Positions 1 to 64,000 of a stretch of DNA of 64,000 bases are shown piece after piece. Position 1 is the stretch's first letter; each line of letters opens with the position of its first letter. This stretch comes from an uncultured Pseudomonadota bacterium. Its GTDB lineage: Bacteria > Pseudomonadota > Alphaproteobacteria > Rs-D84. Below the pieces are notes generated by a model. That model did no database searches. It was not told the DNA's origin and was given only the letters and a program-made list of their open reading frames with translations. The DNA lies in contig CAMZIQ010000002.1 in NCBI GenBank assembly GCA_947307295.1, positions 80,621-144,620 on the forward strand, given 5' to 3'. The position numbers and the translations under genes are program-made.

Positions 1-367
1 CACAGATTCAAAAATAACAGTTAAATTTTTTGTGCCCTTTAAAATTTTCATAACAGATTCATGATAAAAATCTCTGTCTATTTGTGCGCGCAAAGCCTGG
101 GTAGCAGCGCCATGCGTGGCGTTAAGGGTTCGCCAATGAATACCCGAAGAATCCGCTGCATTTGGCATAACACCACCGAATACAGCCATTTCGGCAACCA
201 TTTGCGATTTTCCTGGTCCACCGATGGATGGATTACAAGACATCGCACCTATATCACTTTCGCGCATGGTTAATAACAATGTTTTTGCGCCACGACGTGC
301 AGCGGCTGTTGCAGCTTCAACACCCGCGTGTCCACCACCAATAACAATCACATCATAGTTTTTCATT
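1..367 (-). CDS. mnmG: tRNA uridine 5-carboxymethylaminomethyl modification enzyme MnmG (GidA), N-terminal ~122 aa only; gene runs off window start
   Basis: Reverse complement of 300-367 reads MKNYDVIVIGGGHAGVEAATAAARRGAKTLLL (FAD GxGxxG N-terminus typical of MnmG). No stop before the window edge, so it is absent from the ORF track. The antisense ORF 61..273(+) is spurious. Confidence 0.85.
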
Positions 368-370
368 TTT

Positions 371-1096
371 CTAGAATCGTCCCATACCACCATTGATATG
401 AATAGTTTGTCCGTTAATATATGATGCTTCATCACTTGCCAAAAATACACAAGCATTTGCAATATCCACAGGTTCACCAAAACGACCAGCCGGAATTTGT
501 TCAAGATATTTCTTTTTCAATTCTTCTGGCAAAACATCTGTCATAGGTGTTTTTATAAAGCCCGGAGCAATCGCATTTGCCGTGATTCCACGCGAAGCAA
601 CTTCTGCGGCAATAGATTTTGTCATCGCAATAATTGCGCCCTTAGATGCGGCATAATTTGTTTGACCTGCACCACCAACAACGCCAACAATGGAAGCCAT
701 ATTTATAATGCGACCACCTCTTTGTTTCATCATAGGCATTAAACACGCACGACAAAGTTTAAAAGTTGCGCGCAAGTTCGTATTCAAAACATTGTCAAAT
801 TGTTCATCAGTCATACGCATCATCAAAGTATCTGCTGTAATACCGGCATTATTAATCAAAACATCAATACGCCCTGCTTTTTCAATGGTGTCGGTAATCA
901 ATTTTTCTGCTGCGCCTTCTTGTGATAAATCAGCCGCGATTTTTATATAAGAATCATCAAACCCAGCAAGTTTTTCCGTGCTGCGTCCAGTCACAACAAC
1001 CTTTGCACCTGCTTCTTTCATCTGTTGTGCGATTGCGCCACCAATACCGCCTGTGGCACCTGTGATTAAAACAACTTTGTCTGTTAAATCGAACAT
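371..1096 (-). CDS. fabG: 3-oxoacyl-[acyl-carrier-protein] reductase FabG
   Basis: TGATGGIGGAIA cofactor motif, NAG, and YAASKGA catalytic Y-x3-K of the SDR family. Adjacent to fabD. Confidence 0.9.
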   Translation of the reverse strand: MFDLTDKVVLITGATGGIGGAIAQQMKEAGAKVVVTGRSTEKLAGFDDSYIKIAADLSQEGAAEKLITDTIEKAGRIDVLINNAGITADTLMMRMTDEQFDNVLNTNLRATFKLCRACLMPMMKQRGGRIINMASIVGVVGGAGQTNYAASKGAIIAMTKSIAAEVASRGITANAIAPGFIKTPMTDVLPEELKKKYLEQIPAGRFGEPVDIANACVFLASDEASYINGQTIHINGGMGRF

Positions 1097-1098
1097 GA

Positions 1099-1383
1099 TT
1101 ATCCCTTTTGTGTTGAATTTATTTCTTTTAAATATTTGTTAATTATATGTTGTGTTTTAGTATGTTGATTGTGTGGTATAACCAATGTAATTTTATTAAA
1201 AGGCATTTTAACATTAGTGTGCAAAATATTCGCTAAATTTATCGCTGCTTTTGATGCATCATCTATGCCAATACCTTTTGCTACATCAAATTGTATATAC
1301 TGTTGTGGATATACATAATAAACATAGGTGCCTATAAATCTACCCAGTTCATCGTGATAAACATAATCATTCTTTCCCAACAT
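1099..1383 (-). CDS. hypothetical protein (94 aa) between fabD and fabG
   Basis: ORF in operon position. No recognisable motif (not ACP). Confidence 0.35.
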   Translation of the reverse strand: MLGKNDYVYHDELGRFIGTYVYYVYPQQYIQFDVAKGIGIDDASKAAINLANILHTNVKMPFNKITLVIPHNQHTKTQHIINKYLKEINSTQKG

Positions 1384-1385
1384 AT

Positions 1386-2261
1386 TTATATCTCTAATTT
1401 TTCTGTCCCTATTTTATCGGTTGTGCGCGATATTAAACCCGACAGCACATTCCCGGGTCCAATTTCAATCGCCTTTGTAATGCCCAGGTTTACCATTTCC
1501 AAAACACTTTCACGCCAACGAACACCATGTGTTAATTGATAAATAAGCGCTTCTTTGATTTCATCTGGATTTTCAATAACAGTACAAGTTTTATTAGAAA
1601 TCCATTTTGATTTTGGTGTTTCAATTTTAACTTTTTCAAATTCATGGCGCATAATTTCGACTGATTTTTCTTGGGCGCGACAATGAACAGGTGCGGAAAG
1701 TGCCAATGGCATAACGCGTCTTGCACCCAATTCTTTTAATTTTGCCGTTGCCATTTCTACTGGTTCTTTAAGGCCTGAAATAACAACCTGACCCGGACAG
1801 TTATCGTTCGCCATATCGCAATCAGATTCTGCACAAACAGTACGTACTGTGTCGGCATCCAAACCCAAAACCACAGATGTTAAACCCATACCAACGGGAA
1901 CAGATTCTTGCATCGCATTTCCGCGTGCGCGCAAAAGGCGCGCAGTATCTGCCAAACTAATCGCGCCAGCAACACAAAGTGCGGTATATTCACCCAAACT
2001 GTGTCCAGCGACAAATTCTGGAATTGGTAATCCACTTGCCCGAAACATAGCAATTGATGTTGCCATAATCGCAGGTTGAACATTTTTTGTTAAAGTTAAT
2101 TCTTCCATTGGTCCATTGAAAATTATATTTGATAATTTTTCATTCAATGCTTCATCAACTTCGTCAAACACAGCACGCGCAGCAGAGTTGTTTTTATAAA
2201 GTTCTGCGCCCATACCAACAATTTGAGCACCTTGACCAGGAAAAACATAAATAGTCGACAT
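1386..2261 (-). CDS. fabD: malonyl CoA-ACP transacylase FabD
   Basis: GHSLGEYTAL active-site serine motif. Length 291 aa. Confidence 0.9.
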   Translation of the reverse strand: MSTIYVFPGQGAQIVGMGAELYKNNSAARAVFDEVDEALNEKLSNIIFNGPMEELTLTKNVQPAIMATSIAMFRASGLPIPEFVAGHSLGEYTALCVAGAISLADTARLLRARGNAMQESVPVGMGLTSVVLGLDADTVRTVCAESDCDMANDNCPGQVVISGLKEPVEMATAKLKELGARRVMPLALSAPVHCRAQEKSVEIMRHEFEKVKIETPKSKWISNKTCTVIENPDEIKEALIYQLTHGVRWRESVLEMVNLGITKAIEIGPGNVLSGLISRTTDKIGTEKLEI

Positions 2262-2321
2262 TTTTGACCTTTTTATTCGTTTGGTAAAATTATAGAAAAT
2301 TAAACAAAAAAAGCAAATTTA

Positions 2322-2861
2322 TTATTTGCGCAAAGAAAATTCGCAACCACAGTAATTTTGGCGATAAAATTCAAGTTCACGGTTAATTTCTTGACGCAAT
2401 TGTTCGTTCCATTTAATTGGCAAATATTTTATATCTTCGCAAGACTCGTTCCCCGCACAGTCAACTTGGTTTTGGTCTTTGTGACGCGACACACCGAACA
2501 CACTCGCAATCGCGTTAAAGCCGTGTTTTTTGGCGTATTCGCGTGCCCAGCAAAAACGATAAGCAAAACATTTACTGCAACGCGCGCCACGTTCTGGTTC
2601 GTTTTCCAGACCACAAACAGCCTTTCTCCAATCATCGTGATTATAATCACCAATTACATATTTTACACCCAATTTTTCACAGTATTTTATTTGTTCGTTT
2701 AATCTTTTTTGATATTCTTCTATGGGAAAAATATTAGGATTAAAAAACATAACTATAAATTCATCTATGCCTGGAATTTCGCCGTATACGAGTTGTTTAA
2801 TAGCACCGCATGAACATGGTGCACAACAAGACATTAAAATAAGTTTGGTTTTATCTGTCAT
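2322..2861 (-). CDS. queH: epoxyqueuosine reductase QueH (DUF208 family)
   Basis: N-terminal CCAPCS cysteine cluster and size (~180 aa) typical of QueH. Confidence 0.7.
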   Translation of the reverse strand: MTDKTKLILMSCCAPCSCGAIKQLVYGEIPGIDEFIVMFFNPNIFPIEEYQKRLNEQIKYCEKLGVKYVIGDYNHDDWRKAVCGLENEPERGARCSKCFAYRFCWAREYAKKHGFNAIASVFGVSRHKDQNQVDCAGNESCEDIKYLPIKWNEQLRQEINRELEFYRQNYCGCEFSLRK

Positions 2862-3390
2862 GGCTTATTTCAAACAATTTTCTTAAAACAACAGGTGCAC
2901 GTTTTGTTGCATTTGGCCAAATTTGTTGCAGTTTTTTATCAACAACAATATCTATGTCATTCAATGGACGCCAAATAATAGTAGGTTTATCTTGGCCAGA
3001 TGGAAATAACCTTGCTTCCACAATAGCGGGCGCATTTTTAAAATCAGAACCATATCTTAATTTATCAAAATCATAGGTTGTGCCAAATTTCTTTTCTAAC
3101 CATTTTTCAATATCAAATGGTGTCCAAAATTTATCAATGACTTTAAAGTAGCTTGTATGTGTTTCGTTATAGATACTTTTTGTTCCGTTCATTAAATTAT
3201 CAACACGAAAAACATTGATTTCGTAAAAGTTTTTATCACCATTACGCGCGGTCTTTTCGACATCAGTATTTGCCACAAATGCTTTGATGTCAGATAACGA
3301 TTTAACATCTTGTCGTTTATACCAAAAATCTTCACCAGGATGCATAAAATACATTTCCGTAGCCCAATGAAGTTCTTTATTCAAAGCCAT
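2851..3390 (-). CDS. hypothetical protein (179 aa)
   Basis: ORF between queH and metG on the same strand. No motif recognised. Confidence 0.4.
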   Translation of the reverse strand: MALNKELHWATEMYFMHPGEDFWYKRQDVKSLSDIKAFVANTDVEKTARNGDKNFYEINVFRVDNLMNGTKSIYNETHTSYFKVIDKFWTPFDIEKWLEKKFGTTYDFDKLRYGSDFKNAPAIVEARLFPSGQDKPTIIWRPLNDIDIVVDKKLQQIWPNATKRAPVVLRKLFEISHDR

Positions 3391-3392
3391 TT

Positions 3393-5024
3393 TTATTTAT
3401 CCTCTTTTTCAGCCAATTCTATTCTGTTAAATAAATTTTCTGGGACAACAAATTTTTCGTTCGTTTTGATACGATGTTCGTATTTTGTTGGCCAAGATAA
3501 ATCATGTTTATTTTCAAATATATTTTGCATTTTTTCTGCGGCGTCTGGAATAAAAGGCGCTGATATACGTGCAAACAAATCTATCATTTGAAAACATTCA
3601 TTTAACGCACGTGCAGCCCCATTTGTGTCACCGTTTTTAACCAATGCCCAAGGTTCTTTGACGGTCATATATTCATTAGCAATCGCCCACAAAGAACGTA
3701 GTGCAAATACAGAATCTCTGAATTCACATTTTTCCATCGCATTTGTTAAATCAGATAGTTTTTCGTCTATTCTGTTTGCCAAATCTTCATCAATGCCATC
3801 ACCGTTTGGGACGATGTCGCCGAAATTTTTCGCGGACAGTTTGCAAACACGTGATACGAAATTACCAAGCATACCATTTAAATCTTTATTTACCACATCA
3901 GCAAAACGTGCCATTGTAAAATCTGTATCATCAGTTTCTGGTGCAGAAGACATTAAAGCGTATCTCCAACAATCACTGGGTGCTATATTTAATGCTTCGT
4001 CCAAAAATATTCCGTTTCCTGTTGATTTTGCGACTTTGCCACCTTCAAAATTTAAAAAATTAACAGCCTTTAATAAATCTACTGTTTTCCAGTTATCGTG
4101 CATTGCTAATTCTTGTTCTGGGAAAAACACAGAATGGAATTTAACGTTGTCTTTACCCATAAATTGTGCATAAAAACAATCTGGGTTTTTCCACCAAGAC
4201 TCCCAATCTTTATTTGCTGCCTGGGAAATGGACACATATCCCCAAGGTGCATCAAACCAAACATAAAAAACCTTGTTTTCATATCCAGGCTTATTCACAG
4301 GTATTCCCCACGACAAATCGCGTGTAATGGATGTATCGTGTAATCCTTCGTTTGCCCAACCCATAGCGATAGCAGAGGCAGTTTTTGACCATTTTGGTGC
4401 ATGTTCTAATAACCATTTACGCCATTCATCTTGCATTTTTGATGCCAGGAAAAACAGGTTTTTTGTTGGTCTCATTTCGATATTTGTTGAACCAGAAATT
4501 GTAGAGTGCGGATTTTTTAATTCTGTTGCTTCGTATGTGGCACTGCAATTATCACATTGGTCACCGCGCGCCTTTTCATAACCACATTTTGGGCAAGTCC
4601 CTTCGAGTTGTCTGTCTGCCAAAAACATATTATCATCTACAGAAAATGGTTGAACAGTTTCACGTTCTTCAATTAAACCTTGGTTTTCAAGACGAATAAA
4701 TAAATCTTGAACTAATTTTTCCTGTAATTCAGTATGTGTGCGACCATATAAATCAAAAGACAATTTAAAATCAGATACAGCACGCAAATGTTTTTCATAG
4801 TATTTATCAGTATATTCTTTGATGGGGATATTTTCTTTTGCTGCACCAACAATAGCAGGTGTTCCATGTTCGTCTGCGCCACAAACATAAAGCACATCAC
4901 GACCCATCGCGCGACAGAATCTGGCGTATACATCGCTTGGCAAATAACAACCAATTAAATGACCGATATGTAATTCACCGTTTATATATGGTAATGCAGA
5001 AGTGATTAAATATTTTTTTCCCAT
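3393..5024 (-). CDS. metG: methionyl-tRNA synthetase (short form without C-terminal tRNA-binding domain)
   Basis: HIGH motif (ELHIGHLIG), Zn knuckle CPKCG/CDNC, and KMSKS-like KVAKSTGNG. Confidence 0.95.
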   Translation of the reverse strand: MGKKYLITSALPYINGELHIGHLIGCYLPSDVYARFCRAMGRDVLYVCGADEHGTPAIVGAAKENIPIKEYTDKYYEKHLRAVSDFKLSFDLYGRTHTELQEKLVQDLFIRLENQGLIEERETVQPFSVDDNMFLADRQLEGTCPKCGYEKARGDQCDNCSATYEATELKNPHSTISGSTNIEMRPTKNLFFLASKMQDEWRKWLLEHAPKWSKTASAIAMGWANEGLHDTSITRDLSWGIPVNKPGYENKVFYVWFDAPWGYVSISQAANKDWESWWKNPDCFYAQFMGKDNVKFHSVFFPEQELAMHDNWKTVDLLKAVNFLNFEGGKVAKSTGNGIFLDEALNIAPSDCWRYALMSSAPETDDTDFTMARFADVVNKDLNGMLGNFVSRVCKLSAKNFGDIVPNGDGIDEDLANRIDEKLSDLTNAMEKCEFRDSVFALRSLWAIANEYMTVKEPWALVKNGDTNGAARALNECFQMIDLFARISAPFIPDAAEKMQNIFENKHDLSWPTKYEHRIKTNEKFVVPENLFNRIELAEKEDK

Positions 5025-5282
5025 GTGTCTATTCCTTTGATTTTAAAATAAATGCGCCGTCACGGGCGCATGAATTTGTTCCCGCAATATTTTGATAAAG
5101 ATTATTTGTACATTCGCATTTATCTAACTTTTACTTATTGGTGTCTTTTGTCCGCCTTCGCTATTTTTAATCGCGTTTTATGAATACTAGTACATATTTG
5201 ACCTTTTTCCGCTGAACACACAGCTACGGCGAGACACTCGATTTTCTTAATTGTGCGCGCAGCGCGCAATAACGAAAATCAG

Positions 5283-5359
5283 TGGTGGGTGGTATTGGGC
5301 TCGAACCAACGACCTCCACGATGTCAACGTGACGCTCTAGCCAACTGAGCTAACCACCC
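5283..5359 (-). tRNA. tRNA-Val (anticodon GAC), CCA encoded
   Basis: Reverse complement folds as a cloverleaf: GGGTGGT acceptor, D-arm TAGCTCAGTTGGCTAGAGC, anticodon stem TCACG/CGTGG with loop TTGACAT, T-arm GGTCGTTGGTTCGAGCC, then ACCACCC-A-CCA. The 5' half is supplied by the left att repeat of the integrated element. Confidence 0.9.
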
Positions 5360-5364
5360 AAAGC
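5317..5364. repeat. att core copy 1 (attL; equals the 5' half of tRNA-Val(GAC) plus 5 bp)
   Basis: Exact 48-bp direct repeat. Forms part of the intact tRNA. Confidence 0.85.
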
Positions 5365-5370
5365 CACTGA

Positions 5371-5398
5371 ATTATAACATCTAAATTCTAGAATGCAA
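5371..5398 (-). promoter_or_regulatory. element-borne sigma70-like promoter for tRNA-Val (TTGCAT-16-TATAAT on the minus strand)
   Basis: Minus strand reads ttgcat-N16-tataat, ending 11 nt before tRNA +1. A homologous native promoter (TTGCAA-16-TATAAT) sits beside the orphan att copy at 23535..23562. Confidence 0.45.
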
Positions 5399-5511
5399 AT
5401 AAAATCGCTTTTTTTTGCTTTGGTGGCTTTTAGATATAATTTGCTATAGCATCCCCTTTTCACCTACAGTATACTCTAGAGCATGCTCCAAATATGCTCC
5501 TAAATGGTGTT

Positions 5512-5721
5512 TTAGTAGTGTTTATTGGCAAATTTATCTATTCTAATTCGTTTTCCCCATGAATTTACAACAATAACATCTTCACCACTATGAAAAACAT
5601 CACGAGGTTTGTGGAATTCGAGTCTTCGACCACCAATTTGTTTGACTATTACATCATCGTCTTTCCAACGGTATCTCAAATTGCTTTTTGTTTGCATGTT
5701 TAAACCTCTTACTATGATCAT
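5512..5721 (-). CDS. hypothetical small protein (69 aa) at the element left end
   Basis: ORF conserved in both element copies. No motif recognised. Confidence 0.35.
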   Translation of the reverse strand: MIIVRGLNMQTKSNLRYRWKDDDVIVKQIGGRRLEFHKPRDVFHSGEDVIVVNSWGKRIRIDKFANKHY

Positions 5722-5823
5722 TAGAACTAAATTTGGTGCAGATTTTTACCATAAAAGGAATAAAAACACACATTTTAGAGTATAAATATTGTGTAAACAC
5801 TGTTTTCGTGTTATAATTGCTAC

Positions 5824-6975
5824 ATGTTTTATGATGTACAACCGATTCAGAATAAAGAAGACTATAAAAGAATGTTGACTCTTGTAGGTCAGCTTTCGAA
5901 TCTTTTTTCTGAGAGCGATTGTCCTTATTTATCTTACAGGGCTCATGAAAATATATTTTGTAGATTTTTGGGAGCAGAGAATTTAGCCAGATCTGATTGT
6001 TCTGCTGATGCCAAGAAAGATAAAGTTGGTGTTGGTTTGAAAACGTGGATGGGTAACAATGATCAGAAGGTTGCAGAATTTGGGCGTTTGAAGAATAGTT
6101 ATGCTAGTCTTTCTGGAATTGAATTAGTAAAGAAAATAGCTGAATACAGGAATGAACGCATCAGAATTACAAAGAGGTTACATGGATTAGATTCTATGAT
6201 ATACCATGTTGTAAAACGTGTTCCCGGAGCTATGCAAATTCTTGAGGGTGTGTTTGACGAGATAAATATAGAAAACATCACATTATTATCAAACACTGGG
6301 AACGATAACAACACATACTTTACTGATGGAAAACACAAATATCATTTTAGCACATCAAAAAACACTCTGTATATGATATTTGATTTTCTTGAACAGTTGG
6401 ATTCTTTTGAGGTAAAAATATTAGAAAATCCTTATGAATGGTTGTCGAAAGCTACAGATAAAAAAACTATTTCCAAAGACATCAAGAAAGTTGTCAAAGC
6501 TATACAAGAGGAATCAGCAAGAAAACCCCAATTATGTTTGAGATTATATTCGGTAAAGAAGGGTGAAAGGTTTGTTGCTGAGAAGAGTGGTTTAAATCAG
6601 TGGAACGCATCAGGAAGAGCAAGGAATCCTAATGAGTTATATATACCATACCCTAAGGAAGACAGAGACAGAATTCCTAATTTCTTTCCACCAAGAGACA
6701 CACCTTTTACACTACATTTGCCAGATGGTACAGCTATTTCTGCTAAAGTGTGCCAAGCAGACAACAAGGCTATAATGAGTAATCCTAACAGTTTATTGGG
6801 CAAATGGCTTTTGCGAGATGTGTTTGAATTGCCAGATAATACTTTAGTAACATATCAAATGTTAGAAAGGTTTGGTATAGATAGTGTGATTTTCACTAGA
6901 AATGCAGAATTAGATTATTCCGTAGAATTTTCAGAATTGGGCACTTATGAACGTTTTTATGAGATTGAAGACTAA
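5824..6975 (+). CDS. candidate Type II restriction endonuclease (383 aa) directly upstream of the C5-MTase
   Basis: Context only: co-oriented and 45 bp upstream of a Dcm-type MTase on a mobile element. No unambiguous PD-(D/E)xK motif. TATAAT (5812-5817) ends 6 nt before the ATG, suggesting a leaderless transcript. Confidence 0.45.
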   Translation: MFYDVQPIQNKEDYKRMLTLVGQLSNLFSESDCPYLSYRAHENIFCRFLGAENLARSDCSADAKKDKVGVGLKTWMGNNDQKVAEFGRLKNSYASLSGIELVKKIAEYRNERIRITKRLHGLDSMIYHVVKRVPGAMQILEGVFDEINIENITLLSNTGNDNNTYFTDGKHKYHFSTSKNTLYMIFDFLEQLDSFEVKILENPYEWLSKATDKKTISKDIKKVVKAIQEESARKPQLCLRLYSVKKGERFVAEKSGLNQWNASGRARNPNELYIPYPKEDRDRIPNFFPPRDTPFTLHLPDGTAISAKVCQADNKAIMSNPNSLLGKWLLRDVFELPDNTLVTYQMLERFGIDSVIFTRNAELDYSVEFSELGTYERFYEIED

Positions 6976-7017
6976 AAGAGTTTTTGGTTTTTTTATTTTA
7001 TTTTTTTTTGTTTTATT

Positions 7018-7035
7018 TTATTGCGGCGTGCCGCA
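7018..7035. promoter_or_regulatory. perfect palindrome ATTGCGGCGTGCCGCAAT between the R and M genes (attenuator or operator candidate)
   Basis: 8-bp arms ttgcggcg/cgccgcaa, preceded by a long T-rich tract and followed by tttat. A TAAAAT -10-like box and RBS aggag for the MTase lie downstream. Confidence 0.35.
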
Positions 7036-8067
7036 ATTTATGATAGAGTAAAATATGGTTACAGACACAGGAGTTTAAATATGTATACAATAGCATCGTT
7101 TTTTGCCGGTGTTGGTGGCATAGACTTAGGTTTTGAACAAACTAATAAATGCAAAACAATCTATGCTAATGAGTTTGATAGTTATGCAAGTGAGACGTTT
7201 GAAAAAAATTTTCCCGATGTCAAAGTTGATCAACGAGATATACATGATGTGCCTGAAAAAGATATACCAAATGTTGATATTTTTATAGGCGGTTTTCCAT
7301 GTCAGGCATTTTCTATAGCCGGCTACAGACGTGGCTTTGAGGACGAGAAAGGTAGAGGAAATTTGTTTTTTGAGCTTGTTCGTATGATGAAGGCAAAAAA
7401 ACCTCGTGTTGCGTTGTTTGAAAATGTAAAAAATTTAGTTAGCCACGACAAAGGGAATACGTTTCGTGTGATTTGTAATGAGTTGGAAAAATTGGGTTAT
7501 TATTATACATATCATGTTTTGAATGCCATGGATTATGGGAATATGGCTCAAAACAGGGAACGTATATATATAGTAGCATTCAAAAATAAGAAAGATTTTA
7601 TAAAATTCAAATGGGCGAAGACGGTACCTCTAACAACAACAGTAAAAGATATTATAGATTTTACTAAGAAGGTAGACGATAGATTTTATTATACAAAGGG
7701 AAAATACAAGGGTGATATATATGAAAGGCTTGTTGAAGCTACAAAAGGTGACGATCCTAAAAATCCGGCAATATACCAATGGCGTAGAAAATATGTTAGA
7801 AAAAACAAAAGTGGAGTGGTGCCAACTCTAACAGCTAATCAAGGTGAAGGTGGTCATAATGTTTGTATTGTAAAAACAAAATATGGTTTGAGAAAAATGA
7901 CCCCTCAAGAATGCTTTAATACCCAAGGCTTTCCAAAAACGTTTTTGTTACCAAAGCAAAGCGATGCACGTTTATATAAGCAGGCTGGCAATTCTGTTTG
8001 TGTACCGGTTATACACAATATAGCAGAAAACATAGTAACAGCTTTGTCTGACGGCGAAGATAGCTAG
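7021..8067 (+). CDS. DNA (cytosine-5)-methyltransferase, Dcm/HhaI-like; true start probably ATG at 7081 (MYTIASFF) after RBS aggag
   Basis: Motif I FAGVGG, motif IV GGFPCQAFS, motif VI ENVKNL, motif VIII QNRERIYIVAF, motif X GNSV. Short TRD (~328 aa total) as in M.HhaI and M.HaeIII. Confidence 0.9.
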   Translation: MRRAAIYDRVKYGYRHRSLNMYTIASFFAGVGGIDLGFEQTNKCKTIYANEFDSYASETFEKNFPDVKVDQRDIHDVPEKDIPNVDIFIGGFPCQAFSIAGYRRGFEDEKGRGNLFFELVRMMKAKKPRVALFENVKNLVSHDKGNTFRVICNELEKLGYYYTYHVLNAMDYGNMAQNRERIYIVAFKNKKDFIKFKWAKTVPLTTTVKDIIDFTKKVDDRFYYTKGKYKGDIYERLVEATKGDDPKNPAIYQWRRKYVRKNKSGVVPTLTANQGEGGHNVCIVKTKYGLRKMTPQECFNTQGFPKTFLLPKQSDARLYKQAGNSVCVPVIHNIAENIVTALSDGEDS

Positions 8068-8224
8068 AGCTCTTAGTGCGTAGCTGAGATTGTGTAATTA
8101 TTGCAGGCACAACAAAAACTTGAAAAATGTAAGTAACGTGGTATATTTAATGTGAGTACTCGTAAGTGTGCTTGTGACATTAGATAGCGGAACGGGTTTG
8201 ATCACCCAAGTACTAGTCTAGATA

Positions 8225-8346
8225 GTGTCCCAACCGAATGGTTGGGATGCCTTGTGCTATACAATAGGTCTTACCGACTAAAAGCCTTGGGGTTCTGTAC
8301 TTGAATTGATCAACATCCCAACCGCCTAATAAAGCGGTTGTTTTTT
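8225..8346 (+). repeat. divergent copy (C) of a CCAACC-N-GGTTGG leader-like repeat ending in hairpin aaccgc-ctaataaa-gcggtt plus T-run, immediately 5' of the Nuc-like gene
   Basis: Same architecture as repeats A (23624..23816) and B (40478..40660): an internal palindrome cccaaccgaatggttggg, about 85 nt, then ccaaccgcc-loop-gcgg plus Ts. Confidence 0.5.
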
Positions 8347-8871
8347 ATGTTGAAAGCTACTGGATGTTTTTTGTTTTTGATTCTTATATTTGAATTGGTT
8401 GCATGTAATCAAAATGCTATACAACCAATTCAAGAAAACCATAATGATATAAAGATATTTTTTACTCCCGGCACAGAATGTGAAAATAATATTATTGAAA
8501 GAATAAACCAATCAAAAAAAGTGGACATAGCTGTTTATTCAATTACAAACCCTGCTATTACAAAGGCTATTATTTCTGCATATAAACATGGGGTAAATGT
8601 AAGAATTGTGACAGATAAAACACAAGCATCAGGAAAAAAATCATTAGTCTCTCAAATACGTGCTGCCGGAATACCTGTTTTGACTAATAAAAAACACAAG
8701 ATAGAACATAATAAGTTTGCTGTTTTTGACGATGTACATGTTGTTTCTGGATCTTATAACTGGACAACAAACGCAACCAACTATAACAGTGAAAATTGCC
8801 TATTCTTTGATCAACCAGACATGGAATATTCTAAAAGATTTGAGTATCTATGGAAGGTTTATAGTGAATAG
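8338..8871 (+). CDS. Nuc-like phospholipase-D-family (HKD) endonuclease with lipoprotein signal peptide; start likely ATG at 8347
   Basis: HNKFAVFDD HxK(x4)D motif followed by SGSYNWT (PLD/Nuc family). N-terminus MLKATGCFLFLILIFELVAC has the lipobox LVAC. Size ~175 aa, as for pKM101 Nuc. Confidence 0.8.
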   Translation: MFFMLKATGCFLFLILIFELVACNQNAIQPIQENHNDIKIFFTPGTECENNIIERINQSKKVDIAVYSITNPAITKAIISAYKHGVNVRIVTDKTQASGKKSLVSQIRAAGIPVLTNKKHKIEHNKFAVFDDVHVVSGSYNWTTNATNYNSENCLFFDQPDMEYSKRFEYLWKVYSE

Positions 8872-8872
8872 C

Positions 8873-10558
8873 CTAGTAGTATATTTTAAATCCATCGTCT
8901 GTACCCAACTCTTCTATCACATTTTGTATTCTTTTTATTGTTATTTGATCTACTGTTTGAAATCCTGCTTTGCCTTCTATGGATTTTGGATCAACTTTTT
9001 CTGGTATCTGAGAGACGATAAAGTTGAAATTTGTACCTTCTTGTTTGTTTTTTAGCAAGCAGGCATGACTAACTACAGATGCTCCACCATACATCTCAAA
9101 TATCACCCCGGATCGTTGCCCAATAAGATCCAAAAGCATAGTTATAAGTTTTACCGGTTTTTTTGATCCACTAAATGATATATGACCTTCATTTTGTAGT
9201 GTTGATTTAGTGTCTGAAACATCCCATATATCACCTAAAATAACAGAATTTTTCAAGGATCCATCTTCTTGTTTTATAAGGCTATCGCTAAAACGCAAAT
9301 ATAAGGCGTTTTTAGAGCCTTTTTCTAGTAACTTGCCCTTGTACTCGAATATAGGGTCTAAATCGTCTCTATGGGCATAAAAAACGCTTTTATAAGCATT
9401 TGATTTGGGGTAAACAGCTTTGTATAGGTCTTTTGCTATAGTATTGTACATATAATGTTTGAATTCTGGCTCTATTTTGATCATTTTTTCTATGTTTTTA
9501 GATAATAGTTCCATGTTGTGCTTTTTGAATAAGTTTATTATATGAGGTTGCTGTTTCAGGTGGTCAATCAAATATATTTTTTCGTGCACTCCAAAAGTCG
9601 AATTTGGTTTTTTGATAAGATGCTTAAAGGAGTTTTGCCAGTAAGTACTAGATGGAGTGTATAAACGTTGCAGGTGATTTACTTTTGATTTGTCTTTTGC
9701 ATATACTAATAAATAGGATTTTAGTCCGGGTAATCTGTATTGAGTCCTAGATACAATAATAGATGCAGGGGTGCTTGTTTTTATGACGATGTTGTTTATA
9801 AAGTTTTCTCTACCGTATACAGAATCCATAAGCACTTTTACATACGCCATTTCGTGCTCACTTACAGATAGAGCAACAAGTCCGTCTGGTTGAAGAAGTT
9901 TTTTTACTAATTCAAGGCGAGGAAAAAGGTGCTCTAAAAGCTGGCACGTTCCGTCAAATGAAGAATTATATGCTAATACAGCTCTGTTTGATGGCATGTT
10001 AAAGGGTATGTCCCCGTATGCAAGTAACAGTTTTCCTGAGTATTCTGGTAAGAGCCATTTACAAGCATCTATATTATCTTTCACTAGAACAAGATTTTTA
10101 GATTTTTCATTATTTGGTAAGGAGTTGAAAGATTTGTTTGGGTGAAATTTGACTTTTGTTGGAGTGTTTGTTAGTTTTTCTGCCCTTTCTCTTCCATTAA
10201 AGTATAGAAATAGTCCGTTTTTGTTTTGTGTTTGTGTGGTGTTGTTTTTAAAGTCTTCTAGCGATCCAATTATTCCTTCGTATCTATACAGTTGCCCCCA
10301 TTTTTTACCATTTTCAACTTTGCTTATAATTCCGGTGTTGCAGAGAAGTTTGAGTGTGTTGGTGATGGTTGGTCTTGGGATTTTTGTTTGTTTGCATAAA
10401 GTTGTGATGTCGAGTTGAGGGGTTTTGCAAAAAGTATCAAATATGGCTAATGCTGTGTTTTTTGATCTACCAATGTTTTCTATTTTTGCTCGATCTGTAG
10501 ATATAATTTCTGTATTGAATGTATTTATTGTTTTTCTGATGGTTTGTTTTTTTATCAT
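8873..10558 (-). CDS. winged-HTH fused to a divergent N6/N4 amino-methyltransferase-like domain (PF01555-like fold with degenerate catalytic and SAM motifs)
   Basis: N-terminal wHTH-like segment AIFDTFCKTPQLDITTLCKQTKIPRPTITNTLKLLCNTGIISK. Motif IV position reads LLLAYGDIPFNMP (DIPF rather than DPPY). Typical post-motif segments: LQPDGLVALSVSEH..., NNIVIKT, YLLVYAKDKSK. C-terminal motif I position reads GVIFEMYGGASVV rather than VLDPFxGSGTT. Confidence 0.65.
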   Translation of the reverse strand: MIKKQTIRKTINTFNTEIISTDRAKIENIGRSKNTALAIFDTFCKTPQLDITTLCKQTKIPRPTITNTLKLLCNTGIISKVENGKKWGQLYRYEGIIGSLEDFKNNTTQTQNKNGLFLYFNGRERAEKLTNTPTKVKFHPNKSFNSLPNNEKSKNLVLVKDNIDACKWLLPEYSGKLLLAYGDIPFNMPSNRAVLAYNSSFDGTCQLLEHLFPRLELVKKLLQPDGLVALSVSEHEMAYVKVLMDSVYGRENFINNIVIKTSTPASIIVSRTQYRLPGLKSYLLVYAKDKSKVNHLQRLYTPSSTYWQNSFKHLIKKPNSTFGVHEKIYLIDHLKQQPHIINLFKKHNMELLSKNIEKMIKIEPEFKHYMYNTIAKDLYKAVYPKSNAYKSVFYAHRDDLDPIFEYKGKLLEKGSKNALYLRFSDSLIKQEDGSLKNSVILGDIWDVSDTKSTLQNEGHISFSGSKKPVKLITMLLDLIGQRSGVIFEMYGGASVVSHACLLKNKQEGTNFNFIVSQIPEKVDPKSIEGKAGFQTVDQITIKRIQNVIEELGTDDGFKIYY

Positions 10559-10577
10559 GGTACGCTCTCTCTTGAAT

Positions 10578-10604
10578 CATTATTTTTTATAGCAGAAAAT
10601 AATG
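10578..10604. promoter_or_regulatory. 9-bp-stem inverted repeat cattatttt-N9-aaaataatg 20 bp upstream of the MTase-like gene
   Basis: Perfect inverted repeat seen directly. Lies in the divergent intergenic region between the MTase-like gene (-) and the AlpA-like gene (+). Confidence 0.3.
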
Positions 10605-10692
10605 AATAATGCCAATCTAAAAAAAATAACAAAGTATACATTTTTATCATAATTTTGAGTTCTAATATACATACAAAAAAGGATCTATACTA

Positions 10693-10875
10693 ATGCTAAC
10701 AAAACCAGAATTCACACAAGAAAAACTATTGACGGTTACAGAGGCAGCTAATATTTTGAATTTAAAACCTTCTACCTTATACCGTATCAAACAAAATGAA
10801 AGGTCTCCCAAAAAGGTCAAAGTTTGTGGCAGGCTTTATTTTACTCTTTCTTCTATAAACAACATAATGGGCTAA
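10693..10875 (+). CDS. AlpA-like HTH DNA-binding protein (prophage regulatory / excisionase family)
   Basis: LLTVTEAANILNLKPSTLYR helix-turn-helix and the GRLYF / SINNI C-terminal pattern of the AlpA family. RBS aagga 8 nt upstream. Convergently overlaps the 3' end of the Rep gene by ~100 bp. Confidence 0.65.
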   Translation: MLTKPEFTQEKLLTVTEAANILNLKPSTLYRIKQNERSPKKVKVCGRLYFTLSSINNIMG

Positions 10876-11709
10876 TCTCTTTTCTAATATCTTTCTCAAT
10901 TTGTTTATGGGGTTTGGTAAGAGTAATTCGCCACGTTGTTTGAGCCATAAAGCAAAGATAATGACGGTTTTCAGTTGCTTTATATCAAAATAATTCACTT
11001 TATGTGGGTTGAATCTCTCTTTGCCAAACCAAGTCTTCATTGTAAACAGCTCACTACCTTCGTTGATATGTGGATCTTCGTTGTCTTTTAATTCTTTGAC
11101 AAGGTAAGCACAAATTCCCTCTTTATCATAAACACATCTCAAATCAAAAACGGTCTTATAAAACTTATATTTATCAACGATTTTACTAATTGCATCACAT
11201 AATCTGTAGCCAATATATTCGTCATGATCTGTACTTTTGAAGAGAATATGAACATGCCACCAAAAATCATTCTTACCATGTTCCATTACACCAACACATT
11301 GTAAAGCGTTTCTAGTCCAATGATTTTTTTGTTCTATGGCAAGAGTTTGAATTTCTTTGAATAATTTTTTATAAGATTTTTTAGCGTCTTCTCTGTTTCT
11401 TGTTCTTCTAAAACCGGATTGGGTGCATCTGGGTAGTTTGATTGTCAAAAGATAAGAATAGTCTTCTTGCATTAGTTGTTTTTGCCAATATTTCCTAGAG
11501 TCTTGATATTCAGTTTGGTGATTCCTATAAAAACCATTCAATTCTTCATTTATCTCATTTGTAAATTTAGACATGATTTCCTCTAGCGTTCTAAACCTTC
11601 TTCTTATTTTCAATCCACGTTCTTCCACATAAAACGTTCTTCTTTTTATTGTTTTACTTAGTTGGGAATGTTGAACATCTAAATTAGAAAATAAATCATA
11701 ACCATTCAT
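10777..11709 (-). CDS. HUH-superfamily rolling-circle Rep / MobT-like relaxase candidate (310 aa)
   Basis: WWHVHILF (HUH motif) followed by Tyr-containing segments (DEYIGYRL, ICAYLVKELK), as in Rep_trans/MobT proteins. Divergent from the regulator gene across a promoter/operator region. Confidence 0.55.
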   Translation of the reverse strand: MNGYDLFSNLDVQHSQLSKTIKRRTFYVEERGLKIRRRFRTLEEIMSKFTNEINEELNGFYRNHQTEYQDSRKYWQKQLMQEDYSYLLTIKLPRCTQSGFRRTRNREDAKKSYKKLFKEIQTLAIEQKNHWTRNALQCVGVMEHGKNDFWWHVHILFKSTDHDEYIGYRLCDAISKIVDKYKFYKTVFDLRCVYDKEGICAYLVKELKDNEDPHINEGSELFTMKTWFGKERFNPHKVNYFDIKQLKTVIIFALWLKQRGELLLPNPINKLRKILEKRLAHYVVYRRKSKIKPATNFDLFGRPFILFDTV

Positions 11710-11971
11710 TTATTACCTTCTTGGTTTACTTTGTTTAATGAATGATCAACACACCTTTTGTTTTGGGTGCTAATCAGTTTGAATCAAAAAGCCCGGATTT
11801 ATAAGGGTTGAAGCGTAATCCAATCCAACAGGAGCGATTTGATTTATTTCCTAGAACTGTTTTTTTTCATAAAGTTGTAAAATTTTTCATTCTTTGTGAT
11901 TTTTTTGAGGAACGATTCGTAAAAAAAGACAAATTCGATACAAAAATAGGTGTTTTTTCTGGCAGGAGGCA

Positions 11972-12029
11972 AGTGTATACACTTTGTGTATAAAAAATAC
12001 TTGACATCGGTACACAAAAAGTGTATACT
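11972..12029 (+). promoter_or_regulatory. switch region: consensus sigma70 promoter (TTGACA 12001-12006, 17 bp spacer, TATACT 12024-12029) with GTGTAYAC operator repeats, including the 12-bp palindrome AGTGTATACACT at 11972-11983
   Basis: Sequence read directly. Operator-like motifs at 11972-83, 11986-93, 12008-15 (inverted) and 12019-29 overlap the -35 and -10 boxes. RBS aaagaggtg then ATG of the HTH regulator. Confidence 0.6.
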
Positions 12030-12058
12030 GTAGCTGTAACAAAAACAAAAGAGGTGTT

Positions 12059-12601
12059 TTGATGGAAAAATATAGAACAAAGTTTGGTACATGGATCTCT
12101 GTATTTTGTGCCAGACATGGATTAAACATCGCAAGGGCTGCTTATGAATTGGGGTTGGCTCCTACTACATTGGCATCTATTGTAGCTGGAAGACATCCTT
12201 TACCGGTGTTCTTGCGTGAAAATATCATAGCGACTTTCGGAAGATATTTGTCCGGAACAGATATTGCCGAAATGGATCAAAGCATTGTTGATACAGAGGC
12301 AGGAGCTGTGATTGTGTCAAGGAACTATAAAAAATACGTCAGTGCACAAACAGTGAATGACAAAGAATGGTGTCTAAAACTGATGGATGTAATGGCTAAA
12401 GCGACCAATAAAATGAACAAGGAGGAATCTGAAGAAATTTATGCTCGTTTGCAAGAGATTGCTGAACGCCCTGCACCAGTATCTATAGAATTAGACAAAG
12501 ATATAGATATTGAAACGCTGAGACAAGATATTCGCAGACGGTATAAAGACCCTGTAAAAACAGAACAAATTGTAGAAAAAATAAAAGAACTGAGACAATA
12601 A
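12059..12601 (+). CDS. XRE/Cro-like HTH transcriptional regulator (element repressor candidate), acidic coiled-coil C-terminus
   Basis: N-terminal HTH WISVFCARHGLNIARAAYELGLAPTTLASIVAGRH. Immediately downstream of the operator-rich promoter. Confidence 0.6.
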   Translation: MMEKYRTKFGTWISVFCARHGLNIARAAYELGLAPTTLASIVAGRHPLPVFLRENIIATFGRYLSGTDIAEMDQSIVDTEAGAVIVSRNYKKYVSAQTVNDKEWCLKLMDVMAKATNKMNKEESEEIYARLQEIAERPAPVSIELDKDIDIETLRQDIRRRYKDPVKTEQIVEKIKELRQ

Positions 12602-12715
12602 AAAATAAAGTGGGTGAACAAGCTGCAACCTGCTCACCCTAACAAACACCAAACGAGTTGGATGTCTGCCACAAAGTCATTTTAGCTCGTTTGGATCAAA
12701 AATCAAGAACCAAAG

Positions 12716-14029
12716 GTGACTAAAATGAGCAAACAAGAAAATATTACACAAACATTAGTAAATAAAATCGTATACAACATCGAAAAAGGCAACACGTCTG
12801 AATTATGTGATGTGTGGGATTCTAAGACATCAGGTTTTGGTATACGAGTTGGCAAAACCAATGCATCTTTTATTTTCAAATATAGAAATAAGGCAAACAA
12901 AGCCCAAACAAAAACATTTGGTAAAATAACCGAAATGTCTGTTGCTGAGGCTAGAAATCTATTGGACGCATTTAAACCAACAATAAAATCTGATCTTGCA
13001 ACAATTCAGAAAACTAATAAGAAATATACGGTGAAAGATTTATGTGAAAAATATCTTGCGGAACACCAAACTCGTGCAACAACGAAAAAACAAGACGAAA
13101 GCAGGATTGAAAGACACGTCTTGCCAACACTTGGCAACATACCATTACATTTATTGACAGCTAAAGATATTATGAATGCACAAACGGCTATTGCAAACGG
13201 TGATAAAAAAATAATTATAGCAGGACATAAAAACCCAAATAATCCACATTCATATATCAAAGTATCTGGCGGTCAAGGTGCTGCTAAAAGGGTTATGGAA
13301 ATGCTGAAAACAATTTTGAATTTTGCAGAAGACGAAGAGTTGATTGAAAAAAATCCTATGAATTCTCGTAAATTCAAAAAAATCAAATACGATAAAAAAG
13401 AAACAGCGTATCTCGAAAACAACAATTATGAAAATCTTGGTTATTTGTTGAAAAAGCATGAACAGCAATCAAAGAAAAGCAATCAAAGTGTGTTGTTTAT
13501 AAAATTATTGGCTTTGACGGGCTGTCGTAAAGGTGAATTATTAGGTCTTACTTGGAATCGAGTAGATTTTACCAACCAATATTTTGTGTTTGCTAAAACA
13601 AAAACTACAGGGGAACAAAAACGATATTTTGGATCTGCAGCAAAAAGATTATTGTTAGATATGCACCAAAAAGCTACATCCAACTACTTGTTCCCTAGTA
13701 TTACAAAAACAGGTACACATAGAAAAGATTGTTTGAGAGCTTTAAAGCAGATTTGTAAAACAGCACAAGAAAACAAAAGTCAATTTGATGCAATACAAAA
13801 ACTAACCCTACATGGTCTTAGACATTCATTTTCAACAATGTGTAACACCCTCTCTTTTCCCGATGTAATTAGAGAAGGACTTATGGGGCACAAGAATGGT
13901 GGTGTACAATATATTTATACACACAATACACATAACACAATGATTGAACATGCAGATAAAGTATCAGAAAGTATCAACACGTTGTTAGATACGGGATGTA
14001 AAAAAGCAGAATTGGAAAACAACAACTAA
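12716..14029 (+). CDS. int: tyrosine recombinase / phage integrase (P4-like, DUF4102 N-terminus); start possibly ATG 12725
   Basis: Box I LTGCRKGELLGLTWNRVD (Arg), box II HGLRHSF (H-x-x-R), and catalytic Tyr in HKNGGVQYIYTH. Adjacent to the tRNA att site. Confidence 0.92.
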   Translation: MTKMSKQENITQTLVNKIVYNIEKGNTSELCDVWDSKTSGFGIRVGKTNASFIFKYRNKANKAQTKTFGKITEMSVAEARNLLDAFKPTIKSDLATIQKTNKKYTVKDLCEKYLAEHQTRATTKKQDESRIERHVLPTLGNIPLHLLTAKDIMNAQTAIANGDKKIIIAGHKNPNNPHSYIKVSGGQGAAKRVMEMLKTILNFAEDEELIEKNPMNSRKFKKIKYDKKETAYLENNNYENLGYLLKKHEQQSKKSNQSVLFIKLLALTGCRKGELLGLTWNRVDFTNQYFVFAKTKTTGEQKRYFGSAAKRLLLDMHQKATSNYLFPSITKTGTHRKDCLRALKQICKTAQENKSQFDAIQKLTLHGLRHSFSTMCNTLSFPDVIREGLMGHKNGGVQYIYTHNTHNTMIEHADKVSESINTLLDTGCKKAELENNN

Positions 14030-14041
14030 AGAGGTAAAAAA

Positions 14042-14263
14042 ATGAAATTTATAACAGAAAGAGAATTAGCTAAATTTTTATCGAATGAATATGGTTTGCC
14101 AACATCGAAAAAATCATTAGAAAAATTACGTGCAAAAGGTAAAGCACCAAATTTTAGAGTTTGGGGTGGAAAAATTGTATATGAAAAGCAAGATGTACAG
14201 ACATGGCTCAACAATCAAATGGCGATTTGTTACAAGTACACAATGCCAAAATATAGCATATAA
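14042..14263 (+). CDS. excisionase-like HTH protein (HTH_17/AlpA-Xis family)
   Basis: ITERELAKFL ... NFRVWGGKIVYEKQDVQTWL pattern. Immediately follows the integrase, with RBS gaggtaaaaaaATG. Confidence 0.55.
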   Translation: MKFITERELAKFLSNEYGLPTSKKSLEKLRAKGKAPNFRVWGGKIVYEKQDVQTWLNNQMAICYKYTMPKYSI

Positions 14264-14273
14264 AAAAAGCAAA

Positions 14274-14291
14274 ATGCTCCCAATATGCTCC
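14274..14291 (+). promoter_or_regulatory. pair of ATGCTCC direct repeats 11 bp apart at the element right end (putative integrase/Xis arm-type sites); equivalent pair at the left end, 5483-5500
   Basis: atgctcc at 14274-80 and 14285-91. atgctcc at 5483-89 and 5494-5500. Same orientation and spacing (one helical turn) at both arms. Confidence 0.35.
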
Positions 14292-14340
14292 AAAATGATA
14301 AAAACCACAAAACTAACACAAACACTAGAGAATCAAAAAA

Positions 14341-14367
14341 CCCCGGAAATCCGGGGTAAATCTTTTT
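14341..14367 (+). terminator. Rho-independent terminator after xis (ccccgg-aaat-ccgggg then T-run)
   Basis: Hairpin and tctttttgtt read directly. Last feature before att. Confidence 0.5.
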
Positions 14368-14398
14368 GTTGGGGGGCTAAAATCTTCATAACGAATTT

Positions 14399-14446
14399 CA
14401 CGATGTCAACGTGACGCTCTAGCCAACTGAGCTAACCACCCAAAGC
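14399..14446. repeat. att core copy 2 (junction between the two element units; partial tRNA-Val 5' half)
   Basis: Exact 48-bp direct repeat. Preceded by the element right end and followed by the element left end. Confidence 0.85.
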
Positions 14447-14593
14447 CACTGAATTATAACATCTAAATTCTAGAATGCAAATAAAATCGCTTTTTTTTGC
14501 TTTGGTGGCTTTTAGATATAATTTGCTATAGCATCCCCTTTTCACCTACAGTATACTCTAGAGCATGCTCCAAATATGCTCCTAAATGGTGTT

Positions 14594-14803
14594 TTAGTAG
14601 TGTTTATTGGCAAATTTATCTATTCTAATTCGTTTTCCCCATGAATTTACAACAATAACATCTTCACCACTATGAAAAACATCACGAGGTTTGTGGAATT
14701 CGAGTCTTCGACCACCAATTTGTTTGACTATTACATCATCGTCTTTCCAACGGTATCTCAAATTGCTTTTTGTTTGCATGTTTAAACCTCTTACTATGAT
14801 CAT
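14594..14803 (-). CDS. hypothetical small protein (copy 2 of 5512..5721)
   Basis: Identical translation at offset +9082. Confidence 0.35.
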   Translation of the reverse strand: MIIVRGLNMQTKSNLRYRWKDDDVIVKQIGGRRLEFHKPRDVFHSGEDVIVVNSWGKRIRIDKFANKHY

Positions 14804-14905
14804 TAGAACTAAATTTGGTGCAGATTTTTACCATAAAAGGAATAAAAACACACATTTTAGAGTATAAATATTGTGTAAACACTGTTTTCGTGTTATAATT
14901 GCTAC

Positions 14906-16057
14906 ATGTTTTATGATGTACAACCGATTCAGAATAAAGAAGACTATAAAAGAATGTTGACTCTTGTAGGTCAGCTTTCGAATCTTTTTTCTGAGAGCGA
15001 TTGTCCTTATTTATCTTACAGGGCTCATGAAAATATATTTTGTAGATTTTTGGGAGCAGAGAATTTAGCCAGATCTGATTGTTCTGCTGATGCCAAGAAA
15101 GATAAAGTTGGTGTTGGTTTGAAAACGTGGATGGGTAACAATGATCAGAAGGTTGCAGAATTTGGGCGTTTGAAGAATAGTTATGCTAGTCTTTCTGGAA
15201 TTGAATTAGTAAAGAAAATAGCTGAATACAGGAATGAACGCATCAGAATTACAAAGAGGTTACATGGATTAGATTCTATGATATACCATGTTGTAAAACG
15301 TGTTCCCGGAGCTATGCAAATTCTTGAGGGTGTGTTTGACGAGATAAATATAGAAAACATCACATTATTATCAAACACTGGGAACGATAACAACACATAC
15401 TTTACTGATGGAAAACACAAATATCATTTTAGCACATCAAAAAACACTCTGTATATGATATTTGATTTTCTTGAACAGTTGGATTCTTTTGAGGTAAAAA
15501 TATTAGAAAATCCTTATGAATGGTTGTCGAAAGCTACAGATAAAAAAACTATTTCCAAAGACATCAAGAAAGTTGTCAAAGCTATACAAGAGGAATCAGC
15601 AAGAAAACCCCAATTATGTTTGAGATTATATTCGGTAAAGAAGGGTGAAAGGTTTGTTGCTGAGAAGAGTGGTTTAAATCAGTGGAACGCATCAGGAAGA
15701 GCAAGGAATCCTAATGAGTTATATATACCATACCCTAAGGAAGACAGAGACAGAATTCCTAATTTCTTTCCACCAAGAGACACACCTTTTACACTACATT
15801 TGCCAGATGGTACAGCTATTTCTGCTAAAGTGTGCCAAGCAGACAACAAGGCTATAATGAGTAATCCTAACAGTTTATTGGGCAAATGGCTTTTGCGAGA
15901 TGTGTTTGAATTGCCAGATAATACTTTAGTAACATATCAAATGTTAGAAAGGTTTGGTATAGATAGTGTGATTTTCACTAGAAATGCAGAATTAGATTAT
16001 TCCGTAGAATTTTCAGAATTGGGCACTTATGAACGTTTTTATGAGATTGAAGACTAA
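14906..16057 (+). CDS. candidate Type II restriction endonuclease (copy 2)
   Basis: Identical translation at offset +9082. Confidence 0.45.
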   Translation: MFYDVQPIQNKEDYKRMLTLVGQLSNLFSESDCPYLSYRAHENIFCRFLGAENLARSDCSADAKKDKVGVGLKTWMGNNDQKVAEFGRLKNSYASLSGIELVKKIAEYRNERIRITKRLHGLDSMIYHVVKRVPGAMQILEGVFDEINIENITLLSNTGNDNNTYFTDGKHKYHFSTSKNTLYMIFDFLEQLDSFEVKILENPYEWLSKATDKKTISKDIKKVVKAIQEESARKPQLCLRLYSVKKGERFVAEKSGLNQWNASGRARNPNELYIPYPKEDRDRIPNFFPPRDTPFTLHLPDGTAISAKVCQADNKAIMSNPNSLLGKWLLRDVFELPDNTLVTYQMLERFGIDSVIFTRNAELDYSVEFSELGTYERFYEIED

Positions 16058-16102
16058 AAGAGTTTTTGGTTTTTTTATTTTATTTTTTTTTGTTTTATTT
16101 TA

Positions 16103-17149
16103 TTGCGGCGTGCCGCAATTTATGATAGAGTAAAATATGGTTACAGACACAGGAGTTTAAATATGTATACAATAGCATCGTTTTTTGCCGGTGTTGGTGG
16201 CATAGACTTAGGTTTTGAACAAACTAATAAATGCAAAACAATCTATGCTAATGAGTTTGATAGTTATGCAAGTGAGACGTTTGAAAAAAATTTTCCCGAT
16301 GTCAAAGTTGATCAACGAGATATACATGATGTGCCTGAAAAAGATATACCAAATGTTGATATTTTTATAGGCGGTTTTCCATGTCAGGCATTTTCTATAG
16401 CCGGCTACAGACGTGGCTTTGAGGACGAGAAAGGTAGAGGAAATTTGTTTTTTGAGCTTGTTCGTATGATGAAGGCAAAAAAACCTCGTGTTGCGTTGTT
16501 TGAAAATGTAAAAAATTTAGTTAGCCACGACAAAGGGAATACGTTTCGTGTGATTTGTAATGAGTTGGAAAAATTGGGTTATTATTATACATATCATGTT
16601 TTGAATGCCATGGATTATGGGAATATGGCTCAAAACAGGGAACGTATATATATAGTAGCATTCAAAAATAAGAAAGATTTTATAAAATTCAAATGGGCGA
16701 AGACGGTACCTCTAACAACAACAGTAAAAGATATTATAGATTTTACTAAGAAGGTAGACGATAGATTTTATTATACAAAGGGAAAATACAAGGGTGATAT
16801 ATATGAAAGGCTTGTTGAAGCTACAAAAGGTGACGATCCTAAAAATCCGGCAATATACCAATGGCGTAGAAAATATGTTAGAAAAAACAAAAGTGGAGTG
16901 GTGCCAACTCTAACAGCTAATCAAGGTGAAGGTGGTCATAATGTTTGTATTGTAAAAACAAAATATGGTTTGAGAAAAATGACCCCTCAAGAATGCTTTA
17001 ATACCCAAGGCTTTCCAAAAACGTTTTTGTTACCAAAGCAAAGCGATGCACGTTTATATAAGCAGGCTGGCAATTCTGTTTGTGTACCGGTTATACACAA
17101 TATAGCAGAAAACATAGTAACAGCTTTGTCTGACGGCGAAGATAGCTAG
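16103..17149 (+). CDS. DNA (cytosine-5)-methyltransferase (copy 2; start probably 16163)
   Basis: Identical translation at offset +9082, with the same m5C motifs. Confidence 0.9.
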   Translation: MRRAAIYDRVKYGYRHRSLNMYTIASFFAGVGGIDLGFEQTNKCKTIYANEFDSYASETFEKNFPDVKVDQRDIHDVPEKDIPNVDIFIGGFPCQAFSIAGYRRGFEDEKGRGNLFFELVRMMKAKKPRVALFENVKNLVSHDKGNTFRVICNELEKLGYYYTYHVLNAMDYGNMAQNRERIYIVAFKNKKDFIKFKWAKTVPLTTTVKDIIDFTKKVDDRFYYTKGKYKGDIYERLVEATKGDDPKNPAIYQWRRKYVRKNKSGVVPTLTANQGEGGHNVCIVKTKYGLRKMTPQECFNTQGFPKTFLLPKQSDARLYKQAGNSVCVPVIHNIAENIVTALSDGEDS

Positions 17150-17306
17150 AGCTCTTAGTGCGTAGCTGAGATTGTGTAATTATTGCAGGCACAACAAAAA
17201 CTTGAAAAATGTAAGTAACGTGGTATATTTAATGTGAGTACTCGTAAGTGTGCTTGTGACATTAGATAGCGGAACGGGTTTGATCACCCAAGTACTAGTC
17301 TAGATA

Positions 17307-17428
17307 GTGTCCCAACCGAATGGTTGGGATGCCTTGTGCTATACAATAGGTCTTACCGACTAAAAGCCTTGGGGTTCTGTACTTGAATTGATCAACATCC
17401 CAACCGCCTAATAAAGCGGTTGTTTTTT
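17307..17428 (+). repeat. leader-like repeat C (copy 2) ending in a terminator hairpin at the Nuc-like start
   Basis: Identical to 8225..8346 at +9082. Confidence 0.5.
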
Positions 17429-17953
17429 ATGTTGAAAGCTACTGGATGTTTTTTGTTTTTGATTCTTATATTTGAATTGGTTGCATGTAATCAAAATGCT
17501 ATACAACCAATTCAAGAAAACCATAATGATATAAAGATATTTTTTACTCCCGGCACAGAATGTGAAAATAATATTATTGAAAGAATAAACCAATCAAAAA
17601 AAGTGGACATAGCTGTTTATTCAATTACAAACCCTGCTATTACAAAGGCTATTATTTCTGCATATAAACATGGGGTAAATGTAAGAATTGTGACAGATAA
17701 AACACAAGCATCAGGAAAAAAATCATTAGTCTCTCAAATACGTGCTGCCGGAATACCTGTTTTGACTAATAAAAAACACAAGATAGAACATAATAAGTTT
17801 GCTGTTTTTGACGATGTACATGTTGTTTCTGGATCTTATAACTGGACAACAAACGCAACCAACTATAACAGTGAAAATTGCCTATTCTTTGATCAACCAG
17901 ACATGGAATATTCTAAAAGATTTGAGTATCTATGGAAGGTTTATAGTGAATAG
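17420..17953 (+). CDS. Nuc-like PLD-family endonuclease lipoprotein (copy 2)
   Basis: Identical translation at offset +9082. Confidence 0.8.
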   Translation: MFFMLKATGCFLFLILIFELVACNQNAIQPIQENHNDIKIFFTPGTECENNIIERINQSKKVDIAVYSITNPAITKAIISAYKHGVNVRIVTDKTQASGKKSLVSQIRAAGIPVLTNKKHKIEHNKFAVFDDVHVVSGSYNWTTNATNYNSENCLFFDQPDMEYSKRFEYLWKVYSE

Positions 17954-17954
17954 C

Positions 17955-19640
17955 CTAGTAGTATATTTTAAATCCATCGTCTGTACCCAACTCTTCTATC
18001 ACATTTTGTATTCTTTTTATTGTTATTTGATCTACTGTTTGAAATCCTGCTTTGCCTTCTATGGATTTTGGATCAACTTTTTCTGGTATCTGAGAGACGA
18101 TAAAGTTGAAATTTGTACCTTCTTGTTTGTTTTTTAGCAAGCAGGCATGACTAACTACAGATGCTCCACCATACATCTCAAATATCACCCCGGATCGTTG
18201 CCCAATAAGATCCAAAAGCATAGTTATAAGTTTTACCGGTTTTTTTGATCCACTAAATGATATATGACCTTCATTTTGTAGTGTTGATTTAGTGTCTGAA
18301 ACATCCCATATATCACCTAAAATAACAGAATTTTTCAAGGATCCATCTTCTTGTTTTATAAGGCTATCGCTAAAACGCAAATATAAGGCGTTTTTAGAGC
18401 CTTTTTCTAGTAACTTGCCCTTGTACTCGAATATAGGGTCTAAATCGTCTCTATGGGCATAAAAAACGCTTTTATAAGCATTTGATTTGGGGTAAACAGC
18501 TTTGTATAGGTCTTTTGCTATAGTATTGTACATATAATGTTTGAATTCTGGCTCTATTTTGATCATTTTTTCTATGTTTTTAGATAATAGTTCCATGTTG
18601 TGCTTTTTGAATAAGTTTATTATATGAGGTTGCTGTTTCAGGTGGTCAATCAAATATATTTTTTCGTGCACTCCAAAAGTCGAATTTGGTTTTTTGATAA
18701 GATGCTTAAAGGAGTTTTGCCAGTAAGTACTAGATGGAGTGTATAAACGTTGCAGGTGATTTACTTTTGATTTGTCTTTTGCATATACTAATAAATAGGA
18801 TTTTAGTCCGGGTAATCTGTATTGAGTCCTAGATACAATAATAGATGCAGGGGTGCTTGTTTTTATGACGATGTTGTTTATAAAGTTTTCTCTACCGTAT
18901 ACAGAATCCATAAGCACTTTTACATACGCCATTTCGTGCTCACTTACAGATAGAGCAACAAGTCCGTCTGGTTGAAGAAGTTTTTTTACTAATTCAAGGC
19001 GAGGAAAAAGGTGCTCTAAAAGCTGGCACGTTCCGTCAAATGAAGAATTATATGCTAATACAGCTCTGTTTGATGGCATGTTAAAGGGTATGTCCCCGTA
19101 TGCAAGTAACAGTTTTCCTGAGTATTCTGGTAAGAGCCATTTACAAGCATCTATATTATCTTTCACTAGAACAAGATTTTTAGATTTTTCATTATTTGGT
19201 AAGGAGTTGAAAGATTTGTTTGGGTGAAATTTGACTTTTGTTGGAGTGTTTGTTAGTTTTTCTGCCCTTTCTCTTCCATTAAAGTATAGAAATAGTCCGT
19301 TTTTGTTTTGTGTTTGTGTGGTGTTGTTTTTAAAGTCTTCTAGCGATCCAATTATTCCTTCGTATCTATACAGTTGCCCCCATTTTTTACCATTTTCAAC
19401 TTTGCTTATAATTCCGGTGTTGCAGAGAAGTTTGAGTGTGTTGGTGATGGTTGGTCTTGGGATTTTTGTTTGTTTGCATAAAGTTGTGATGTCGAGTTGA
19501 GGGGTTTTGCAAAAAGTATCAAATATGGCTAATGCTGTGTTTTTTGATCTACCAATGTTTTCTATTTTTGCTCGATCTGTAGATATAATTTCTGTATTGA
19601 ATGTATTTATTGTTTTTCTGATGGTTTGTTTTTTTATCAT
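17955..19640 (-). CDS. wHTH plus degenerate amino-MTase-like protein (copy 2)
   Basis: Identical translation at offset +9082. Confidence 0.65.
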   Translation of the reverse strand: MIKKQTIRKTINTFNTEIISTDRAKIENIGRSKNTALAIFDTFCKTPQLDITTLCKQTKIPRPTITNTLKLLCNTGIISKVENGKKWGQLYRYEGIIGSLEDFKNNTTQTQNKNGLFLYFNGRERAEKLTNTPTKVKFHPNKSFNSLPNNEKSKNLVLVKDNIDACKWLLPEYSGKLLLAYGDIPFNMPSNRAVLAYNSSFDGTCQLLEHLFPRLELVKKLLQPDGLVALSVSEHEMAYVKVLMDSVYGRENFINNIVIKTSTPASIIVSRTQYRLPGLKSYLLVYAKDKSKVNHLQRLYTPSSTYWQNSFKHLIKKPNSTFGVHEKIYLIDHLKQQPHIINLFKKHNMELLSKNIEKMIKIEPEFKHYMYNTIAKDLYKAVYPKSNAYKSVFYAHRDDLDPIFEYKGKLLEKGSKNALYLRFSDSLIKQEDGSLKNSVILGDIWDVSDTKSTLQNEGHISFSGSKKPVKLITMLLDLIGQRSGVIFEMYGGASVVSHACLLKNKQEGTNFNFIVSQIPEKVDPKSIEGKAGFQTVDQITIKRIQNVIEELGTDDGFKIYY

Positions 19641-19774
19641 GGTACGCTCTCTCTTGAATCATTATTTTTTATAGCAGAAAATAATGAATAATGCCAATCT
19701 AAAAAAAATAACAAAGTATACATTTTTATCATAATTTTGAGTTCTAATATACATACAAAAAAGGATCTATACTA

Positions 19775-19957
19775 ATGCTAACAAAACCAGAATTCACACA
19801 AGAAAAACTATTGACGGTTACAGAGGCAGCTAATATTTTGAATTTAAAACCTTCTACCTTATACCGTATCAAACAAAATGAAAGGTCTCCCAAAAAGGTC
19901 AAAGTTTGTGGCAGGCTTTATTTTACTCTTTCTTCTATAAACAACATAATGGGCTAA
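19775..19957 (+). CDS. AlpA-like HTH protein (copy 2)
   Basis: Identical translation at offset +9082. Confidence 0.65.
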   Translation: MLTKPEFTQEKLLTVTEAANILNLKPSTLYRIKQNERSPKKVKVCGRLYFTLSSINNIMG

Positions 19958-20791
19958 TCTCTTTTCTAATATCTTTCTCAATTTGTTTATGGGGTTTGGT
20001 AAGAGTAATTCGCCACGTTGTTTGAGCCATAAAGCAAAGATAATGACGGTTTTCAGTTGCTTTATATCAAAATAATTCACTTTATGTGGGTTGAATCTCT
20101 CTTTGCCAAACCAAGTCTTCATTGTAAACAGCTCACTACCTTCGTTGATATGTGGATCTTCGTTGTCTTTTAATTCTTTGACAAGGTAAGCACAAATTCC
20201 CTCTTTATCATAAACACATCTCAAATCAAAAACGGTCTTATAAAACTTATATTTATCAACGATTTTACTAATTGCATCACATAATCTGTAGCCAATATAT
20301 TCGTCATGATCTGTACTTTTGAAGAGAATATGAACATGCCACCAAAAATCATTCTTACCATGTTCCATTACACCAACACATTGTAAAGCGTTTCTAGTCC
20401 AATGATTTTTTTGTTCTATGGCAAGAGTTTGAATTTCTTTGAATAATTTTTTATAAGATTTTTTAGCGTCTTCTCTGTTTCTTGTTCTTCTAAAACCGGA
20501 TTGGGTGCATCTGGGTAGTTTGATTGTCAAAAGATAAGAATAGTCTTCTTGCATTAGTTGTTTTTGCCAATATTTCCTAGAGTCTTGATATTCAGTTTGG
20601 TGATTCCTATAAAAACCATTCAATTCTTCATTTATCTCATTTGTAAATTTAGACATGATTTCCTCTAGCGTTCTAAACCTTCTTCTTATTTTCAATCCAC
20701 GTTCTTCCACATAAAACGTTCTTCTTTTTATTGTTTTACTTAGTTGGGAATGTTGAACATCTAAATTAGAAAATAAATCATAACCATTCAT
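19859..20791 (-). CDS. HUH Rep/MobT-like protein (copy 2)
   Basis: Identical translation at offset +9082. Confidence 0.55.
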   Translation of the reverse strand: MNGYDLFSNLDVQHSQLSKTIKRRTFYVEERGLKIRRRFRTLEEIMSKFTNEINEELNGFYRNHQTEYQDSRKYWQKQLMQEDYSYLLTIKLPRCTQSGFRRTRNREDAKKSYKKLFKEIQTLAIEQKNHWTRNALQCVGVMEHGKNDFWWHVHILFKSTDHDEYIGYRLCDAISKIVDKYKFYKTVFDLRCVYDKEGICAYLVKELKDNEDPHINEGSELFTMKTWFGKERFNPHKVNYFDIKQLKTVIIFALWLKQRGELLLPNPINKLRKILEKRLAHYVVYRRKSKIKPATNFDLFGRPFILFDTV

Positions 20792-21053
20792 TTATTACCT
20801 TCTTGGTTTACTTTGTTTAATGAATGATCAACACACCTTTTGTTTTGGGTGCTAATCAGTTTGAATCAAAAAGCCCGGATTTATAAGGGTTGAAGCGTAA
20901 TCCAATCCAACAGGAGCGATTTGATTTATTTCCTAGAACTGTTTTTTTTCATAAAGTTGTAAAATTTTTCATTCTTTGTGATTTTTTTGAGGAACGATTC
21001 GTAAAAAAAGACAAATTCGATACAAAAATAGGTGTTTTTTCTGGCAGGAGGCA

Positions 21054-21111
21054 AGTGTATACACTTTGTGTATAAAAAATACTTGACATCGGTACACAAA
21101 AAGTGTATACT
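21054..21111 (+). promoter_or_regulatory. switch region copy 2 (TTGACA 21083-21088, TATACT 21106-21111, GTGTAYAC operators)
   Basis: Identical to 11972..12029 at +9082. Confidence 0.6.
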
Positions 21112-21140
21112 GTAGCTGTAACAAAAACAAAAGAGGTGTT

Positions 21141-21683
21141 TTGATGGAAAAATATAGAACAAAGTTTGGTACATGGATCTCTGTATTTTGTGCCAGACAT
21201 GGATTAAACATCGCAAGGGCTGCTTATGAATTGGGGTTGGCTCCTACTACATTGGCATCTATTGTAGCTGGAAGACATCCTTTACCGGTGTTCTTGCGTG
21301 AAAATATCATAGCGACTTTCGGAAGATATTTGTCCGGAACAGATATTGCCGAAATGGATCAAAGCATTGTTGATACAGAGGCAGGAGCTGTGATTGTGTC
21401 AAGGAACTATAAAAAATACGTCAGTGCACAAACAGTGAATGACAAAGAATGGTGTCTAAAACTGATGGATGTAATGGCTAAAGCGACCAATAAAATGAAC
21501 AAGGAGGAATCTGAAGAAATTTATGCTCGTTTGCAAGAGATTGCTGAACGCCCTGCACCAGTATCTATAGAATTAGACAAAGATATAGATATTGAAACGC
21601 TGAGACAAGATATTCGCAGACGGTATAAAGACCCTGTAAAAACAGAACAAATTGTAGAAAAAATAAAAGAACTGAGACAATAA
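21141..21683 (+). CDS. XRE-like HTH regulator (copy 2)
   Basis: Identical translation at offset +9082. Confidence 0.6.
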   Translation: MMEKYRTKFGTWISVFCARHGLNIARAAYELGLAPTTLASIVAGRHPLPVFLRENIIATFGRYLSGTDIAEMDQSIVDTEAGAVIVSRNYKKYVSAQTVNDKEWCLKLMDVMAKATNKMNKEESEEIYARLQEIAERPAPVSIELDKDIDIETLRQDIRRRYKDPVKTEQIVEKIKELRQ

Positions 21684-21797
21684 AAAATAAAGTGGGTGAA
21701 CAAGCTGCAACCTGCTCACCCTAACAAACACCAAACGAGTTGGATGTCTGCCACAAAGTCATTTTAGCTCGTTTGGATCAAAAATCAAGAACCAAAG

Positions 21798-23111
21798 GTG
21801 ACTAAAATGAGCAAACAAGAAAATATTACACAAACATTAGTAAATAAAATCGTATACAACATCGAAAAAGGCAACACGTCTGAATTATGTGATGTGTGGG
21901 ATTCTAAGACATCAGGTTTTGGTATACGAGTTGGCAAAACCAATGCATCTTTTATTTTCAAATATAGAAATAAGGCAAACAAAGCCCAAACAAAAACATT
22001 TGGTAAAATAACCGAAATGTCTGTTGCTGAGGCTAGAAATCTATTGGACGCATTTAAACCAACAATAAAATCTGATCTTGCAACAATTCAGAAAACTAAT
22101 AAGAAATATACGGTGAAAGATTTATGTGAAAAATATCTTGCGGAACACCAAACTCGTGCAACAACGAAAAAACAAGACGAAAGCAGGATTGAAAGACACG
22201 TCTTGCCAACACTTGGCAACATACCATTACATTTATTGACAGCTAAAGATATTATGAATGCACAAACGGCTATTGCAAACGGTGATAAAAAAATAATTAT
22301 AGCAGGACATAAAAACCCAAATAATCCACATTCATATATCAAAGTATCTGGCGGTCAAGGTGCTGCTAAAAGGGTTATGGAAATGCTGAAAACAATTTTG
22401 AATTTTGCAGAAGACGAAGAGTTGATTGAAAAAAATCCTATGAATTCTCGTAAATTCAAAAAAATCAAATACGATAAAAAAGAAACAGCGTATCTCGAAA
22501 ACAACAATTATGAAAATCTTGGTTATTTGTTGAAAAAGCATGAACAGCAATCAAAGAAAAGCAATCAAAGTGTGTTGTTTATAAAATTATTGGCTTTGAC
22601 GGGCTGTCGTAAAGGTGAATTATTAGGTCTTACTTGGAATCGAGTAGATTTTACCAACCAATATTTTGTGTTTGCTAAAACAAAAACTACAGGGGAACAA
22701 AAACGATATTTTGGATCTGCAGCAAAAAGATTATTGTTAGATATGCACCAAAAAGCTACATCCAACTACTTGTTCCCTAGTATTACAAAAACAGGTACAC
22801 ATAGAAAAGATTGTTTGAGAGCTTTAAAGCAGATTTGTAAAACAGCACAAGAAAACAAAAGTCAATTTGATGCAATACAAAAACTAACCCTACATGGTCT
22901 TAGACATTCATTTTCAACAATGTGTAACACCCTCTCTTTTCCCGATGTAATTAGAGAAGGACTTATGGGGCACAAGAATGGTGGTGTACAATATATTTAT
23001 ACACACAATACACATAACACAATGATTGAACATGCAGATAAAGTATCAGAAAGTATCAACACGTTGTTAGATACGGGATGTAAAAAAGCAGAATTGGAAA
23101 ACAACAACTAA
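21798..23111 (+). CDS. int: tyrosine integrase (copy 2)
   Basis: Identical translation at offset +9082. Confidence 0.92.
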   Translation: MTKMSKQENITQTLVNKIVYNIEKGNTSELCDVWDSKTSGFGIRVGKTNASFIFKYRNKANKAQTKTFGKITEMSVAEARNLLDAFKPTIKSDLATIQKTNKKYTVKDLCEKYLAEHQTRATTKKQDESRIERHVLPTLGNIPLHLLTAKDIMNAQTAIANGDKKIIIAGHKNPNNPHSYIKVSGGQGAAKRVMEMLKTILNFAEDEELIEKNPMNSRKFKKIKYDKKETAYLENNNYENLGYLLKKHEQQSKKSNQSVLFIKLLALTGCRKGELLGLTWNRVDFTNQYFVFAKTKTTGEQKRYFGSAAKRLLLDMHQKATSNYLFPSITKTGTHRKDCLRALKQICKTAQENKSQFDAIQKLTLHGLRHSFSTMCNTLSFPDVIREGLMGHKNGGVQYIYTHNTHNTMIEHADKVSESINTLLDTGCKKAELENNN

Positions 23112-23123
23112 AGAGGTAAAAAA

Positions 23124-23345
23124 ATGAAATTTATAACAGAAAGAGAATTAGCTAAATTTTTATCGAATGAATATGGTTTGCCAACATCGAAAAAATCATT
23201 AGAAAAATTACGTGCAAAAGGTAAAGCACCAAATTTTAGAGTTTGGGGTGGAAAAATTGTATATGAAAAGCAAGATGTACAGACATGGCTCAACAATCAA
23301 ATGGCGATTTGTTACAAGTACACAATGCCAAAATATAGCATATAA
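23124..23345 (+). CDS. excisionase-like HTH protein (copy 2)
   Basis: Identical translation at offset +9082. Confidence 0.55.
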   Translation: MKFITERELAKFLSNEYGLPTSKKSLEKLRAKGKAPNFRVWGGKIVYEKQDVQTWLNNQMAICYKYTMPKYSI

Positions 23346-23422
23346 AAAAAGCAAAATGCTCCCAATATGCTCCAAAATGATAAAAACCACAAAACTAACA
23401 CAAACACTAGAGAATCAAAAAA

Positions 23423-23449
23423 CCCCGGAAATCCGGGGTAAATCTTTTT
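23423..23449 (+). terminator. Rho-independent terminator after xis (copy 2)
   Basis: Identical to 14341..14367. Confidence 0.5.
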
Positions 23450-23480
23450 GTTGGGGGGCTAAAATCTTCATAACGAATTT

Positions 23481-23528
23481 CACGATGTCAACGTGACGCT
23501 CTAGCCAACTGAGCTAACCACCCAAAGC
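23481..23528. repeat. att core copy 3 (attR; orphan tRNA-Val 5' half next to the native upstream flank)
   Basis: Exact 48-bp direct repeat. Downstream sequence diverges from the element (gaaagtattataacaactt...). Confidence 0.85.
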
Positions 23529-23623
23529 GAAAGTATTATAACAACTTATTTTGGATTTGCAAATAAAAAACCAGAATTATTAGTTTTTATCTTGATGATT
23601 TTTTTAAAGTTTGCTAGACTTGT

Positions 23624-23816
23624 CTTGTCAGGAAGAGTTTTTCTGATGGGGTGTCGAAACCCGTTTAAGAGCGTCAAAACGTTCCTATTGTTTTGATGAA
23701 AAATCTCCAACCAAAATGGTTGGAGGGCTGTCGAATAATATCGTTTATGATAAAATAAGACGCACAATTCTCTTAAATTGTTTCGAACCTCCAACCGCCT
23801 GTAATTCATCAGGCGT
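23624..23816 (+). repeat. leader-like repeat A (~190 nt), ending in hairpin cgcctg-taattcat-caggcg plus TTTTT, 22 nt upstream of the OMP gene start
   Basis: About 85% identical to the reverse complement of 40478..40660. Contains the palindrome ctccaaccaaaatggttggag. A putative promoter ttgatg-17-tagact lies at 23591-23619. Confidence 0.6.
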
Positions 23817-23842
23817 TTTTAATATAAACAAAGGATAAAACA

Positions 23843-24493
23843 ATGAAAAAATTTTTTATGACAAGTTCTTGTGTGGCTTTGGCTTTGACAAGTTTTTCTG
23901 CGTATGCCGCAGATATTAAACCTTTTATCGGTGTTAATGCATCTCTTAGTGGCGTTGCTTATTCTGATGATGTAAAAACAGCAACTGATGATTTAGGTGT
24001 TAAATTGCCAGAATCTTTTTTCGGTGTTGGGGCGGAAGCTGGTTTAAAAATCGAAACGGATAGAGTTTATAGTGCGGGGTTTACATTCGCATATGATTAT
24101 GCTGTTGATTCAGAAGCAGATATTGATGCTATCGCGGATGATTATGTGTCTTCTGTAGAATTGGGTTTTTCGGCTTGGAGTTTAACATTTGATAACTATC
24201 TTCGCGTTTCTGGTGCTGCGAAACATCGTCAAGATATTGTTTTGGGGGTTGGTTTTGGGAATGCAAAAGAAAGATTTAAAATGGATGCCACGTATTTAGG
24301 AGAATCATACGGTTTATATGATATAGATGAATCTGATGATGGTAATGTTGTTGTTTTCAAAGTCGGGTATATTTATAATGTGGGTGAACATGCGGATTTA
24401 GTTTTAAATGGGCGTTTTTTTGTGCCGACAGATTCCGAAACAGATGTAGATGTTTTGTTTAATATGAGTGCTGGAGTAAGAGTTGTATTCTGA
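23843..24493 (+). CDS. outer-membrane beta-barrel protein (OmpW/OmpA-barrel-like) with signal peptide
   Basis: Signal peptide MKKFFMTSSCVALALTSFSAYA. Alternating amphipathic strands and a C-terminal ...VRVVF aromatic terminus typical of OMPs. Confidence 0.6.
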   Translation: MKKFFMTSSCVALALTSFSAYAADIKPFIGVNASLSGVAYSDDVKTATDDLGVKLPESFFGVGAEAGLKIETDRVYSAGFTFAYDYAVDSEADIDAIADDYVSSVELGFSAWSLTFDNYLRVSGAAKHRQDIVLGVGFGNAKERFKMDATYLGESYGLYDIDESDDGNVVVFKVGYIYNVGEHADLVLNGRFFVPTDSETDVDVLFNMSAGVRVVF

Positions 24494-24499
24494 TAAAAA

Positions 24500-24560
24500 A
24501 AAGCCGGCGATTTTATCGCGGCTTTGCTGTTGCAAAGACGGATGCCGGCTTTTTCTTAAA
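24500..24560. terminator. bidirectional terminator region between the OMP gene (+) and mreB (-): GC hairpins gccggcga/tcgcggc and gccggc plus T-runs
   Basis: Hairpins and T tracts read directly between convergent genes. Confidence 0.45.
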
Positions 24561-24569
24561 TTTTTTATT

Positions 24570-25715
<1,146 letters not shown>

Positions 25716-25739
25716 TTATATTCTGGTAATATTAGCCTT

Positions 25740-26093
25740 ATGAAAAGAAAAACTATACGTAATCACAAAGATTTTTATGTGTCACCAGATGGTTTTACGG
25801 TGTCGTCTGATTGCTTTATGATAAAGGCCAAGTCTGCAAAAATAGATGGTGATGCTAGATATGGTTTGATTGCATCAAAACGAACCTTTAAATTGGCGGT
25901 GCAACGCAATCGCGCCAAAAGATTGATACGTGATTGGATTGCTGCAAATGAAGATTTAATGTTGCCAGAATTAGATTATGTTTTCATTTTGCGTAATTCT
26001 ATATTGTCAATCAATCGTGATTTGGGGCGCAAAAAAATGTCAATTGCGTTGAAAAAAGTGTCAAAGCAATATAACAATGCAAAACAATCATAA
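25740..26093 (+). CDS. rnpA: ribonuclease P protein component
   Basis: [15 protein letters not shown] resembles the RnpA RNR motif. Size 117 aa and position directly upstream of yidD. Confidence 0.7.
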
Positions 26094-26316
26094 TGATTTT
26101 TTTTCAAAGTGCGGATGCAGGTTGGTACGGCTATATCAAATATGTATATCACCGTTTATTGGTGGTCGTGCAGCATGCAGATTTACTCCAACTTGCAGCG
26201 AATATACAAAGCAAGCAATCGAAAAATATGGTCTTTTTCATGGGGTGTGGTTGGGTATGAAACGTATATCTCGGTGCAGACCTGGCGGTGGGTATGGATA
26301 CGACCCTGTTCCTTGA
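26077..26316 (+). CDS. yidD: membrane protein insertion efficiency factor YidD
   Basis: [19 protein letters not shown] signature, 79 aa. Confidence 0.9.
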
Positions 26317-26378
26317 CATAGGAAATCAATGTGGTAAAATTATAGTAATAAGTATGTTATTAAAAAGGATTTATAATT

Positions 26379-26831
26379 ATGGCATCTTTTCGTTCAACAG
26401 TTGAGAATATGTCCAAATTAATGGATGAAATGGGCATAACTGAATTAGATTTGGAACGTCAACTGTTATTAGGTTTATATCGTAAACATATTCATTTATC
26501 TAAACAACAAACTGTGGCGGCCCCATCGGCAACTTTTGTTCCGCAGTCTAAGACAAATGGTGAAGACAAAATATCTGGTCATGCGTTAAAGTCACCAATG
26601 GTTGGTGTGCTGTATTTGGCACCAGAACCTGGCGCAAAACCTTTTGTAAAGGTTGGTGCATCGGTCAAGGCTGGGGATACTGTCGCATTGGTTGAAGCAA
26701 TGAAAACTTTTAATCCGATAAAATCAGATATTGATGGTGTTGTTAAAGAAATATTGGTGGCAGACGGTGCGGCTGTTGAATTTGATACACCAATTGTTGT
26801 AATAGAACAGGTTTCAAATGACGCAGATTAA
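26379..26831 (+). CDS. accB: acetyl-CoA carboxylase biotin carboxyl carrier protein
   Basis: Biotinyl-lysine motif EAMKTFN in a C-terminal lipoyl-like domain. Followed by accC. Confidence 0.85.
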   Translation: MASFRSTVENMSKLMDEMGITELDLERQLLLGLYRKHIHLSKQQTVAAPSATFVPQSKTNGEDKISGHALKSPMVGVLYLAPEPGAKPFVKVGASVKAGDTVALVEAMKTFNPIKSDIDGVVKEILVADGAAVEFDTPIVVIEQVSNDAD

Positions 26832-28209
26832 GAAAGTTTTAATCGCCAATCGTGGCGAAATAGCACTGCGTATTATTCGTGCTTGTCGTGATATGGGTAT
26901 AAGAACTGTCGCGGTATATTCTACTGCGGACAGAGAAGCGATGCATGTTAAATTGGCTGATGAATCGGTATGTATCGGACCCGCACAAAGCGCAGAATCC
27001 TATTTAAATGAATCTGCGATATTAACGGCGGCATTGTTAACTAATGCAGATGCAATTCATCCGGGTTATGGATTTTTGTCTGAACGTGCGGACTTTGTGG
27101 ATAAAGTTGAACAGCATGGGTTGATATGGATTGGCCCCAGTGCTGATATGATTCGTAAAATGGGCGACAAAGTTAATGCTAAAAAAACAGCAATTAAATG
27201 CGGTTTGCCGGTTGTTCCTGGGTCTGACGGCGCAATAAAAACAATCGAAGACGCAACTATTTGGGCTGATAAAATCGGATATCCTGTAATGATAAAGGCT
27301 GCTGCGGGTGGTGGTGGCCGTGGCATGCGCGCAATAAACAATGCTAATGAATTACGCGAAGCTTTCCCGCTTGTAAAAGCCGAATCAAAAACTGCTTTTG
27401 GTGATGACACTCTTTATATGGAAAAATTGTTATTACATCCGCGTCATATTGAATTCCAGGTTTTGGGTGATAAGCACGGTAATGTGGTGATTTTCGGTGA
27501 ACGTGATTGTTCTTTGCAAAGAAAAAATCAAAAAGTTATGGAAGAATGTCCGGCTGCAATTTTAACACAAAAGCAACGCGATGATATGATTGAAATTTGC
27601 AAAACTGCCGCAAAAAAGATGAAATATACAAATGCTGGAACTTTTGAATTTATGTTCGAAGACGGCAAATTTTATTTCTTGGAAATGAATACGCGGTTGC
27701 AGGTGGAACATCCTGTGACAGAAATGGTTTACGGCATAGATTTGGTGCGCGAACAAATACGTATAGCGGCTGGTGAAAAATTGGGCTATACACAATCTAA
27801 TCTGGTTGCACATGGACATGCGATTGAATTTCGTGTTAATGCCGAAGATCCAGAAACTTTTATCCCAAACCCAGGCAAAATAACATTATATGCGCCGGCG
27901 GGTGGATTGGGGGTTCGTGTGGATTCCGCCGTATACAGTGGATATACAATACCGCCAACATACGATTCAATGATTGCTAAATTGGTTGTGCATGCTCAAT
28001 CAAGACCTGCTTGCATTATGCGTGCCCAGCGTGCGCTGGATGAATTCGTAATCGAAGGCATCAAAACAACCATACCATTGCAAAAGAAATTATTGGAAAA
28101 CAGCGATGTTCGCCAATTAAAAACAGATAATCATTGGTTGGAAAAATTCTTGGAATCTGAAAAGAAAAAAGAAGAAATAAAATCAGAAACAATCGAAGAT
28201 AAAGAATAA
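26818..28209 (+). CDS. accC: acetyl-CoA carboxylase biotin carboxylase subunit
   Basis: ATP-grasp motifs KAAAGGGGRGMR, EMNTRLQVEHPVTE and others. Confidence 0.92.
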   Translation: MTQIKKVLIANRGEIALRIIRACRDMGIRTVAVYSTADREAMHVKLADESVCIGPAQSAESYLNESAILTAALLTNADAIHPGYGFLSERADFVDKVEQHGLIWIGPSADMIRKMGDKVNAKKTAIKCGLPVVPGSDGAIKTIEDATIWADKIGYPVMIKAAAGGGGRGMRAINNANELREAFPLVKAESKTAFGDDTLYMEKLLLHPRHIEFQVLGDKHGNVVIFGERDCSLQRKNQKVMEECPAAILTQKQRDDMIEICKTAAKKMKYTNAGTFEFMFEDGKFYFLEMNTRLQVEHPVTEMVYGIDLVREQIRIAAGEKLGYTQSNLVAHGHAIEFRVNAEDPETFIPNPGKITLYAPAGGLGVRVDSAVYSGYTIPPTYDSMIAKLVVHAQSRPACIMRAQRALDEFVIEGIKTTIPLQKKLLENSDVRQLKTDNHWLEKFLESEKKKEEIKSETIEDKE

Positions 28210-28211
28210 AA

Positions 28212-28236
28212 AACACCGGCATTTGCCGGTGTTTTT
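28212..28236. terminator. bidirectional Rho-independent terminator caccggc-attt-gccggtg plus T-run (recurrent hairpin family)
   Basis: Perfect 7-bp GC-rich stem flanked by A-run and T-run, between accC (+) and rpsO (-). Confidence 0.7.
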
Positions 28237-28239
28237 GTA

Positions 28240-28512
28240 TTATTTACGCAGACCTAATTTTTTAATCAAATCTTCGTATTCAGAAACATCATTCTTTTTG
28301 ATATAAGCCAACAATTTTTTGCGGCGATTAACCATCAACAACAATCCACGTTTAGAATGTTCATCTTTGTGATTGTTTTTCATGTGTTCTGTTAAATTGC
28401 GGATACGTTCTGTTAAAATTGCAACCTGAGATGCAGCAGAACCACCATTGTCGCGTTCACTTGTTTTGAACGCAGCGACCAATTCGCTTTTCTTTTGTTT
28501 AGTCACGGACAT
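28240..28512 (-). CDS. rpsO: 30S ribosomal protein S15
   Basis: 90 aa. Conserved S15 segments [26 protein letters not shown]. Confidence 0.9.
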
Positions 28513-28529
28513 TGTTAATCCTTATTGTT

Positions 28530-29399
28530 TTAAAGTGTTCGTTTTGGATGCAAAGTCTTGTCTTTTATGCGCCCTATTCCGACGAAAGTTTTATCGCAAT
28601 AAACCCGCACAAAACCGTCGCTTGCATCGACTTTGATAAAGCCACCATTTTTATATAATTTGGTATCTTTATCGTCCAAATTGATTACCGGAATGTCCCC
28701 CAGCGCACAATCTGATGCCATCAAATATTTCATGACAGCGGTATTATTATTAACTAGATTTTCCAAAAAATCAAGTTTTACAGCGTTTTTTATATCAAAC
28801 CCATTTGTTTTAATTCTGCGGATATAAGTTGTAGTTGCAATTGCACCGCACAATTTTGCAATATCACGGACAATTGAACGAACATAAGTCCCGCGTGAAC
28901 ACACCACGCGAAAATTATATTCTTTATCATTTTTACCAGTATATTCTAATTCATAAATAGTTATTTTGCGTGGTTGCAAATCAATTTCTTTCCCATCACG
29001 TGCCAATTCATAAGCGCGTTTTCCGTTTACGTGAATTGCGGAAAATATCGGCGGAATTTGTTCTGTTGTTTTAGATATCTGTTCGCATGCTTTTTTTATA
29101 TTTTCTTCATCAGGAATAATATCGTTGGTTTCAATAGTTTTTCCGGTTATATCCAAAGAATCTGTTTCTGTTCCAAATTTTAATCCGAACAAATATTCTT
29201 TTTTGTTTTCGTTTTCTTCCTCAATAAAAGGAATCATCTTTGTTGCATTTCCAATTGCTATGGGTAAAACACCACTAGCCATAGGATCCAGCGTTCCGAT
29301 GTGTCCGAATTTTTTGTTTCCGAATATCTTAGCAACGCGCCAGCCAGCTTTTCTGCTGTATACGCCACTTTCTTTGTCTAAGATTATAATTCCATCCAT
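28530..29399 (-). CDS. truB: tRNA pseudouridine(55) synthase TruB
   Basis: GHIGTLDPMASGVLPI catalytic Asp motif. Confidence 0.9.
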   Translation of the reverse strand: MDGIIILDKESGVYSRKAGWRVAKIFGNKKFGHIGTLDPMASGVLPIAIGNATKMIPFIEEENENKKEYLFGLKFGTETDSLDITGKTIETNDIIPDEENIKKACEQISKTTEQIPPIFSAIHVNGKRAYELARDGKEIDLQPRKITIYELEYTGKNDKEYNFRVVCSRGTYVRSIVRDIAKLCGAIATTTYIRRIKTNGFDIKNAVKLDFLENLVNNNTAVMKYLMASDCALGDIPVINLDDKDTKLYKNGGFIKVDASDGFVRVYCDKTFVGIGRIKDKTLHPKRTL

Positions 29400-29401
29400 A
29401 T

Positions 29402-31915
29402 CTATCCAAATAATGATAATTGTGATTTGTTTTTTGGTTCTTCAACAACAGGTTTTACAGACGGTTTTTCTTTTTTTATCTGAATCGTTTGAGTTTCTGT
29501 ATTACCAGATTCAAGATTTGATAAAACCTGTTCCGCCCTAGCAACAATTTTTTCAGGCATGCCAGCCATTTTTGCAACTGCGATACCATATGAACGATTT
29601 GCAACACCTGGTATAATCTTATGCAAAAACACTATGTCATTATTATGTTCGCGAACATCAATTGTTAAACATGAAACATTATCCAGATTTTCATCAGTTA
29701 CCAATCTGGTTAATTCGTGATAATGTGTCGCAAAAAGTGTGCGTGGCGCCAATGTGTTCAAATATTCTAATACAGCCTGGGCAATAGCCATACCATCAAA
29801 AGTTGACGTCCCCCGCCCTATTTCATCAAAAATGATAAAAGATTTTTTGGTTGCGCGATTCAGTATATTTGAAGTTTCAACCATTTCAACCATAAATGTA
29901 GATTGACCTGCGGCTAAATTATCTGAAGCCCCAACGCGAGAAAATAATTGATCACATATCCCAATCGTAGCTTTTGTTGCTGGCACAAACGAACCAAGAT
30001 GAGCAAGGACGACCAAAATAGCGTTCTGACGCAAATATGTTGATTTACCAGCCATATTAGGTCCAGTTAACAATGCAATTGGACTTTCGTTCAAATTACA
30101 ATCGTTTTTAACAAAATTTCCACCATTATGACGAAGAACAAATTCTATAACCGGATGTCGACCACCAACAATGTCAAATTTATTATCTTCTGTGATATTT
30201 GGACGAACCCAAGAGTATAAATCTGCACATTCTGCCAAAGACAACCAAACATCAACATCCGCGATTAAATCGGCAGTATTCATTAAATCTGTAGACACAT
30301 CGCGAATTTTTTCTATGAATTTTTCAATGATTTCGTTTTCTATTGCGCTGGCTTTTTCCGAAGCACTTCGAATATCATTATCTAAATCAATCAATCGTGA
30401 TGTTGTAAATCGCATATTGCCAGCCATTGTTTGACGGTGTATAAAACCAGATTCTGGCGCCATTAAAACATCTGCGCGTGCAGAAGGAACCTCTATAAAA
30501 TAACCCAATATATTATTATATTTAATTTTCAAAGTGTTAACATTTGTTTGATTTATATACTGAGCCTGTAATTCAGCAATAGTTTCAATCGCACCATTTG
30601 ATAAATTTCGCATGTTATCCAAAGATAAATCAAATCCAGTTTTTATAACATTGCCATCCCTGAAAAAAGTGGGTAAATCTTCATTCAGCGCGCGTTGCAA
30701 TTCATTAGTAAGTGCATCATGAGTATTTATATCTGCAAATTTTTCCGATAAACCAATATCTAATTTTTTGCCAAAATTTTTTGCAGAATCTAACATAGAT
30801 AAAAATTCAGAAACATTACGTAAATCACGTGGAGTTCCGCGACCCGACAATAAACGCGATATTGCACGATTCACATCGGGTATCCGTGTTAAAACAGATG
30901 TAATTTCTGCCATCAAAGAATGATTAGATAACAAATGACCAATATGTGATTGACGTGATAAAATTACGTCTTTATCGCCCGGTAAAGTACGTAAATAAGA
31001 ACGCAATTTTCGTGCACCTGATGCTGTTTTTGTTTTATCAATTACATCTAATAAACATGTTCCGCCATCATTAAGCGAAGAATCTATTTCTAAACTTTTC
31101 CAAGTTGATGAATCTATGATTAATTGTCGACCTGATTTAAATGCGTACGGTGCGCGGAAAGATATATTTGCACCACGTTGAGTATTAAATAAATATCCCG
31201 CCAATAATCGTATTGCTGAAACATCTGTTTGATTATCTGATGGCGCATTTCCGCCGAATACATGTGAAACAATTACGTTTATATCAGAACGTAAATATAA
31301 TTTTTCATATACTGGCGTAGTTTTATATATTTCACGTAAATTTTTAATTATTTGGTGTTCCGCATTTTGTTCTGGATAGATAATTTCAGCAGGATTTATA
31401 CGAATCATATCATCAACAATACAGTCTGATTGCCCGATAAAAAATTCACCCGTAGAAATATCACAACCAGCCAAATCAAATTTAGCATTACCAATCGGAA
31501 CAATAGAAATTAAAAAATTAGAATTTTTTGGTGTTAATAAATTATCATCTGTCAAAGTTCCAGGCGTTAAAACACGTACAACTTTGCGTTCAATGAATTT
31601 GTGCCCGCGTTGTTTTGCCTGTTGCGGTGTTTCCATTTGTTCAACCAGTGCCACTTTGAATCCGGATTTTACCAATCTTCCGAAATAGTTATCTGCTGCA
31701 TGCCACGGAATCCCACACATAGGAACATCTACGCCAAAACCATCTGTTCCACGATGTGTTAAAACCAGACTTAAAGCTTCGCTTACAGTTTTTGCATCTT
31801 CAAAAAAAGCCTCATAAAAATCGCCCAAACGAAAAAGCAAAAGCGCATCTGGGTTTTCAGATTTCATATCAACATATTGTTGCATAACTGGCGAAAGTTT
31901 ATTTTTTTCAGCCAT
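29402..31915 (-). CDS. mutS: DNA mismatch repair protein MutS
   Basis: Walker A GPNMAGKST, Walker B IIFDEIGRGTS, length 837 aa, N-terminal mismatch-binding domain. Confidence 0.92.
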   Translation of the reverse strand: MAEKNKLSPVMQQYVDMKSENPDALLLFRLGDFYEAFFEDAKTVSEALSLVLTHRGTDGFGVDVPMCGIPWHAADNYFGRLVKSGFKVALVEQMETPQQAKQRGHKFIERKVVRVLTPGTLTDDNLLTPKNSNFLISIVPIGNAKFDLAGCDISTGEFFIGQSDCIVDDMIRINPAEIIYPEQNAEHQIIKNLREIYKTTPVYEKLYLRSDINVIVSHVFGGNAPSDNQTDVSAIRLLAGYLFNTQRGANISFRAPYAFKSGRQLIIDSSTWKSLEIDSSLNDGGTCLLDVIDKTKTASGARKLRSYLRTLPGDKDVILSRQSHIGHLLSNHSLMAEITSVLTRIPDVNRAISRLLSGRGTPRDLRNVSEFLSMLDSAKNFGKKLDIGLSEKFADINTHDALTNELQRALNEDLPTFFRDGNVIKTGFDLSLDNMRNLSNGAIETIAELQAQYINQTNVNTLKIKYNNILGYFIEVPSARADVLMAPESGFIHRQTMAGNMRFTTSRLIDLDNDIRSASEKASAIENEIIEKFIEKIRDVSTDLMNTADLIADVDVWLSLAECADLYSWVRPNITEDNKFDIVGGRHPVIEFVLRHNGGNFVKNDCNLNESPIALLTGPNMAGKSTYLRQNAILVVLAHLGSFVPATKATIGICDQLFSRVGASDNLAAGQSTFMVEMVETSNILNRATKKSFIIFDEIGRGTSTFDGMAIAQAVLEYLNTLAPRTLFATHYHELTRLVTDENLDNVSCLTIDVREHNNDIVFLHKIIPGVANRSYGIAVAKMAGMPEKIVARAEQVLSNLESGNTETQTIQIKKEKPSVKPVVEEPKNKSQLSLFG

Positions 31916-31917
31916 TT

Positions 31918-32124
31918 TTATTCACCGGTATTAGCTATTTTCAACGTTTCAATTTTTAATTCTGCTTCTTTTAATAACTGTTCACAATATGCTTTTAATT
32001 TAATTCCTTGTTCATACGCAGCAACAGAATCAGCCAAAGGCATTTCCCCGCTTTCCATTTTTTTTACCAATTCAGTTAATTGTTTGTACGCATCTTCAAA
32101 AGAAAGTTTATTTGTATCCATCAA
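31918..32124 (-). CDS. xseB: exodeoxyribonuclease VII small subunit
   Basis: 68 aa. FEDAYKQLTELVKKMESGEMPL...YEQGIKL XseB pattern. Confidence 0.8.
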   Translation of the reverse strand: MMDTNKLSFEDAYKQLTELVKKMESGEMPLADSVAAYEQGIKLKAYCEQLLKEAELKIETLKIANTGE

Positions 32125-32228
32125 AATATCCTTTTGTTTTTAACAAAATCAAGATACAGCATAAAATCATTTTTTGCAACAAATAAACTTTGTATATGTA
32201 TAAAAAAACCGCCCTTTTGGGCGGAATT

Positions 32229-32741
32229 TTATTTTGCTGGGGCAATTATAATTGATTTAGTTCTTTCATCGGGTTTCGATTTGGATTCCAGCGTTCCACG
32301 TTCGCCGACCAATTCAACAATATGAGCAAATAATTGTGGAATTGCATCACGACCACGTGCCAGAACTTTTTTTGCACCCTTGGTCATAATAGCGATTTTT
32401 ACTTTGTTGCCTTCGTCCAAGAATTCAAAAACTTTTTTCATTTTGATGTTTAAATCGTTTTCTTCGATAAAAGGTTTAACCCAAACTTCTTTTAATTCTA
32501 TGGTTTTTTGTTTTTTACGTGCTTCGCTAGCGCGTTTTTTCTGTTCGTATTTATATTTGCCATAATCCATAATTTTGACCAATACAGGCGTAGCTTGTGC
32601 GTTTATTTCTACCAAATCTAAATTTGCATCAAAAGCCATATTTAATGCATCGCTTGTATTCATGACACCGAGATTTTGACCATCCTGACTAATTACTTGG
32701 ACAGTTTTTGCAAATATCTTTTCGTTTATACGTGGGCCCAT
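32229..32741 (-). CDS. infC: translation initiation factor IF-3
   Basis: RINEKI...VISQDGQNLGVM N-domain and IMDYGKYKYEQ linker, 170 aa. Confidence 0.88.
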   Translation of the reverse strand: MGPRINEKIFAKTVQVISQDGQNLGVMNTSDALNMAFDANLDLVEINAQATPVLVKIMDYGKYKYEQKKRASEARKKQKTIELKEVWVKPFIEENDLNIKMKKVFEFLDEGNKVKIAIMTKGAKKVLARGRDAIPQLFAHIVELVGERGTLESKSKPDERTKSIIIAPAK

Positions 32742-32820
32742 ATCACGAGCCTTGTTATTTGTATTATTCGTTTTAATAGTAATGCTCCTTTAATAACTAC
32801 AGGCGCATTATTAAATATTT

Positions 32821-33621
32821 TTAAGAGTTTTTCAACAATTTTTGAACATTTTGCAAAGCAACCCATACATCTTTTTTTGCGCTTGGTTTCAAAATCAAAT
32901 AATTTGGGTGATACATAGGTACAACTATACTTCCGTTATCGCTGATGATTTCGCTTCCGTGGACATCACTAAGGTTGCTTTTAGTGATTTCTGTTGTAGC
33001 CATTGTTCCAAAAGTAATAATTACGCGTGGCGACAACATTTCTATTATTTTATTAACAAAAGGCAAAGATAAATCTAATTCTTCACGAGATGGGCTGCGA
33101 CCACCAGGTGTTCGCCAAAATAGCAATGGTATAATAGAAACGTTTTTGCGCGACATACCTATGGCAGATAACATTTTATCTGTCATTTCACCGGCGTTCC
33201 CAGATAAAATTTGTCCTGATAAATCATCGTCTGTACTTGGCAAATCAGTAATGATTAATAAACCATTTGGCTCAGTTGCTATATTTGGTAAAACAACATT
33301 TGTCGCCCCATTTCGCAAAGGATGATTAAATTCACCAATCATACGAATCAGAGAATTTATATCAGTTGGTCGCAAAACCATGGATTTTACAGTATCTAAA
33401 TTTATTGGTGCAGAAGGTGGAATAATGGATGGCTTTTCTGAACCGGGCCGATTCGTTTGAAAAGTTTGTTGAACAGGCGGACGTTTATAATCGTGCTTTA
33501 CCGGCGTTTCTGTCAGTTCCCAACGCACCCCAGCCATATTCAAATCTTGTAAAGCATGTATTTCCATGTTTTTTCCTTGATTTTTAAATAATCTTATTAT
33601 ACAATATACCCTGAGCAACAA
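32821..33621 (-). CDS. uracil-DNA glycosylase superfamily protein (family 4/5-like C-terminal domain) with ~120-aa N-terminal extension
   Basis: C-terminal half has the UDG-fold pattern (ITDLPS..., VVPMYHPNYL as the HPS-like motif). N-terminal region is Pro-rich and unassigned. Confidence 0.5.
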   Translation of the reverse strand: MLLRVYCIIRLFKNQGKNMEIHALQDLNMAGVRWELTETPVKHDYKRPPVQQTFQTNRPGSEKPSIIPPSAPINLDTVKSMVLRPTDINSLIRMIGEFNHPLRNGATNVVLPNIATEPNGLLIITDLPSTDDDLSGQILSGNAGEMTDKMLSAIGMSRKNVSIIPLLFWRTPGGRSPSREELDLSLPFVNKIIEMLSPRVIITFGTMATTEITKSNLSDVHGSEIISDNGSIVVPMYHPNYLILKPSAKKDVWVALQNVQKLLKNS

Positions 33622-33641
33622 AAACTCAAGGGAGTATTTTC

Positions 33642-34058
33642 ATGAAAATAGTAAACTTTGCTTTGTTAGCTGGTGTTGCTGGAATGCTTGCTGCTTGCGG
33701 CGGTTCCAGTGTTGTTGAACCAACTGATTTGAATGATCAACGTGTTTTCTTTGCTTTTAATTCAGCAGAAATTTCTGACGAAGCAGAAAACAATTTGTTG
33801 GGTCAATCTTTGTATTTGAAAAATCACGAAGACACAAAAATCCAAATAGCTGGTAATTGTGACGAACGTGGTTCCACAGAATACAACTTGGCTTTGGGTG
33901 CACGTCGTGCAAACGCTGCCAAAAGAGTGTTGGTTAATGATGGTATAGATGCATCTCGTATCTCTACAATCTCTTACGGTAAAGAACGTCCATTGGTCAA
34001 AGGTACTGGTGAAGACGTTTGGAAATATAACCGTAACGCAACAACAACAGTTAAATAA
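33642..34058 (+). CDS. pal: peptidoglycan-associated lipoprotein (OmpA-like)
   Basis: Lipobox LAACGG and the OmpA_C motif NCDERGSTEYNLALGARRANAAKRVL. Confidence 0.85.
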   Translation: MKIVNFALLAGVAGMLAACGGSSVVEPTDLNDQRVFFAFNSAEISDEAENNLLGQSLYLKNHEDTKIQIAGNCDERGSTEYNLALGARRANAAKRVLVNDGIDASRISTISYGKERPLVKGTGEDVWKYNRNATTTVK

Positions 34059-34068
34059 TAACTTTGTT

Positions 34069-34093
34069 ATTCAAAAAACACCGGCAAATGCCG
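34069..34093. terminator. Rho-independent terminator caccggc-aaat-gccggtg plus T7
   Basis: Perfect hairpin plus T-run directly after pal. Same hairpin family as at 28212. Confidence 0.7.
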
Positions 34094-34147
34094 GTGTTTT
34101 TTTATAAAAATACATTGTTTTAATTTTTTGTTTTTGGTAAAATATTT

Positions 34148-34759
34148 TTGATTAGAAAAGCAGGTAATAACATGATTCTTTTGTTGTATTTTTTATATGT
34201 ATTGGTTGCGATAGTTTTTGTTTTAGATTGTTATTTAATATTGAAATTTATTGAATTTGTCTATTGTGCGCATGTTCTTAAACAACCACCTATGGCAGCA
34301 AGTGTTAAAGATTTAAGAAAAACTGTTGTCAAAGAAATAAATAAATATTATAAAAACGCTAAAAATATTTGTGATTTTGGTTCTGGATTTGGTGGCTTGG
34401 CGCGTTATATTTCTAAAAATACTGGGGCAAATGTATATGGTCTGGAAAATATGCCGTTCAGCGTGTTTATATCAAAATTGTCTGATTATTTTTGCAAGAC
34501 AACTAATAAAACAATTTGGTGTAATGGTTTTGATTACATGGATAAAACCAAGACAAAATTTGATGTTATTGTTGCCTATCTTGGACCTGATTTAACACCG
34601 CATTTATTAAAGTATAAAAATAAAATGCGTGTATTGATATCTTTAGATTTTAAAATCAAAGGTTTAAAACCAACCCGTATAACAAAGGTTGGTTCTGGCG
34701 CAACGATTTATTGGGGTAAATTATATCCGCACAGGTTATACGTATATGAATTTAAATAA
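34148..34759 (+). CDS. class I SAM-dependent methyltransferase with N-terminal transmembrane helix (start probably internal Met, MILLLYF)
   Basis: Motif I ICDFGSGFGGLARYI and the post-I acidic residue YGLEN. Hydrophobic N-terminus. Confidence 0.55.
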   Translation: MIRKAGNNMILLLYFLYVLVAIVFVLDCYLILKFIEFVYCAHVLKQPPMAASVKDLRKTVVKEINKYYKNAKNICDFGSGFGGLARYISKNTGANVYGLENMPFSVFISKLSDYFCKTTNKTIWCNGFDYMDKTKTKFDVIVAYLGPDLTPHLLKYKNKMRVLISLDFKIKGLKPTRITKVGSGATIYWGKLYPHRLYVYEFK

Positions 34760-34764
34760 AAAAA

Positions 34765-34788
34765 CACCGGCATTTACCGGTGTTTTCT
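34765..34788. terminator. bidirectional terminator caccgg-cattta-ccggtg plus T-run between the methyltransferase (+) and parB (-)
   Basis: Hairpin family variant, flanked by A-run and T-run. Confidence 0.6.
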
Positions 34789-34795
34789 AATATTT

Positions 34796-35671
34796 TTATT
34801 TGGATAATTTATTTATCAAATCTTCCATTTGAATGCGATTCGAAAAAGATATTATAAATTGCCCTGCTCCACCCTTTTTTTCGCGTAATTTAACATCTGA
34901 ATCTAATTTTGATGATAATTTAGATTCTATTTTTGCTACATACGCCTTATCCAATGTATTCTTATTAAAAGACCGGCTGTTTTGTGAACGAGTTGTATTT
35001 TTTACACGTTTTTGTGTTTCTGCTACGGACAATTTGTTGTTTATAATATCGTGAGCCATTTGTTCTGGGTTATCAGAAACTGCGATTGTGCGTGCATGAG
35101 ATGCTGATATTTTACCTTCTTTGATTAAATTTTTGACAGATTCAGGCAAAGAAACAATACGCATAAGGTTTCTGATATAACTTTCTGATTTTCCGATTAA
35201 TCTTGAAACGTCTTGCAAAGAATATTGACATTTTTCCATCAAATTCTTATAACCTTCGGCTTCTTCGACTGGATTAAGATTTTCGCGTTGCACGTTTTCA
35301 ATCAAAGCAATTTCCATTGCATTTTTGTCGTCCAATGTTTTTACCAGCGCAGGAATTTCGCTTAAACCAGCTAATTGAGCAGCACGAAAACGTCTTTCGC
35401 CAGCAACAATTTCGTACAAATAAGGCTTGTTTTTAACACTACGCAAAATGATAGGGACTAAAACCCCCTGCTCTTTAATGGATTTTGCCAGTTCTTGTAA
35501 TTCTTCTTCATTAAAAGTTTTGCGTGGCTGATCAGGATTAGGACTTATTTGTGCCAAAGGGATAGGTTTTACGACAACGCGTTCCGTGCCAGTTAATACA
35601 GAAATATCTGGGATTTGTCCCATTTCTTCATTTAATTCTGCCAAACCTTTGCCTAAAAATTTAGATGCCAT
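34796..35671 (-). CDS. parB: chromosome partitioning protein ParB
   Basis: GERRFRAA motif (IVAGERRFRAAQLAGL) and HTH region. Confidence 0.92.
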   Translation of the reverse strand: MASKFLGKGLAELNEEMGQIPDISVLTGTERVVVKPIPLAQISPNPDQPRKTFNEEELQELAKSIKEQGVLVPIILRSVKNKPYLYEIVAGERRFRAAQLAGLSEIPALVKTLDDKNAMEIALIENVQRENLNPVEEAEGYKNLMEKCQYSLQDVSRLIGKSESYIRNLMRIVSLPESVKNLIKEGKISASHARTIAVSDNPEQMAHDIINNKLSVAETQKRVKNTTRSQNSRSFNKNTLDKAYVAKIESKLSSKLDSDVKLREKKGGAGQFIISFSNRIQMEDLINKLSK

Positions 35672-35672
35672 A

Positions 35673-36446
35673 TTATATCCTTTTTTCTAATGCGTTCACA
35701 ACTTCGGTGGCTACGCGTAAATAAGCCTGGGCGCCAGAAGATTTAAAATCATAGAATAGGGCAGGTTTTCCATGACTTGGCGCTTCTGAGATACGAACGT
35801 TGCGTGGAACAACAGTTTTAAATACTTTGTCCCCAAATGTTTTTCTAACATCCTCTTCCACAGCGCGAGTTAAACCCAATTTTTTGTCGTACATTGTTAA
35901 AACCATACCCAATATATCTAATTTTGGATTCCATTTTTGTTGAATTGCTTTGATTGTAGACAGCAAATGTTGTACACCTTCTAATGCAAAAAATTCACAT
36001 TGTAATGGAATTATAACATAATCTGAAGCCGTTAAAGCGTTTATAGTTATCATACCCAAATTTGGCGGACAATCTATTAGTATATAATCATAATTATTTT
36101 TTACAGAATCCAAAGCATCGCGCAAACGATATTCGCGTTTGTCTAAATCCAGCATATCTAATTCCGCGCCAGCTAATTTAGCAGAAGCCGGCAATAAATG
36201 CATATTTGGTACAGCCGTAGTTAAAATGTTTTCAGCAACCGTTGCAGTGCCCATTAAAACACCATATACGCTTTGTTTGTGGGATGCACGAACAAAACCT
36301 AAACCTGTACCTGCGTTGCCCTGGGAATCTAAATCTATTAACAAAACGCGTTTTTTTATTGCAGCCAAAGATGTAGCGATATTTATCGCGGTCGTTGTTT
36401 TTCCTACACCACCTTTTTGATTTGCAAAAGATATTATTTTTGTCAT
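35673..36446 (-). CDS. parA: chromosome partitioning ATPase ParA (Soj)
   Basis: Deviant Walker A KGGVGKTT. Directly upstream of parB. Confidence 0.92.
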   Translation of the reverse strand: MTKIISFANQKGGVGKTTTAINIATSLAAIKKRVLLIDLDSQGNAGTGLGFVRASHKQSVYGVLMGTATVAENILTTAVPNMHLLPASAKLAGAELDMLDLDKREYRLRDALDSVKNNYDYILIDCPPNLGMITINALTASDYVIIPLQCEFFALEGVQHLLSTIKAIQQKWNPKLDILGMVLTMYDKKLGLTRAVEEDVRKTFGDKVFKTVVPRNVRISEAPSHGKPALFYDFKSSGAQAYLRVATEVVNALEKRI

Positions 36447-36561
36447 TTATTCGCCTTTCTTGATAGAAAACAGCATATAAAATAGAAAAAAATTAGTCAA
36501 TACAAATATTAAAATCGTGTAAAAACAATAAGTTATATGTTATTTCATATGAAATATTGGA

Positions 36562-37122
36562 TTATTTTAAGTTATAGATATATGCGATATAACCATCGCC
36601 TGTTTCAGATTTGTATAATTTATAATCAAACTTATAACCGGCTTTTGCGATTAGAATTTCGCTATCAATTTCCCGGCCTTTTAATAGAAAAAGCCGGCAT
36701 TTTGTTTTGTGTGTATAATCAAAAATTTTTATTAATGGTGCAAATGCCCGTGCGGTGAATACAAAATCCCCGGCCTTTACCGGTGTTTTCGATAAAAAAT
36801 TTTCAATCCTGTCATTAATAATTGTCAGATTTGGTAAATCTAGTTTTTCTTTTAATTCAGACAAAAATTTTGTTTTTTTGCCAATCGATTCGATACATGT
36901 CACATTCCAACCCAAAATTGCCAAAACAACGCCAGGAAAACCAGCACCGCTACCCAAATCAATAATGTTTACATCTTTTGGGATATATTTAGCCAATTGA
37001 GCGCTGTCGTTTATGTGTCTTTGGCGTATGTTTGTTAAGGTGCTAGGGGCCACCAAGTTCATTTTGGTTGACCATTCTTTGAGTAATTTTTCGTATTCAA
37101 TAAATTTTTCTTCTATTTTCAT
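36562..37122 (-). CDS. rsmG: 16S rRNA (guanine527-N7)-methyltransferase RsmG (GidB)
   Basis: SAM motif DLGSGAGFPGVVLAI. Operon rsmG-parA-parB. Confidence 0.85.
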   Translation of the reverse strand: MKIEEKFIEYEKLLKEWSTKMNLVAPSTLTNIRQRHINDSAQLAKYIPKDVNIIDLGSGAGFPGVVLAILGWNVTCIESIGKKTKFLSELKEKLDLPNLTIINDRIENFLSKTPVKAGDFVFTARAFAPLIKIFDYTHKTKCRLFLLKGREIDSEILIAKAGYKFDYKLYKSETGDGYIAYIYNLK

Positions 37123-38767
37123 AATATTTATTCTAACATATCTGATTATGAAAGAAACGAAAAAATTTTATGTTGGTGTGTTTTTGGCAATCGCGATTGT
37201 CTGTTGCTTTTGTTTTGTTGGCTATAAAATGCTTAACAACAGGGCGTATGAATCTGCATCAGACAATATTGTCACGGATACTGATTTTGGTTATTTTCTT
37301 GCTGCACAGCATGCGCTGTATGTTAATGATTTTGATAATGCAGAAAAAATGGTTAATTCAATTAAAACTGATAACAAAACCATAGCCAAAGTTCAAAGTT
37401 TAACAGATTTTTTTAATGGTAAAATGCCAAAAAGCGCAAAAACTTTTAAAGATTCAAAAGATTTGGTTAACAGATTAATTTACGATGCGTATCTAATTCA
37501 ACAAGATGATTGGAAATCGGTATATGCCAGACATGAAAAGGAAACAAGTATGCTGGCTGCGCCATTGCGCATATTTTCTGGTGTAAAGCAGGGCAAAACG
37601 AAAGAAATTACAAAGTTCATAGATTCTTTAAAAGTTAGCGATTCTTGGAAATCTTTTGTGCGTGGTCAAATCGCTGTGTTGAACAATGATATTGACAAGG
37701 CTGCCAAAGAATTTGCTAATGTGCATCCAGATTTTATGAATGTTAATGATTATCTGTATTTGATGTCTTTCTATAAAGAAAATGGTATGACTAAAGATAT
37801 GGAAATATTGCGCAATGATTTTTTGGCTAAACCTGGCGGAATGTACATAGTTAATTATCCTGATATTCCAGATTGGTCAAATTATGCTGGGTATAAAAAT
37901 AATTTAGTTTTTTCGATGATACAAAATGTTTCTCATACTCAGGTTATGCTTTATACAGACTTGTCTTTGATGTTTTTAAGATTTGCGCAAATTATATCTA
38001 GTGATGCGAATTTAGATGCAGTAAATTATTATCTGGGACAATATTATTTTTATAATTCAGGCGATTATAAAACATGTTTTAATAGCATTAAAAAATCAAG
38101 TCCATTATATCTGTTTGGCAAATTAAACATCGCTGAACGAGATAATGATTTTAAAACGATAAAAAAGATTGTGCGTGACAATCCTTTGTTTATGCCAGCG
38201 GTTCAAAAAATCGTTCGTGAAAGCATAAAAAATGGCTATAAGCATGATGCGTTAAAGGTTGTAAATCGTGCATTAAAACAAAAGGGTTTGCCTGACGAAG
38301 CCAGGGCATATTTTTTAAAGCAGCGCGCATATATTTATCTGATGTTTAGTGACGGAAAGCGTGCACAGAAAGATTTGTATACTATAAAATCTATGACAGA
38401 TAATATGACACCAGATATTATGGCATTACAGGCACACGCATGGCTTTTGCAAAATCGCAATTTAGAAGAAGCGTATAATTATTCTATGTTGCTGATAAAA
38501 AATAATACCTCGGATATGCATGCGTGGGACATGGTGGCACAGATTGTTGCAAAGAAAGAAAGTTTAGAAAACGGTTTAGAACTGATGGAATCTGTCAGCA
38601 GAACTGCTGGAAATACATCTTCGCTATTTGAACATTTGGGTGATTTATATAAGCAGCAAGGCGACAAAGAAAAGGCATTGCGTGCATATCAACAGGCACT
38701 AGATTTATCTGAAGATGCTTTGATAGTTGTGCCGTTTGTTCAGAAAAAAATAAGGAATTTAAAATGA
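37013..38767 (+). CDS. TPR-repeat membrane-anchored protein; real start most likely ATG at 37148 (MKETKKFYVGVFLAIAIV...), as the upstream part overlaps rsmG
   Basis: N-terminal TM helix. Helical repeat regions with TPR-like LGDLYKQQGDKEKALRAYQQALDL. Confidence 0.5.
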   Translation: MCLWRMFVKVLGATKFILVDHSLSNFSYSINFSSIFIIFILTYLIMKETKKFYVGVFLAIAIVCCFCFVGYKMLNNRAYESASDNIVTDTDFGYFLAAQHALYVNDFDNAEKMVNSIKTDNKTIAKVQSLTDFFNGKMPKSAKTFKDSKDLVNRLIYDAYLIQQDDWKSVYARHEKETSMLAAPLRIFSGVKQGKTKEITKFIDSLKVSDSWKSFVRGQIAVLNNDIDKAAKEFANVHPDFMNVNDYLYLMSFYKENGMTKDMEILRNDFLAKPGGMYIVNYPDIPDWSNYAGYKNNLVFSMIQNVSHTQVMLYTDLSLMFLRFAQIISSDANLDAVNYYLGQYYFYNSGDYKTCFNSIKKSSPLYLFGKLNIAERDNDFKTIKKIVRDNPLFMPAVQKIVRESIKNGYKHDALKVVNRALKQKGLPDEARAYFLKQRAYIYLMFSDGKRAQKDLYTIKSMTDNMTPDIMALQAHAWLLQNRNLEEAYNYSMLLIKNNTSDMHAWDMVAQIVAKKESLENGLELMESVSRTAGNTSSLFEHLGDLYKQQGDKEKALRAYQQALDLSEDALIVVPFVQKKIRNLK

Positions 38768-39627
38768 AAATAGGTGTTTTTGGTGCTGGTGCATGGGGCA
38801 CAGCCTTGGCTTATACGTGCGCAAAATCTGATAATGATGTTATACATTGGGGGTACGGTGGTATCTTTGATGGTTTACCTGATTTGCAAAAACCAGAAAA
38901 TGTATCAAGAACAGATAAAATATCTGATTTAAGTGGTTGTGAATATTGGTTAATTGTCACGCCTGCGGCTTTTTTTAGGGAAACTGTGCGAAAAATGCGT
39001 GATGTTTATAATGGTCAACCGATTTTGATTTGTACCAAGGGGATGGAAGCGGAATCGGGTGAATTTATGTCTGAAATTTTAAATACAGAAATCCCAGAAT
39101 GTAAAGATTTTGGTATATTGTCAGGACCGCAATTTGCACGCGAAGTCGCAAGCGGTGTCCCAACAGGCTCTACATTGGCAGGTAATAAAAAGGTTAGGGC
39201 AGGTGGACACAAGGCTTTATCTACGCTTTATTTGCAAGACTGTGAAGATGTAATTGGAACACAACTTTGCGGTGTCGGTAAAAACGCAGTATCTTTAATT
39301 TCTGGATTTTTAACTATTAAATCAGGTGGTGAAAATGAACGTGCATTAGTTTTTACTCGTGCTTGGGATGAAATCGCAGAATTAGGTGTAAAAATGGGCG
39401 CAGAATGTGGAACATTTCTTGGGCTTTGCGGTATAGGTGATTTGTTTTTGTCTGCCACATCACCAACCAGTCGTAATTTTTCAGCGGGTGAATTAATCGC
39501 ACGTGGTGAACAATATACCGGCACAGTCGAAGGGATATTCGCCCTGCGCGGTTTGATTAGACGCGCAGAAAAACTGGGTGTAAAAACCCCAATATTATGT
39601 GAAATGAAAGAAAAAATGGGGTTGTAA
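38764..39627 (+). CDS. gpsA: NAD(P)H-dependent glycerol-3-phosphate dehydrogenase (short form)
   Basis: MKIGVFGAGAWGTALA Rossmann N-terminus and the C-terminal LCGIGDLFLSATSPTSRN GpsA motif. Confidence 0.7.
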   Translation: MKIGVFGAGAWGTALAYTCAKSDNDVIHWGYGGIFDGLPDLQKPENVSRTDKISDLSGCEYWLIVTPAAFFRETVRKMRDVYNGQPILICTKGMEAESGEFMSEILNTEIPECKDFGILSGPQFAREVASGVPTGSTLAGNKKVRAGGHKALSTLYLQDCEDVIGTQLCGVGKNAVSLISGFLTIKSGGENERALVFTRAWDEIAELGVKMGAECGTFLGLCGIGDLFLSATSPTSRNFSAGELIARGEQYTGTVEGIFALRGLIRRAEKLGVKTPILCEMKEKMGL

Positions 39628-39641
39628 TAATTTCTTGTTTA

Positions 39642-40514
39642 TTACTGAATCGCTGGTCCCGCAACAAATGTTCCGCCACCAGCATTTGTAAAAAATGTTT
39701 GACTAACAGTATCATACATTCCCAAAACATTATCAGAATTGCGCTTTGCTGGAATCATATTACGAACTGGTGAACCGTTGTCTGACAATGTAAAATAATA
39801 AATTCTGATTCTAGTATTGCTTGAACCTGTTGTTGTGCCACGATTCCAAAAGAATAAATAACACGAACGTTGTCCTTGATAAGATGTATACCATCCAGTT
39901 GTATATGCAGTACCATTGATTGTCACCGTATTTTTATTCATTGTGACAGTATAATCTGTTTTTGGACTAAACGCTGGTCCTGGTCGTACTAACGCACTGC
40001 TGGTATTTGAAGTTGGATATACAACATCAAAAAGACTCTCGTAATTAATTTTGTAATAAAACAATGCGATTTCCCCGCCATTCCAAGCACTTCCATTACC
40101 TGCCCCGAATATTGCACGATTTCCATTATCGCTTTGAACATTGAATTTTACTGATATATTTGAATTTGCATTTAATGTCACACCAGTATCTATGTACGCG
40201 TAATCGGTGTTTTCTAGATATTCTAAATATGTATATTCTTCTTTTATCGTCCAGCCATCGAATATATAACCTTGGGCGGGCGGTGTTGGTTCTGGTGGCA
40301 AAGTCAAAGTTCCACCATATTCACAAGATTGTGCATCATTTGGTACTGACAATTGTGTATTACCATTATACCAACTAAGCGGAACTGTTGTAGCAAACAA
40401 CGATGTACAAAAAATACTAGCCACGGATAATGTCCAAAATAATTTCATGTTATTTGCCCCCTTTGCCTTTAACAAATAACCGCCGAAAATCAGGCGGTTG
40501 GAGGTTCGAAACAA
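39642..40514 (-). CDS. secreted protein with a Listeria-Bacteroides (Flg_new)-like repeat motif; start most likely ATG at 40448 (MKLFWTLSVASIFCTSLFA) after RBS aggggg
   Basis: Signal peptide and the GYIFDGWT (GYxFxGW) motif. The N-terminal 22 codons of the track ORF run through repeat B and its terminator hairpin, so they are probably not translated. Confidence 0.5.
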   Translation of the reverse strand: MFRTSNRLIFGGYLLKAKGANNMKLFWTLSVASIFCTSLFATTVPLSWYNGNTQLSVPNDAQSCEYGGTLTLPPEPTPPAQGYIFDGWTIKEEYTYLEYLENTDYAYIDTGVTLNANSNISVKFNVQSDNGNRAIFGAGNGSAWNGGEIALFYYKINYESLFDVVYPTSNTSSALVRPGPAFSPKTDYTVTMNKNTVTINGTAYTTGWYTSYQGQRSCYLFFWNRGTTTGSSNTRIRIYYFTLSDNGSPVRNMIPAKRNSDNVLGMYDTVSQTFFTNAGGGTFVAGPAIQ

Positions 40515-40660
40515 TTCAACTGAAATTGTGTGCTTATTTTATCGTAAACGATATTATTCACATCCCTCCAACCATGCTTGGTTGGAGATTTTTAACGTCA
40601 ATCCCTTGACGCAGTTGAAAGGGTTTCGACACCCCATCAGAAAAACTCTTTCTGACAAAT
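40478..40660 (-). repeat. leader-like repeat B (reverse orientation), ending on the minus strand in hairpin ccgcc-tgattttc-ggcgg about 30 nt before the 40448 start codon
   Basis: About 85% identical to repeat A. A TATAAT box lies on the minus strand just upstream (40667-40672). Confidence 0.6.
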
Positions 40661-40879
40661 TGATTGTTTCAAAAATTATAATTTAAAACAAGGAAAAAAT
40701 ATTTAAAAAAATCCTAATAAAAACCGGCTTTTTTGTTGCAAATAAATAAATATATTTTATAATTCGCAAAGATGTCGCGAAGAAGGAATTGTTCTTTCTT
40801 GTATTTTTGAACGGAATACAAAAACGAATAATTTTTCTTCGCATAGAATAATAACTAATTAAAAAATGGAGAAAAATAT

Positions 40880-43048
40880 ATGTTTGGTATATTTAAAAAA
40901 TCAAAAGACGAAGAACATGTTTTAAACAATCCTGTTGCGGTTGAATTTCAATACGGTGGTGAAACAGTTCGTTTGGAAACAGGTCGTTATGCGAAACAGG
41001 CAACTGGTGCAGTAATGGCTACAATGGGTGGCACAATGGTTTTGGCAACTGTGTGCGCTGAAAAAACAGCAGTCGAAGGGCAAGATTTCTTTCCTTTGAC
41101 CGTAGATTATCAGGAAAAATACGCATCTGCTGGTCGTATTCCAGGTTCCCGCGATAGACGCGAAGGAAAATCTAGCGTAAATGAAACTTTGACAGCGCGC
41201 CTTATTGACAGACCTATACGTCCGCTTTTCCCAGAAACATTTAAGAACAAAGTTCAAATTATTGCCCAGGTTTTTTCTTATGATAAAAAGAATCAGCCTG
41301 ATATTTTGGCAATGATTGCGTCATCTGCGGCATTGGCAATATCTGGTGTTCCTTTCCAAGGGCCAATTGGTGCTGCGCGTGTTGGATACAAAGACGGGCA
41401 ATATGTTTTAAATCCTTCTAAGAAAGAAGTTGAAGATTCTCAAATGGATTTGGTTGTTGCTGCGACCAAAGACGGTGTTTTGATGGTAGAATCTGAAATC
41501 GGTGAATTGGATGAAAAAACAACTTTGGGTGCTGTGAAGTTTGGTTTTGATGAACAACAAACTGTTATCAAAGCAATTAACGAATTCGTTGAAAAGGCTG
41601 GTAAAGAACGTTGGGAAATTCCAACTAACAGCGAAGAATATGTTGTTATGGAAAAAGATTTCGAACAATTCGCAAACGAAATCACAGATGCTTTGTTGAT
41701 TAAGGAAAAATTGGTTCGCCTTGATACATTGGCTGAAATTCATGCAAAAGCAAAAGCACGTATTCCAGAATTGTTCCCAGAAACCACAACGGCTACATCT
41801 ACATTGGAATCATGGGCTGATGAAATAGTTGAAAATATTACTGCACGTATTATGCGTGGAAATATTTTGGCTGGAAAACCTCGTATAGACGGTCGTGATA
41901 CAAAGACAGTTCGTCCAATTGAAATTGAATTGGGTGTATTGCCACGCGCACACGGTTCTGCATTGTTTACACGTGGTGAAACTCAGGCTTTGGTTTCATT
42001 GACTTTGGGTGGTGGCAAAGATGCGTTGCCAATCGAAGCTTTGGACGGTGACAGCGAACGTGATTTCATTTTGAATTATAATTTCCCAGGTTATTCAGTC
42101 GGCGAAGCCAAAGGTTTAAAAGCCCCAGGTCGTCGTGAACTTGGCCATGGTAATTTGGCATGGCGTGCTGTGCATCCAATGGTCCCAACTCGTGAAGAAT
42201 TTGATTATGTAATTCGCGTATGTTCTGACATTTTGGAATCTAATGGTTCTTCATCTATGGCGACAACATGTGGCGCTACATTGGCGATGATGGACGGTGG
42301 CGTTCCTATGAAAAGACCGGTTGCAGGTATCGCAATGGGATTGATTAAAGAAGGTGATGATTACGCAATCTTGACTGATATTTTGGGTGACGAAGATCAC
42401 TTGGGCGACATGGATTTCAAAGTGACAGGAACAAACAAAGGTATCACAGCTTTGCAGATGGATATTAAAATCACATCAATCACTTTTGAAATTATGGAAC
42501 ATGCGCTGGCCCAGGCTAAAGATGGTCGTATGCATATTTTGGGTAAAATTGAAAAAGCGATTAAGGCACCAAGAAAATCTGTGTCTGAATATGCGCCACA
42601 AAGTTATGCTATGAAAATCAATCCTGATAAAGTTCGCGAAGTAATCGGCAAAGGTGGTTCGGTTATTCAGGCTTTGACACGTGATACAAATACTCAAATC
42701 GAATTAGAAGACGATGGCAGTATTAAAATTATGGCTGTATCCAAAGAAGATGCAGATGCTGCAATCGCACGTATCAAAGAAATAGTTGCAGAACCAGAAG
42801 TTGGCGAAATCTATGAAGGTGTCGTTTCTGGTGTTAAAGATTTTGGTTTGTTTGTAAAGATTTTGAAAAATTTTGAATCTATGGTTCATATTTCTGAAAT
42901 CACAGGTGAAAGATTAAACAAAATCGAAGATGCTAAAATCAAAGAAGGCGATAAAGTTTTTGTAAGATATTTGGGCACAGATAAACGCGGTAAAACACGT
43001 ATGTCTATGGTTGGTATCGATCAAAAAACTGGTAAAGAAACGAAATAA
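40880..43048 (+). CDS. pnp: polyribonucleotide nucleotidyltransferase (PNPase)
   Basis: Two RNase PH domains, KH (VIGKGGSVIQ) and S1 C-terminus, 722 aa. Confidence 0.95.
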   Translation: MFGIFKKSKDEEHVLNNPVAVEFQYGGETVRLETGRYAKQATGAVMATMGGTMVLATVCAEKTAVEGQDFFPLTVDYQEKYASAGRIPGSRDRREGKSSVNETLTARLIDRPIRPLFPETFKNKVQIIAQVFSYDKKNQPDILAMIASSAALAISGVPFQGPIGAARVGYKDGQYVLNPSKKEVEDSQMDLVVAATKDGVLMVESEIGELDEKTTLGAVKFGFDEQQTVIKAINEFVEKAGKERWEIPTNSEEYVVMEKDFEQFANEITDALLIKEKLVRLDTLAEIHAKAKARIPELFPETTTATSTLESWADEIVENITARIMRGNILAGKPRIDGRDTKTVRPIEIELGVLPRAHGSALFTRGETQALVSLTLGGGKDALPIEALDGDSERDFILNYNFPGYSVGEAKGLKAPGRRELGHGNLAWRAVHPMVPTREEFDYVIRVCSDILESNGSSSMATTCGATLAMMDGGVPMKRPVAGIAMGLIKEGDDYAILTDILGDEDHLGDMDFKVTGTNKGITALQMDIKITSITFEIMEHALAQAKDGRMHILGKIEKAIKAPRKSVSEYAPQSYAMKINPDKVREVIGKGGSVIQALTRDTNTQIELEDDGSIKIMAVSKEDADAAIARIKEIVAEPEVGEIYEGVVSGVKDFGLFVKILKNFESMVHISEITGERLNKIEDAKIKEGDKVFVRYLGTDKRGKTRMSMVGIDQKTGKETK

Positions 43049-43054
43049 AAATTC

Positions 43055-43090
43055 TCTCGGGCGGGGGGATAACTCGCCCGAGATTTTTTC
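43055..43090 (+). terminator. Rho-independent terminator after pnp (tctcgggcg-N11-cgcccgaga plus T6)
   Basis: 9-bp GC stem plus T-run read directly. Confidence 0.7.
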
Positions 43091-43104
43091 AAAAGGATAA
43101 AATT

Positions 43105-43398
43105 ATGGATATGGAAGCTTTGATGGCGCAAGCCCAAGATTTGCAATCAAAAATATCATCTGCCCAAGATTCTCTTGGCAATATGCATGTCAAAGGGATT
43201 GCAGAAAACGGTGCTGTGGTTGTTGATATGACCGGAAAATATGATATAGTTTCTGTGAATATCAATCCAAATGCTTTGTCTTTTGGTGCGGAAAAATTGT
43301 CTAAATTGGTTTTTGATGCGTATAAAGATGCAAAAGAAAAAGCCGATGTTTTAATAGATAAAACAATGTCTGCAATTACTGGTGGATTGACAGACTGA
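43105..43398 (+). CDS. ybaB: nucleoid-associated protein YbaB/EbfC
   Basis: 97 aa. MxxLMxQAQxLQ N-terminus and conserved core VKGIAENGAVVVDMTGKYDIVSVNIN. Confidence 0.85.
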   Translation: MDMEALMAQAQDLQSKISSAQDSLGNMHVKGIAENGAVVVDMTGKYDIVSVNINPNALSFGAEKLSKLVFDAYKDAKEKADVLIDKTMSAITGGLTD

Positions 43399-43427
43399 CG
43401 CAAATTACGTTTAGTTAAGTTAAAAAT

Positions 43428-43452
43428 AAAACCGGGGTAAAACCCGGTTTGA
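43428..43452. terminator. bidirectional hairpin accggg-gtaaaa-cccggt flanked by A/T runs (terminates tRNA-Val(TAC) on minus and ybaB on plus)
   Basis: Read directly. T-run on the minus strand after the tRNA 3' end. Confidence 0.5.
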
Positions 43453-43457
43453 ATCTT

Positions 43458-43534
43458 TGGTGGACGTTAAGAGACTTGAACTCCTGACCCTCTGCGTGTA
43501 AAGCAGATGCTCTAGCCAACTGAGCTAAACGTCC
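43458..43534 (-). tRNA. tRNA-Val (anticodon TAC), CCA encoded
   Basis: RC: GGACGTT-TA-GCTCAGTTGGCTAGAGC-A-TCTGC-TTTACAC-GCAGA-GGGTC-AGGAGTTCAAGTCTCTT-AACGTCC-ACCA. D-arm identical to that of tRNA-Val(GAC). Confidence 0.88.
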
Positions 43535-43640
43535 AAAGCGATACACATAATACCTTAATTTTTTAATTTGTCCAGAAAAAACTGCATTTCAATTTGAAAT
43601 ACGGTCAAAAATATGATACAATTCGGGTAAGAATAGGGGG

Positions 43641-44051
43641 GTGTCTGTGAAAAAGTATATTTTTCCCATATTGATGATATTTGCATTTTTATGTGAAGCT
43701 GATGCAGCGGTAAAGATTAAAAATTCCACAGAAACGCGTTATGAAGAACAATATTATGAAACTTCTGGGGACGCGGAAGATGCTGGTGATATCGCTACGT
43801 TGGAAAACGATATTCGTATATTAGACGAAGAAATTGCAAAGTGTAAAAAGCAAAAGAAAGGCTGGATAGCTGCAACCGTTATCGGTGCTGCTGGAACGGT
43901 GGCTACGGGTGTTGCCGCCGGTGTTCAGGGTGTAAAGCTTCGTGATAAAAAAGACGATTATAGGGAACAAGCCACAGAATTGGGCAAATTAGACAGACAA
44001 AAAGCAGAACTGGATAAACAGATAAAAGCAGAAGAGGCGAAGAAAAAATGA
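43641..44051 (+). CDS. secreted/membrane glycine-zipper coiled-coil protein (136 aa; GTG start, possibly at 43647)
   Basis: Signal peptide, Gly-zipper segment GWIAATVIGAAGTVATGVAAGVQG, and a K/E-rich coiled coil. Paralogous N-terminal architecture to the next gene. Confidence 0.5.
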   Translation: MSVKKYIFPILMIFAFLCEADAAVKIKNSTETRYEEQYYETSGDAEDAGDIATLENDIRILDEEIAKCKKQKKGWIAATVIGAAGTVATGVAAGVQGVKLRDKKDDYREQATELGKLDRQKAELDKQIKAEEAKKK

Positions 44052-45889
44052 GAAAATATTTTCTGATTGGATTATTGGTTTCTTTGATGCCGAATATTTG
44101 TTTGGCATACGGTCCACGTTATACACAATTGGTGCGTGAAAAAGAACGCAAAATGGCTGAATTGGAAAAATGTATGGGTTCGACCAAGGGATTAAAGATA
44201 GCGGGCGTATCCACGTTGGGATTGACTGCCGCCGGGGTTGCGGGCAATATCGCAGAAGCCAGCGCGATAAAAAGTTATGATAAAAAGATAGATAAAGCCA
44301 AAGACGATATTAAAAAGGCACAAAAAGCCGTAGATGAAAAAGATGCCGAATTAAATAATTTAAAACAACAAAATCAGCAACCTAATCAAAACCAACAAGG
44401 TAATGCACAAGCATCAAGCGCGAATAATCCATCCAACAGCGAATGTCCAGAATTTGCAAATACACCAAATGTGGTAAAGACAGAAAAGAAAGAAGATAAA
44501 TGCGTAATTACCGAATGTGCCGAAAATTTTAAACCCGCCGAAAACGGACAAATTTGCGTGCCAGCGAAAGATTGTGGTCCAATAAAATTATTGTACGGTG
44601 ATTATTGTGTAGATTTTTGTCCAGATGGTACAAAAGAATATATGCGCGTTTGTCAAGATGAAGAAACAGCAAAACATAATTTAGAATTTGATAAAAAAGT
44701 TAAAGAATGTCTTAAACACGGCGCTGCTGGTTATTCAGAAGGAAAAGGTTGTTTGTGTCAAAATGAGAACACACATCAATGGGATGAAAACAAAAAACAA
44801 TGTGTCGAAAAAACAGACGAGTCTGAAAATAAAAAATCTGAAGAGTGTCATAATAAAGTTGCTCATGAATTTATAAATGGTATACCAAGCAAATATGATA
44901 CCTTATACCAAAATAATTTATCTGCATTGCGAAACCGTACTGCTGATGCGGATGGAACTATAGATTTTGTTTGTACTTGTAACAAAACAGCAGTATGTGA
45001 AAAAGGGAAAAACTGGTCAGAATGTAAATATGCTTATGATGTTTTACCAGATATCGCAAGACATTACACAAAAATGCATGCCTTAAATGAAGAATGTGGT
45101 GAAACAAATGACGACACTATGCAATATTTGAAAATTAAGCCAACAACAGAACAAACAAAGAAAGACCAAAAAGACTGTATAAAGGAAGTTGCGCAAAGTT
45201 TTAAAAATGAGATACCTGATGGGTACAAAACCCATTATAACGAACTTTTGGGACAGTTAAAAAGTCAAACAGCAGAAGAAGCTGGTTTTGTAAATCCTGT
45301 GATGAATGGTATAACAATAACTTGTAAAAAAGGTCAAAAGTTTGAAAAATGTGAAAATGGTAAAGATGGTTTGGCAGCTATAGCGAAAGACTATACCATG
45401 AATTATGCAAAAAATGATAAATGTGGAACAAATCATCCAACAGTTCCAACACTTACAATTCATCCAACAAAAGAAAGTGAAAAATCAAATCGTCCAGAAA
45501 AAGCGGAAGACGATATAGATTGTAAAAAAAATGTAGAATATTACGCCAAGCAGAAATGGTATTTTGATGTAAATTCGAGTGAGATTGGCAACGAGTATGA
45601 ATTAGCGGTTAGAAACGATATTGATGTTTATAATAAGTACAAAGCAAAGGTGCAAGAAATATACGAAAAAGAAAAGACGGAATTTGATAAACATATAATA
45701 CAAGAAGGTGAAACGAAACAATGCGATGCTTATAGTGTATCGTATAAAAAATGTCCAGATAAAACATATGAAGCATGTGATAAGAATTATTATATTTGTA
45801 GTTTAGCATTGGTGGCGGACGCCATACAAAAACAAGTAGGACCACAGTATATAAACGAAATGGTAGAAGTAATATGTAAAAATAAATAA
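44048..45889 (+). CDS. secreted Cys-rich protein: signal peptide, Gly-zipper, coiled coil, Q/N-rich linker, then Cys-rich region with two tandem ~110-aa repeats
   Basis: Internal repeat ECHNKVAHEFINGIPSKYDTLYQNN... versus DCIKEVAQSFKNEIPDGYKTHYNEL.... Multiple CxxxC/CxC spacings. No homolog recognised. Confidence 0.5.
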   Translation: MRKYFLIGLLVSLMPNICLAYGPRYTQLVREKERKMAELEKCMGSTKGLKIAGVSTLGLTAAGVAGNIAEASAIKSYDKKIDKAKDDIKKAQKAVDEKDAELNNLKQQNQQPNQNQQGNAQASSANNPSNSECPEFANTPNVVKTEKKEDKCVITECAENFKPAENGQICVPAKDCGPIKLLYGDYCVDFCPDGTKEYMRVCQDEETAKHNLEFDKKVKECLKHGAAGYSEGKGCLCQNENTHQWDENKKQCVEKTDESENKKSEECHNKVAHEFINGIPSKYDTLYQNNLSALRNRTADADGTIDFVCTCNKTAVCEKGKNWSECKYAYDVLPDIARHYTKMHALNEECGETNDDTMQYLKIKPTTEQTKKDQKDCIKEVAQSFKNEIPDGYKTHYNELLGQLKSQTAEEAGFVNPVMNGITITCKKGQKFEKCENGKDGLAAIAKDYTMNYAKNDKCGTNHPTVPTLTIHPTKESEKSNRPEKAEDDIDCKKNVEYYAKQKWYFDVNSSEIGNEYELAVRNDIDVYNKYKAKVQEIYEKEKTEFDKHIIQEGETKQCDAYSVSYKKCPDKTYEACDKNYYICSLALVADAIQKQVGPQYINEMVEVICKNK

Positions 45890-45912
45890 AACCGGCATTT
45901 GCCGGTTTTAAT
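45890..45912. terminator. bidirectional terminator aaccggc-attt-gccggtt plus T-run (recurrent hairpin family)
   Basis: Read directly between convergent genes. Confidence 0.6.
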
Positions 45913-45955
45913 TTTTTCTGTGACGGTTAGAGACGAGAACGAAGGAGTTCAACAA

Positions 45956-46708
45956 TTATCTTTTCTTTTGCCAAGCGTTTGCACGGCGGACATAACCTTT
46001 GGCAAGTTCGGTATCAAACAATGCTTTTTCGCTGAACATGGTTTGTGATTTTAATTTTCCTTCGGCGTCTATCCAGATATCGCGATGTTCAGGGACAACA
46101 GCGTTTATTTTGTTCAAATTTTCAATAACGTTATCTGGGGACATTCCACCACTGTATCCCATTGGGTGAGTTTCGTAAATTGGTTTTTGCCACGCCTTTG
46201 GTGCGATGCCATTTCCGCCGCTGGCATCAAAAAGCAAAGAAAATTTTGCACCGGTATTATGCATTTTTTCTATTGCTGATTTCGTGTTATCATTATATTG
46301 AAAAATAAATTCATGGTGCGGGAAATCGTGTATAATCTTAGCCAGCCCGTCTGTATCTATATTTGTGGCTGTTATTTTTGGCATATTTAATTGAATACGT
46401 TTGATAAGTGGTTTATTATGAGATTTTTCAAGTTTTATCCAATCTAGGACAATATTTGGAATTTTAGCCCCAGCACAAATATCATTTGCCCATTCTTGAT
46501 TAATATGGATTGCTAAACTGATACGGCTGCCTTGGTTAACCGCATATAATAAATCATTAAACCAAACATTTCGTGGCATACCTTCACTCATTTTCGAAGG
46601 GTGGCATTGAACAGCGACTTCTGCATGGGGCAAATGCGCCAAATCTATGATAGACTTTATTGAATTGTGTTCACGTGGGTCAGAACAAGTTATATATCTT
46701 AATTTCAT
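45956..46708 (-). CDS. phosphoribosylanthranilate isomerase (TrpF)-like TIM-barrel protein
   Basis: LLFDASGGNGIAPKAW and GYSGGMSPDNV resemble the PRAI D-x-GGxG...FDW and AGGLxxxNV motifs. No other trp genes in the window. Confidence 0.45.
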   Translation of the reverse strand: MKLRYITCSDPREHNSIKSIIDLAHLPHAEVAVQCHPSKMSEGMPRNVWFNDLLYAVNQGSRISLAIHINQEWANDICAGAKIPNIVLDWIKLEKSHNKPLIKRIQLNMPKITATNIDTDGLAKIIHDFPHHEFIFQYNDNTKSAIEKMHNTGAKFSLLFDASGGNGIAPKAWQKPIYETHPMGYSGGMSPDNVIENLNKINAVVPEHRDIWIDAEGKLKSQTMFSEKALFDTELAKGYVRRANAWQKKR

Positions 46709-46713
46709 AATAT

Positions 46714-47811
46714 TTACCCTTTTTTAGCATTTTTTAATCTTAATTGTCCACATGCAGAACCTATATCTGCGCCACGTTCACGTCTTATTCGTGTATGTAT
46801 CCCATTTTTTATCAAAATATCTTGGAATCGATGCACTGCGTTTCCAGAAATTGATGCGAAATCACGTTCGTCTACGCTGTTCCATGGAATAAGGTTTACC
46901 ATAACATTATGTCCATGTAATAATTCTACCAATTTTTCAGCATGTTCGTTATTCGCGTTATAAAGCGTCACAGAATCGTTTTTATCTTTTTTACCCAGCA
47001 ATATATATTCAATCATTAATTGGCGATTGTGCGTGTCTGAAAATGCGAAAGCAGCATCCAATACTTCGCCTAATTTATATTTATTATTTATCGGCATGAT
47101 AGATGAACGTAATTCATCTGTTGGTGCGTGCAAAGATATCGCCAAATTTATCGGGCGACCCCATTCGTTTAATTTTTTAATACCAGGCACTATGCCACAC
47201 GTAGAAACAGTTATTCTGCGCCAAGATATGTTTAATTCGCTGTTTGCACGTTCCAAAAATCCAATCACGTTTTCTGTGTTTTGCAATGGTTCGCCCGTCC
47301 CCATAACGACTATGTGAGAAACATCGTCATTATTTGGATCGCCGTTCGGATGAATATCGCGGGTTTTATCACCACGTAATTCCCAAGCTGCCACCAAAAG
47401 TTGCGCATACATTTCATTCACAGTCAGATTGCGTTTAAGCCCCAATAATGTCGAAGCACAAAATTTACAACCCATTGCACAACCGGCCTGGCTTGATACA
47501 CAAACGCTATTTCCATACGTGGTTCGCATCAAAACACATTCTATTTGTTCGCCATCATTTAATTCCAGCAAAAATTTAGTTGTTTGATTATCAGAACTTT
47601 CTAATTTTTTTACAACCTTTAATGGCAAAGTTTCAGCAGTTTCGTTTAATTTTTCCCTTAATTCAGCAGGCAAATTTTTCATCACACTAAAATCAGGCGC
47701 ACCACGATTAAGCCATTCGCGAATTTGTTTCGCACGGAAACGTGGCAATCCTGCATCAGTCACAAATTTTTCCAGTTCTGAATCTGTTAAATTAAACAAT
47801 ATAGTTTTCAT
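46714..47811 (-). CDS. rlmN: 23S rRNA/tRNA m2A methyltransferase RlmN (radical SAM)
   Basis: CxxxCxxC cluster GCAMGCKFCAS and the downstream cysteine motif, 365 aa. Confidence 0.9.
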   Translation of the reverse strand: MKTILFNLTDSELEKFVTDAGLPRFRAKQIREWLNRGAPDFSVMKNLPAELREKLNETAETLPLKVVKKLESSDNQTTKFLLELNDGEQIECVLMRTTYGNSVCVSSQAGCAMGCKFCASTLLGLKRNLTVNEMYAQLLVAAWELRGDKTRDIHPNGDPNNDDVSHIVVMGTGEPLQNTENVIGFLERANSELNISWRRITVSTCGIVPGIKKLNEWGRPINLAISLHAPTDELRSSIMPINNKYKLGEVLDAAFAFSDTHNRQLMIEYILLGKKDKNDSVTLYNANNEHAEKLVELLHGHNVMVNLIPWNSVDERDFASISGNAVHRFQDILIKNGIHTRIRRERGADIGSACGQLRLKNAKKG

Positions 47812-48632
47812 AATTTATACCTGTCATCGTTTATGATAATTACAGCCTTTCTGCGTAATTGTTTTAATTGCTGGTCAGCAATCGAAGAAGCTTTTTTAAA
47901 TTCTGCATTTTGTTTTATTATGTTATCCAGATTTTTATATTCTTTGCCTTTCTTTTCGCTGCACACCAAAACAACAGAACTGTTTTCAACTTTTGACCAA
48001 GTTAAAAGCGGTAATCCAGAAATTCTTTCGCGTATCTCTGGCGCTAATTCATAGTGCATAGCAGTAATTTTTTGCGGATATCCACCTAAATCTTCAACCA
48101 TTTTTTCAGCTGCGTCACAGCTTTTGGGTTTTGTTAATTTTTGTGCAATTTCGGATGGAATATCAGTTAATCTTATCATTGTAATTTCGATTGGTAAACC
48201 ATGTTCGCGGGCTATGGCAGATTTTTCTTCGGCTATGTCAGATGTTGACACTTCAATTGTAGGAATGATTGTTCGGCTGGTGATAACTTGCCATGCTATA
48301 TCAGAACGAACAGCTAAACGCGCCATAGAACGCATAGTTGGACTTAATTCACCCAAATTCATACGCTTTAATTCTTTGTCAGCATCAGCATCTGTAGGCT
48401 TTACATTAAACTTTGCCGCATAATCTAATTTAACATAATCATCAATGATGTTTTGAAAAGCTTGTTTGCGGTTTGTTGTGGAAACTTTACCTTGGCGCGC
48501 CATTAATTCTGTGCGTGCAGTTATATCCGAATCTGTTATTGGATTACCATTTACTGTGCCAACCACAGTTGCACTATTTGCACATTCAATACTAAAAAAT
48601 AATATTGTGAAAATACTAAATATTTTTTTCAT
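47808..48632 (-). CDS. SurA-like periplasmic chaperone (N-terminal domain only, no obvious PPIase domain)
   Basis: Signal peptide. Position directly downstream of lptD as in lptD-surA operons. Helical chaperone-domain-like sequence. Confidence 0.45.
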   Translation of the reverse strand: MKKIFSIFTILFFSIECANSATVVGTVNGNPITDSDITARTELMARQGKVSTTNRKQAFQNIIDDYVKLDYAAKFNVKPTDADADKELKRMNLGELSPTMRSMARLAVRSDIAWQVITSRTIIPTIEVSTSDIAEEKSAIAREHGLPIEITMIRLTDIPSEIAQKLTKPKSCDAAEKMVEDLGGYPQKITAMHYELAPEIRERISGLPLLTWSKVENSSVVLVCSEKKGKEYKNLDNIIKQNAEFKKASSIADQQLKQLRRKAVIIINDDRYKL

Positions 48633-48644
48633 TGTCCTTTCCTT

Positions 48645-50681
48645 TTAATAATGTTTGCCATCAATACTCATACCGAATTTAAAACTGTAAGTAGTATTTC
48701 CGACATAGTCACTTTTGATAGTGTTATCACGATAATATTCCAAAGAAAAATGATAACACGGATGTTCGTAAAAAATACCACCACCATGCCCATGAACAAT
48801 GTGTTCATACGCATTGTAAATCACAGATTCACGCGCAAATATACGTCTGGTTAGTTTTAATCCAACGCCTGCAGAAATTTCGTGAGTATTTTGATCGTCA
48901 GCAGAAAAAACATCAATAGGCTGAGTGTCCCAAATATGCCCGACTGTTAAATAATATCCGTCTTTACCAACATAAAGCGAATTTTCAATATGGCTTAATG
49001 ATGCATCTTCCCGGTCAAAACGAAAGCGACTGGATATTTGAAAATATTTCCTTGAATAAGCAACACGCCCAACATAATCTGAAAAACCGTTTCTAAATCC
49101 GTTTTCATTAAAATCTTTATCAGCAGATTCGGTATTAAAATCGTATGTCTGACCCAAAAATATTTCAATGTTGTTATTATCGTTAAACGCAGCCCATCTT
49201 GCACCATAATCAATAAAATTGCCGTTTTCCCAAACGTCCAGACCAGCAAATCTATTGTCTGAAAATAATGTCGTATCCGATAAAAATCGACCAGCAGAAT
49301 CATTGTTAACAGAAAACACAGCATCTTTGCTGGAATGTTCCATAATTGTTAAACGTGCGCGCGGTTCAATGATATAAGTCCAATCATTTTTCACGCTGTA
49401 TAACGGCAGTCCCCATTCTAAATAACCGTTTGGTAAAAACCTGGACTTTATCCCAGAATAAGATTCTACTATTTGATTATCATCATACACAGGTGTTTTG
49501 TTAAAATTATAAATATCATAACGAGTAGCCACGCTGGCAGTAAAACGATTTCCACCCCATAATGTCCAAGGGGAAATTATGCGTGTTTCACCAATAACAC
49601 GTTGACTGTCTGAATTATGCCCGGATACGCCCAATATATCACCAGAAATACTTAAATAAGTTTCTTTGAAAAATGGGTCTGTTTGATATGTCCCACGAAT
49701 ATTAGGCAATATGTTTCCAGAAATCGAATGTTGATTACCTGCGGCTTGACGTAATTCTTGGAATATGTGCGCATCCGCAACAGCATAACTGGTTTGACCG
49801 AATAATTCTACCTTAGCACCAGAATCTAAGTACGGTTGATTATCGTAAAAACCATATTTCTGCAAATATGTTTTATCAGATGTTCTGGCAACATAAATCG
49901 ATGCGCGAGCATTTTCGCCCAATTCTATTTTATCATTGTTATAAAGATGCCAACGATTTTCACCTTCGGTGTTATGCGTAAAAGAACCATTTGTTCTGAA
50001 TTCTGAATGAGTCAGATTTAAACGATGTTCCAATTGAAATAATGGGTTTTCTTTGGTTAAATAAGAAACCGTTGTTGTCATATCGTGGGTTTCAGAAAAA
50101 TTAATATAAAATGGAACGTTGATTTGTAATCCCATTTCATTAGTAGAATTAAAACTGGGGTTTAAAAATCCCGTTTTATATTTAACAGACGGATCTGGCA
50201 TCTCATAATACGGCAACCATAAAATAGGAAAAGTATCATTATAAATCCAAAACGATGCGTTATGAAAATATAGCATCTTTTCTTCTGAATCATGAATTAT
50301 TTTATAACTGAAAATTTCCCACGCGTTTCCATAATCATCGCATCCATCACAAGCGGTAAATTCTGCGTGTTTTGCAATGGTTTCATTGCCTTCTCGCGTT
50401 ATTTCTTCGGCGCGAATATATACATGACTGCCCAACCATAATTCAATATTTTCAGCAGCAACACTATCATGGTCTTTGGACATGGTAAGGCTGTTTAATT
50501 TTACGCGTTGCCCAGAAGAGTTTGTCATTTCAGTATTGCCAGACGCTTTCATTTCTTCTGTTTTTATATCGTATTCAATTACGTCAGATTTTATTGTTTT
50601 TGGTTCATCCATTTTAACACCTAATGCAAAGGCACTAGATGTAAACAAATATGCTGATAAAAATGATACAAAATATCTCAT
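48645..50681 (-). CDS. lptD: LPS-assembly outer-membrane protein LptD
   Basis: 678-aa signal-peptide protein with beta-barrel character and aromatic C-terminus. Synteny with the surA-like gene and lptF/G. Confidence 0.65.
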   Translation of the reverse strand: MRYFVSFLSAYLFTSSAFALGVKMDEPKTIKSDVIEYDIKTEEMKASGNTEMTNSSGQRVKLNSLTMSKDHDSVAAENIELWLGSHVYIRAEEITREGNETIAKHAEFTACDGCDDYGNAWEIFSYKIIHDSEEKMLYFHNASFWIYNDTFPILWLPYYEMPDPSVKYKTGFLNPSFNSTNEMGLQINVPFYINFSETHDMTTTVSYLTKENPLFQLEHRLNLTHSEFRTNGSFTHNTEGENRWHLYNNDKIELGENARASIYVARTSDKTYLQKYGFYDNQPYLDSGAKVELFGQTSYAVADAHIFQELRQAAGNQHSISGNILPNIRGTYQTDPFFKETYLSISGDILGVSGHNSDSQRVIGETRIISPWTLWGGNRFTASVATRYDIYNFNKTPVYDDNQIVESYSGIKSRFLPNGYLEWGLPLYSVKNDWTYIIEPRARLTIMEHSSKDAVFSVNNDSAGRFLSDTTLFSDNRFAGLDVWENGNFIDYGARWAAFNDNNNIEIFLGQTYDFNTESADKDFNENGFRNGFSDYVGRVAYSRKYFQISSRFRFDREDASLSHIENSLYVGKDGYYLTVGHIWDTQPIDVFSADDQNTHEISAGVGLKLTRRIFARESVIYNAYEHIVHGHGGGIFYEHPCYHFSLEYYRDNTIKSDYVGNTTYSFKFGMSIDGKHY

Positions 50682-51910
50682 TTCTTTAACAACAAACCAA
50701 TTAAACCGAATAAAACAACAAAGACACCCCCCGCAACAAGACCCACGTCAGTCAAACTTGATACCATATTGGATGCAGACATGTATAATGACATAATCAA
50801 AGCCATTGATAATACAGACATTGCCGGCGCAAAACTAGCGCGTCTGCGCAATAACGATGTTTTTAACAATATTAATGTGCAAACAATAGCCAATATTAAA
50901 TTCATAAATGGATTGATTAATCTGGTGCATATTTCTACCAAAGTTAATTTATGATGTCTGGCATTTTCTTGTGAAAAAACAGATTCTAGTAATGTATATG
51001 TTGGAACACGACGTACGCGAAAAGTCATATCAGAATCATTTTCAACCAAATTTAAATCCATGTCTAAACTATCAAAAGTTCCAGTCGTAAAACCATTTTT
51101 TCCAAACATCTGCAAAGAACCGTTGTTCGTCACAATAGAAAGTCCGTGAATAGTAGATACCAATTTACCACGTTCTGCAAATACCAGCATTTGGTTTTTT
51201 TCTTCACGCATATCAGATATCATTAATTGATTTAAATCATTTCCTGATACATTGTCTACATAAACAACCAAACCATTTGCCAGCTTTGTAAACGCGCCTT
51301 CTTGTAATTTTAAATGTGCCAATCCATAACGCAAATTCCATTGAGTGCTGTAAAACATGGATTGACTGGCTGGCACAATCCAAATGTTTAATACCAGGTG
51401 CAATGCTGTTAAAATAGCCGCAAATTTAATAGCAGGTTTTGCGATTTGCCATGGAGATAAGCCAGAAGCTGCCATAACTGTCACTTCATTTTCTGAAATC
51501 ATTTTATTATAAACAAAAATCGTAGTGATAAATGTCACAAAAGGAACAATGATAGACATTATAAATGGAATCATCAGAGAAGTCAGATATACAAAACTGG
51601 AAAAATCAACACCATAAGTCAGTAAAAATTTCATCATGGTCATAATCTGCATCATCCATGCAACCCCGACAAGGATTAACAATAACATGATGAAGATACC
51701 CAGCAATTGATTCCTAAAATATTTATTAATTATTTTCATAAGAACAAGTATAAAGCCCAAAACTATAACCGTCAAGCAACAATACATTAGATGACGAGAG
51801 TATTGTAAAATTATAATTTTTTTCTTGCTTTTTAACGATTCGGGCATAATAATAGAGCGTGTTCTTAAAAAAGTTTTTAAGGGCGGGGTTAAAAAACCCC
51901 GCTCTTTCAA
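50678..51910 (-). CDS. LPS export ABC transporter permease, LptF/LptG (YjgP/YjgQ) family
   Basis: Three N-terminal TM helices, a periplasmic beta-jellyroll-like domain, and three C-terminal TM helices. Adjacent to lptD. Confidence 0.65.
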   Translation of the reverse strand: MKERGFLTPPLKTFLRTRSIIMPESLKSKKKIIILQYSRHLMYCCLTVIVLGFILVLMKIINKYFRNQLLGIFIMLLLILVGVAWMMQIMTMMKFLLTYGVDFSSFVYLTSLMIPFIMSIIVPFVTFITTIFVYNKMISENEVTVMAASGLSPWQIAKPAIKFAAILTALHLVLNIWIVPASQSMFYSTQWNLRYGLAHLKLQEGAFTKLANGLVVYVDNVSGNDLNQLMISDMREEKNQMLVFAERGKLVSTIHGLSIVTNNGSLQMFGKNGFTTGTFDSLDMDLNLVENDSDMTFRVRRVPTYTLLESVFSQENARHHKLTLVEICTRLINPFMNLILAIVCTLILLKTSLLRRRASFAPAMSVLSMALIMSLYMSASNMVSSLTDVGLVAGGVFVVLFGLIGLLLKK

Positions 51911-51941
51911 TAAAAGGCAATGTAAATTAAGGAGAAAGTAA

Positions 51942-53483
51942 ATGTCTTTTGAATCTATGCCACGTCAGGATTTATTGCTAGCCATTGATTCTTTGGCGCA
52001 AGAAAAAATGATAGACAGGGAAACTGTTATTGAATCTTTAGAAGCTGCGATTGCTAAAATTGCGAAACATAAATACGGTGAAGAATTTAATATTGTTGCA
52101 CAAATAGACCGTAAAAATGGCGCAATACATGTAAAACGTTTGTTCGAAGTTATTGAATCCCCTGAATCTAAGGGTGATGAATATGATGCAAACACTATGT
52201 TGACTGTTAATCAAGCAAAAAAGTATTCAAAAAATCCAGTCGTTGGTGAAATGGTTGAAGATATGTTGCCAGAACCTGAATTTGGTCGTATGGCTTTTCA
52301 AACAGCTCGTCAAATCATGTCTGCAAGGGTCAGGGATGCAGAAAAAGGCAGACAATACGAAGAATTCAAAGAAAACATCGGTGATATTGTTAACGGTGTT
52401 GTTAAACGTATTGAATTTGGTAGTGTTTTTGTTGATATTAACGGCAAAGCCGAAGGTTATATTAAAAATACTGAATTAATCCCAGGCGAAAGATTGGCTG
52501 TTGGTGACCGTGTTCGCGCATTGATTATGGACGTTGTTCGTTCTAATTCTGGGCCACAAATCTTTTTAACAAGAACACATCCTATGTTTATGGAAAAATT
52601 GTTTACCCAAGAAGTTCCAGAAATATACGAAGGTATTATTAAAATTAAATCTGTATCTCGTGCGCCTGGTTCTCATGCTAAAATAGCTGTTGAAACCCAA
52701 GACCCATCTATTGATGCAGTTGGTATGACAGTTGGTATCAAAGGAACACGTATTCAACCTGTGATAAATGAATGTCATGGTGAAAAAATCGACGTTATTT
52801 TGTATTCCGAAGACCCAGCAGTATTTATCGTCAATGCTATGCAACCTGCGAAAGTTGCAAAAATTATTGTTGATGAAGATACTCATACAGCGGCTGTTGT
52901 TGTCACCGAAGATCAACAATCTTTGGCAATAGGTCGTCGTGGTCAAAATGTTCGTTTGGCTTCTCAGTTAACTGGTTGGAATATTGATGTTATGAGTGAA
53001 GCCGAAGAACAAGAACGTCGTGCAAAAGAATTCAAAGAAAAAACAGAATTGTTTACAACTGCGCTGGACGTTGATGAAACAATTGCTCAATTGTTGATAA
53101 CAGAAGGTTTCAGAACTATCGAAGAAATTGCTTATGTTGAACAAAAAGAATTAGAATCTATCGAAGGGTTTAATCCTGAATTGGCAACAGAATTGCAAAA
53201 TCGTGCAAAGGCATATCTTGCAAAGATAGAACAAGATTATTTTGATAATGGACATAAAATTGGTATGAGTGATGATTTGTTAAAATTTGATTTTATCAAA
53301 CGTCCAATTATCATGAAACTAGGCGAAGCAGATATTAAATCTTTATCTGATTTAGCAGATTTGGCTTCTGATGAATTAGTTGAAATTTTGGGCGAAGATA
53401 ATATGTCACCACGTTTAGCAGAACGTGTAATTATGAAAGCACGTGAATTGGCATATGGTATCGTTCCAGAAGAAGCGGAATAA
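51942..53483 (+). CDS. nusA: transcription termination/antitermination factor NusA
   Basis: NusA N-terminal domain, S1 and two KH domains (GRRGQNVRLASQLTG), 513 aa. Followed by infB. Confidence 0.92.
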   Translation: MSFESMPRQDLLLAIDSLAQEKMIDRETVIESLEAAIAKIAKHKYGEEFNIVAQIDRKNGAIHVKRLFEVIESPESKGDEYDANTMLTVNQAKKYSKNPVVGEMVEDMLPEPEFGRMAFQTARQIMSARVRDAEKGRQYEEFKENIGDIVNGVVKRIEFGSVFVDINGKAEGYIKNTELIPGERLAVGDRVRALIMDVVRSNSGPQIFLTRTHPMFMEKLFTQEVPEIYEGIIKIKSVSRAPGSHAKIAVETQDPSIDAVGMTVGIKGTRIQPVINECHGEKIDVILYSEDPAVFIVNAMQPAKVAKIIVDEDTHTAAVVVTEDQQSLAIGRRGQNVRLASQLTGWNIDVMSEAEEQERRAKEFKEKTELFTTALDVDETIAQLLITEGFRTIEEIAYVEQKELESIEGFNPELATELQNRAKAYLAKIEQDYFDNGHKIGMSDDLLKFDFIKRPIIMKLGEADIKSLSDLADLASDELVEILGEDNMSPRLAERVIMKARELAYGIVPEEAE

Positions 53484-53507
53484 GTTAACTTAACCAAAGG
53501 TTAAAAT

Positions 53508-55910
53508 ATGGCAACATTAACACTGGGAAAATCAGTAACGATTGGTGCAGTACAAAGCAAAAAAGGTGATGCTGTTTTTGTAGAACGTCGTCGCCGTATT
53601 GTTGCACCTGGCAGCAAAGAATTACGAGAAGAACCTAAAAAGGTTGAAACTGTGCGCAGCGTCGCAGATGAAAAATTGCGTGCTGTGTTGGCTGCTGCTA
53701 AGGCCAGAGAAGAAGAACGTAAAAAACGTGAAGCAGAAGAGGAAGCAGCGCGTCTTGCACGCGAAGCGGAAATTGAACGCGAAAATCGTGAATACGAAGC
53801 AGTTAAAGAACAACTGGCTCAACGTGAAACCAGCACAGAACAACAACCTGTTGAAGAAATTGTTAATACTGTGCCACGTGAAAATACTCACGAATCTAAA
53901 AAGAATAATGTTGCTTTTCAAAATCATAATAATCGCCGTGATAATGATGAAGAAGATACGCGTTTTGGCAAACAAAATCGCTTTAAAAAAGATTTCAAAA
54001 AGGGCGGAAAAATTTCTATCCACGATATTGTAATTGGTGGCGGCGAAGATGACGATGATGATGAAATCGGATTGCGTGGTGCTAACCGCAGACGTAGCGA
54101 AGCTTCATTAAAACGTTTTCGTGAAAAAGCACGTGCTGTGTTTACTGCACCACAAAAAGTTGAACATGTTGTCACATTGGGTGATACCATAACAGTTAAA
54201 GATTTGGCGGCTGCGATGGCAGAAAAGGTTGGTAATGTTATTAAAAAATTGATGGAAATGGGTATGATGGCATCACAAAACCAATCTATTGACGCAGATA
54301 CAGCTGAATTAATCGCAACTGAATTTGGTGCTACGGTTAAACGTGTGGTTGTAAAACCTTATGCTGATATTTTGGAAGCACAACCAAACCCAGAAAGATT
54401 ACAACCACGTTGTCCTGTTGTGACTGTTGTTGGACACGTTGATCATGGTAAAACTTCGTTGTTAGATGCTTTTCGTAATGCGAATGTTGTTGCTGGCGAA
54501 GCAGGCGGAATCACACAGCATATATCTTCTTATGAAGTTAAAACTAAATCTGGTGCTGTGATTACTTTCTTAGATACGCCGGGTCACGAAACATTTACAG
54601 CAATGCGTGCACGTGGTGCGCAAATCGCGGACATAGTTGTTTTAGTGGTTGCGGCTAATGATTCTATAATGCCACAAACAATCGAAGCAATTAATCACAT
54701 TCGTGCGGCTAAGGTTCCGTTTATAGTTGCAATTAATAAATGTGATTTACCCGAAGCTGACCCGCAACGTGTAAAAACTGATTTATTGCAACAAGAAGTC
54801 CAAGTTGAAGAAATGGGTGGTGATGTTCAATGCGTTGAAATATCTGCTAAAACAAAAATGGGATTGGATAAATTAGAAGAAGCAATTCTTTTACAAGCTG
54901 AAATTATGGATTTAAAAGCTGACCCAGAAATGTTGGCATCTGCCTATGTTGTCGAAGCAAAAATGGAAAAAGGTTTGGGTGCTGTCGCAACTGTTTTGAT
55001 AAGACAAGGAACATTGTCTGTTGGTGATGTTTTTGTTGTTGGTGAAACTTTTGGACGTGTGCGTGGGCTTATTAATTCTGCTGGCGTTCGTGTTAAATCA
55101 GTTAAACCAGGTCAACCAGCAATGGTTTTAGGATTGGAATCTGTGCCAAGTGCGGGTGATGAATTGCATGTTATGGAAACCGAAGCGCAAACACGTGAAG
55201 TCGCTGCTTACCGTGTGCAAAAGGCAAAGGATAAAGCAAACGCAGTTAAACGTTCAACACTTGAAGAATTGTTTGCTAAACGTGATGAAACAAAGAAATT
55301 AACTTTGCCAATTATTTTGCGTGCGGACGTACAGGGTTCTGTCGAAGCAATTTCTGATATGTTGCATGGATTTAATTCTGAAAAGGCTGGCGTAGAATTG
55401 TTGTCTGCTGGCGTAGGTCAAATTACCGAAGGTGACATCAGATTAGCCACAGCATCAGGTGCGGTTATAATCGCGTTTAATGTACGTGCTGATTCTGCTG
55501 TGCGCGATATGGCGCGTAATAATGGTGTTGATATCAGATATCACAGTGTTGTTTATCGTATCACAGACGAAATCAAAGAAATTTTGTCTGGTAAATTGGC
55601 ACCAGAACACAAAGAAAACTTTATCGGATATGCAGACGTTATTGCTTTGTTTACTGTTGGCAAAGGCACCAAGGTTGCGGGCTGTCGCGTTAGCGAAGGC
55701 ACAATTAAAAAATCTGCTTTCGTGCGTTTGTTGCGCAACAATGTTGTGATATATGACGGTAAAATCGGTGAACTGCGCCGCGAAAAGAACGAAGTTAGTG
55801 AAGTGTCAAATGGTGTAGAATTTGGTATGAGTTTTGACAAATACAACGACCTTAAAGAAGGTGACCGTGTTGAATGTTATGAAGTTCAAGAAGTCAAAGC
55901 CGAATTGTAA
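53508..55910 (+). CDS. infB: translation initiation factor IF-2
   Basis: G-domain [28 protein letters not shown]-rich N-terminal region. 800 aa. Confidence 0.95.
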
Positions 55911-55937
55911 AATACATAATATGTAAAAGGATGACAA

Positions 55938-56237
55938 ATGAAATACATTTTGCAATTAAAGACAGCTGTGGATATGTTAAAGTTGTTGAAAAAATCTATC
56001 ACCAGCAAAATTATCTGTGATGATAAAATAAGTTATCGTCTTTGTGATAAAGAATATAAAATATCTTGTATTGTTCAATGTGAAGCTACGAAGAACAAAA
56101 CAATTTACAGTTTCTTAACAAAACAAGATGATAAACTGTTAAATGTAAATATGAATCAAAATTTAAATAGGTTTTTATATAACAAGGTTGCTCAAACGCA
56201 TGAGCTTAACAGTAGAAAATTATCAACACAAAGATAA
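55938..56237 (+). CDS. hypothetical protein in the position normally occupied by rbfA (possibly a very divergent RbfA)
   Basis: 99 aa. Only faint resemblance to the RbfA pattern. Followed by a strong terminator. Confidence 0.3.
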   Translation: MKYILQLKTAVDMLKLLKKSITSKIICDDKISYRLCDKEYKISCIVQCEATKNKTIYSFLTKQDDKLLNVNMNQNLNRFLYNKVAQTHELNSRKLSTQR

Positions 56238-56257
56238 AGATAATAACTATAAAAAAA

Positions 56258-56285
56258 CACCGCCAATTTTGGCGGTATTTTTTTA
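56258..56285. terminator. bidirectional Rho-independent terminator caccgcc-aatttt-ggcggt plus T-run
   Basis: Read directly between the infB-operon end (+) and skp (-). Confidence 0.7.
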
Positions 56286-56296
56286 GTGCTTTATTT

Positions 56297-56956
56297 TTAT
56301 AAACCTTTTGGGGTTGCCATTTTAATTGATGAAATTTTCTTGTTCAATGCTTTGACAACTTCGTCTGTGATATCCAATCCGTTTATATTTGTCCCAACAC
56401 GAGCCATACGACCGTCAATCACCAAATCTAAATTTTTCTTTGCGATTATGCCTTCGATAAGTGGGTCCAAATGTTTTTTCTGTATCGTTGACAATGCTTC
56501 TTGATAAGAAGCTTCGATTGCTTGTGCGCTTTCAGACAAATCACGTTGGAATTGATTTACGCGACGTTGATATTCAACAACACGACGTTGCAAAGCTTCC
56601 TGAGATAATACGTCTTGAGATTTTTCAATATCAGCTTTTTCTTTTTCTATCGCTTTTTGTTCTTTTTCCAGTTTAGATTTTAATTTGCTTTCAAAAGAAG
56701 CGCGTTGTTTGTGCAAATCTTCCAACACAGTTGCTTCTGTTTGGATTTTATCCATACTGATTACAGCGACGCGCAAATCTGCAGCGGTGACCGCTGTTTC
56801 AGATACTTCTTTTAATGCGGTTGCAGTATCTACGCCCTTTTTAAGACCGGAAATTGCAAATATTCCAGCCACAGCCACAACCACTACAGCCGTAGCAATA
56901 ATGCCCATTTTTGAATATTTTTTTAACATTGGATTTAATTCTTTGGTTTGAGTCAT
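56297..56956 (-). CDS. OmpH/Skp-like periplasmic chaperone
   Basis: N-terminal TM/signal, long K/E-rich coiled coil, and C-terminal NLDLVIDG pattern typical of Skp. Confidence 0.5.
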   Translation of the reverse strand: MTQTKELNPMLKKYSKMGIIATAVVVVAVAGIFAISGLKKGVDTATALKEVSETAVTAADLRVAVISMDKIQTEATVLEDLHKQRASFESKLKSKLEKEQKAIEKEKADIEKSQDVLSQEALQRRVVEYQRRVNQFQRDLSESAQAIEASYQEALSTIQKKHLDPLIEGIIAKKNLDLVIDGRMARVGTNINGLDITDEVVKALNKKISSIKMATPKGL

Positions 56957-57031
56957 TTTTTCTTCCTTTTAGTTATTAGTTAATTATTAACTGCTTAAGA
57001 ATATAGCAAGATTTCCACAAAAAATCAATGA

Positions 57032-57712
57032 TTATCTGGCTGGGCTTAATCTTATTTCTATGCGGCGATTCATTAATCGACCCATGTCATCTTGGGCTGC
57101 AATCGGGCGCGCTGAACCACGACCAACTATGAACATGCGTGATGTAGAAACATCGTGTTGTGCCAGATATACGCCGACACGTTCAGCCATATCTAATGAT
57201 AATGCACCTGCGGCACTTTTATCTTTCATAGAATCTGTGTATCCCGCAATTTCCATAAATGTCGCGTTATATTTATTTAATATTTTTGAAATGATTTTTA
57301 ATGTGTCTGCACCATCTGATGAAATATCTGCGATATCATCCCGCATAATTGCACCACGTACCAAAATTATAACAACATCAGTTCCGGCGCGTTGGACAGA
57401 TAACCCGGGTTTGCGTAATGCATCATACAATTCATATTCTAATCCAGACATATATTTTACAAGCACCGTATTATCGATATTATTTTTATCACCATATTGC
57501 ATCTTTTCGGATAATTCACCTGATGCGGTGACTATTTTTCCACCATGTCCCATGTATATAGGTAATTTTGCGGTTTTGGCAGTTTCTGTCATATCCATAA
57601 AAGATGCACCATACAAATATTGATTCCATGTATTACGAGCAGGACTGTGGTATTGCAAACATCCTGATAATAAAATTGATAAAGCAACAAAAATTATTTT
57701 ATTCATTTTCAT
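57032..57712 (-). CDS. OmpA-family lipoprotein (OmpA_C / MotB-like peptidoglycan-binding domain)
   Basis: Lipobox LLSGC. C-terminal AGYTDS...SLDMAERVGVYL...GRGSARPIA...GRLMNRRIEI motif set. Confidence 0.75.
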   Translation of the reverse strand: MKMNKIIFVALSILLSGCLQYHSPARNTWNQYLYGASFMDMTETAKTAKLPIYMGHGGKIVTASGELSEKMQYGDKNNIDNTVLVKYMSGLEYELYDALRKPGLSVQRAGTDVVIILVRGAIMRDDIADISSDGADTLKIISKILNKYNATFMEIAGYTDSMKDKSAAGALSLDMAERVGVYLAQHDVSTSRMFIVGRGSARPIAAQDDMGRLMNRRIEIRLSPAR

Positions 57713-57715
57713 ATT

Positions 57716-58171
57716 TTATTGCGCAAAGAACGATATCATATTGTCGCCAGATTTCATACAATACGAAGAATCTGAAGAATCATAACCGTTCACATTTATA
57801 CGTGTTGCCCAATTAAATTTTTTTGTTGTAAAATATGCACATTCTGAAAAAGACAATCCTACTAAATTAATCGAAAATTCTGTGCCTTCAAAATTACTTG
57901 TCACAGACCAATCTTCACCACCAGCTGGTGCCCGATTATCATTAATCACGCCTGCTTCAATTAAATAGTCGACAGATACAGGCGTATATCCAGAATATTC
58001 CAACAAAGTTTTTGTTTTTTGTGCAATGTCTTTTAATTCTTCACTGGCAATTAAACGCTTTTGTTTTTCATTAGTGGTATGATAAATACTGTACGTTGCA
58101 GATATCATTAAAGCACCGATTGCCAAAACACCGATAATTTCTATTAAAGAACGTCCTGATTGCTCTCTCAT
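57716..58171 (-). CDS. type IV prepilin-like (pseudopilin) protein, 151 aa
   Basis: Class III signal MREQSG|RSLIEIIGVLAIGALMISA with Glu at +5 after the predicted cleavage site. Small pilin-size body with Cys pair. Confidence 0.6.
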   Translation of the reverse strand: MREQSGRSLIEIIGVLAIGALMISATYSIYHTTNEKQKRLIASEELKDIAQKTKTLLEYSGYTPVSVDYLIEAGVINDNRAPAGGEDWSVTSNFEGTEFSINLVGLSFSECAYFTTKKFNWATRINVNGYDSSDSSYCMKSGDNMISFFAQ

Positions 58172-58182
58172 TTTTATCCCTT

Positions 58183-59715
58183 TTATTTAGATATATTTAC
58201 AATTTCTGCATCTTTGAATAAATCCATTGCGCTGGCAACCATAGGGTCTGCCGCAATTTCAGATTTATTGTGTTCAGATATAGTTTGTTGATGTGGTGTT
58301 TCATCTACGCGTTCCAGAACCCAATCATTGCCAGTATTATCTTTTAACCATAATGCTAATTTTTGAGTAAAATTTTTATCATTTTGTCTATCAAAATATT
58401 TTATTTTATTGTTGCCAAATTCAATTATTTCAAGATTAGAACTGAAATAAGAATACAACAATAATTCGCGCGCTTTCTGTAATTCTTCAACCAACATTTC
58501 TGCAGAAGTTATGTTTAAAAATTTTGGTTTTTCAACCACAGGAGCCTCTGGTTGTTTTACAGGTGTTTTTTCGGGCTGTTGTTTTAATAGTTCTGGAATA
58601 GATGGCATGTCTGCAATGTGCATCAAACGTATAACCAGCATATCAAAACATTGTTTTTGATTACCAGATGCCTGTAATTCAGGTACAGCTGCAACCATAA
58701 CTTGCCATATTCTTGATAATGTATTCAAAGAAATTGTTTCGTCTATCTTTTTTATAGTTTCGCGTTGATCCGCAGTATATGGTGAAGATACAACATCTTG
58801 TAATCTTAAAGATTGGTGCATACGTGTTGCCCAATGAGTCCATTCCATCATATCATTTAACAACATCGTTAAATCTGCGCCATTAGAATAAATTTCGTCT
58901 AATTTATTCAAAGCGGCACTTACATCACCAGATAAAACAACCTTCATAAAATTAACAACTGTACCCCTGTCTGTTCGTTTAAGCATATCCAATACAGCGC
59001 CTTCGTCAACGTGACCACCTGTTTGCGCGATTGCTTGGTCAAGCAAAGACAATCCATCGCGGACAGAACCATCTGCCGCACGTGCCAACAATTCGTTGGC
59101 TTCAGCAGATAATTCGATTTTTTCTTGTTCTGCAACCCATGCAAAATGTTTTTTCAAAGTTTCAACAGGAACGCGAGCCAAATCAAACCGTTGGCAACGT
59201 GATAAAATAGTGACAGGAACCTTTCTTATTTCTGTTGTAGCCAAAATAAATATAACATGTGCAGGAGGTTCTTCCAGGGTTTTCAGCAACGCGTTAAATG
59301 CGCTGGGCGATAGCATGTGAACTTCGTCAATAATATATACTTTGTATCGTGCGTTTGTGGGACGATAAAGTGCTGCATCTAATATTTCACGCATATTATC
59401 AACGCCAGTATGCGAAGCCGCATCGATTTCCATAACGTCAATATGTTGACCCGCCGCAATAGCCCGACAATTTTCACATTCACCACATGGCTTTGATGTT
59501 GCCTTATCGGACGATAAACAATTCAAAGCTTTTGCCAAAATACGCGCGGTACTGGTTTTTCCAGTTCCGCGAATACCAGTAAAAATATAAGCGTGTGCAA
59601 TACGCCCAGTATTAATGGCAGTTGTTAAAGTTTTGACCAAAACATCTTGACCAATAAGAGTTTCGAAATTTTGGCTGCGATATTTGCGTGCTAAAACGGT
59701 ATAATTATTTTCCAT
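58183..59715 (-). CDS. dnaX: DNA polymerase III subunits gamma/tau
   Basis: AAA+ Walker A GIRGTGKTS, zinc module CGECENC, sensor motifs, 510 aa. Confidence 0.92.
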   Translation of the reverse strand: MENNYTVLARKYRSQNFETLIGQDVLVKTLTTAINTGRIAHAYIFTGIRGTGKTSTARILAKALNCLSSDKATSKPCGECENCRAIAAGQHIDVMEIDAASHTGVDNMREILDAALYRPTNARYKVYIIDEVHMLSPSAFNALLKTLEEPPAHVIFILATTEIRKVPVTILSRCQRFDLARVPVETLKKHFAWVAEQEKIELSAEANELLARAADGSVRDGLSLLDQAIAQTGGHVDEGAVLDMLKRTDRGTVVNFMKVVLSGDVSAALNKLDEIYSNGADLTMLLNDMMEWTHWATRMHQSLRLQDVVSSPYTADQRETIKKIDETISLNTLSRIWQVMVAAVPELQASGNQKQCFDMLVIRLMHIADMPSIPELLKQQPEKTPVKQPEAPVVEKPKFLNITSAEMLVEELQKARELLLYSYFSSNLEIIEFGNNKIKYFDRQNDKNFTQKLALWLKDNTGNDWVLERVDETPHQQTISEHNKSEIAADPMVASAMDLFKDAEIVNISK

Positions 59716-59781
59716 GATGCTTCCTTATGTCAGAAAGCATAGCAAATAAATATATGATTTCAATTAAAAAACGCAGTTAAA

Positions 59782-60108
59782 TTATTTTAAATTTGTGATG
59801 AAATCAGGAAATCCCATTTCTTCATCTTCGCCAGAATCATTTGTTTCGCCCGCATCAGTTGAATCTGTTGTTTCAGCGATTTCTTCGGGAACCACAGTTT
59901 TATCTTTGGGATCGCGCTGAGAATCAATTTTCATTTGTTCTTCGTTTGCGATACGACAATAGTGTTCAGCCGCCTGCAATAAACGTTCACGTTCAACTTC
60001 ATCGCTAGTTTGACGAGCCTGGTCAATATATTGTTTTCTTTTCTGACGCCATTTATGACAGCGTTGAATCATCTGTCCCACAGGGGTTTGATTTTTTTTA
60101 TTAGCCAT
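59782..60108 (-). CDS. DUF4167-like conserved alphaproteobacterial protein
   Basis: QAAEHYCRIANEE resembles the DUF4167 QHAEHYFRI signature. Basic N-terminus, acidic C-terminus. Confidence 0.45.
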   Translation of the reverse strand: MANKKNQTPVGQMIQRCHKWRQKRKQYIDQARQTSDEVERERLLQAAEHYCRIANEEQMKIDSQRDPKDKTVVPEEIAETTDSTDAGETNDSGEDEEMGFPDFITNLK

Positions 60109-60232
60109 TTTGTTTCTTTTGTTAAAGGAAATATTCTTTCTCTAAGCAGTAATTTTTATTACCACCTAACGTTTCAACAGTAGATATGTTATAACATCTT
60201 AAAACTGATTGCAATAATTTTTTTCAATTGCT

Positions 60233-61612
60233 ATGCTTAACGACATAAGGGGGGATTTTTTGCAAAATCAACGGGGTAATTTTCTATTGCAGGCTTTGTT
60301 GGCGTTGACTTTGGTCTTTGCTTTTATGCCGTTTTTTGCTAATAAATTGTCTTCGCGTGATACTGCGGCACAAATGTATACGGCAACAGAACAAATTGAA
60401 ACTGCGTATAACGCAGCGCGTATATATTTACGCGAAGAAAAAGACAATCTGCCATATAAAAAGCAAGAATTATCAGAAAGCGCTTTTGTAGATGTATTAG
60501 AAAGTTATGGTTTGCCACTCGGTTTTGTCCCAGAAACCAGTTTTAAGCAAAAGATATCTTTGGTCATAGATAAAAACCAAGATGGCATAAGGGGATATAT
60601 TAAAATAGATGGTGGAAAATTATCAAAAATACAAATCGCAGAAATGGCACGAAGAATTGGTTTTTACGCCGTGGCTAATAGTTCTGGCATAGAAGTTAAT
60701 ATTCCGATTGATACGATGTATTCTGATATTGTGTCAAAAAAGGAAACTGATGAAAATATTGGTTTCTTGGCAGAATTAGACATGAATGGAAACTCTATAG
60801 ACAAAGCCGGTGTTTTGTTTGCGCGTAATGGCAATTTTGAAACGGCTCAGTTTAATACATTGGTGCTTTATGGGGTAGAATCAAATCGTAAAGAAAAAAA
60901 TAAAATATCTGACATATATGCAAACAGGACTGTTTTTCAAAGTGCGGATGGTGGCGCAGCATTATCTATGGCCAAGGGCGAATTAAATGTTAGTGATTTA
61001 TCTTTGCGTACAATTTCTAAATTTGGTGTGGCGGGCGGTTTTGAATCTAATTCTGCCGCGGTTTATGATTTTTCAATGGCAGAAGGCAAAGCTGGATTTG
61101 TTGGTCCATCTGATTGGCAAGTACACGGTTCTGTACGTTCTGATAATTTTAGCTTTGTGGTGGATAGGTTAGATATAGGTTCTTATTTTGATGCTTCTCG
61201 TGGTCAAGATGTTTATATTGATTCAGACACTTTGTCGTACAATACAAAAATGGGTGTCGAAGTAAACAATATCTATGCTGCCAACATATCTTTACGTGAT
61301 CAAACATCGTATGGTTTATTAAACGGTCAAAGTGGCGCGCTATTAATAGATATTCGTCCGGCTGGAACATCTGTTTTGCCAGATGTTCTTATAGATACAA
61401 TAAATAATGATTCTTTTGATATTATTGCGAATGCAAAAGATATGGATGGTAAAACTGTATCTTGTCGAGATATTATCTCAGGATTAAATGTTGAATATAA
61501 TAATAAATCTTTGGTGCAAAATATTGTTTGTCAGTATGTTTTTTGGCAAAGATTAGAAGCGAGGATAGATATAAAACAATGTATGGTAAATGGTAGAAAT
61601 GACTGTCTATAA
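60233..61612 (+). CDS. large (≈450 aa) type IV prepilin-like protein; probable TTG start at 60260 giving MQNQRG|NFLLQALLALTLVFAF
   Basis: Short basic leader ending Q-R-G, followed by a ~20-aa hydrophobic helix. RBS aagggggg 60250-60257. Confidence 0.5.
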   Translation: MLNDIRGDFLQNQRGNFLLQALLALTLVFAFMPFFANKLSSRDTAAQMYTATEQIETAYNAARIYLREEKDNLPYKKQELSESAFVDVLESYGLPLGFVPETSFKQKISLVIDKNQDGIRGYIKIDGGKLSKIQIAEMARRIGFYAVANSSGIEVNIPIDTMYSDIVSKKETDENIGFLAELDMNGNSIDKAGVLFARNGNFETAQFNTLVLYGVESNRKEKNKISDIYANRTVFQSADGGAALSMAKGELNVSDLSLRTISKFGVAGGFESNSAAVYDFSMAEGKAGFVGPSDWQVHGSVRSDNFSFVVDRLDIGSYFDASRGQDVYIDSDTLSYNTKMGVEVNNIYAANISLRDQTSYGLLNGQSGALLIDIRPAGTSVLPDVLIDTINNDSFDIIANAKDMDGKTVSCRDIISGLNVEYNNKSLVQNIVCQYVFWQRLEARIDIKQCMVNGRNDCL

Positions 61613-62795
61613 AAAACATTTTAATCGTGCAAGCTTGCTCGCACAACGCGGGGCTTCGATGACAGAAGTAATTCTGGCAGTAGCTGTCGTTATCGTTGTG
61701 TCGCCTTTTTTATACAATCAAATTATAGATATGGTGCATGAATCTACAGATATAGCGATGGCGAATCAAATTGTTAATTTACGTGGTGGAATTATAAATT
61801 TTTTACGCATAAACCAAACAGAATGGGCAGATACGGTCGAAATAAAAATGACTGAAGAGCAAATTAAAGAAATCGCCCCATTTGCTCACAGTGGGTTTAT
61901 TGATAAATACAAAGTAAATGGTGCATCGATTACAGATGTGTATCTGGCTTTTGATATAGATGCGCCAGATTATAGAATTGCCAGTATTGCTAAACAAATT
62001 GGTGAAGATGCTGCGGTGGTTCGCGAAGACGGAATTGCTTATTCACAAAGTTGGGCTGTGTCTGCCCCAGAAGATTTTTATGTCGGCGATTTGATTTATA
62101 GAATTTCTCGTGATTTTGAAGGTGCAGACAGAACGCGATTTTTACATCGTGGAACGATGGGCGAAGATGGTTTAAATCAAATGCAACGTGATTTACATTT
62201 AAACAATTATAACATATTTAATGTAAGTACCATTGATGCAGTATCTGCCAAAATCATAGACGTTGATGCAGTATTTCTGGATTCAGATGTTATCGATGCA
62301 AATAGTGTATATTTTTCTTCTGGTGCGAATATGAATTCTGCAAATATTGCTGTTAATTCGATGCGTGTGACTGGCGATACGAACGGTTTTAAGATGATAA
62401 GTGCAGATAAATTAAATGGTGATAAATACACTACAAATGGACGTATTGTGGCAGACAGAGCAACTGTTGGAAAATCAATAAATGTATCTGGTAATTTGAT
62501 TTTAAAATCTTCTGGGGCGCAGACTATTAATGGTTTTGGTGGAATATCCATGAATAAACTTTTGACACCTTATATATCGGCTACGGATATGGCATTTTTT
62601 GAAAATTTTGGTGTGACAGTATCGGGCGAATTACTGTTGGCTGGCGAAGCACCTTTGAAAATAGGTTCTTGGTATTTTCCTTCGACAACGCCACCATCTT
62701 TTTCAAAGTTTATATTGACGCGTGCGACAATACCATCTGTGCCGGATGCATCTGAGTTTAAAGCAATCATACAAAAAAATTGGCAGAATAAGTAA
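61590..62795 (+). CDS. large (≈390 aa) type IV prepilin-like protein; possible in-frame TTG start at 61635 giving MLAQRG|ASMTEVILAVAVVIVV
   Basis: Leader ending Q-R-G with Glu at +5 and a hydrophobic helix. Overlaps the stop of the upstream gene. Confidence 0.5.
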   Translation: MVEMTVYKKHFNRASLLAQRGASMTEVILAVAVVIVVSPFLYNQIIDMVHESTDIAMANQIVNLRGGIINFLRINQTEWADTVEIKMTEEQIKEIAPFAHSGFIDKYKVNGASITDVYLAFDIDAPDYRIASIAKQIGEDAAVVREDGIAYSQSWAVSAPEDFYVGDLIYRISRDFEGADRTRFLHRGTMGEDGLNQMQRDLHLNNYNIFNVSTIDAVSAKIIDVDAVFLDSDVIDANSVYFSSGANMNSANIAVNSMRVTGDTNGFKMISADKLNGDKYTTNGRIVADRATVGKSINVSGNLILKSSGAQTINGFGGISMNKLLTPYISATDMAFFENFGVTVSGELLLAGEAPLKIGSWYFPSTTPPSFSKFILTRATIPSVPDASEFKAIIQKNWQNK

Positions 62796-64000
62796 TGATA
62801 AAAAAACGTACTTTTCTTTATCGAAATATGCAACATGGCGGGATGCTGGTTGAATTGATGATGACAATAGCATTGGCTGCGATAATAATTCCTTTTGTTT
62901 TCAGATATCAGCAAACCGCAGTTGTTCGTGCAAGAAATGTTGCAATAGCAAAACAAATGGAAAATGTGCAAAGTGTTTTGGAAAGATATATTATTGAAAA
63001 CAAAACAGAATTAATGAAGCCGACTGGTAAAAATATATCGCGTGTAAAAATATCTGATTTGGTTAATTATGGATTGCCTGAATATATTGCCACAGATTAC
63101 AAAGACGATTACCAATTGCGTGTATTAAAAACAGCAGATAAAAATAATAAATCTGTATTGCAAGGAATTGTAATTTTATCCAACAGCGAAATTACCCCGC
63201 TTCGTACACGCGAAATAGTAAATCTTGGTGGTGGACAAATAGGTTTTACAGAAAACGGCATAACACATGGTGGTTTTGGTGCTTTTCGTACAAATACATC
63301 TGAATTTGGTATCAAAGATGCCAAAGGCTTGATTGGAACGACTGCGACTACACGTGGTAATACAGAATATTTATGGCGACTGCCATCAGAAAACGAAAGT
63401 GATGCGACAATGTTATCGCCTTTGAATATTGATGGACATGATATAACCAAAGTAAATTTTTTTGATGCCAGCAAAGCGCAATTTGAAGAAAGATTAAAAG
63501 TCAGTAAAATTGCGACAGATTCATTAATGTTTTCTAATCGTGCAACCATAGATGCGATTTTTGCTACTAATACAGCGGTAGTAAATGGGGCTTTTACATC
63601 GGATTCGCGTAATTTAAATGTGGGTGGAACATTGGCTTTGGCAGATTCAGCAAAATTTTCTACATTTTATACAAATGATTTGTACGTGAACACATTAACG
63701 TTAAGTGGGTTTAGTATATCATCAACATCTGGCAAATCTTCAACTTTGCAAATTATTGGCGATATGGATTTAATTTTGGGTCGTATAACTGCGGCATATG
63801 TTTCTGTTGGATATACAGGTTCTGTGACACCGCAATTAACAGTCACTAATAAAATTCAAGACCCAAAAGATTCATCTTATTACTGGGATATCGGGAATAA
63901 AAAAGCACGTTTTTCAGATGTGAATTTCCCTGATTTGTCGCGAATGGCATCTCAGATAGTAAGGCTAGAATCTGTATCTGGCACGGTTGCAACGACTGTA
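62796..64000 (+). CDS. large type IV prepilin-like protein, 5' part (≥401 aa; runs off window end; not in ORF track)
   Basis: ATG at 62796 overlaps the upstream stop (taATG). N-terminus MIKKRTFLYRNMQHGGMLVELMMTIALAAIIIPFVF is a classic prepilin signal. The frame stays open to position 64000. Confidence 0.6.

Follow-up and report, generated by a model that had tools for sequence, protein, structure and literature searches.

A 9,082-bp integrative element in tRNA-Val(GAC) assembled as a perfect tandem dimer in a ruminant-gut alphaproteobacterium

A window of 64 kb from an uncultured alphaproteobacterium contains one 9-kb segment twice in direct succession beside a tRNA gene, which raises the question whether two copies of an integrative element physically reside at this site and, if so, how the array was formed. 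In a self-comparison of the window, positions 5317-14398 and 14399-23480 agree over 9082 bp with 0 mismatches; the exact match spans 9130 bp, ends at 23528, and shows no extension to the left of 5317. The 48-mer core CACGATGTCAACGTGACGCTCTAGCCAACTGAGCTAACCACCCAAAGC begins at 5317, 14399, and 23481, N bases are absent, and all ORFs of unit 1 recur at +9082. An exact repeat of 9.1 kb cannot have arisen by chance. The first-pass annotation had described a perfect tandem dimer of a 9082-bp unit, with the ORFs of 5512-14263 repeated 9082 bp downstream, an identical 48-bp core at the three positions, and flanks consisting of metG/tRNA-Val and OMP-mreB. All of this held up, the flanks by gene annotation of both sides (metG/queH on the left; an OMP gene, mreB, and rnpA on the right). 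In the assembled sequence, the two units are arranged head to tail with a complete attP-type junction between them (Table 1).

Table 1. Features of the tandem units and their borders (window coordinates).
Feature	Position	Strand	Copy 2	Remarks
Intact tRNA-Val(GAC) at attL	5283..5359	-		ARAGORN; Rfam 63.9 bits
attL core, 48 bp	5317..5364			tRNA nt 1-43 plus 5 nt of leader
Middle core	14399..14446			P arm left, P' arm right; complete attP-type junction (P-O-P')
attR core	23481..23528			truncated tRNA 5' part, native promoter still attached
Inferred strand-exchange region ACGATGTCAACGT	5318..5330		14400-14412, 23482-23494	anticodon stem-loop, tRNA nt 30-42
Element-borne promoter	5371..5399	-		TTTGCA-17-TATAAT, TG extension; -10 box ending 11 nt ahead of tRNA nt 1
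Element-borne promoter, copy 2	14453..14481	-		faces truncated tRNA 5' part at middle junction
Native tRNA-Val promoter	23535..23563	-		TTTGCA-17-TATAAT, TG extension; displaced to attR
P' arm, two tandem arm-type sites	5483..5504	+	14565-14586	ATGCTCCNAAW
P arm, two tandem arm-type sites	14274..14295	+	23356-23377
69-aa ORF	5512..5721	-	14594-14803	no family match; also called in relatives
Type II restriction endonuclease, NgoFVII-like	5824..6975	+	14906-16057
C5 cytosine DNA methyltransferase	7021..8067	+	16103-17149	partner of the endonuclease
Small PLD-family nuclease	8338..8871	+	17420-17953	NucT/DrmC-like
Mod-like (type III) N6/N4 DNA methyltransferase	8873..10558	-	17955-19640	561 aa
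HTH_17/excisionase-like ORF	10693..10875	+	19775-19957	60 aa
Divergent HUH Rep	10777..11709	-	19859-20791	310 aa
18-nt inverted repeat	11975..12028		21057-21110	divergent intergenic region of rep and the 180-aa gene
180-aa protein	12059..12601	+	21141-21683	no family match
Tyrosine integrase	12725..14029	+	21807-23111	arm-binding N-terminal domain
Xis/AlpA-like HTH protein	14042..14263	+	23124-23345	73 aa
Bidirectional terminator hairpin ACCCCGGAAATCCGGGGT	14340..14357		23422-23439	between xis and core; from folding

The direct repeats at both unit ends are part of tRNA-Val(GAC), nt 1-43. At attL, the 3' part of the tRNA (5283-5316) is chromosomal, and the 5' part (5317-5359) lies within the repeated core. 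Because the block of identity covers the 5' portion of the tRNA, the element is situated upstream of the tRNA-Val gene, whose promoter and 5' half it replaces. It uses the reverse of the orientation usual for tRNA integrators, a point that the earlier annotation had missed; with high confidence, the unit is regarded as a genuine integrative element with reverse-orientation tRNA integration. The crossover is probably confined to the anticodon stem-loop rather than involving the whole 48 bp, as host/element polymorphisms segregate in the hybrid attL and attR sites of L001, and as the boundaries in L021 and L028 indicate. Predicted arm-type sites flank every core on both sides, two per arm: the motif occurs eight times in the 64 kb (0.49 expected), every one adjoining a core, and the arrangement is kept in L021.

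Native and element-borne promoters share the same register, and the native promoter is identical in the empty site of a conspecific strain (L010). The element-borne promoter is predicted to drive the reconstituted tRNA-Val gene, and the terminator ACCCCGGAAATCCGGGGT would halt the transcript starting from a tRNA promoter before it enters xis and int in antisense. Zhao and Williams reportedly described reverse-orientation tRNA integrators in bacteria in 2002. Elements of this kind, which were called rare, sit upstream of the tRNA gene and provide the promoter from which the recombinant tRNA is expressed (PMC6563490, PMC8371274). The window element shares the upstream position and a predicted element promoter with bacterial examples and with the pTN3-like integrases of Thermococcales. 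It differs in its hosts, ruminant-gut Alphaproteobacteria, and in its tRNA promoter: a dedicated sequence resembling the host tRNA promoter would be used rather than the integrase promoter, because int is directed toward the core from the opposite side.

The unit encodes a site-specific recombination module together with defense-related cargo. The integrase displays SAM-like and arm-binding domains and matches PF00589 (2.5e-19) as well as the phrog_1 integrase (6e-49); its ATG at 12725 is also the start in public gene calls, and the exact protein is found in 9 public contigs. Directly upstream of int, the 180-aa protein is always encoded in relatives. The 73-aa Xis-like protein falls short of the HTH_17 cut-off (23.4 against 27 bits) and matches the phrog_66 excisionase at 2e-4. 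A second small HTH-type ORF, of 60 aa, is convergent with rep and overlaps its 3' end, a layout that recurs in L024. The endonuclease (Pfam RE_NgoFVII_C, 4e-13; PADLOC REase_II, 4e-89) adjoins the C5 methyltransferase (Pfam, 8e-86; TIGR00675), and both form a type II restriction-modification (R-M) system of the NgoFVII-like type. The PLD nuclease belongs to the conserved backbone, and the Mod-like methyltransferase (EcoP15I Mod, 3e-22) has an extra N-terminal region and is encoded without a Res partner. Domain and PADLOC matches support the cargo proposed earlier, namely R-M, nuclease, and methyltransferase genes. Exact-protein look-ups with the window's endonuclease, Rep, MetG, OMP, and a GTG-start version of the integrase retrieved no public record. 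Among the unit's ORFs, neither conjugative transfer domains (FtsK-like Tra, type IV secretion system) nor matches to phage structural genes (PHROGs) were found; since transfer and structural genes are absent, an identity as ICE, AICE, or prophage was rejected. A CTX-phi-type tandem prophage was dismissed as well: there is no phage structural match, and the element carries its own tyrosine integrase instead of depending on XerCD for integration.

The Rep protein shows an HUH nuclease fold with a beta-alpha-beta-beta-alpha-beta-alpha core, and H152-V153-H154 and Y202-x-x-K205 are invariant in 10 sequences. Rep of the window itself has no Pfam hit. Among its relatives, no Pfam family other than PF23343 (REP_ORF2-G2P) was hit more than once; their scores are 19-32 bits, and two of the 15 relatives scanned reach the cut-off of 27.8 (P0009, 27.9; P0084, 31.9). 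Searches of PDB sequences, with the single sequence or a profile, gave chance-level hits only, PHROGs and NCBIfam yielded nothing, and no match was obtained in plasmid and phage collections. The HUH Rep named in the first-pass annotation is retained as a candidate, in view of its motifs, its fold, and the PF23343 hits of its relatives. The family is small, with 51 cluster representatives among 1.84 billion, and was always seen inside integrative elements, together with tyrosine or serine recombinases. With the PF23343 HUH initiators of ssDNA phages and plasmids, it has the HUH and YxxK motifs and the core fold in common; the window Rep differs by the missing Pfam hit, the small family size, and the confinement to integrative elements. 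The inverted repeat upstream of rep (z -3.15) overlaps a TTGACA-17-TATACT promoter and may serve as an operator or as an origin hairpin.

Comparison with related genomes, as suggested by the earlier annotation, revealed empty and single-copy states in other assemblies, which bears out an integrase element in tRNA-Val(GAC). In the conspecific strain L010, the site is empty and reads left flank-core-right flank. In other species, single copies occupy the same site; one such species has a backbone 98% identical, although its chromosomal flank is only ~75% identical; a near-identical element at a shared site in such divergent flanks indirectly supports excision and integration, and the element appears to be recently mobile. 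Divergence between the window unit and its closest public relatives amounts to 0.6-3%, and cargo cassettes vary among relatives. The scan of GTDB genomes with the integrase gave a yak-omasum MAG as sole match, and scans of JGI metagenome contigs and IMG/VR returned no integrase relatives. The other public instances are single-copy or end in a contig break at the core; all are seemingly short-read assemblies, which are unable to represent a tandem, and none of the retrieved public loci contains a P-O-P' junction. Circular-looking Logan contigs of ~9.09 kb proved to be unitigs interrupted within the core and are therefore uninformative on copy number.

The following course of events is proposed. 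The unit is a site-specific integrative element of 9,082 bp whose hosts are uncultured Alphaproteobacteria of the ruminant gut. Its arm-binding tyrosine integrase presumably catalyzes recombination between attP and the anticodon stem-loop of tRNA-Val(GAC). In contrast to the majority of tRNA integrators, it brings along the tRNA's 5' part together with a copy of the promoter. Once the element is inserted, a functional tRNA gene would combine the 3' half from the host with the 5' half and promoter from the element, and the host promoter and 5' half would stay behind at attR as a dead stub, followed by the element's bidirectional terminator. Rep may copy, and possibly mobilise, the excised circle, and the R-M cassette appears exchangeable on the element backbone. 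For the two identical head-to-tail units with an attP-type junction between them, an integrase-mediated origin seems most likely. A sibling circle, abundant from Rep-driven replication after excision, could integrate into attL or attR, which needs a chromosome that still or again holds a copy; equivalently, a dimeric circle could integrate, or sister chromosomes could undergo attL x attR exchange. The event would be very recent, or the array would be continually re-formed. Excision, Rep activity, and promoter activity are deduced here from sequence features. That the dimer is physically real is considered slightly favored, and the same modest preference applies to the full account, including a real tandem formed at tRNA-Val by an integrative element. 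Two copies is the minimum number if the reads were shorter than ~18 kb.

The strongest competitor is an assembly artefact, to which a substantial though smaller probability is assigned. Here, one integrated copy, possibly accompanied by excised or replicating circles, would have been doubled by an assembler that walked the chromosome-core-unit-core loop twice or merged two element-ended contigs via the 48-bp core. The zero divergence and the position of the junction exactly at the core fit a double traversal of the loop, and all contigs spanning both flanks in other samples contain one copy. Several public contigs of the element stop inside the core, so that the core acts as a branching node in assembly graphs, and an active Rep could lift the depth of the element to about twice that of the flanks. 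On the other hand, assemblers more often collapse than expand perfect tandem repeats, genuine tandems of comparable elements are well documented, and the sequence is otherwise clean, with 50 substitutions and only 3 single-base indels relative to the closest relative. If reads across circle junctions caused the artefact, the element would still be active. As a separate observation, a perfect direct repeat of 9 kb is unstable under homologous recombination, which counts against a tandem.

A real duplication might also have formed independently of the integrase, by RecA-dependent unequal sister-chromatid exchange at the 48-bp attL/attR repeats, possibly retained because a higher dosage of R-M or methyltransferase genes was selected. 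This process gives the same structure as the one observed and has a known precedent in the reported amplification and de-amplification of the clc element; it is nevertheless deemed quite improbable, as 48 bp is near the RecA minimum, a dedicated recombinase and full core and arm sites are present at three junctions, and dosage selection is without support in the sequence. Even less credence is given to two independent acquisitions from different donors, the second entering attL or attR of the first, in the manner of SXT/R391 arrays, which arise when a second element enters an already-occupied cell (PMC5812530). Cargo cassettes vary and relatives diverge within the population to the extent given above, whereas the two units are identical at all 9082 positions, which makes separate donors very unlikely, and this scenario was discarded.

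Tandem arrays of integrase elements are known for SXT/R391 and for the clc element with its P4-family integrase; they contain attP-type junctions, form by a tyrosine integrase reusing attL/attR, are unstable, and consist of identical or hybrid copies (PMC5812530, PMC6563490). The window element resembles them in the head-to-tail arrangement at one site and the attP-type junction, but comprises only 9 kb, lacks conjugation and phage genes, encodes an HUH Rep, and is known as an array from one assembly. Tandem lambda lysogens represent a further case of such arrays. Elements of the pSAM2 type (AICEs) combine int, xis, and a rolling-circle Rep, integrate at tRNA genes, and replicate after excision. 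The window element has a comparable module of int, an xis-like gene, and a candidate rolling-circle Rep and likewise integrates at a tRNA gene; it differs in the lack of an FtsK-like transfer gene and of the usual 3' tRNA orientation, in its Rep family, and in the host phylum.

Doubled copies are a known phenomenon, and current concepts are left unchanged by these findings. If the dimer is real, a defense-gene island was caught just after self-copying within one chromosome, with a doubled dose of the R-M pair, the nuclease, and the orphan methyltransferase. It is thought improbable that the tandem state is functional rather than accidental, allowing the element to spread without the cell losing the R-M genes; post-segregational killing would then be avoided. 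Excision could remove one unit and leave the other in place, or, by analogy with CTX-phi, nicking by the HUH Rep at one origin could be followed by termination at the next, 9,082 bp away, which would free unit-length circles without excision. Regardless of the dimer, the locus presents an integrase clade that targets the 5' half of tRNA-Val and supplies its own tRNA promoter, an arrangement reported to be rare, a small HUH Rep family that had no name before and is restricted to integrative elements, and R-M cassettes swapped on a 98% identical backbone that moved between ruminant-gut species.

Two copies of a 9,082-bp unit (5317-14398 and 14399-23480) follow one another in the window and are identical across their whole length. 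The exact match covers 9,130 bp and reaches 23528, and its left limit at 5317 is abrupt. A 48-mer, CACGATG...CCCAAAGC, begins at 5317, 14399, and 23481, and each ORF of unit 1 is found again at +9082; the exact tandem repeat with a shared 48-bp core, described in the first-pass annotation, is thus borne out.

Features of the first unit and of its chromosomal surroundings
Feature	Position	Strand	Remark
Left flank			fabD-like, queH, metG
tRNA-Val(GAC), intact	5283-5359	-	ARAGORN and Rfam agree
NgoFVII-type type II endonuclease	5824-6975
C5 methyltransferase	7021-8067		paired with the NgoFVII-type endonuclease
Small PLD-family nuclease	8338-8871
Mod-like N6/N4 methyltransferase, 561 aa	8873-10558	-	without Res partner
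HTH_17 ORF, 60 aa	10693-10875	+	convergent with rep; ~100 nt overlap at rep 3' end
rep, 310 aa	10777-11709	-
180-aa protein	12059-12601		without family match
Tyrosine integrase, 434 aa from ATG 12725	12725-14029		arm-binding domain
Xis/AlpA-like HTH protein, 73 aa	14042-14263
Predicted transcript	14330-14446	-	same at 23412-23528
Bidirectional terminator	14340-14357
Right flank			OMP gene, mreB, rnpA, accBC
Intergenic element, copy 1	23627-23800	+	just 5' of OMP beta-barrel gene
OMP beta-barrel gene	23843-24493		surface-protein-like
Flg_new-repeat gene	39642-40514		surface-protein-like
Intergenic element, copy 2	40486-40657	-	just 5' of Flg_new-repeat gene
tRNA-Val(TAC)	43458-43534	-	no adjoining element; 5' half only ~61% similar to core

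At least nine public contigs from metagenomes of the ruminant gut encode this integrase without a single residue changed; one of them belongs to the yak-omasum MAG 'Alphaproteobacteria bacterium RGIG9702', which is the GTDB representative. Contigs spanning both flanks (L001, L003/L011) carry a single copy between metG/tRNA-Val and mreB. The backbone of these copies is 98.3-98.4% identical to the window, whereas the accC region, their only alignable chromosomal flank, is ~75% identical, which indicates that the element moved recently between species, into the same site. MEGAHIT contig L010 encodes an MreB identical to that of the window, matches the two window flanks at 96.5-98.3% identity, and runs directly from the OMP gene via tRNA-Val to metG. 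Its site, consisting exactly of the attL left flank, the core, and the attR right flank, is the empty attB of the same species. The comparison with related genomes foreseen beforehand thereby confirms the integrase element proposed at tRNA-Val(GAC), and lends good support to the element and its presumed activity.

Eight matches to the motif ATGCTCCNAAW lie in the 64-kb window (0.49 expected), all of them as tandem pairs at a distance of 104-140 bp from a core, with one pair per side. The motif is kept at both ends of the element in L021, a relative with a 63% identical Rep, and would represent the putative arm-type sites to be expected where the integrase has an arm-binding domain. The middle junction, with P arm, core, and P' arm, therefore amounts to a complete attP.

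As the tRNA gene lies on the minus strand, the core comprises tRNA nt 1-43 and 5 nt of leader; the element sits upstream of the gene, an orientation overlooked earlier. At the single-copy locus L001, the host tRNA is slightly unlike the element copy, with the change between host-type and element-type bases lying between core positions 1 and 15. This would map the exchange to ACGATGTCAACGT, the anticodon stem-loop, known as the classic symmetric sublocation that tyrosine integrases use (PMC8371274). Just inside the left end of the element, TTTGCA-17-TATAAT with a TG extension is found, the -10 box of which ends 11 nt before tRNA nt 1, in the same register as the native tRNA promoter now stranded at attR. 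Insertion would yield a working tRNA gene composed of the host 3' half and the 5' half and predicted promoter of the element. L021 shares the upstream, 5'-half layout, and so do the loci L028-L031, which are more distant (integrase P0020, 60% identical) and where attR likewise shows the native promoter, the tRNA 5' half, and then the element right end; the layout thus characterizes the whole clade. According to reviews, it is rare for a bacterial element to target the 5' half and to supply the promoter itself (PMC6563490, PMC8371274). The bidirectional terminator lies behind the truncated tRNA 5' half, both at the middle junction and at attR. The predicted transcript runs from this 5' half into element DNA that still weakly resembles the 3' half of the tRNA, and folds as a tRNA-like pseudo-structure, then a terminator hairpin (z -2.9). 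An attP descended from a whole captured tRNA-Val gene is suggested.

Regarding the origin of the dimer, 50 substitutions and three single-base indels separate the window unit from its closest public copy (L006), and a further copy (L017) is 2.8% different, versus no differing position between the window copies. Two separate imports are rejected on these grounds, and the copies are siblings of one lineage. The low indel count against L006 suggests a clean consensus sequence. A second circle could have entered attL or attR through the integrase, a dimeric circle could have been inserted, or attL and attR could have recombined between sister chromosomes; all three routes yield exactly the observed structure, and the sequence cannot separate them. 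The same structure would result from an assembler walking the core-unit-core loop twice or merging two contigs through the core, an origin to which we assign a considerable probability, if clearly short of even. However, collapse of perfect tandems by assemblers tends to be more frequent than expansion, and elements of this type commonly form real arrays, which are documented for SXT/R391 (PMC5812530) and for tyrosine-recombinase elements generally (PMC6563490); for the clc element, tandem amplification and de-amplification figure in a title that the former review cites (PMC5812530). For these two reasons we lean slightly towards a physical tandem, a state not novel in kind and as yet unproven. 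Two copies are a lower bound if reads were shorter than ~18 kb. Other public instances, which have one copy or a contig end at the core, appear to be short-read assemblies and are uninformative on the dimer. In a speculative reading of low probability, the tandem state would serve the HUH Rep or the integrase for releasing copies while the cell always keeps its restriction-modification genes.

Integrative plasmids of the pSAM2 type combine int, xis, and a rolling-circle Rep module. The window element resembles them in this module but lacks any transfer gene, and a CTX-phi-like prophage is rejected as the element contains no phage genes. The element is a small restriction-modification island, probably replicative or mobilisable, that uses reverse-orientation tRNA integration. 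Concerning the designation 'HUH Rep', fold and motif assignment are supported, while a replication initiator and a mobilisation relaxase are not distinguishable. An exhaustive profile search among 1.84 billion proteins retrieved only 51 cluster representatives of this family and no match in plasmid or phage records; in all cases with visible genomic context, the gene is part of an integrative element and adjoins a tyrosine or serine recombinase. The convergent HTH_17/rep arrangement recurs in L024 (10823-11011), a distant relative with serine recombinases and a 42% identical Rep, which argues for a conserved gene pair.

The restriction-modification cassette is exchanged on the 98% identical backbone (window 5512-8337 vs L001 1654-5621), the swap point lying between a left-end ORF (61-69 aa) and the PLD nuclease gene. 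The NgoFVII-like endonuclease and C5 methyltransferase are found in the window, L006, and L017; L001-L005 and L011-L016 harbor two Dam-like (MethyltransfD12) methyltransferases along with a 462-aa protein. In the sister elements L028-L031, which occupy the same tRNA-Val 5' half, Rep and the type II cassette are replaced by an AAA_14/DUF4143 ATPase together with a complete type I restriction-modification system (HsdR/S/M); all elements have in common the module of int, xis, and the 180-aa protein. The Mod-like methyltransferase, with the small PLD nuclease as sole neighbour, carries an additional N-terminal region of ~150 aa with weak winged-helix, DnaD-like or replication-initiator matches (PHROG, 1e-3) and a SoFic-like match (PADLOC, 4e-7).

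Outside the element, a conserved intergenic element of ~175 nt is present in two copies. It can adopt alternative CTCCAACC/GGTTGGAG pairings and gives a sub-threshold Rfam match to sRNA-Xcc1 (39.6 bits vs a gathering score of 53); as it also occurs in the empty-site strain L010, it is chromosomal.

Follow-up and report, generated by a model that had tools for sequence, protein, structure and literature searches.

It is very probable that an island inserted in the anticodon loop of a tRNA-Val(GAC) gene rebuilds this gene by bringing the 5' half of the tRNA together with a promoter homologous to the native one, and that it does so here as a tandem head-to-tail pair. Within the 64,000-nucleotide stretch analysed (the window) and its relatives, the geometry of the insertion, the empty site, the mobility of the island between hosts, the crossover interval, and the architecture and homology of the promoter are all directly supported. 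Targeting of tRNA genes from their 5' side has already been documented, and the island described below is a well-documented further case.

The geometry is defined by an exact 48-bp block that three-way alignment recovers at 5317..5364, 14399..14446 and 23481..23528, and that consists of nucleotides 1-43 of tRNA-Val(GAC) plus 5 leader bases. Exact matches of the 43-nt 5' part start at 5317, 14399 and 23481, while 0 are expected by chance, and the preliminary description of this DNA was therefore right in taking the att core to be the 5' half of the tRNA. The core copies bound two identical head-to-tail copies of a 9,082-bp integrase-bearing island (core spacing 9,082 bp, 0 mismatches between the two units, each unit counted with one core). 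Core copy 1 (attL, 5317..5364) is followed by the unique part of island copy 1 (5365..14398), by core copy 2 (14399..14446), which forms an attP-like junction between both islands, by island copy 2 (14447..23480), identical to copy 1, and by core copy 3 (attR, 23481..23528), in which 5 leader bases accompany the orphaned 5' part of the native tRNA (23523..23481, minus strand). This third copy had been placed correctly, but its reading had to be mended: it is the right end of a tandem pair. A complete tRNA is found only at the left junction, at 5283..5359 on the minus strand, where it was called by ARAGORN, scores 63.9 bits with the Rfam tRNA model and folds as a cloverleaf. Its nucleotides 44-77 (5316..5283) are chromosomal and nucleotides 1-43 (5359..5317) lie in the core, being supplied by the island after integration. 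The intact gene is thus at the left rather than the right junction, and the repeated segment matches the 5' half of a tRNA that folds.

The corresponding empty site was reached through an exact-sequence look-up of MreB; the same type of look-up with the window integrase and MetRS gave no match. In a conspecific contig (L008, 96-98% nucleotide identity), the metG-tRNA-OMP-mreB region is uninterrupted, attB equals the left flank, core and right flank of the window exactly, and the tRNA is identical to the intact tRNA of the window. The uninterrupted tRNA-Val locus anticipated in related genomes is therefore present in the same species. Evidence for movement comes from a different host (L001), whose accC is just 75% identical but which carries the same island (98% nucleotide identity, integrase 100%). 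The native tRNA 5' half of this host differs at two positions and in the length of the D-loop, and the intact tRNA at its attL combines an island-type 5' half with a host-type 3' half, giving a C28.A42 mismatch, while attR has the reciprocal combination of the position 28/42 variants. The empty site and this hybrid tRNA together establish that the full tRNA is a chimera of a chromosomal 3' part and an island 5' part. The L001 variants also place the crossover at tRNA positions 29-41, anticodon loop included, and a variant at position 41 in a relative (L004) narrows it to 29-40, an interval that contains the 7-nt loop (32-38). The identity block of each group stops inside the 3' strand of the anticodon stem, at position 40-42. 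With an exchange within 29-40 flanked by inverted stem arms, the insertion appears to fit the anticodon-loop (class A or symmetric) crossover sublocation in the classification of Williams (2002).

Direct repeats like these could also reflect a segmental duplication of chromosomal DNA, or a whole tRNA that is island-borne, without any site-specific insertion into a tRNA gene. Nothing beyond the existence of the repeats speaks for such an origin, and it is refuted by a conspecific empty site with precise boundaries; the occurrence of the island in a second host, inserted in the same tRNA gene with reciprocal variants, and the presence of an integrase, an excisionase-like gene and arm repeats leave its probability close to nil. 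The tandem pair itself could be an assembly artefact, produced by over-collapsed or over-expanded repeats or by mixing of integrated and circular forms, the true chromosome being single-copy. The lack of a single difference between the units over 9,082 bp is what such an error would leave, and the short-read contigs of three relatives (L003, L005, L007) break within the core, indicating that assemblers struggle here. However, the middle junction is exactly the attP-type join expected, tandem arrays are common among tDNA islands (125 in Islander; PMC4383910), and a recent second integration would likewise give identical copies, so we consider an artefact unlikely. How the pair arose is something we infer, and the att anatomy would not change even if the tandem pair were artefactual. 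The same three Logan contigs were also considered as excised circles, a reading we rejected because their 16-nt end overlaps are those expected of a repeat-bounded unitig with a ~48-bp repeat.

The element-side TTGCAT-16-TATAAT of the preliminary description was located at 5398..5371, with a TG extension. This sigma-70-type promoter (TTGCAT-16-(TGt)TATAAT, 5371..5398, minus strand) ends 11 nt before the tRNA +1; it is predicted to drive the intact tRNA, and its second copy (14453..14480, minus strand) only a truncated pseudo-tRNA. The TTGCAA-16-TATAAT described for the native flank was found in the same register at 23562..23535: the native chromosomal tRNA-Val(GAC) promoter (TTGCAA-16-(TGt)TATAAT, 23535..23562, minus strand) lies 11 nt before the orphan +1 and is identical at the empty site of L008, so that the orphan 5' half has indeed kept its own promoter at attR. 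The promoter pattern has 4 matches in 64 kb, compared with 0.2 expected. Past the core, island and native sequences are identical at 27 of 40 positions in register (shuffle mean 13.7, p<5e-5), and at 14 of 30 (p=0.04) when hexamers and TGn are removed. The imperfect homology reported beyond the core is real, extending by BLAST to ~5404, but covers roughly 40 bp and not the ~50 bp first given.

Comparison with other hosts and islands provides a broader view of this similarity. In at least seven host backgrounds, the native promoter has the form TTGCAA-16-TATAAT, with an 11-nt leader in six of them and one of 13 nt in the seventh (L015/L017). The promoter of a sister island (L013) is identical to the native promoter of the window at 34 of 35 positions, and it aligns with the island promoter of the window over ~78 nt. 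In the 16-nt spacer, the window island promoter shares 6-11 positions with the native ones, the same range as native promoters among themselves, compared with 1-6 of 16 for unrelated group B upstream regions. Hexamers, TG extension, spacer length and distance to +1 are kept in the islands of the window, L001, L003, L004, L005, L013 and L014. The claim that the replacement promoter is homologous to the native one is borne out by both L013 comparisons, the window pair being only modestly similar beyond the motifs. On these alignments, the island promoter is demonstrably a true homologue of the tRNA-Val(GAC) promoters of these rumen/gut Alphaproteobacteria, either captured from a tRNA-Val(GAC) locus or kept similar by exchange with one; its activity and its use by the intact tRNA are predictions from the consensus match, the conservation across island variants and this homology. 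In group B islands of the same family, a comparable promoter is absent within 90 nt of the tRNA, the nearest good match lying 172 nt upstream, and a homologous promoter at the 11-nt register is therefore not a universal requirement.

Such likeness could potentially be due to convergence of strong sigma-70 tRNA promoters (TTGnnn-16-TGnTATAAT with a common leader) and not to ancestry or capture. This is consistent with the small share of matching non-motif positions in the window pair, with the 'gcttt' leader end that also precedes an unrelated tRNA-Val(TAC) at 43534 and is therefore a generic leader feature, and with group B islands that work without such a promoter. We nevertheless regard convergence as quite improbable, since the L013/L014 island promoter, besides its 34/35 identity, matches the 16-nt spacer of the window native promoter except at one base and, with its upstream sequence, also aligns with that of the window island; since a non-consensus -35 (TTGCA), a 16-nt spacer and an 11-nt leader (with the 13-nt exception above) are common to all; and since the spacer agrees with the natives at about 50% of positions, twice the figure for upstream regions that are unrelated. 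A different objection is that the hexamers at 5398..5371 are vestigial, with the tRNA made by minus-strand read-through or from a distant promoter and matured by RNase P. A conserved 69-aa ORF on the minus strand (5512-5721) does lie 153 nt upstream of the tRNA, the position of the nearest good group B promoter implies a long leader there, and a general promoter scan yields about as many sites as shuffled sequence. On the other hand, island variants with differences elsewhere retain the hexamers, TG, spacer length and distance to +1, the architecture is that of the native promoters (hexamers and 16-nt spacer in all, 11-nt leader in all but one), and the specific pattern is well above its expected count in 64 kb. 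Transcription of the intact tRNA from a source other than the island promoter thus seems very improbable.

The island encodes proteins consistent with site-specific recombination. The tyrosine integrase (copy 1, 12716..14029, plus strand; copy 2, 21798-23111) has Arm-DNA-bind_3 N-terminal and Phage_integrase catalytic domains, and both genes match PF00589, PF13356 and PF14659 as well as phrog_1 (integrase). R271, K296, H366, R369, H392 and Y401 are invariant in a 21-member family alignment, and the PF13356 score of 31.5 bits exceeds the cut-off of 27, so the protein has an arm-binding domain and is presumably catalytically active; given this domain and the att context, a Xer or an integron type is unlikely. 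The P4-integrase subfamily, as Williams reportedly described in 2002, uses an asymmetric 3'-end sublocation. We have not filed the integrase under this subfamily, with which only PF13356 is shared, because the site it uses is the anticodon loop and not the 3' end. A 73-aa HTH_17 protein encoded next to it (14042..14263, plus strand; copy 2, 23124-23345) matches phrog_66 (excisionase and transcriptional regulator) and is likely an excisionase or recombination directionality factor.

Predicted sites for the N-terminal arm-binding domain of the integrase are found on both sides of the core. One arm-type repeat pair (ATGCTCCAAAT/ATGCTCCTAAAT, P' arm) lies at 5483..5506 and another (ATGCTCCCAAT/ATGCTCCAAAAT, P arm) at 14274..14297, both on the plus strand, and the arm repeats of island copy 2 at 23356-23379. 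All 8 matches in the window are at att arms, compared with 0.49 expected, and the paired ATGCTCCHAA repeats stand on opposite arms, one pair about 105-125 nt and the other about 160-185 nt away from the anticodon loop, where the integrase would be expected to bind them. Between the arms, the tandem junction contains an attP-type pseudo-tRNA (14370..14441, minus strand) with an Rfam tRNA score of 27.7 bits, just below the gathering score of 29. Its 5' half, D arm and anticodon arm are intact, its acceptor-like stem is paired at 6 of 7 positions (GGGUGGU/GCCCCCC) and its T arm is absent. The bare 5' half scores about 23 bits, so that the acceptor-like pairing adds about 4-5 bits. Local alignment of the attP 3' side with the tRNA 3' half gives p=0.51 in the window, 0.02 in L003, 0.06 in L004 and 0.95 in L009. 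The earlier suggestion that attP derives from a homologous tRNA-Val locus is supported for the promoter and 5' half; for the 3' side, the added 4-5 bits, set beside the p value in the window, faintly suggest that attP may be a whole decayed tRNA gene.

A predicted bidirectional intrinsic terminator, with a G+C-rich hairpin and T-runs on both strands, lies between xis and the core (14340..14357). Its second copy (23422..23439), of the same sequence, is situated 42-100 nt downstream of the orphan 5' part, read along the minus strand. The hairpin was picked up by a scan of this second copy, is supported by its fold and is conserved in L004, and would act as a terminator. A role as a family-wide insulator was considered and set aside, as the terminator occurs in group A islands only.

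These observations can be combined in a proposed mechanism, in which the target is the presumably single chromosomal tRNA-Val(GAC) gene beside metG. Besides its restriction-modification cargo, the island encodes a tyrosine integrase of the lambda/P4 style, equipped with an arm-binding domain, and a small excisionase-like HTH protein. The attP would span about 14270-14590, with arm-type repeat pairs (ATGCTCCNAA) flanking a tRNA-Val look-alike core. Along the minus strand, a sigma-70 promoter and its 11-nt leader come first, followed by tRNA nucleotides 1-43, which comprise the 5' strand of the acceptor, the D arm and almost all of the anticodon arm, and then by the decayed 3' part and the terminator hairpin. 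The exchange of strands would occur in or beside the 7-nt anticodon loop, with the arms of the anticodon stem acting as inverted core-type sites. Because the island sits 5' of the crossover, integration joins the 5' part and promoter of the island to the 3' part that stays in the chromosome (44-77, with its native downstream flank). The full tRNA is regenerated at attL and would have to be transcribed from the island promoter, while the native promoter and native 5' part are displaced by 18 kb, to attR. Any RNA made there from the native promoter would be truncated, and in this island group it would meet the terminator ahead of xis and int, which lie antisense to it.

The same layout is found in relatives with integrases that are 56-93% identical (L004, L006, L009, L012, L013 and L015). 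In these, the orphan 5' part adjoins xis/int, and the intact tRNA stands at the far end wherever the far junction falls in the fetched sequence. A scan of a genome collection with the integrase returned one true relative (L001), the other match (L002, 24%) being irrelevant; in a metagenome scan with the family alignment and generic peptide patterns, integrases among the matches listed were just 22-29% identical and none was usable. A sister island (L010/L011) adjoins an intact tRNA-Pro(CGG) and probably has the conventional layout; a tRNA-Pro fragment was not found within the fetched loci, which cover one of its two junctions. The orientation of the tRNA-like segment relative to int/xis and the arm sites is the same in the tRNA-Val islands and L010/L011, and the anticodon stems of the tRNA-Val and tRNA-Pro targets share TACG/CGTA. 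A tentative idea, which we see as possible but rather doubtful, is that the family attP arose by capture of a complete transcription unit, with promoter, tRNA and terminator, that the half kept intact is set by selection after capture and not by flipping of the site, and that promoters continue to be exchanged between island and chromosome, for example by gene conversion from the 48-bp core. Such an exchange would explain an island promoter 34/35 identical to that of a host, and the tRNA-Val islands would have kept the 5' half and promoter while the 3' half decayed to a pseudo-tRNA.

Several known systems resemble the island in part. Zhao and Williams reportedly described 5'-half tRNA targeting by a tyrosine-integrase element in 2002, in work said to concern Mesorhizobium loti. 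In that element, as in ours, attP carries the 5' portion of the tRNA, so that the element supplies the upstream sequences; in contrast, the island of the window is a 9-kb restriction-modification island, present in tandem, in rumen/gut Alphaproteobacteria, with a promoter demonstrably homologous to the native one. A known integrase system that carries the 3' half has in common with the island an arm-binding domain, paired arm-type sites flanking the core, a core of about 45 bp, an anticodon stem-loop crossover and a functional tRNA rebuilt at one junction. However, the island carries the opposite half of the gene, so that what it has to provide is a promoter and not a 3' end with a terminator, and its displaced fragment keeps the native promoter, which would presumably still be active. 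The rare 5'-distal configuration also appears in another domain of life, with a different promoter type, and the passage describing it reports no promoter comparison.

Among 3,919 tDNA islands in Islander, 2,083 belong to the anticodon-centred (A) site class (Hudson, Lau & Williams 2015, PMC4383910), and a displaced 5' fragment is found in 159, about 4%, as opposed to 3,760 others (PMC4383910), in agreement with the earlier remark that the 5'-half arrangement is the less common one. The window island falls in this minority class. It shares with Islander-class islands an intact tDNA (5359..5283, minus strand), upstream fragments of nucleotides 1-43 in the same orientation (14441..14399 and 23523..23481, minus strand) and an integrase gene between, and with the tandem arrays of that collection one fragment and one integrase per unit (PMC4383910); in addition, the insertion is absent from a related genome (L008) at the exact fragment boundaries. 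The locus differs in coming from an uncultured lineage that is probably outside the 2012 genome set of Islander, and in the database paper the word 'promoter' occurs 0 times (PMC4383910). With tRNA-dependent lysogeny (Fionnbharth and related phages; PMC10865867) the island shares a non-standard entry into an essential tRNA gene. In those phages, however, the tRNA is not rebuilt, the core is 10 bp and a separate complete tRNA gene is carried (PMC10865867), whereas in the window the tRNA is rebuilt at attL and the tRNA-like segment of attP is incomplete, its T arm being absent.

The island illustrates what a mobile element needs to bring along if it inserts into a tRNA gene from the 'wrong' side, namely a working promoter in the right register, to which this group adds a predicted terminator that would keep antisense transcripts from the displaced native promoter out of xis and int. 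Promoter replacement, the fitness cost of a chimeric tRNA and the preference for 3' halves could all be tested with matched material from this family. It includes an empty site, related islands that have or lack a homologous promoter, one island shared by two hosts, in one of which the anticodon stem is mismatched, and a sister island that probably occupies tRNA-Pro in the conventional layout. If attP did originate as a captured transcription unit, the family would lend itself naturally to the question of why 3' halves are favoured by about 24:1. For annotation, pipelines that seek only displaced 3' fragments would miss these restriction-modification-carrying islands of gut/rumen Alphaproteobacteria. 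The 310-aa (10777-11709, minus strand), 180-aa (12059-12601) and 69-aa proteins of the island are without match in PHROGs, PADLOC and Pfam. The other cargo of island copy 1 consists of a type II REase (5824-6975), a C5 MTase (7021-8067), a PLD nuclease (8338-8871), a type III-like MTase (8873-10558, minus strand) and an HTH_17 protein (10693-10875).

Two tRNA genes were detected in the window by ARAGORN, and one of them, tRNA-Val(GAC) on the minus strand at 5283..5359 (Rfam, 63.9 bits), is occupied by a 9,082-bp integrase-bearing island. Nucleotides 1-43 of this tRNA occur in three exact copies, at 5317, 14399 and 23481 (plus-strand coordinates), where none would be expected by chance, and junction alignment places each within a 48-bp block of identity, here termed the core (5317..5364, 14399..14446 and 23481..23528). 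Read on the minus strand, the core comprises 5 leader bases followed by tRNA nucleotides 1-43, which are canonical positions 1-42 with one extra base in the D loop, and it ends one base before the anticodon stem finishes. Cores are spaced 9,082 bp apart in the order left flank, core, island, core, island, core, right flank, and only the left of the three junctions carries a complete tRNA. The three-junction alignment and motif positions bear out the preliminary description in its coordinates and promoter hexamers, and in its claims that the repeated segment is the 5' half of the tRNA and that the intact gene lies at the left junction.

The origin of the two flanks is settled by a metagenome contig (L008) that encodes the window MreB and whose flanks are 96-98% identical to those of the window, with the island absent. 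On this contig metG, tRNA-Val(GAC), an OMP gene and mreB are contiguous, and the site equals the left flank at attL (left junction), the core and the right flank at attR (right junction), base for base over the junctions. An uninterrupted tRNA-Val locus, which the preliminary description had suggested seeking in related genomes, thus exists. Its exact match to both junctions rules out a segmental duplication. It also identifies as chromosomal both the 3' portion of the intact tRNA and the flank downstream of it, and marks the promoter at 23562..23535 as the native one. The two island copies (5365-14398 and 14447-23480) are a separate matter. This putative tandem pair shows no difference across its 9,082 positions, as could follow from a very recent tandem integration, from integration of a dimer, or from assembly.

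The same island was found in a different host, on a MAG contig (L001) of an Alphaproteobacteria bacterium from yak omasum. Its integrase is 100% identical to that of the window and the islands share 98% nucleotide identity over 6.3 kb, with some cargo replaced, whereas the host accC genes are only ~75% identical. The native 5' half of this host differs from that of the island in having T28 rather than C28, and its D loop has an extra base and a T in place of the C found in the island copy of the window. The attL tRNA combines island C28 with host A42, and the attR orphan combines host T28 with island G42, so these reciprocal variants place the exchange, on comparison of the sequences, within positions 29-41. 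In a relative with a 70% identical integrase (L004), a variant at position 41 narrows the interval to 29-40, and since these 12 nt include the 7-nt anticodon loop, the site is assigned to the anticodon-centred class. Together, the empty site and the reciprocal variants confirm that the intact tRNA is a chimera of a chromosomal 3' part and an island 5' part. The chimeric tRNA-Val of L001 (1435-1510, minus strand) contains a C28.A42 anticodon-stem mismatch flagged by cmscan, scores 64.2 bits against 71.4 for a native-type tRNA, and has one base fewer in the D loop than the tRNA native to that host; both features may represent a fitness cost of integrating into a non-identical target.

Integrases 56-93% identical to that of the window cluster tightly as one family in Alphaproteobacteria of the gut and rumen. 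Loci fetched for eight of them can, one exception aside, be sorted into three groups: group A (the window, L001, L003, L004 and L005), group B (L006/L007, L009, L012 and L015-L017) and group C (L013/L014). In all three groups the orphan 5' part adjoins xis/int and has a native promoter before it; wherever the fetched sequence reaches the far end of the island, the intact tRNA is situated there. The exception is L010/L011 (P0008), where an intact tRNA-Pro(CGG) (L010:11692-11768, L011:8553-8629) is located 124 nt past xis, with its 3' end toward the island and its promoter on the side of the host gene fabF. The layout here is conventional, or in any case not of the 5' type; judging from the one island junction covered by the fetched sequence, the island may have supplied the tRNA-Pro 3' half. 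The L010/L011 integrase is within the family (58-67% identical; neighbour-joining tree, no support values). A TACG/CGTA anticodon stem is common to this tRNA-Pro and the tRNA-Val of group B hosts, consistent with recognition of the stem arms as core sites.

Several smaller features accompany these loci. In L006 (11473-11548) a 35-nt insertion separates the native promoter from the orphan 5' part. Its first 9 nt are a relic of the 5' end of the tRNA (GGGTGGTTA), its last bases are of the island leader type (aaagtttt), and it resembles a scar left where an earlier island was deleted from this site. L013:31 and L014:23 have the same integrase with different tRNA D-loop variants (GGTTAG, GGCTAG), a hint that the half carried by the island is homogenised with the gene of its resident host. 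Both ends of the short-read Logan contigs L003, L005 and L007 fall within the core, and in L003 and L005 the ends overlap by 16 nt; we rejected circular contigs as a reading, because a repeat-bounded unitig would look alike.

Replacement of the tRNA 5' half also replaces the promoter. The island promoter (TTGCAT-16-TATAAT, 5398..5371, minus strand) ends 11 nt before tRNA +1, and the native one (TTGCAA-16-TATAAT, 23562..23535, minus strand) is in the same register, both with a TG extension; TTGCAW-N16-TATAAT has 4 matches in 64 kb against 0.2 expected. Past the core the two sides do show the imperfect similarity initially reported (27/40 identical in register, p<5e-5), but this comprises largely the two hexamers and TGn, with 14/30 elsewhere (p=0.04), so that the window pair alone is suggestive of homology. 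The wider comparison is more informative. Native promoters in at least seven host backgrounds are all TTGCAA-16-(TGt)TATAAT, with leaders of 11 nt in six and 13 nt in one (L015/L017), and islands of groups A and C have TTGCA(T/A)-16-TGtTATAAT-11. The spacer of the window island promoter matches native spacers at 6-11/16 positions, the same range as native promoters across hosts, against 1-6/16 for unrelated group B upstream regions. Moreover, the L013 island promoter, of group C, matches the window native promoter at 34/35 positions (TTTTTATTTGCAAATCCAAAAT[A/T]AGTTGTTATAAT) and aligns with the window island promoter and upstream sequence over ~78 nt. These comparisons identify the island promoters as homologues of chromosomal tRNA-Val(GAC) promoters, as the preliminary description had proposed. 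The homology could stem from ancient capture or from continuing conversion spreading from the shared core. The island promoter is probably active, driving the rebuilt tRNA.

A homologous promoter at this position is not obligatory, since group B islands have no good promoter at the -11 register; their upstream region is conserved, and the nearest promoter (TTTACA-16-TATTAT) lies 172 nt upstream, past the arm repeats. The leader end 'gcttt' is a general feature of leaders and was rejected as evidence of homology because it also precedes the unrelated tRNA-Val(TAC) (43458-43534, minus strand), whose upstream region to 43580 holds a promoter-like TGGACA-16-TATTAT and a leader ending in 'cgcttt'. 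Its occurrence before both genes suggests a shared leader or processing motif in the source genome.

[quoted passage not shown] Paired 11-nt repeats (ATGCTCCHAA) flank the core at 14274-14297 and 14565-14588, and likewise at the other copies; they give 8 matches against 0.49 expected, are confined to the att arms within the window, and are the predicted arm-type sites of a lambda-like attP of ~320 bp. On the minus strand the core is followed after ~40 nt by a strong hairpin with T-runs on both strands (23422-23439 and 14340-14357), a putative terminator. Its predicted effect on the plus strand is to terminate int-xis transcripts. Minus-strand transcripts, whether begun at attR from the native promoter or at the middle junction from the island one, would be stopped before entering xis/int in antisense. 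The hairpin is kept in group A and absent from groups B and C, and we therefore treat the terminator as a group-specific refinement.

The preliminary description also derived attP from a homologous tRNA-Val locus. The Rfam tRNA model spans the attP-type segment (middle junction) end-to-end with a 6/7-paired acceptor-like stem (GGGUGGU/GCCCCCC) and no T arm. The score is 27.7 bits, where the gathering score is 29 and a bare 5' half, that of L009, by itself reaches 23 bits. Local alignment of the attP 3' side with the real tRNA 3' half was not significant for the window island (p=0.51) and marginal for L003 and L004. It is plausible that attP began as a complete tRNA gene, an origin supported well on the promoter side and weakly on the 3' side.

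An element carrying the 5' part of its target tRNA, the reverse of the usual case, was reportedly described by Zhao and Williams in 2002. Tyrosine-integrase elements normally carry the 3' part (PMC10865867, PMC4383910), and Islander lists 3,760 islands with a 3' fragment and 159 with a 5' fragment, as well as 2,083 anticodon-centred sites and 125 tandem arrays (PMC4383910). The arrangement is thus the less common one (~4%), as had been noted, and every defining feature of the 5'-fragment class that we tested is present in the window island. It is therefore already known rather than a new kind of system, one a specialist would recognise at sight; the original observation is confirmed and its interpretation supported. 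What this locus adds is unusually complete comparative documentation: an empty site, inter-host transfer with reciprocal variants, demonstrated promoter homology, relatives without the homologous promoter and a sister island at tRNA-Pro with the usual layout. As a natural system, the family lends itself well to work on promoter replacement and on the 3' bias.

A hairpin-rich intergenic repeat of ~180 nt, with no Rfam family match, occurs at 23625-23801 and 40491-40658 (82% identical) and also at the empty site (L008:11830-12024). A TTGCAA-16-TATAAT promoter follows ~70 nt downstream of each window copy, and the orientation of repeat to promoter is the same in both cases; one promoter is that of the native tRNA-Val and the other (40736-40763) precedes a 722-aa ORF. 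As to cargo, each unit encodes a type II restriction enzyme with a C5 methyltransferase, a PLD-family nuclease, a type III-like methyltransferase, two small HTH_17 proteins and three proteins without a family match. Cargo varies among related islands (L006, L012, L013 and L015 compared with window 5824-10558): the window has the type II system, PLD nuclease and type III-like methyltransferase, and groups B and C have type I R-M (HsdR/S/M) and AAA_14/DUF4143 ATPases. With a conserved backbone of an int-xis-180-aa module and the att region, and differing cargo, the family looks like a shuttle for defence genes.

Follow-up and report, generated by a model that had tools for sequence, protein, structure and literature searches.

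In the restriction endonucleases EcoRII and UbaLAI, a B3-like effector domain is joined to a PD-(D/E)XK catalytic domain. Each enzyme has one cytosine methylase, of the C5 or the N4 type, as its partner and reads a 5-bp pseudo-palindromic site, and B3-PD-(D/E)XK fusions of this kind set the precedent for Type IIE behaviour (PMC5766183). A B3-like domain is also found at the C-terminus of R.NgoAVII, R.NgoFVII and R.CglI. Their N-terminus is a PLD nuclease, and they need a helicase-like N/H subunit. The site of the NgoFVII and CglI methylases is GCSGC; that of the R.NgoAVII B3 domain is GCCGC (PMC4267654, PMC10734518). NaeI, another Type IIE enzyme, carries an N-terminal PD-(D/E)XK 'Endo' domain and a C-terminal DNA-binding 'Topo' domain with a CAP-like fold.

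Some systems control their methylase without a C protein. In CfrBI-type control, the recognition site lies in the methylase promoter and makes expression sensitive to methylation. The SsoII, MspI and EcoRII methylases repress their own synthesis.

Here we analyse a pair of genes in a 64,000-nucleotide stretch of DNA (the window) from an uncultured alphaproteobacterium. A preliminary description had called them a methyltransferase and an endonuclease candidate of no assignable family. We find that the two proteins, R and M, are almost certainly a genuine Type II restriction enzyme and the methylase that protects against it, both encoded on a small element that integrates. The pair is a new member of an already catalogued enzyme family and in that respect an ordinary find. 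Its domain arrangement and the repeat upstream of its methylase gene lead us to a tentative model of how such modules work.

Results

R is a predicted PD-(D/E)XK nuclease fused to a B3-like domain

The 383-aa ORF lies upstream of the methylase gene, co-oriented with it, as had been described (Table 1). Its ATG is the real start, because the first residues, M-F-Y, are conserved in at least 90% of homologues. The protein is not without a family: Pfam, PADLOC and PGAP already know it. It matches the REBASE-derived PADLOC model of a Type II restriction endonuclease over its full length (E 4e-89). Pfam assigns its C-terminal part to RE_NgoFVII_C, a DNA-binding domain of the B3-like kind that is homologous to the one in R.NgoAVII, R.NgoFVII and R.CglI. 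Pfam finds neither EcoRII-N nor EcoRII-C in it. Databases name the family after NgoFVII, and RefSeq mislabels part of it as PLD-containing. In contrast to the NgoFVII type, however, the N-terminus of R is a predicted PD-(D/E)XK domain; the 383-aa protein has no H.K tripeptide anywhere, no PLD hit in Pfam and no invariant histidine in the N-domain.

Table 1. Features of the locus and its carrier, in window coordinates (residue numbers for the domains of R)
Feature	Position	Strand	Detail
tRNA-Val(GAC), integration site	5283-5359	-	
Putative R promoter	5789-5817	+	-35 TTGTGT 5789-5794; 17-nt spacer; extended -10 TGT-TATAAT 5809-5817
R gene (restriction endonuclease, 383 aa)	5824-6975	+	ATG start
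R, nuclease domain	residues ~1-210		PD-(D/E)XK fold, predicted structure
R, linker	residues 211-235		low confidence, predicted structure
R, DNA-binding domain	residues ~236-383		B3-like pseudobarrel, predicted structure
Inverted repeat	7021-7036	.	arms TTGCGGC and GCCGCAA around GT; core GCGGC-NN-GCCGC at 7023-7034
Putative M promoter	7021-7049	+	-35 TTGCGG 7021-7026 inside repeat; 17-nt spacer; TGA-TAGAGT extended -10 7041-7049
M Shine-Dalgarno	7069-7073	+	AGGAG
M gene (C5-cytosine DNA methyltransferase, 328 aa)	7081-8067	+	motifs I, IV, VI, VIII, IX, X
Tyrosine integrase	12716-14029	+	Pfam Phage_integrase E 2.5e-19 plus Arm-DNA-bind_3
Excisionase-like 73-aa ORF	14042-14263	+	phrog_66 excisionase
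Second identical copy of the module	14906-17149	+	R 14906-16057; inverted repeat 16103-16118; M 16163-17149

In the fold model, the PD-(D/E)XK nuclease domain is joined to a B3-like domain of the kind with which restriction enzymes bind DNA. Seven residues of the nuclease domain are invariant in the family (E42, D62, K73, K82, E85, N110 and K179), and E42, D62, K73 and E85 are so across 79-91 diverse relatives. The model places these four on helix 36-49, at the start of strand 63-65, on strand 68-76 and at the end of strand 80-85, which as modelled is the canonical PD-(D/E)XK layout. The second acidic position of the classical (D/E)XK is Gly71, and we therefore infer that the active site relies on a relocated acid, E85.

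The nearest folds are NgoAVII-B3 and ThaI/NaeI. Fold comparison puts the N-domain closest to sequence-specific enzymes of Type IIP/IIE, a likeness to solved nucleases that is structural only. Neither a single sequence nor two profiles found anything significant for it among solved structures; no sequence similarity to NaeI or ThaI was detectable; and Foldseek against the PDB recovered the B3 domain and did not find the N-domain. ThaI is a single-domain enzyme, unlike the two-domain R, and where NaeI has its CAP-like fold R has a B3 pseudobarrel. A separate 237-residue restriction endonuclease model matches the N-domain alone (E 1.6e-30), which suggests that this domain, standing by itself, can act as a sequence-specific enzyme.

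M is a compact C5 methylase with a TRD of its own

The ORF ending at 8067 carries all five motifs ascribed to it, FAGVGG, PCQ, ENV, QNRER and GNSV. It matches Pfam PF00145 (E 8e-86, positions 2-323 of 324), TIGR00675 dcm (E 4e-99, positions 2-329 of 329) and the PADLOC model PDLC03272 MTase_II (E 1e-115). The HMM comparison proposed in the preliminary description thus assigns R to a Type II endonuclease model and M to C5 methylase and MTase_II models. Called mechanically, the ORF opens at a TTG at 7021, within the inverted repeat. The real start is the ATG at 7081, 7 nt after the AGGAG: the first ORF residue covered by the Pfam match is 23, and this is also where homologues begin.

With this start the N-terminus reads MYTIASFFAGVGG and motif I (FAGVGG) begins at residue 8; neither an extension nor an HTH precedes motif I, whereas SsoII- and MspI-type methylases have an N-terminal HTH arm. 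Among solved structures the closest relative is M.HhaI (E 8e-57), with about 50% identity over the catalytic domain. It has 327 aa to the 328 of M, and all the ten-motif landmarks are present in M. The TRD, at about residues 190-270, had been likened in size to those of HhaI and HaeIII, but it resembles neither: it can be aligned neither to M.HhaI nor to HaeIII. Judged by its sequence, M is a compact, single-TRD C5-cytosine methyltransferase.

The module lies on a tandemly repeated element

The pair had been placed on an integrase element, and this is borne out by a tyrosine integrase and an excisionase-like ORF on an element inserted in tRNA-Val. A segment of about 48 bp at 5317-5364 recurs at 14399-14446 and 23481-23528, forming att-like junctions. 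In the assembly the 9,082-bp element stands twice in tandem, the copies being identical (5317-14446 matches 14399-23528 at an offset of 9,082, with zero mismatches); the core of the repeat upstream of M recurs at 16105. By these features the carrier is an integrative element in a tRNA gene, with an integrase, an excisionase-like gene and terminal partial-tRNA direct repeats. No ATPase or helicase domain was found among its ORFs and no gene for an N/H subunit, which the NgoFVII-type enzymes need, adjoins the pair.

R homologues are linked to orthologous methylases

We compared about 95 R-homologue loci from several phyla. Nearly every homologue with enough flanking sequence adjoins an orthologous C5 methylase, in one of four gene orders; in 70 distinct loci with the M start in view these are M>R> (29), R><M (21), R>M> (18) and <MR> (2). 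The neighbouring methylases align to M at 44-93% identity, and the alignment takes in the TRD region in every locus that contains the bulk of the gene. The R family comprises more than 3,400 clusters at 90% identity, and its carriers include Firmicutes, Mycoplasmopsis and Enterousia-like Alphaproteobacteria.

The full-length match to a Type II endonuclease model, the predicted nuclease fold and the linkage to a C5 methylase all support the earlier suggestion that R is the cognate endonuclease. A Type II system has separate, adjacent genes for R and M, a methyltransferase with the complete set of catalytic motifs, and a nuclease catalytic domain with conserved active-site residues; the window contains all three, the last in the predicted fold of R. 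A functional Type II pair whose endonuclease combines a PD-(D/E)XK with a B3 domain is thus highly probable. A literature search found no biochemical or methylome data for this R family, and no characterised REBASE member underlying the PADLOC model.

A paired pentamer lies upstream of M

A perfect palindrome had been reported between R and M. Its location stands; its perfection does not, since TTGCGGCGTGCCGCAA is a 7-nt repeat with a non-symmetric GT centre (7+2+7). Beyond merely lying between the two genes, it is a conserved element upstream of the M gene. We counted 24 copies of the core in the related loci, which total 606 kb; about 0.02 are expected by chance. All copies but one lie 22-53 nt upstream of an M start, the exception (L033) directly past R at a contig end, and there are none elsewhere in these loci. 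GCGGC/GCCGC pairs with other spacings occur 0-1 times in the same 606 kb. Among the loci that carry the palindrome, R identities range from 47 to 100%. The palindrome is present both where it overlaps the -35 and where it follows the -10, and is absent in M-first operons. As RNA, the palindrome would fold into hairpins of -7 to -11.6 kcal/mol. Six degenerate copies of the putative operator carry seven degenerate half-sites, of which three keep G-U pairing.

The pattern of the putative M promoter, TTGCGG...TGnTAnnnT, is conserved in L001, L006 and the window. Upstream of R, the reported TATAAT is at 5812-5817 and is followed by TGCTAC, exactly 6 nt, and the ATG. This layout is kept in three diverged relatives (L005, L006 and L016, R 77-99% identical). 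A -10 ending 6 nt before the ATG implies, from the sequence, a leaderless or near-leaderless R mRNA. A consensus scanner called neither proposed promoter; that of M is too weak for it, and we infer its presence.

A test for a C-protein controller found no HTH ORF conserved with the module and none encoding a regulator. As the module has no regulator gene, its own R-M proteins would most simply be the readers of the palindrome, and we consider it an even call that the palindrome is an operator of this kind.

The recognition sequence is probably short and GC-rich, if the putative operator is a guide

The palindrome consists of two GCSGC pentamers, the sole GCSGC sites in the 9,082-bp element, and GCSGC matches the GCCGC/GCSGC sites of NgoFVII-type systems, which like R are paired with a C5 methylase. 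We give equal weight to the view that the module recognizes GCSGC, or the looser GCNGC, and to all other sequences together. The m5C motif of the methylase would then be contained in GCGGCNNGCCGC. In pooled carrier loci, taken alone, GCSGC is under-represented (0.61, third lowest of 512 5-mer pairs), and so is GCWGC (0.61). GCWGC, GGWCC and CCWGG are commonly avoided anyway. In the host flanks GCSGC is mildly depleted (0.81). In R.NgoAVII the central G is read by R285; the 383-aa protein has Ser/Met at the aligned position, and its specificity may therefore differ from GCCGC.

Two other specificities were considered and rejected. For an HhaI-like GCGC, the TRD of M does not align to that of HhaI and the operator in the window contains no GCGC; for GGCC, rejected for the family as a whole, the 5-mers containing it are not depleted in the pooled loci and the TRD is unlike that of HaeIII. 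A search of phage genomes with the TRD of M, for the GCNGC TRD of the SPbeta/phi3T multispecific methylases, gave five orthologue-type matches and no Bacillus phage. Literature searches for a characterised enzyme with the R architecture and a GCSGC or GCNGC site yielded nothing beyond predictions (TauI-type in Flavobacterium psychrophilum, Bsp6IM-type in Mycoplasma agalactiae), none of which could be linked to this family.

Discussion

R has the same two kinds of building block as EcoRII and UbaLAI (PMC5766183). Their order is the reverse of that in EcoRII, which has its effector first and its catalytic domain second. By analogy with EcoRII, UbaLAI and NaeI, the likeliest mode of action for R is a Type IIE-like one, a reading to which we give slightly less than an even chance. 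Bound to one recognition site, the B3-like domain would serve as a tether or activator for the nuclease domain, which would cut at another. The B3-like domain might instead be the sole reader, with the N-terminal nuclease cutting non-specifically at a fixed distance, as in the Type IIS-like BfiI, NgoAVII and FokI. This we think unlikely. It is in keeping with the flexible, low-confidence linker and with BfiI and NgoAVII, where the B3-like domain is the only recognition module (PMC4267654); against it, the N-domain is most like sequence-specific Type IIP/IIE enzymes, it matches a stand-alone family of 237 residues, and a single C5 methylase suits a (pseudo)palindromic site, whereas an asymmetric Type IIS site as a rule calls for two methylation activities. 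We also rejected, as very hard to credit, a split version of the NgoFVII/BfiI design, in which a PLD-family protein encoded downstream (8347-8871) is the true nuclease and R serves recognition only. The gene does have a PLDc_2 match (E 3.5e-25) with motifs HNKFAVFD and GSYN, NgoAVII and BfiI each join a B3-like domain to a PLD nuclease, and PLD homologues lie within a few kb of R in L006 and L016. But the N-terminus of the protein carries a signal peptide and an LVAC lipobox, so by its sequence it is an exported lipoprotein nuclease outside the R-M pair, and its closest families are the periplasmic Nuc/NucT nucleases. Its gene belongs to a 778-bp insertion that the module of L005, 96% identical, does not have; none of the other ~90 loci carries the gene, and R has a conserved nuclease-fold domain of its own.

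The palindrome, too, could be read differently. That it acts as RNA, as a terminator or attenuator after R or a hairpin in the M 5' UTR that stabilises the message or modulates translation, unrelated to the recognition site, seems improbable to us. In the window and L008 it would form a 7-8 bp hairpin with a 4-nt loop (-10 to -11.6 kcal/mol, z about -2), with TTTAT after it; the T/A bases on its flanks could pair as well, and some variants keep G-U pairing. Yet there is no compensatory covariation: sequence rather than pairing is kept from 47 to 100% R identity despite diverging flanks, three variants (L017, L027 and L041) break the pairing, and L036 and L001 fold no better than shuffles. Moreover, in R>M> loci the palindrome overlaps the conserved -35/extended -10 arrangement, and convergent loci have a quite different, classical terminator after R. 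More doubtful again is an operator for a separate regulator, whether a host factor or a small protein of the element such as the 69-aa ORF (5512-5721), which would make it comparable to a C-protein box, with a different recognition site, for example GGCC. Dyad symmetry is typical of the sites of dimeric repressors, and GGCC occurs 0 times in the element against 9.5 expected and at 0.27x in the host flanks. The palindrome, however, travels with M across phyla and through contexts that share no other gene (the Firmicutes neighbourhood of L001, Mycoplasmopsis of L013 and the Caldicellulosiruptor-type of L096). The 69-aa ORF has no family and occurs in L005 only among related loci. GGCC-containing 5-mers are not depleted in the pooled carrier loci (1.02-1.11), and the TRD of M differs from that of M.HaeIII; the depletion of GGCC is probably a trait of the host lineage.

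If R or M themselves recognise the palindrome as an operator, two recognition pentamers would form it wherever M has its own promoter. On entry into a new cell the unmethylated M promoter would run freely, while the leaderless-type start would hold nuclease output low. Binding or methylation of both sites by M would then lower M expression to a maintenance level. The proposed logic shares with CfrBI/SsoII-type control the lack of a C protein, a control element at the M promoter and negative feedback on M. Unlike those systems, it would use two inverted sites 2 bp apart, conserved across phyla and sometimes downstream of the -10.

Taken together, these readings suggest a widespread family of 'reverse EcoRII' Type IIE enzymes, PD-(D/E)XK domain first and NgoAVII-type B3 domain second, that would regulate itself without a controller through GCGGC-NN-GCCGC at M. 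We offer this whole picture tentatively and rate it well short of even. If it is true, the site pair would be a switch that senses methylation or occupancy, and only operons with M as the first gene would do without it. The putative operator is very cleanly conserved and offers a direct, testable guess at the recognition sequence, and it would be a controller-free way to time the expression of methylase against nuclease. In the host, the module would place m5C at a short GC-rich motif throughout the genome and hinder the entry of foreign DNA; the element itself is probably better retained with it. The finding leaves the understanding of R-M systems unchanged and is useful to the annotation, and to the transformation, of the bacteria that carry this family.

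Results

Domains of the endonuclease

The preliminary description could assign no family to the 383-aa protein (R) encoded upstream of the C5 methyltransferase (M), but both Pfam and PADLOC models match it. The C-terminal third matches Pfam RE_NgoFVII_C (E 4e-13), a model of the B3-like domain with which NgoFVII-type restriction enzymes bind DNA. Residues 8-379 match the PADLOC 'Type II restriction enzyme' model PDLC03479 (E 3.9e-89), and the first 190 residues match a second, separate endonuclease model of 237 residues (E 1.6e-30). Homologues of R fall into more than 3,400 clusters, mostly of 370-410 aa, and a few carry the name 'NgoFVII family restriction endonuclease'. A search with only the N-terminal 245 residues returns 446 clusters at 50% identity; among the 150 listed, most are 350-450 aa long.

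The structure of R was modeled with AlphaFold2 from 45 homologues. The mean pLDDT is 77.9; N-domain blocks range from about 70 to 94, with most at about 80-94. A Foldseek search with this model confirmed the B3 part alone. Across 79-91 diverse relatives, E42, D62, K73 (with T74), K82, E85, N110, F166 and K179 are invariant in the N-domain. E42 lies on helix 36-49 of the model, D62 at the start of strand 63-65, K73 within strand 68-76 and E85 at the end of strand 80-85. As modeled, these residues follow the canonical PD...xK topology, except that Gly71 takes the place of the second acidic residue, which has apparently moved to E85. Relocation of this residue is a variant known in the Cfr10I/NgoMIV/EcoRII-C group.

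Could R instead be a PLD enzyme? RefSeq calls its plasmid-borne relatives (records H47-H52, for example NC_010371.1 and NC_014719.1, our locus L096) 'restriction endonuclease PLD domain-containing protein'. The H-x-K tripeptide occurs nowhere in the 383 residues; R is therefore not a PLD enzyme. Because the family lacks HxK and its N-domain models as PD-(D/E)XK, the RefSeq label is probably a propagated misannotation, seemingly carried over from the NgoFVII name.

The methylase and its linkage to the endonuclease

Judged from its sequence, M is a complete C5-cytosine DNA methyltransferase. It matches Pfam PF00145 over profile positions 2-323 of 324 (E 8e-86) and TIGR00675 dcm (E 4e-99), and its sequence shows every one of the canonical m5C motifs noted earlier (FAGVGG, PCQ, ENV, QNRER and GNSV). 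Its true start codon is ATG 7081, which lies seven bases 3' of AGGAG and gives a 328-aa protein that begins MYTIASFFAGVGG and thus has no N-terminal extension before motif I.

Features of the R-M module and its carrier element
Feature	Position	Strand	Remarks
R gene	5824-6975	+	ATG start, 383 codons
Putative R promoter	TATAAT 5812-5817	+	-35 TTGTGT, 17 nt upstream of extended -10 TGT-TATAAT
M ORF	7021-8067	+	co-oriented with R; mechanical start TTG 7021 (ORF call)
Second R-M copy	14906-17149	+	tandem duplicate
tRNA-Val(GAC)	5283-5359	-	intact, abuts array
Partial tRNA copies	14370-14441; 23452-23523		at the other two junctions
Tyrosine integrase	12716-14029	+	one per unit; domain match
561-aa protein, then 310-aa ORF	8873-11709	-	profile matches for 561-aa protein

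We compared 95 loci encoding relatives of R (43-99% identical), plus one Caldicellulosiruptor plasmid. The loci come from gut Clostridia, Christensenellaceae, a Candidatus Enterousia MAG, Mycoplasmopsis iners and many environmental metagenomes. In almost all loci with enough flank, a C5 methylase directly adjoins R. These methylases are 44-93% identical to M, and the alignment spans the TRD region (about residues 2-322) wherever the locus contains most of the gene. Dropping loci with identical upstream sequence left 70 distinct loci, with the methylase first (M>R>) in 29, the genes convergent in 21, the endonuclease first (R>M>) in 18 and the genes divergent in two. No available genomic evidence for a cognate R-M pair is stronger than linkage kept through all of these rearrangements; with the match to a Type II model, this linkage supports the initial proposal that the 383-aa ORF is the cognate endonuclease of M.

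The two genes appear to differ in history or rate of change, because M is 91-93% identical at the protein level to its counterparts in the Enterousia-type loci L006 and L016, and the endonuclease only 77%. In some loci a repair gene accompanies the pair: a Vsr very-short-patch repair nuclease in L001-L004 (9261-9704) and a 'base excision DNA repair protein' in L096 (6231-6902). Such proteins commonly accompany pairs of this kind and repair the T:G mismatches that m5C deamination leaves; the window's element encodes neither.

Putative promoters and the palindrome

The TATAAT box reported just before the R gene is confirmed, with six bases between it and the ATG. Three loci with R proteins 77-99% identical to that of the window (L005, L006 and L016) share its layout (-35, TGnTATAAT, 6 nt, ATG), and the M-F-Y N-terminus is at least 90% conserved in the homologue alignment. 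From the conservation of both, we may fairly infer that the R transcript is leaderless or near-leaderless.

The palindrome between R and M, first described as perfect, is not: TTGCGGC-GT-GCCGCAA (7021-7036) has two 7-nt arms around a non-symmetric 2-nt centre. In co-oriented loci the R-to-M intergenic stretch is unalignable apart from the block holding palindrome and putative promoter: TTGCGGCG(T/C)GCCGC(A/G)ATTT.TG.TA in the window, TTGCGGCGCGCCGCGATTTCTGGTAGACT in L001 and TTGCGGCGCGCCGCGATTTATGATAAGT in L006. This block can be read as an extended -10 preceded, at a 17-nt spacing, by a -35-like TTGCGG.

GCGGC-NN-GCCGC occurs 24 times in the 606 kb of all loci, against a rough chance expectation of about 0.02. 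All but one of the copies (23 of 24) lie 22-53 nt upstream of a methylase start codon, and the last (L033) lies at a contig end just past R; elsewhere in the 606 kb there are none. Other pentamer spacings from 0 to 10 nt occur at most once each in this sequence and the opposite orientation never. Loci bearing the palindrome span R identities from 47% to 100% and include convergent and divergent arrangements; it is absent from all 29 M-first operons. In L008-L015, L036 and L064 it lies 3' of a TATAAT, not over a -35. The centre is GC, GT or AC.

Is the palindrome kept for its sequence or for its pairing? Six degenerate copies of the putative operator contain seven variant half-sites, four with GCWGC (L011, L017, L027, L050) and three with a broken pentamer (L020, L027, L041); L013 has a single intact pentamer, its second half shifted out of register. 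Compensatory double changes are absent among the variants, which argues for selection on sequence, not pairing. As RNA, the palindrome would form a modest hairpin (-7 to -11.6 kcal/mol); in two of the four cases folded, shuffled sequences did equally well. In the distant convergent loci L054, L055, L057, L065, L077, L086 and L091, the sequence directly upstream of the methylase homology looks coding, so these methylases may be extended at the N-terminus, possibly by a regulatory arm that stands in for the palindrome.

Candidate recognition sequence

M and R are the only DNA-reading proteins that the module encodes, and it has no HTH regulator. Most simply, then, the palindrome would be recognized by M, R or both, and hence would contain the recognition sequence of the system. 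(A 69-aa ORF upstream of R is present, among the loci, only in L005.) The conserved half-sites GCGGC and GCCGC together make GCSGC, which is reported as the site of the methylases M.NgoFVII and M.CglI, and GCCGC is read by the B3 domain of R.NgoAVII (PMC4267654, PMC10734518). The two pentamers of the palindrome are the only GCSGC sites in the 9,082-bp element. Observed/expected for GCSGC is 0.61 in pooled carrier loci (carriers only), third lowest of 512 5-mer pairs, and only 0.81 in host flanks. These lines of evidence are suggestive, not proof, of GCSGC as the recognition sequence. GCNGC is a possible alternative, because GCWGC is equally depleted in the pooled carrier loci (0.61, carriers only) and GCWGC variants occur in the operators. 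Specificity for GCGC or GGCC is unlikely; TRD and operator comparisons tell against GCGC, and TRD and pooled 5-mer comparisons against GGCC.

A profile-to-PDB alignment of R with 4rd5 (E 1e-4) shares EKSxLN, G-R, R267 and E271. E271 aligns with R.NgoAVII residue 241, one of two acidic residues contacting the central C, and R285, the reader of the central G, aligns with Ser or Met in the R family. This replacement fits a site for R whose central base is relaxed or different.

Other short sites are unevenly represented. In host flanks (1-5316 and 23529-64000) GATC (16 observed, 161 expected) and GGCC (20 observed, 75 expected) are both strongly avoided. In the element (5317-14398) GGCC is absent (9.5 expected), GATC is normal (28 against 27) and CCGG is in excess (17 against 7.3). 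These counts suggest host-lineage restriction pressures that the element shares only in part.

The carrier element

Positions 5317-14446 and 14399-23528 are identical with zero mismatches, so that a 9,082-bp unit occurs twice in tandem. Each unit also has an excisionase-like 73-aa ORF. The related 8,371-bp contig L005 is circularly permuted; its R-M module is 95.8% identical in nucleotides to that of the window and the rest of the element only about 76%, so the module has moved between diverged elements. With the integrase, the excisionase-like ORF and the tRNA-Val junctions, this shift shows that the pair was correctly called element-borne. Related elements form cycles on assembly (L005 and a 9,097-bp Logan contig), so the array may be either real or the product of an assembler that walked a cycle twice.

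A PLD-family gene just downstream of M (ATG 8347 to 8871) was rejected as part of the pair. Its product, a lipoprotein, begins with a signal peptide and LVAC lipobox, and its best matches are periplasmic Nuc/NucT nucleases. The gene belongs to a 778-bp insertion (8095-8872) that the module of L005, otherwise 96% identical, does not have; of the other loci, only two have the gene, and there it is positioned elsewhere. Also within the insertion are a site resembling a promoter (8120-8147), a roughly 190-nt structured leader (fold z -2.9) with no Rfam match, and a terminator-like hairpin (8319-8340). Because this terminator abuts the start codon, it hints at an attenuator or riboswitch-like leader.

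The 561-aa protein combines an N-terminal winged-helix-like region with an N6/N4 methyltransferase domain resembling Type III Mod (PADLOC MTase_III, E 8e-43; Pfam N6_N4_Mtase). Searches of Pfam, NCBIfam, PADLOC and PHROGs gave no match for the 310-aa ORF. L005 keeps both at 63-71% identity, and they may form a second, uncharacterised restriction or defence module.

Discussion

The corrected assignment is a two-domain R, predicted to join a PD-(D/E)XK nuclease fold to a B3 restriction-type DNA-binding fold, not PLD. By analogy, R would act like Type IIE enzymes built of the same blocks (EcoRII, UbaLAI; also NaeI). In such a scheme, one site would be held by the B3-like domain, serving as tether or activator, while the PD-(D/E)XK domain would cleave another. 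EcoRII and UbaLAI are the Type IIE precedent for this combination (PMC5766183). The match of the N-domain to a stand-alone 237-residue family supports its having a specificity of its own. Despite its database name, R is not a member of the NgoAVII/CglI family; the PLD domain and ATPase partner of those systems were looked for here and both are absent.

How might the module be controlled? On incoming DNA that is still unmethylated, the methylase promoter would run at full strength; it would be damped once the two palindrome sites are occupied or methylated, and the leaderless-type start of R would keep nuclease synthesis low. In M-first operons the palindrome device would be unnecessary. Such control resembles that of CfrBI, which uses a methylation-sensitive promoter. 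It differs from the self-repression of SsoII and MspI, which depends on an N-terminal arm of the methylase; M has no such arm.

The R-M pair, carried on a small integrative element, adds a new member to a Type II family that databases already list, and its biology is ordinary. What the sharply conserved GCGGC-NN-GCCGC offers is a testable prediction for specificity and for regulation without a controller.
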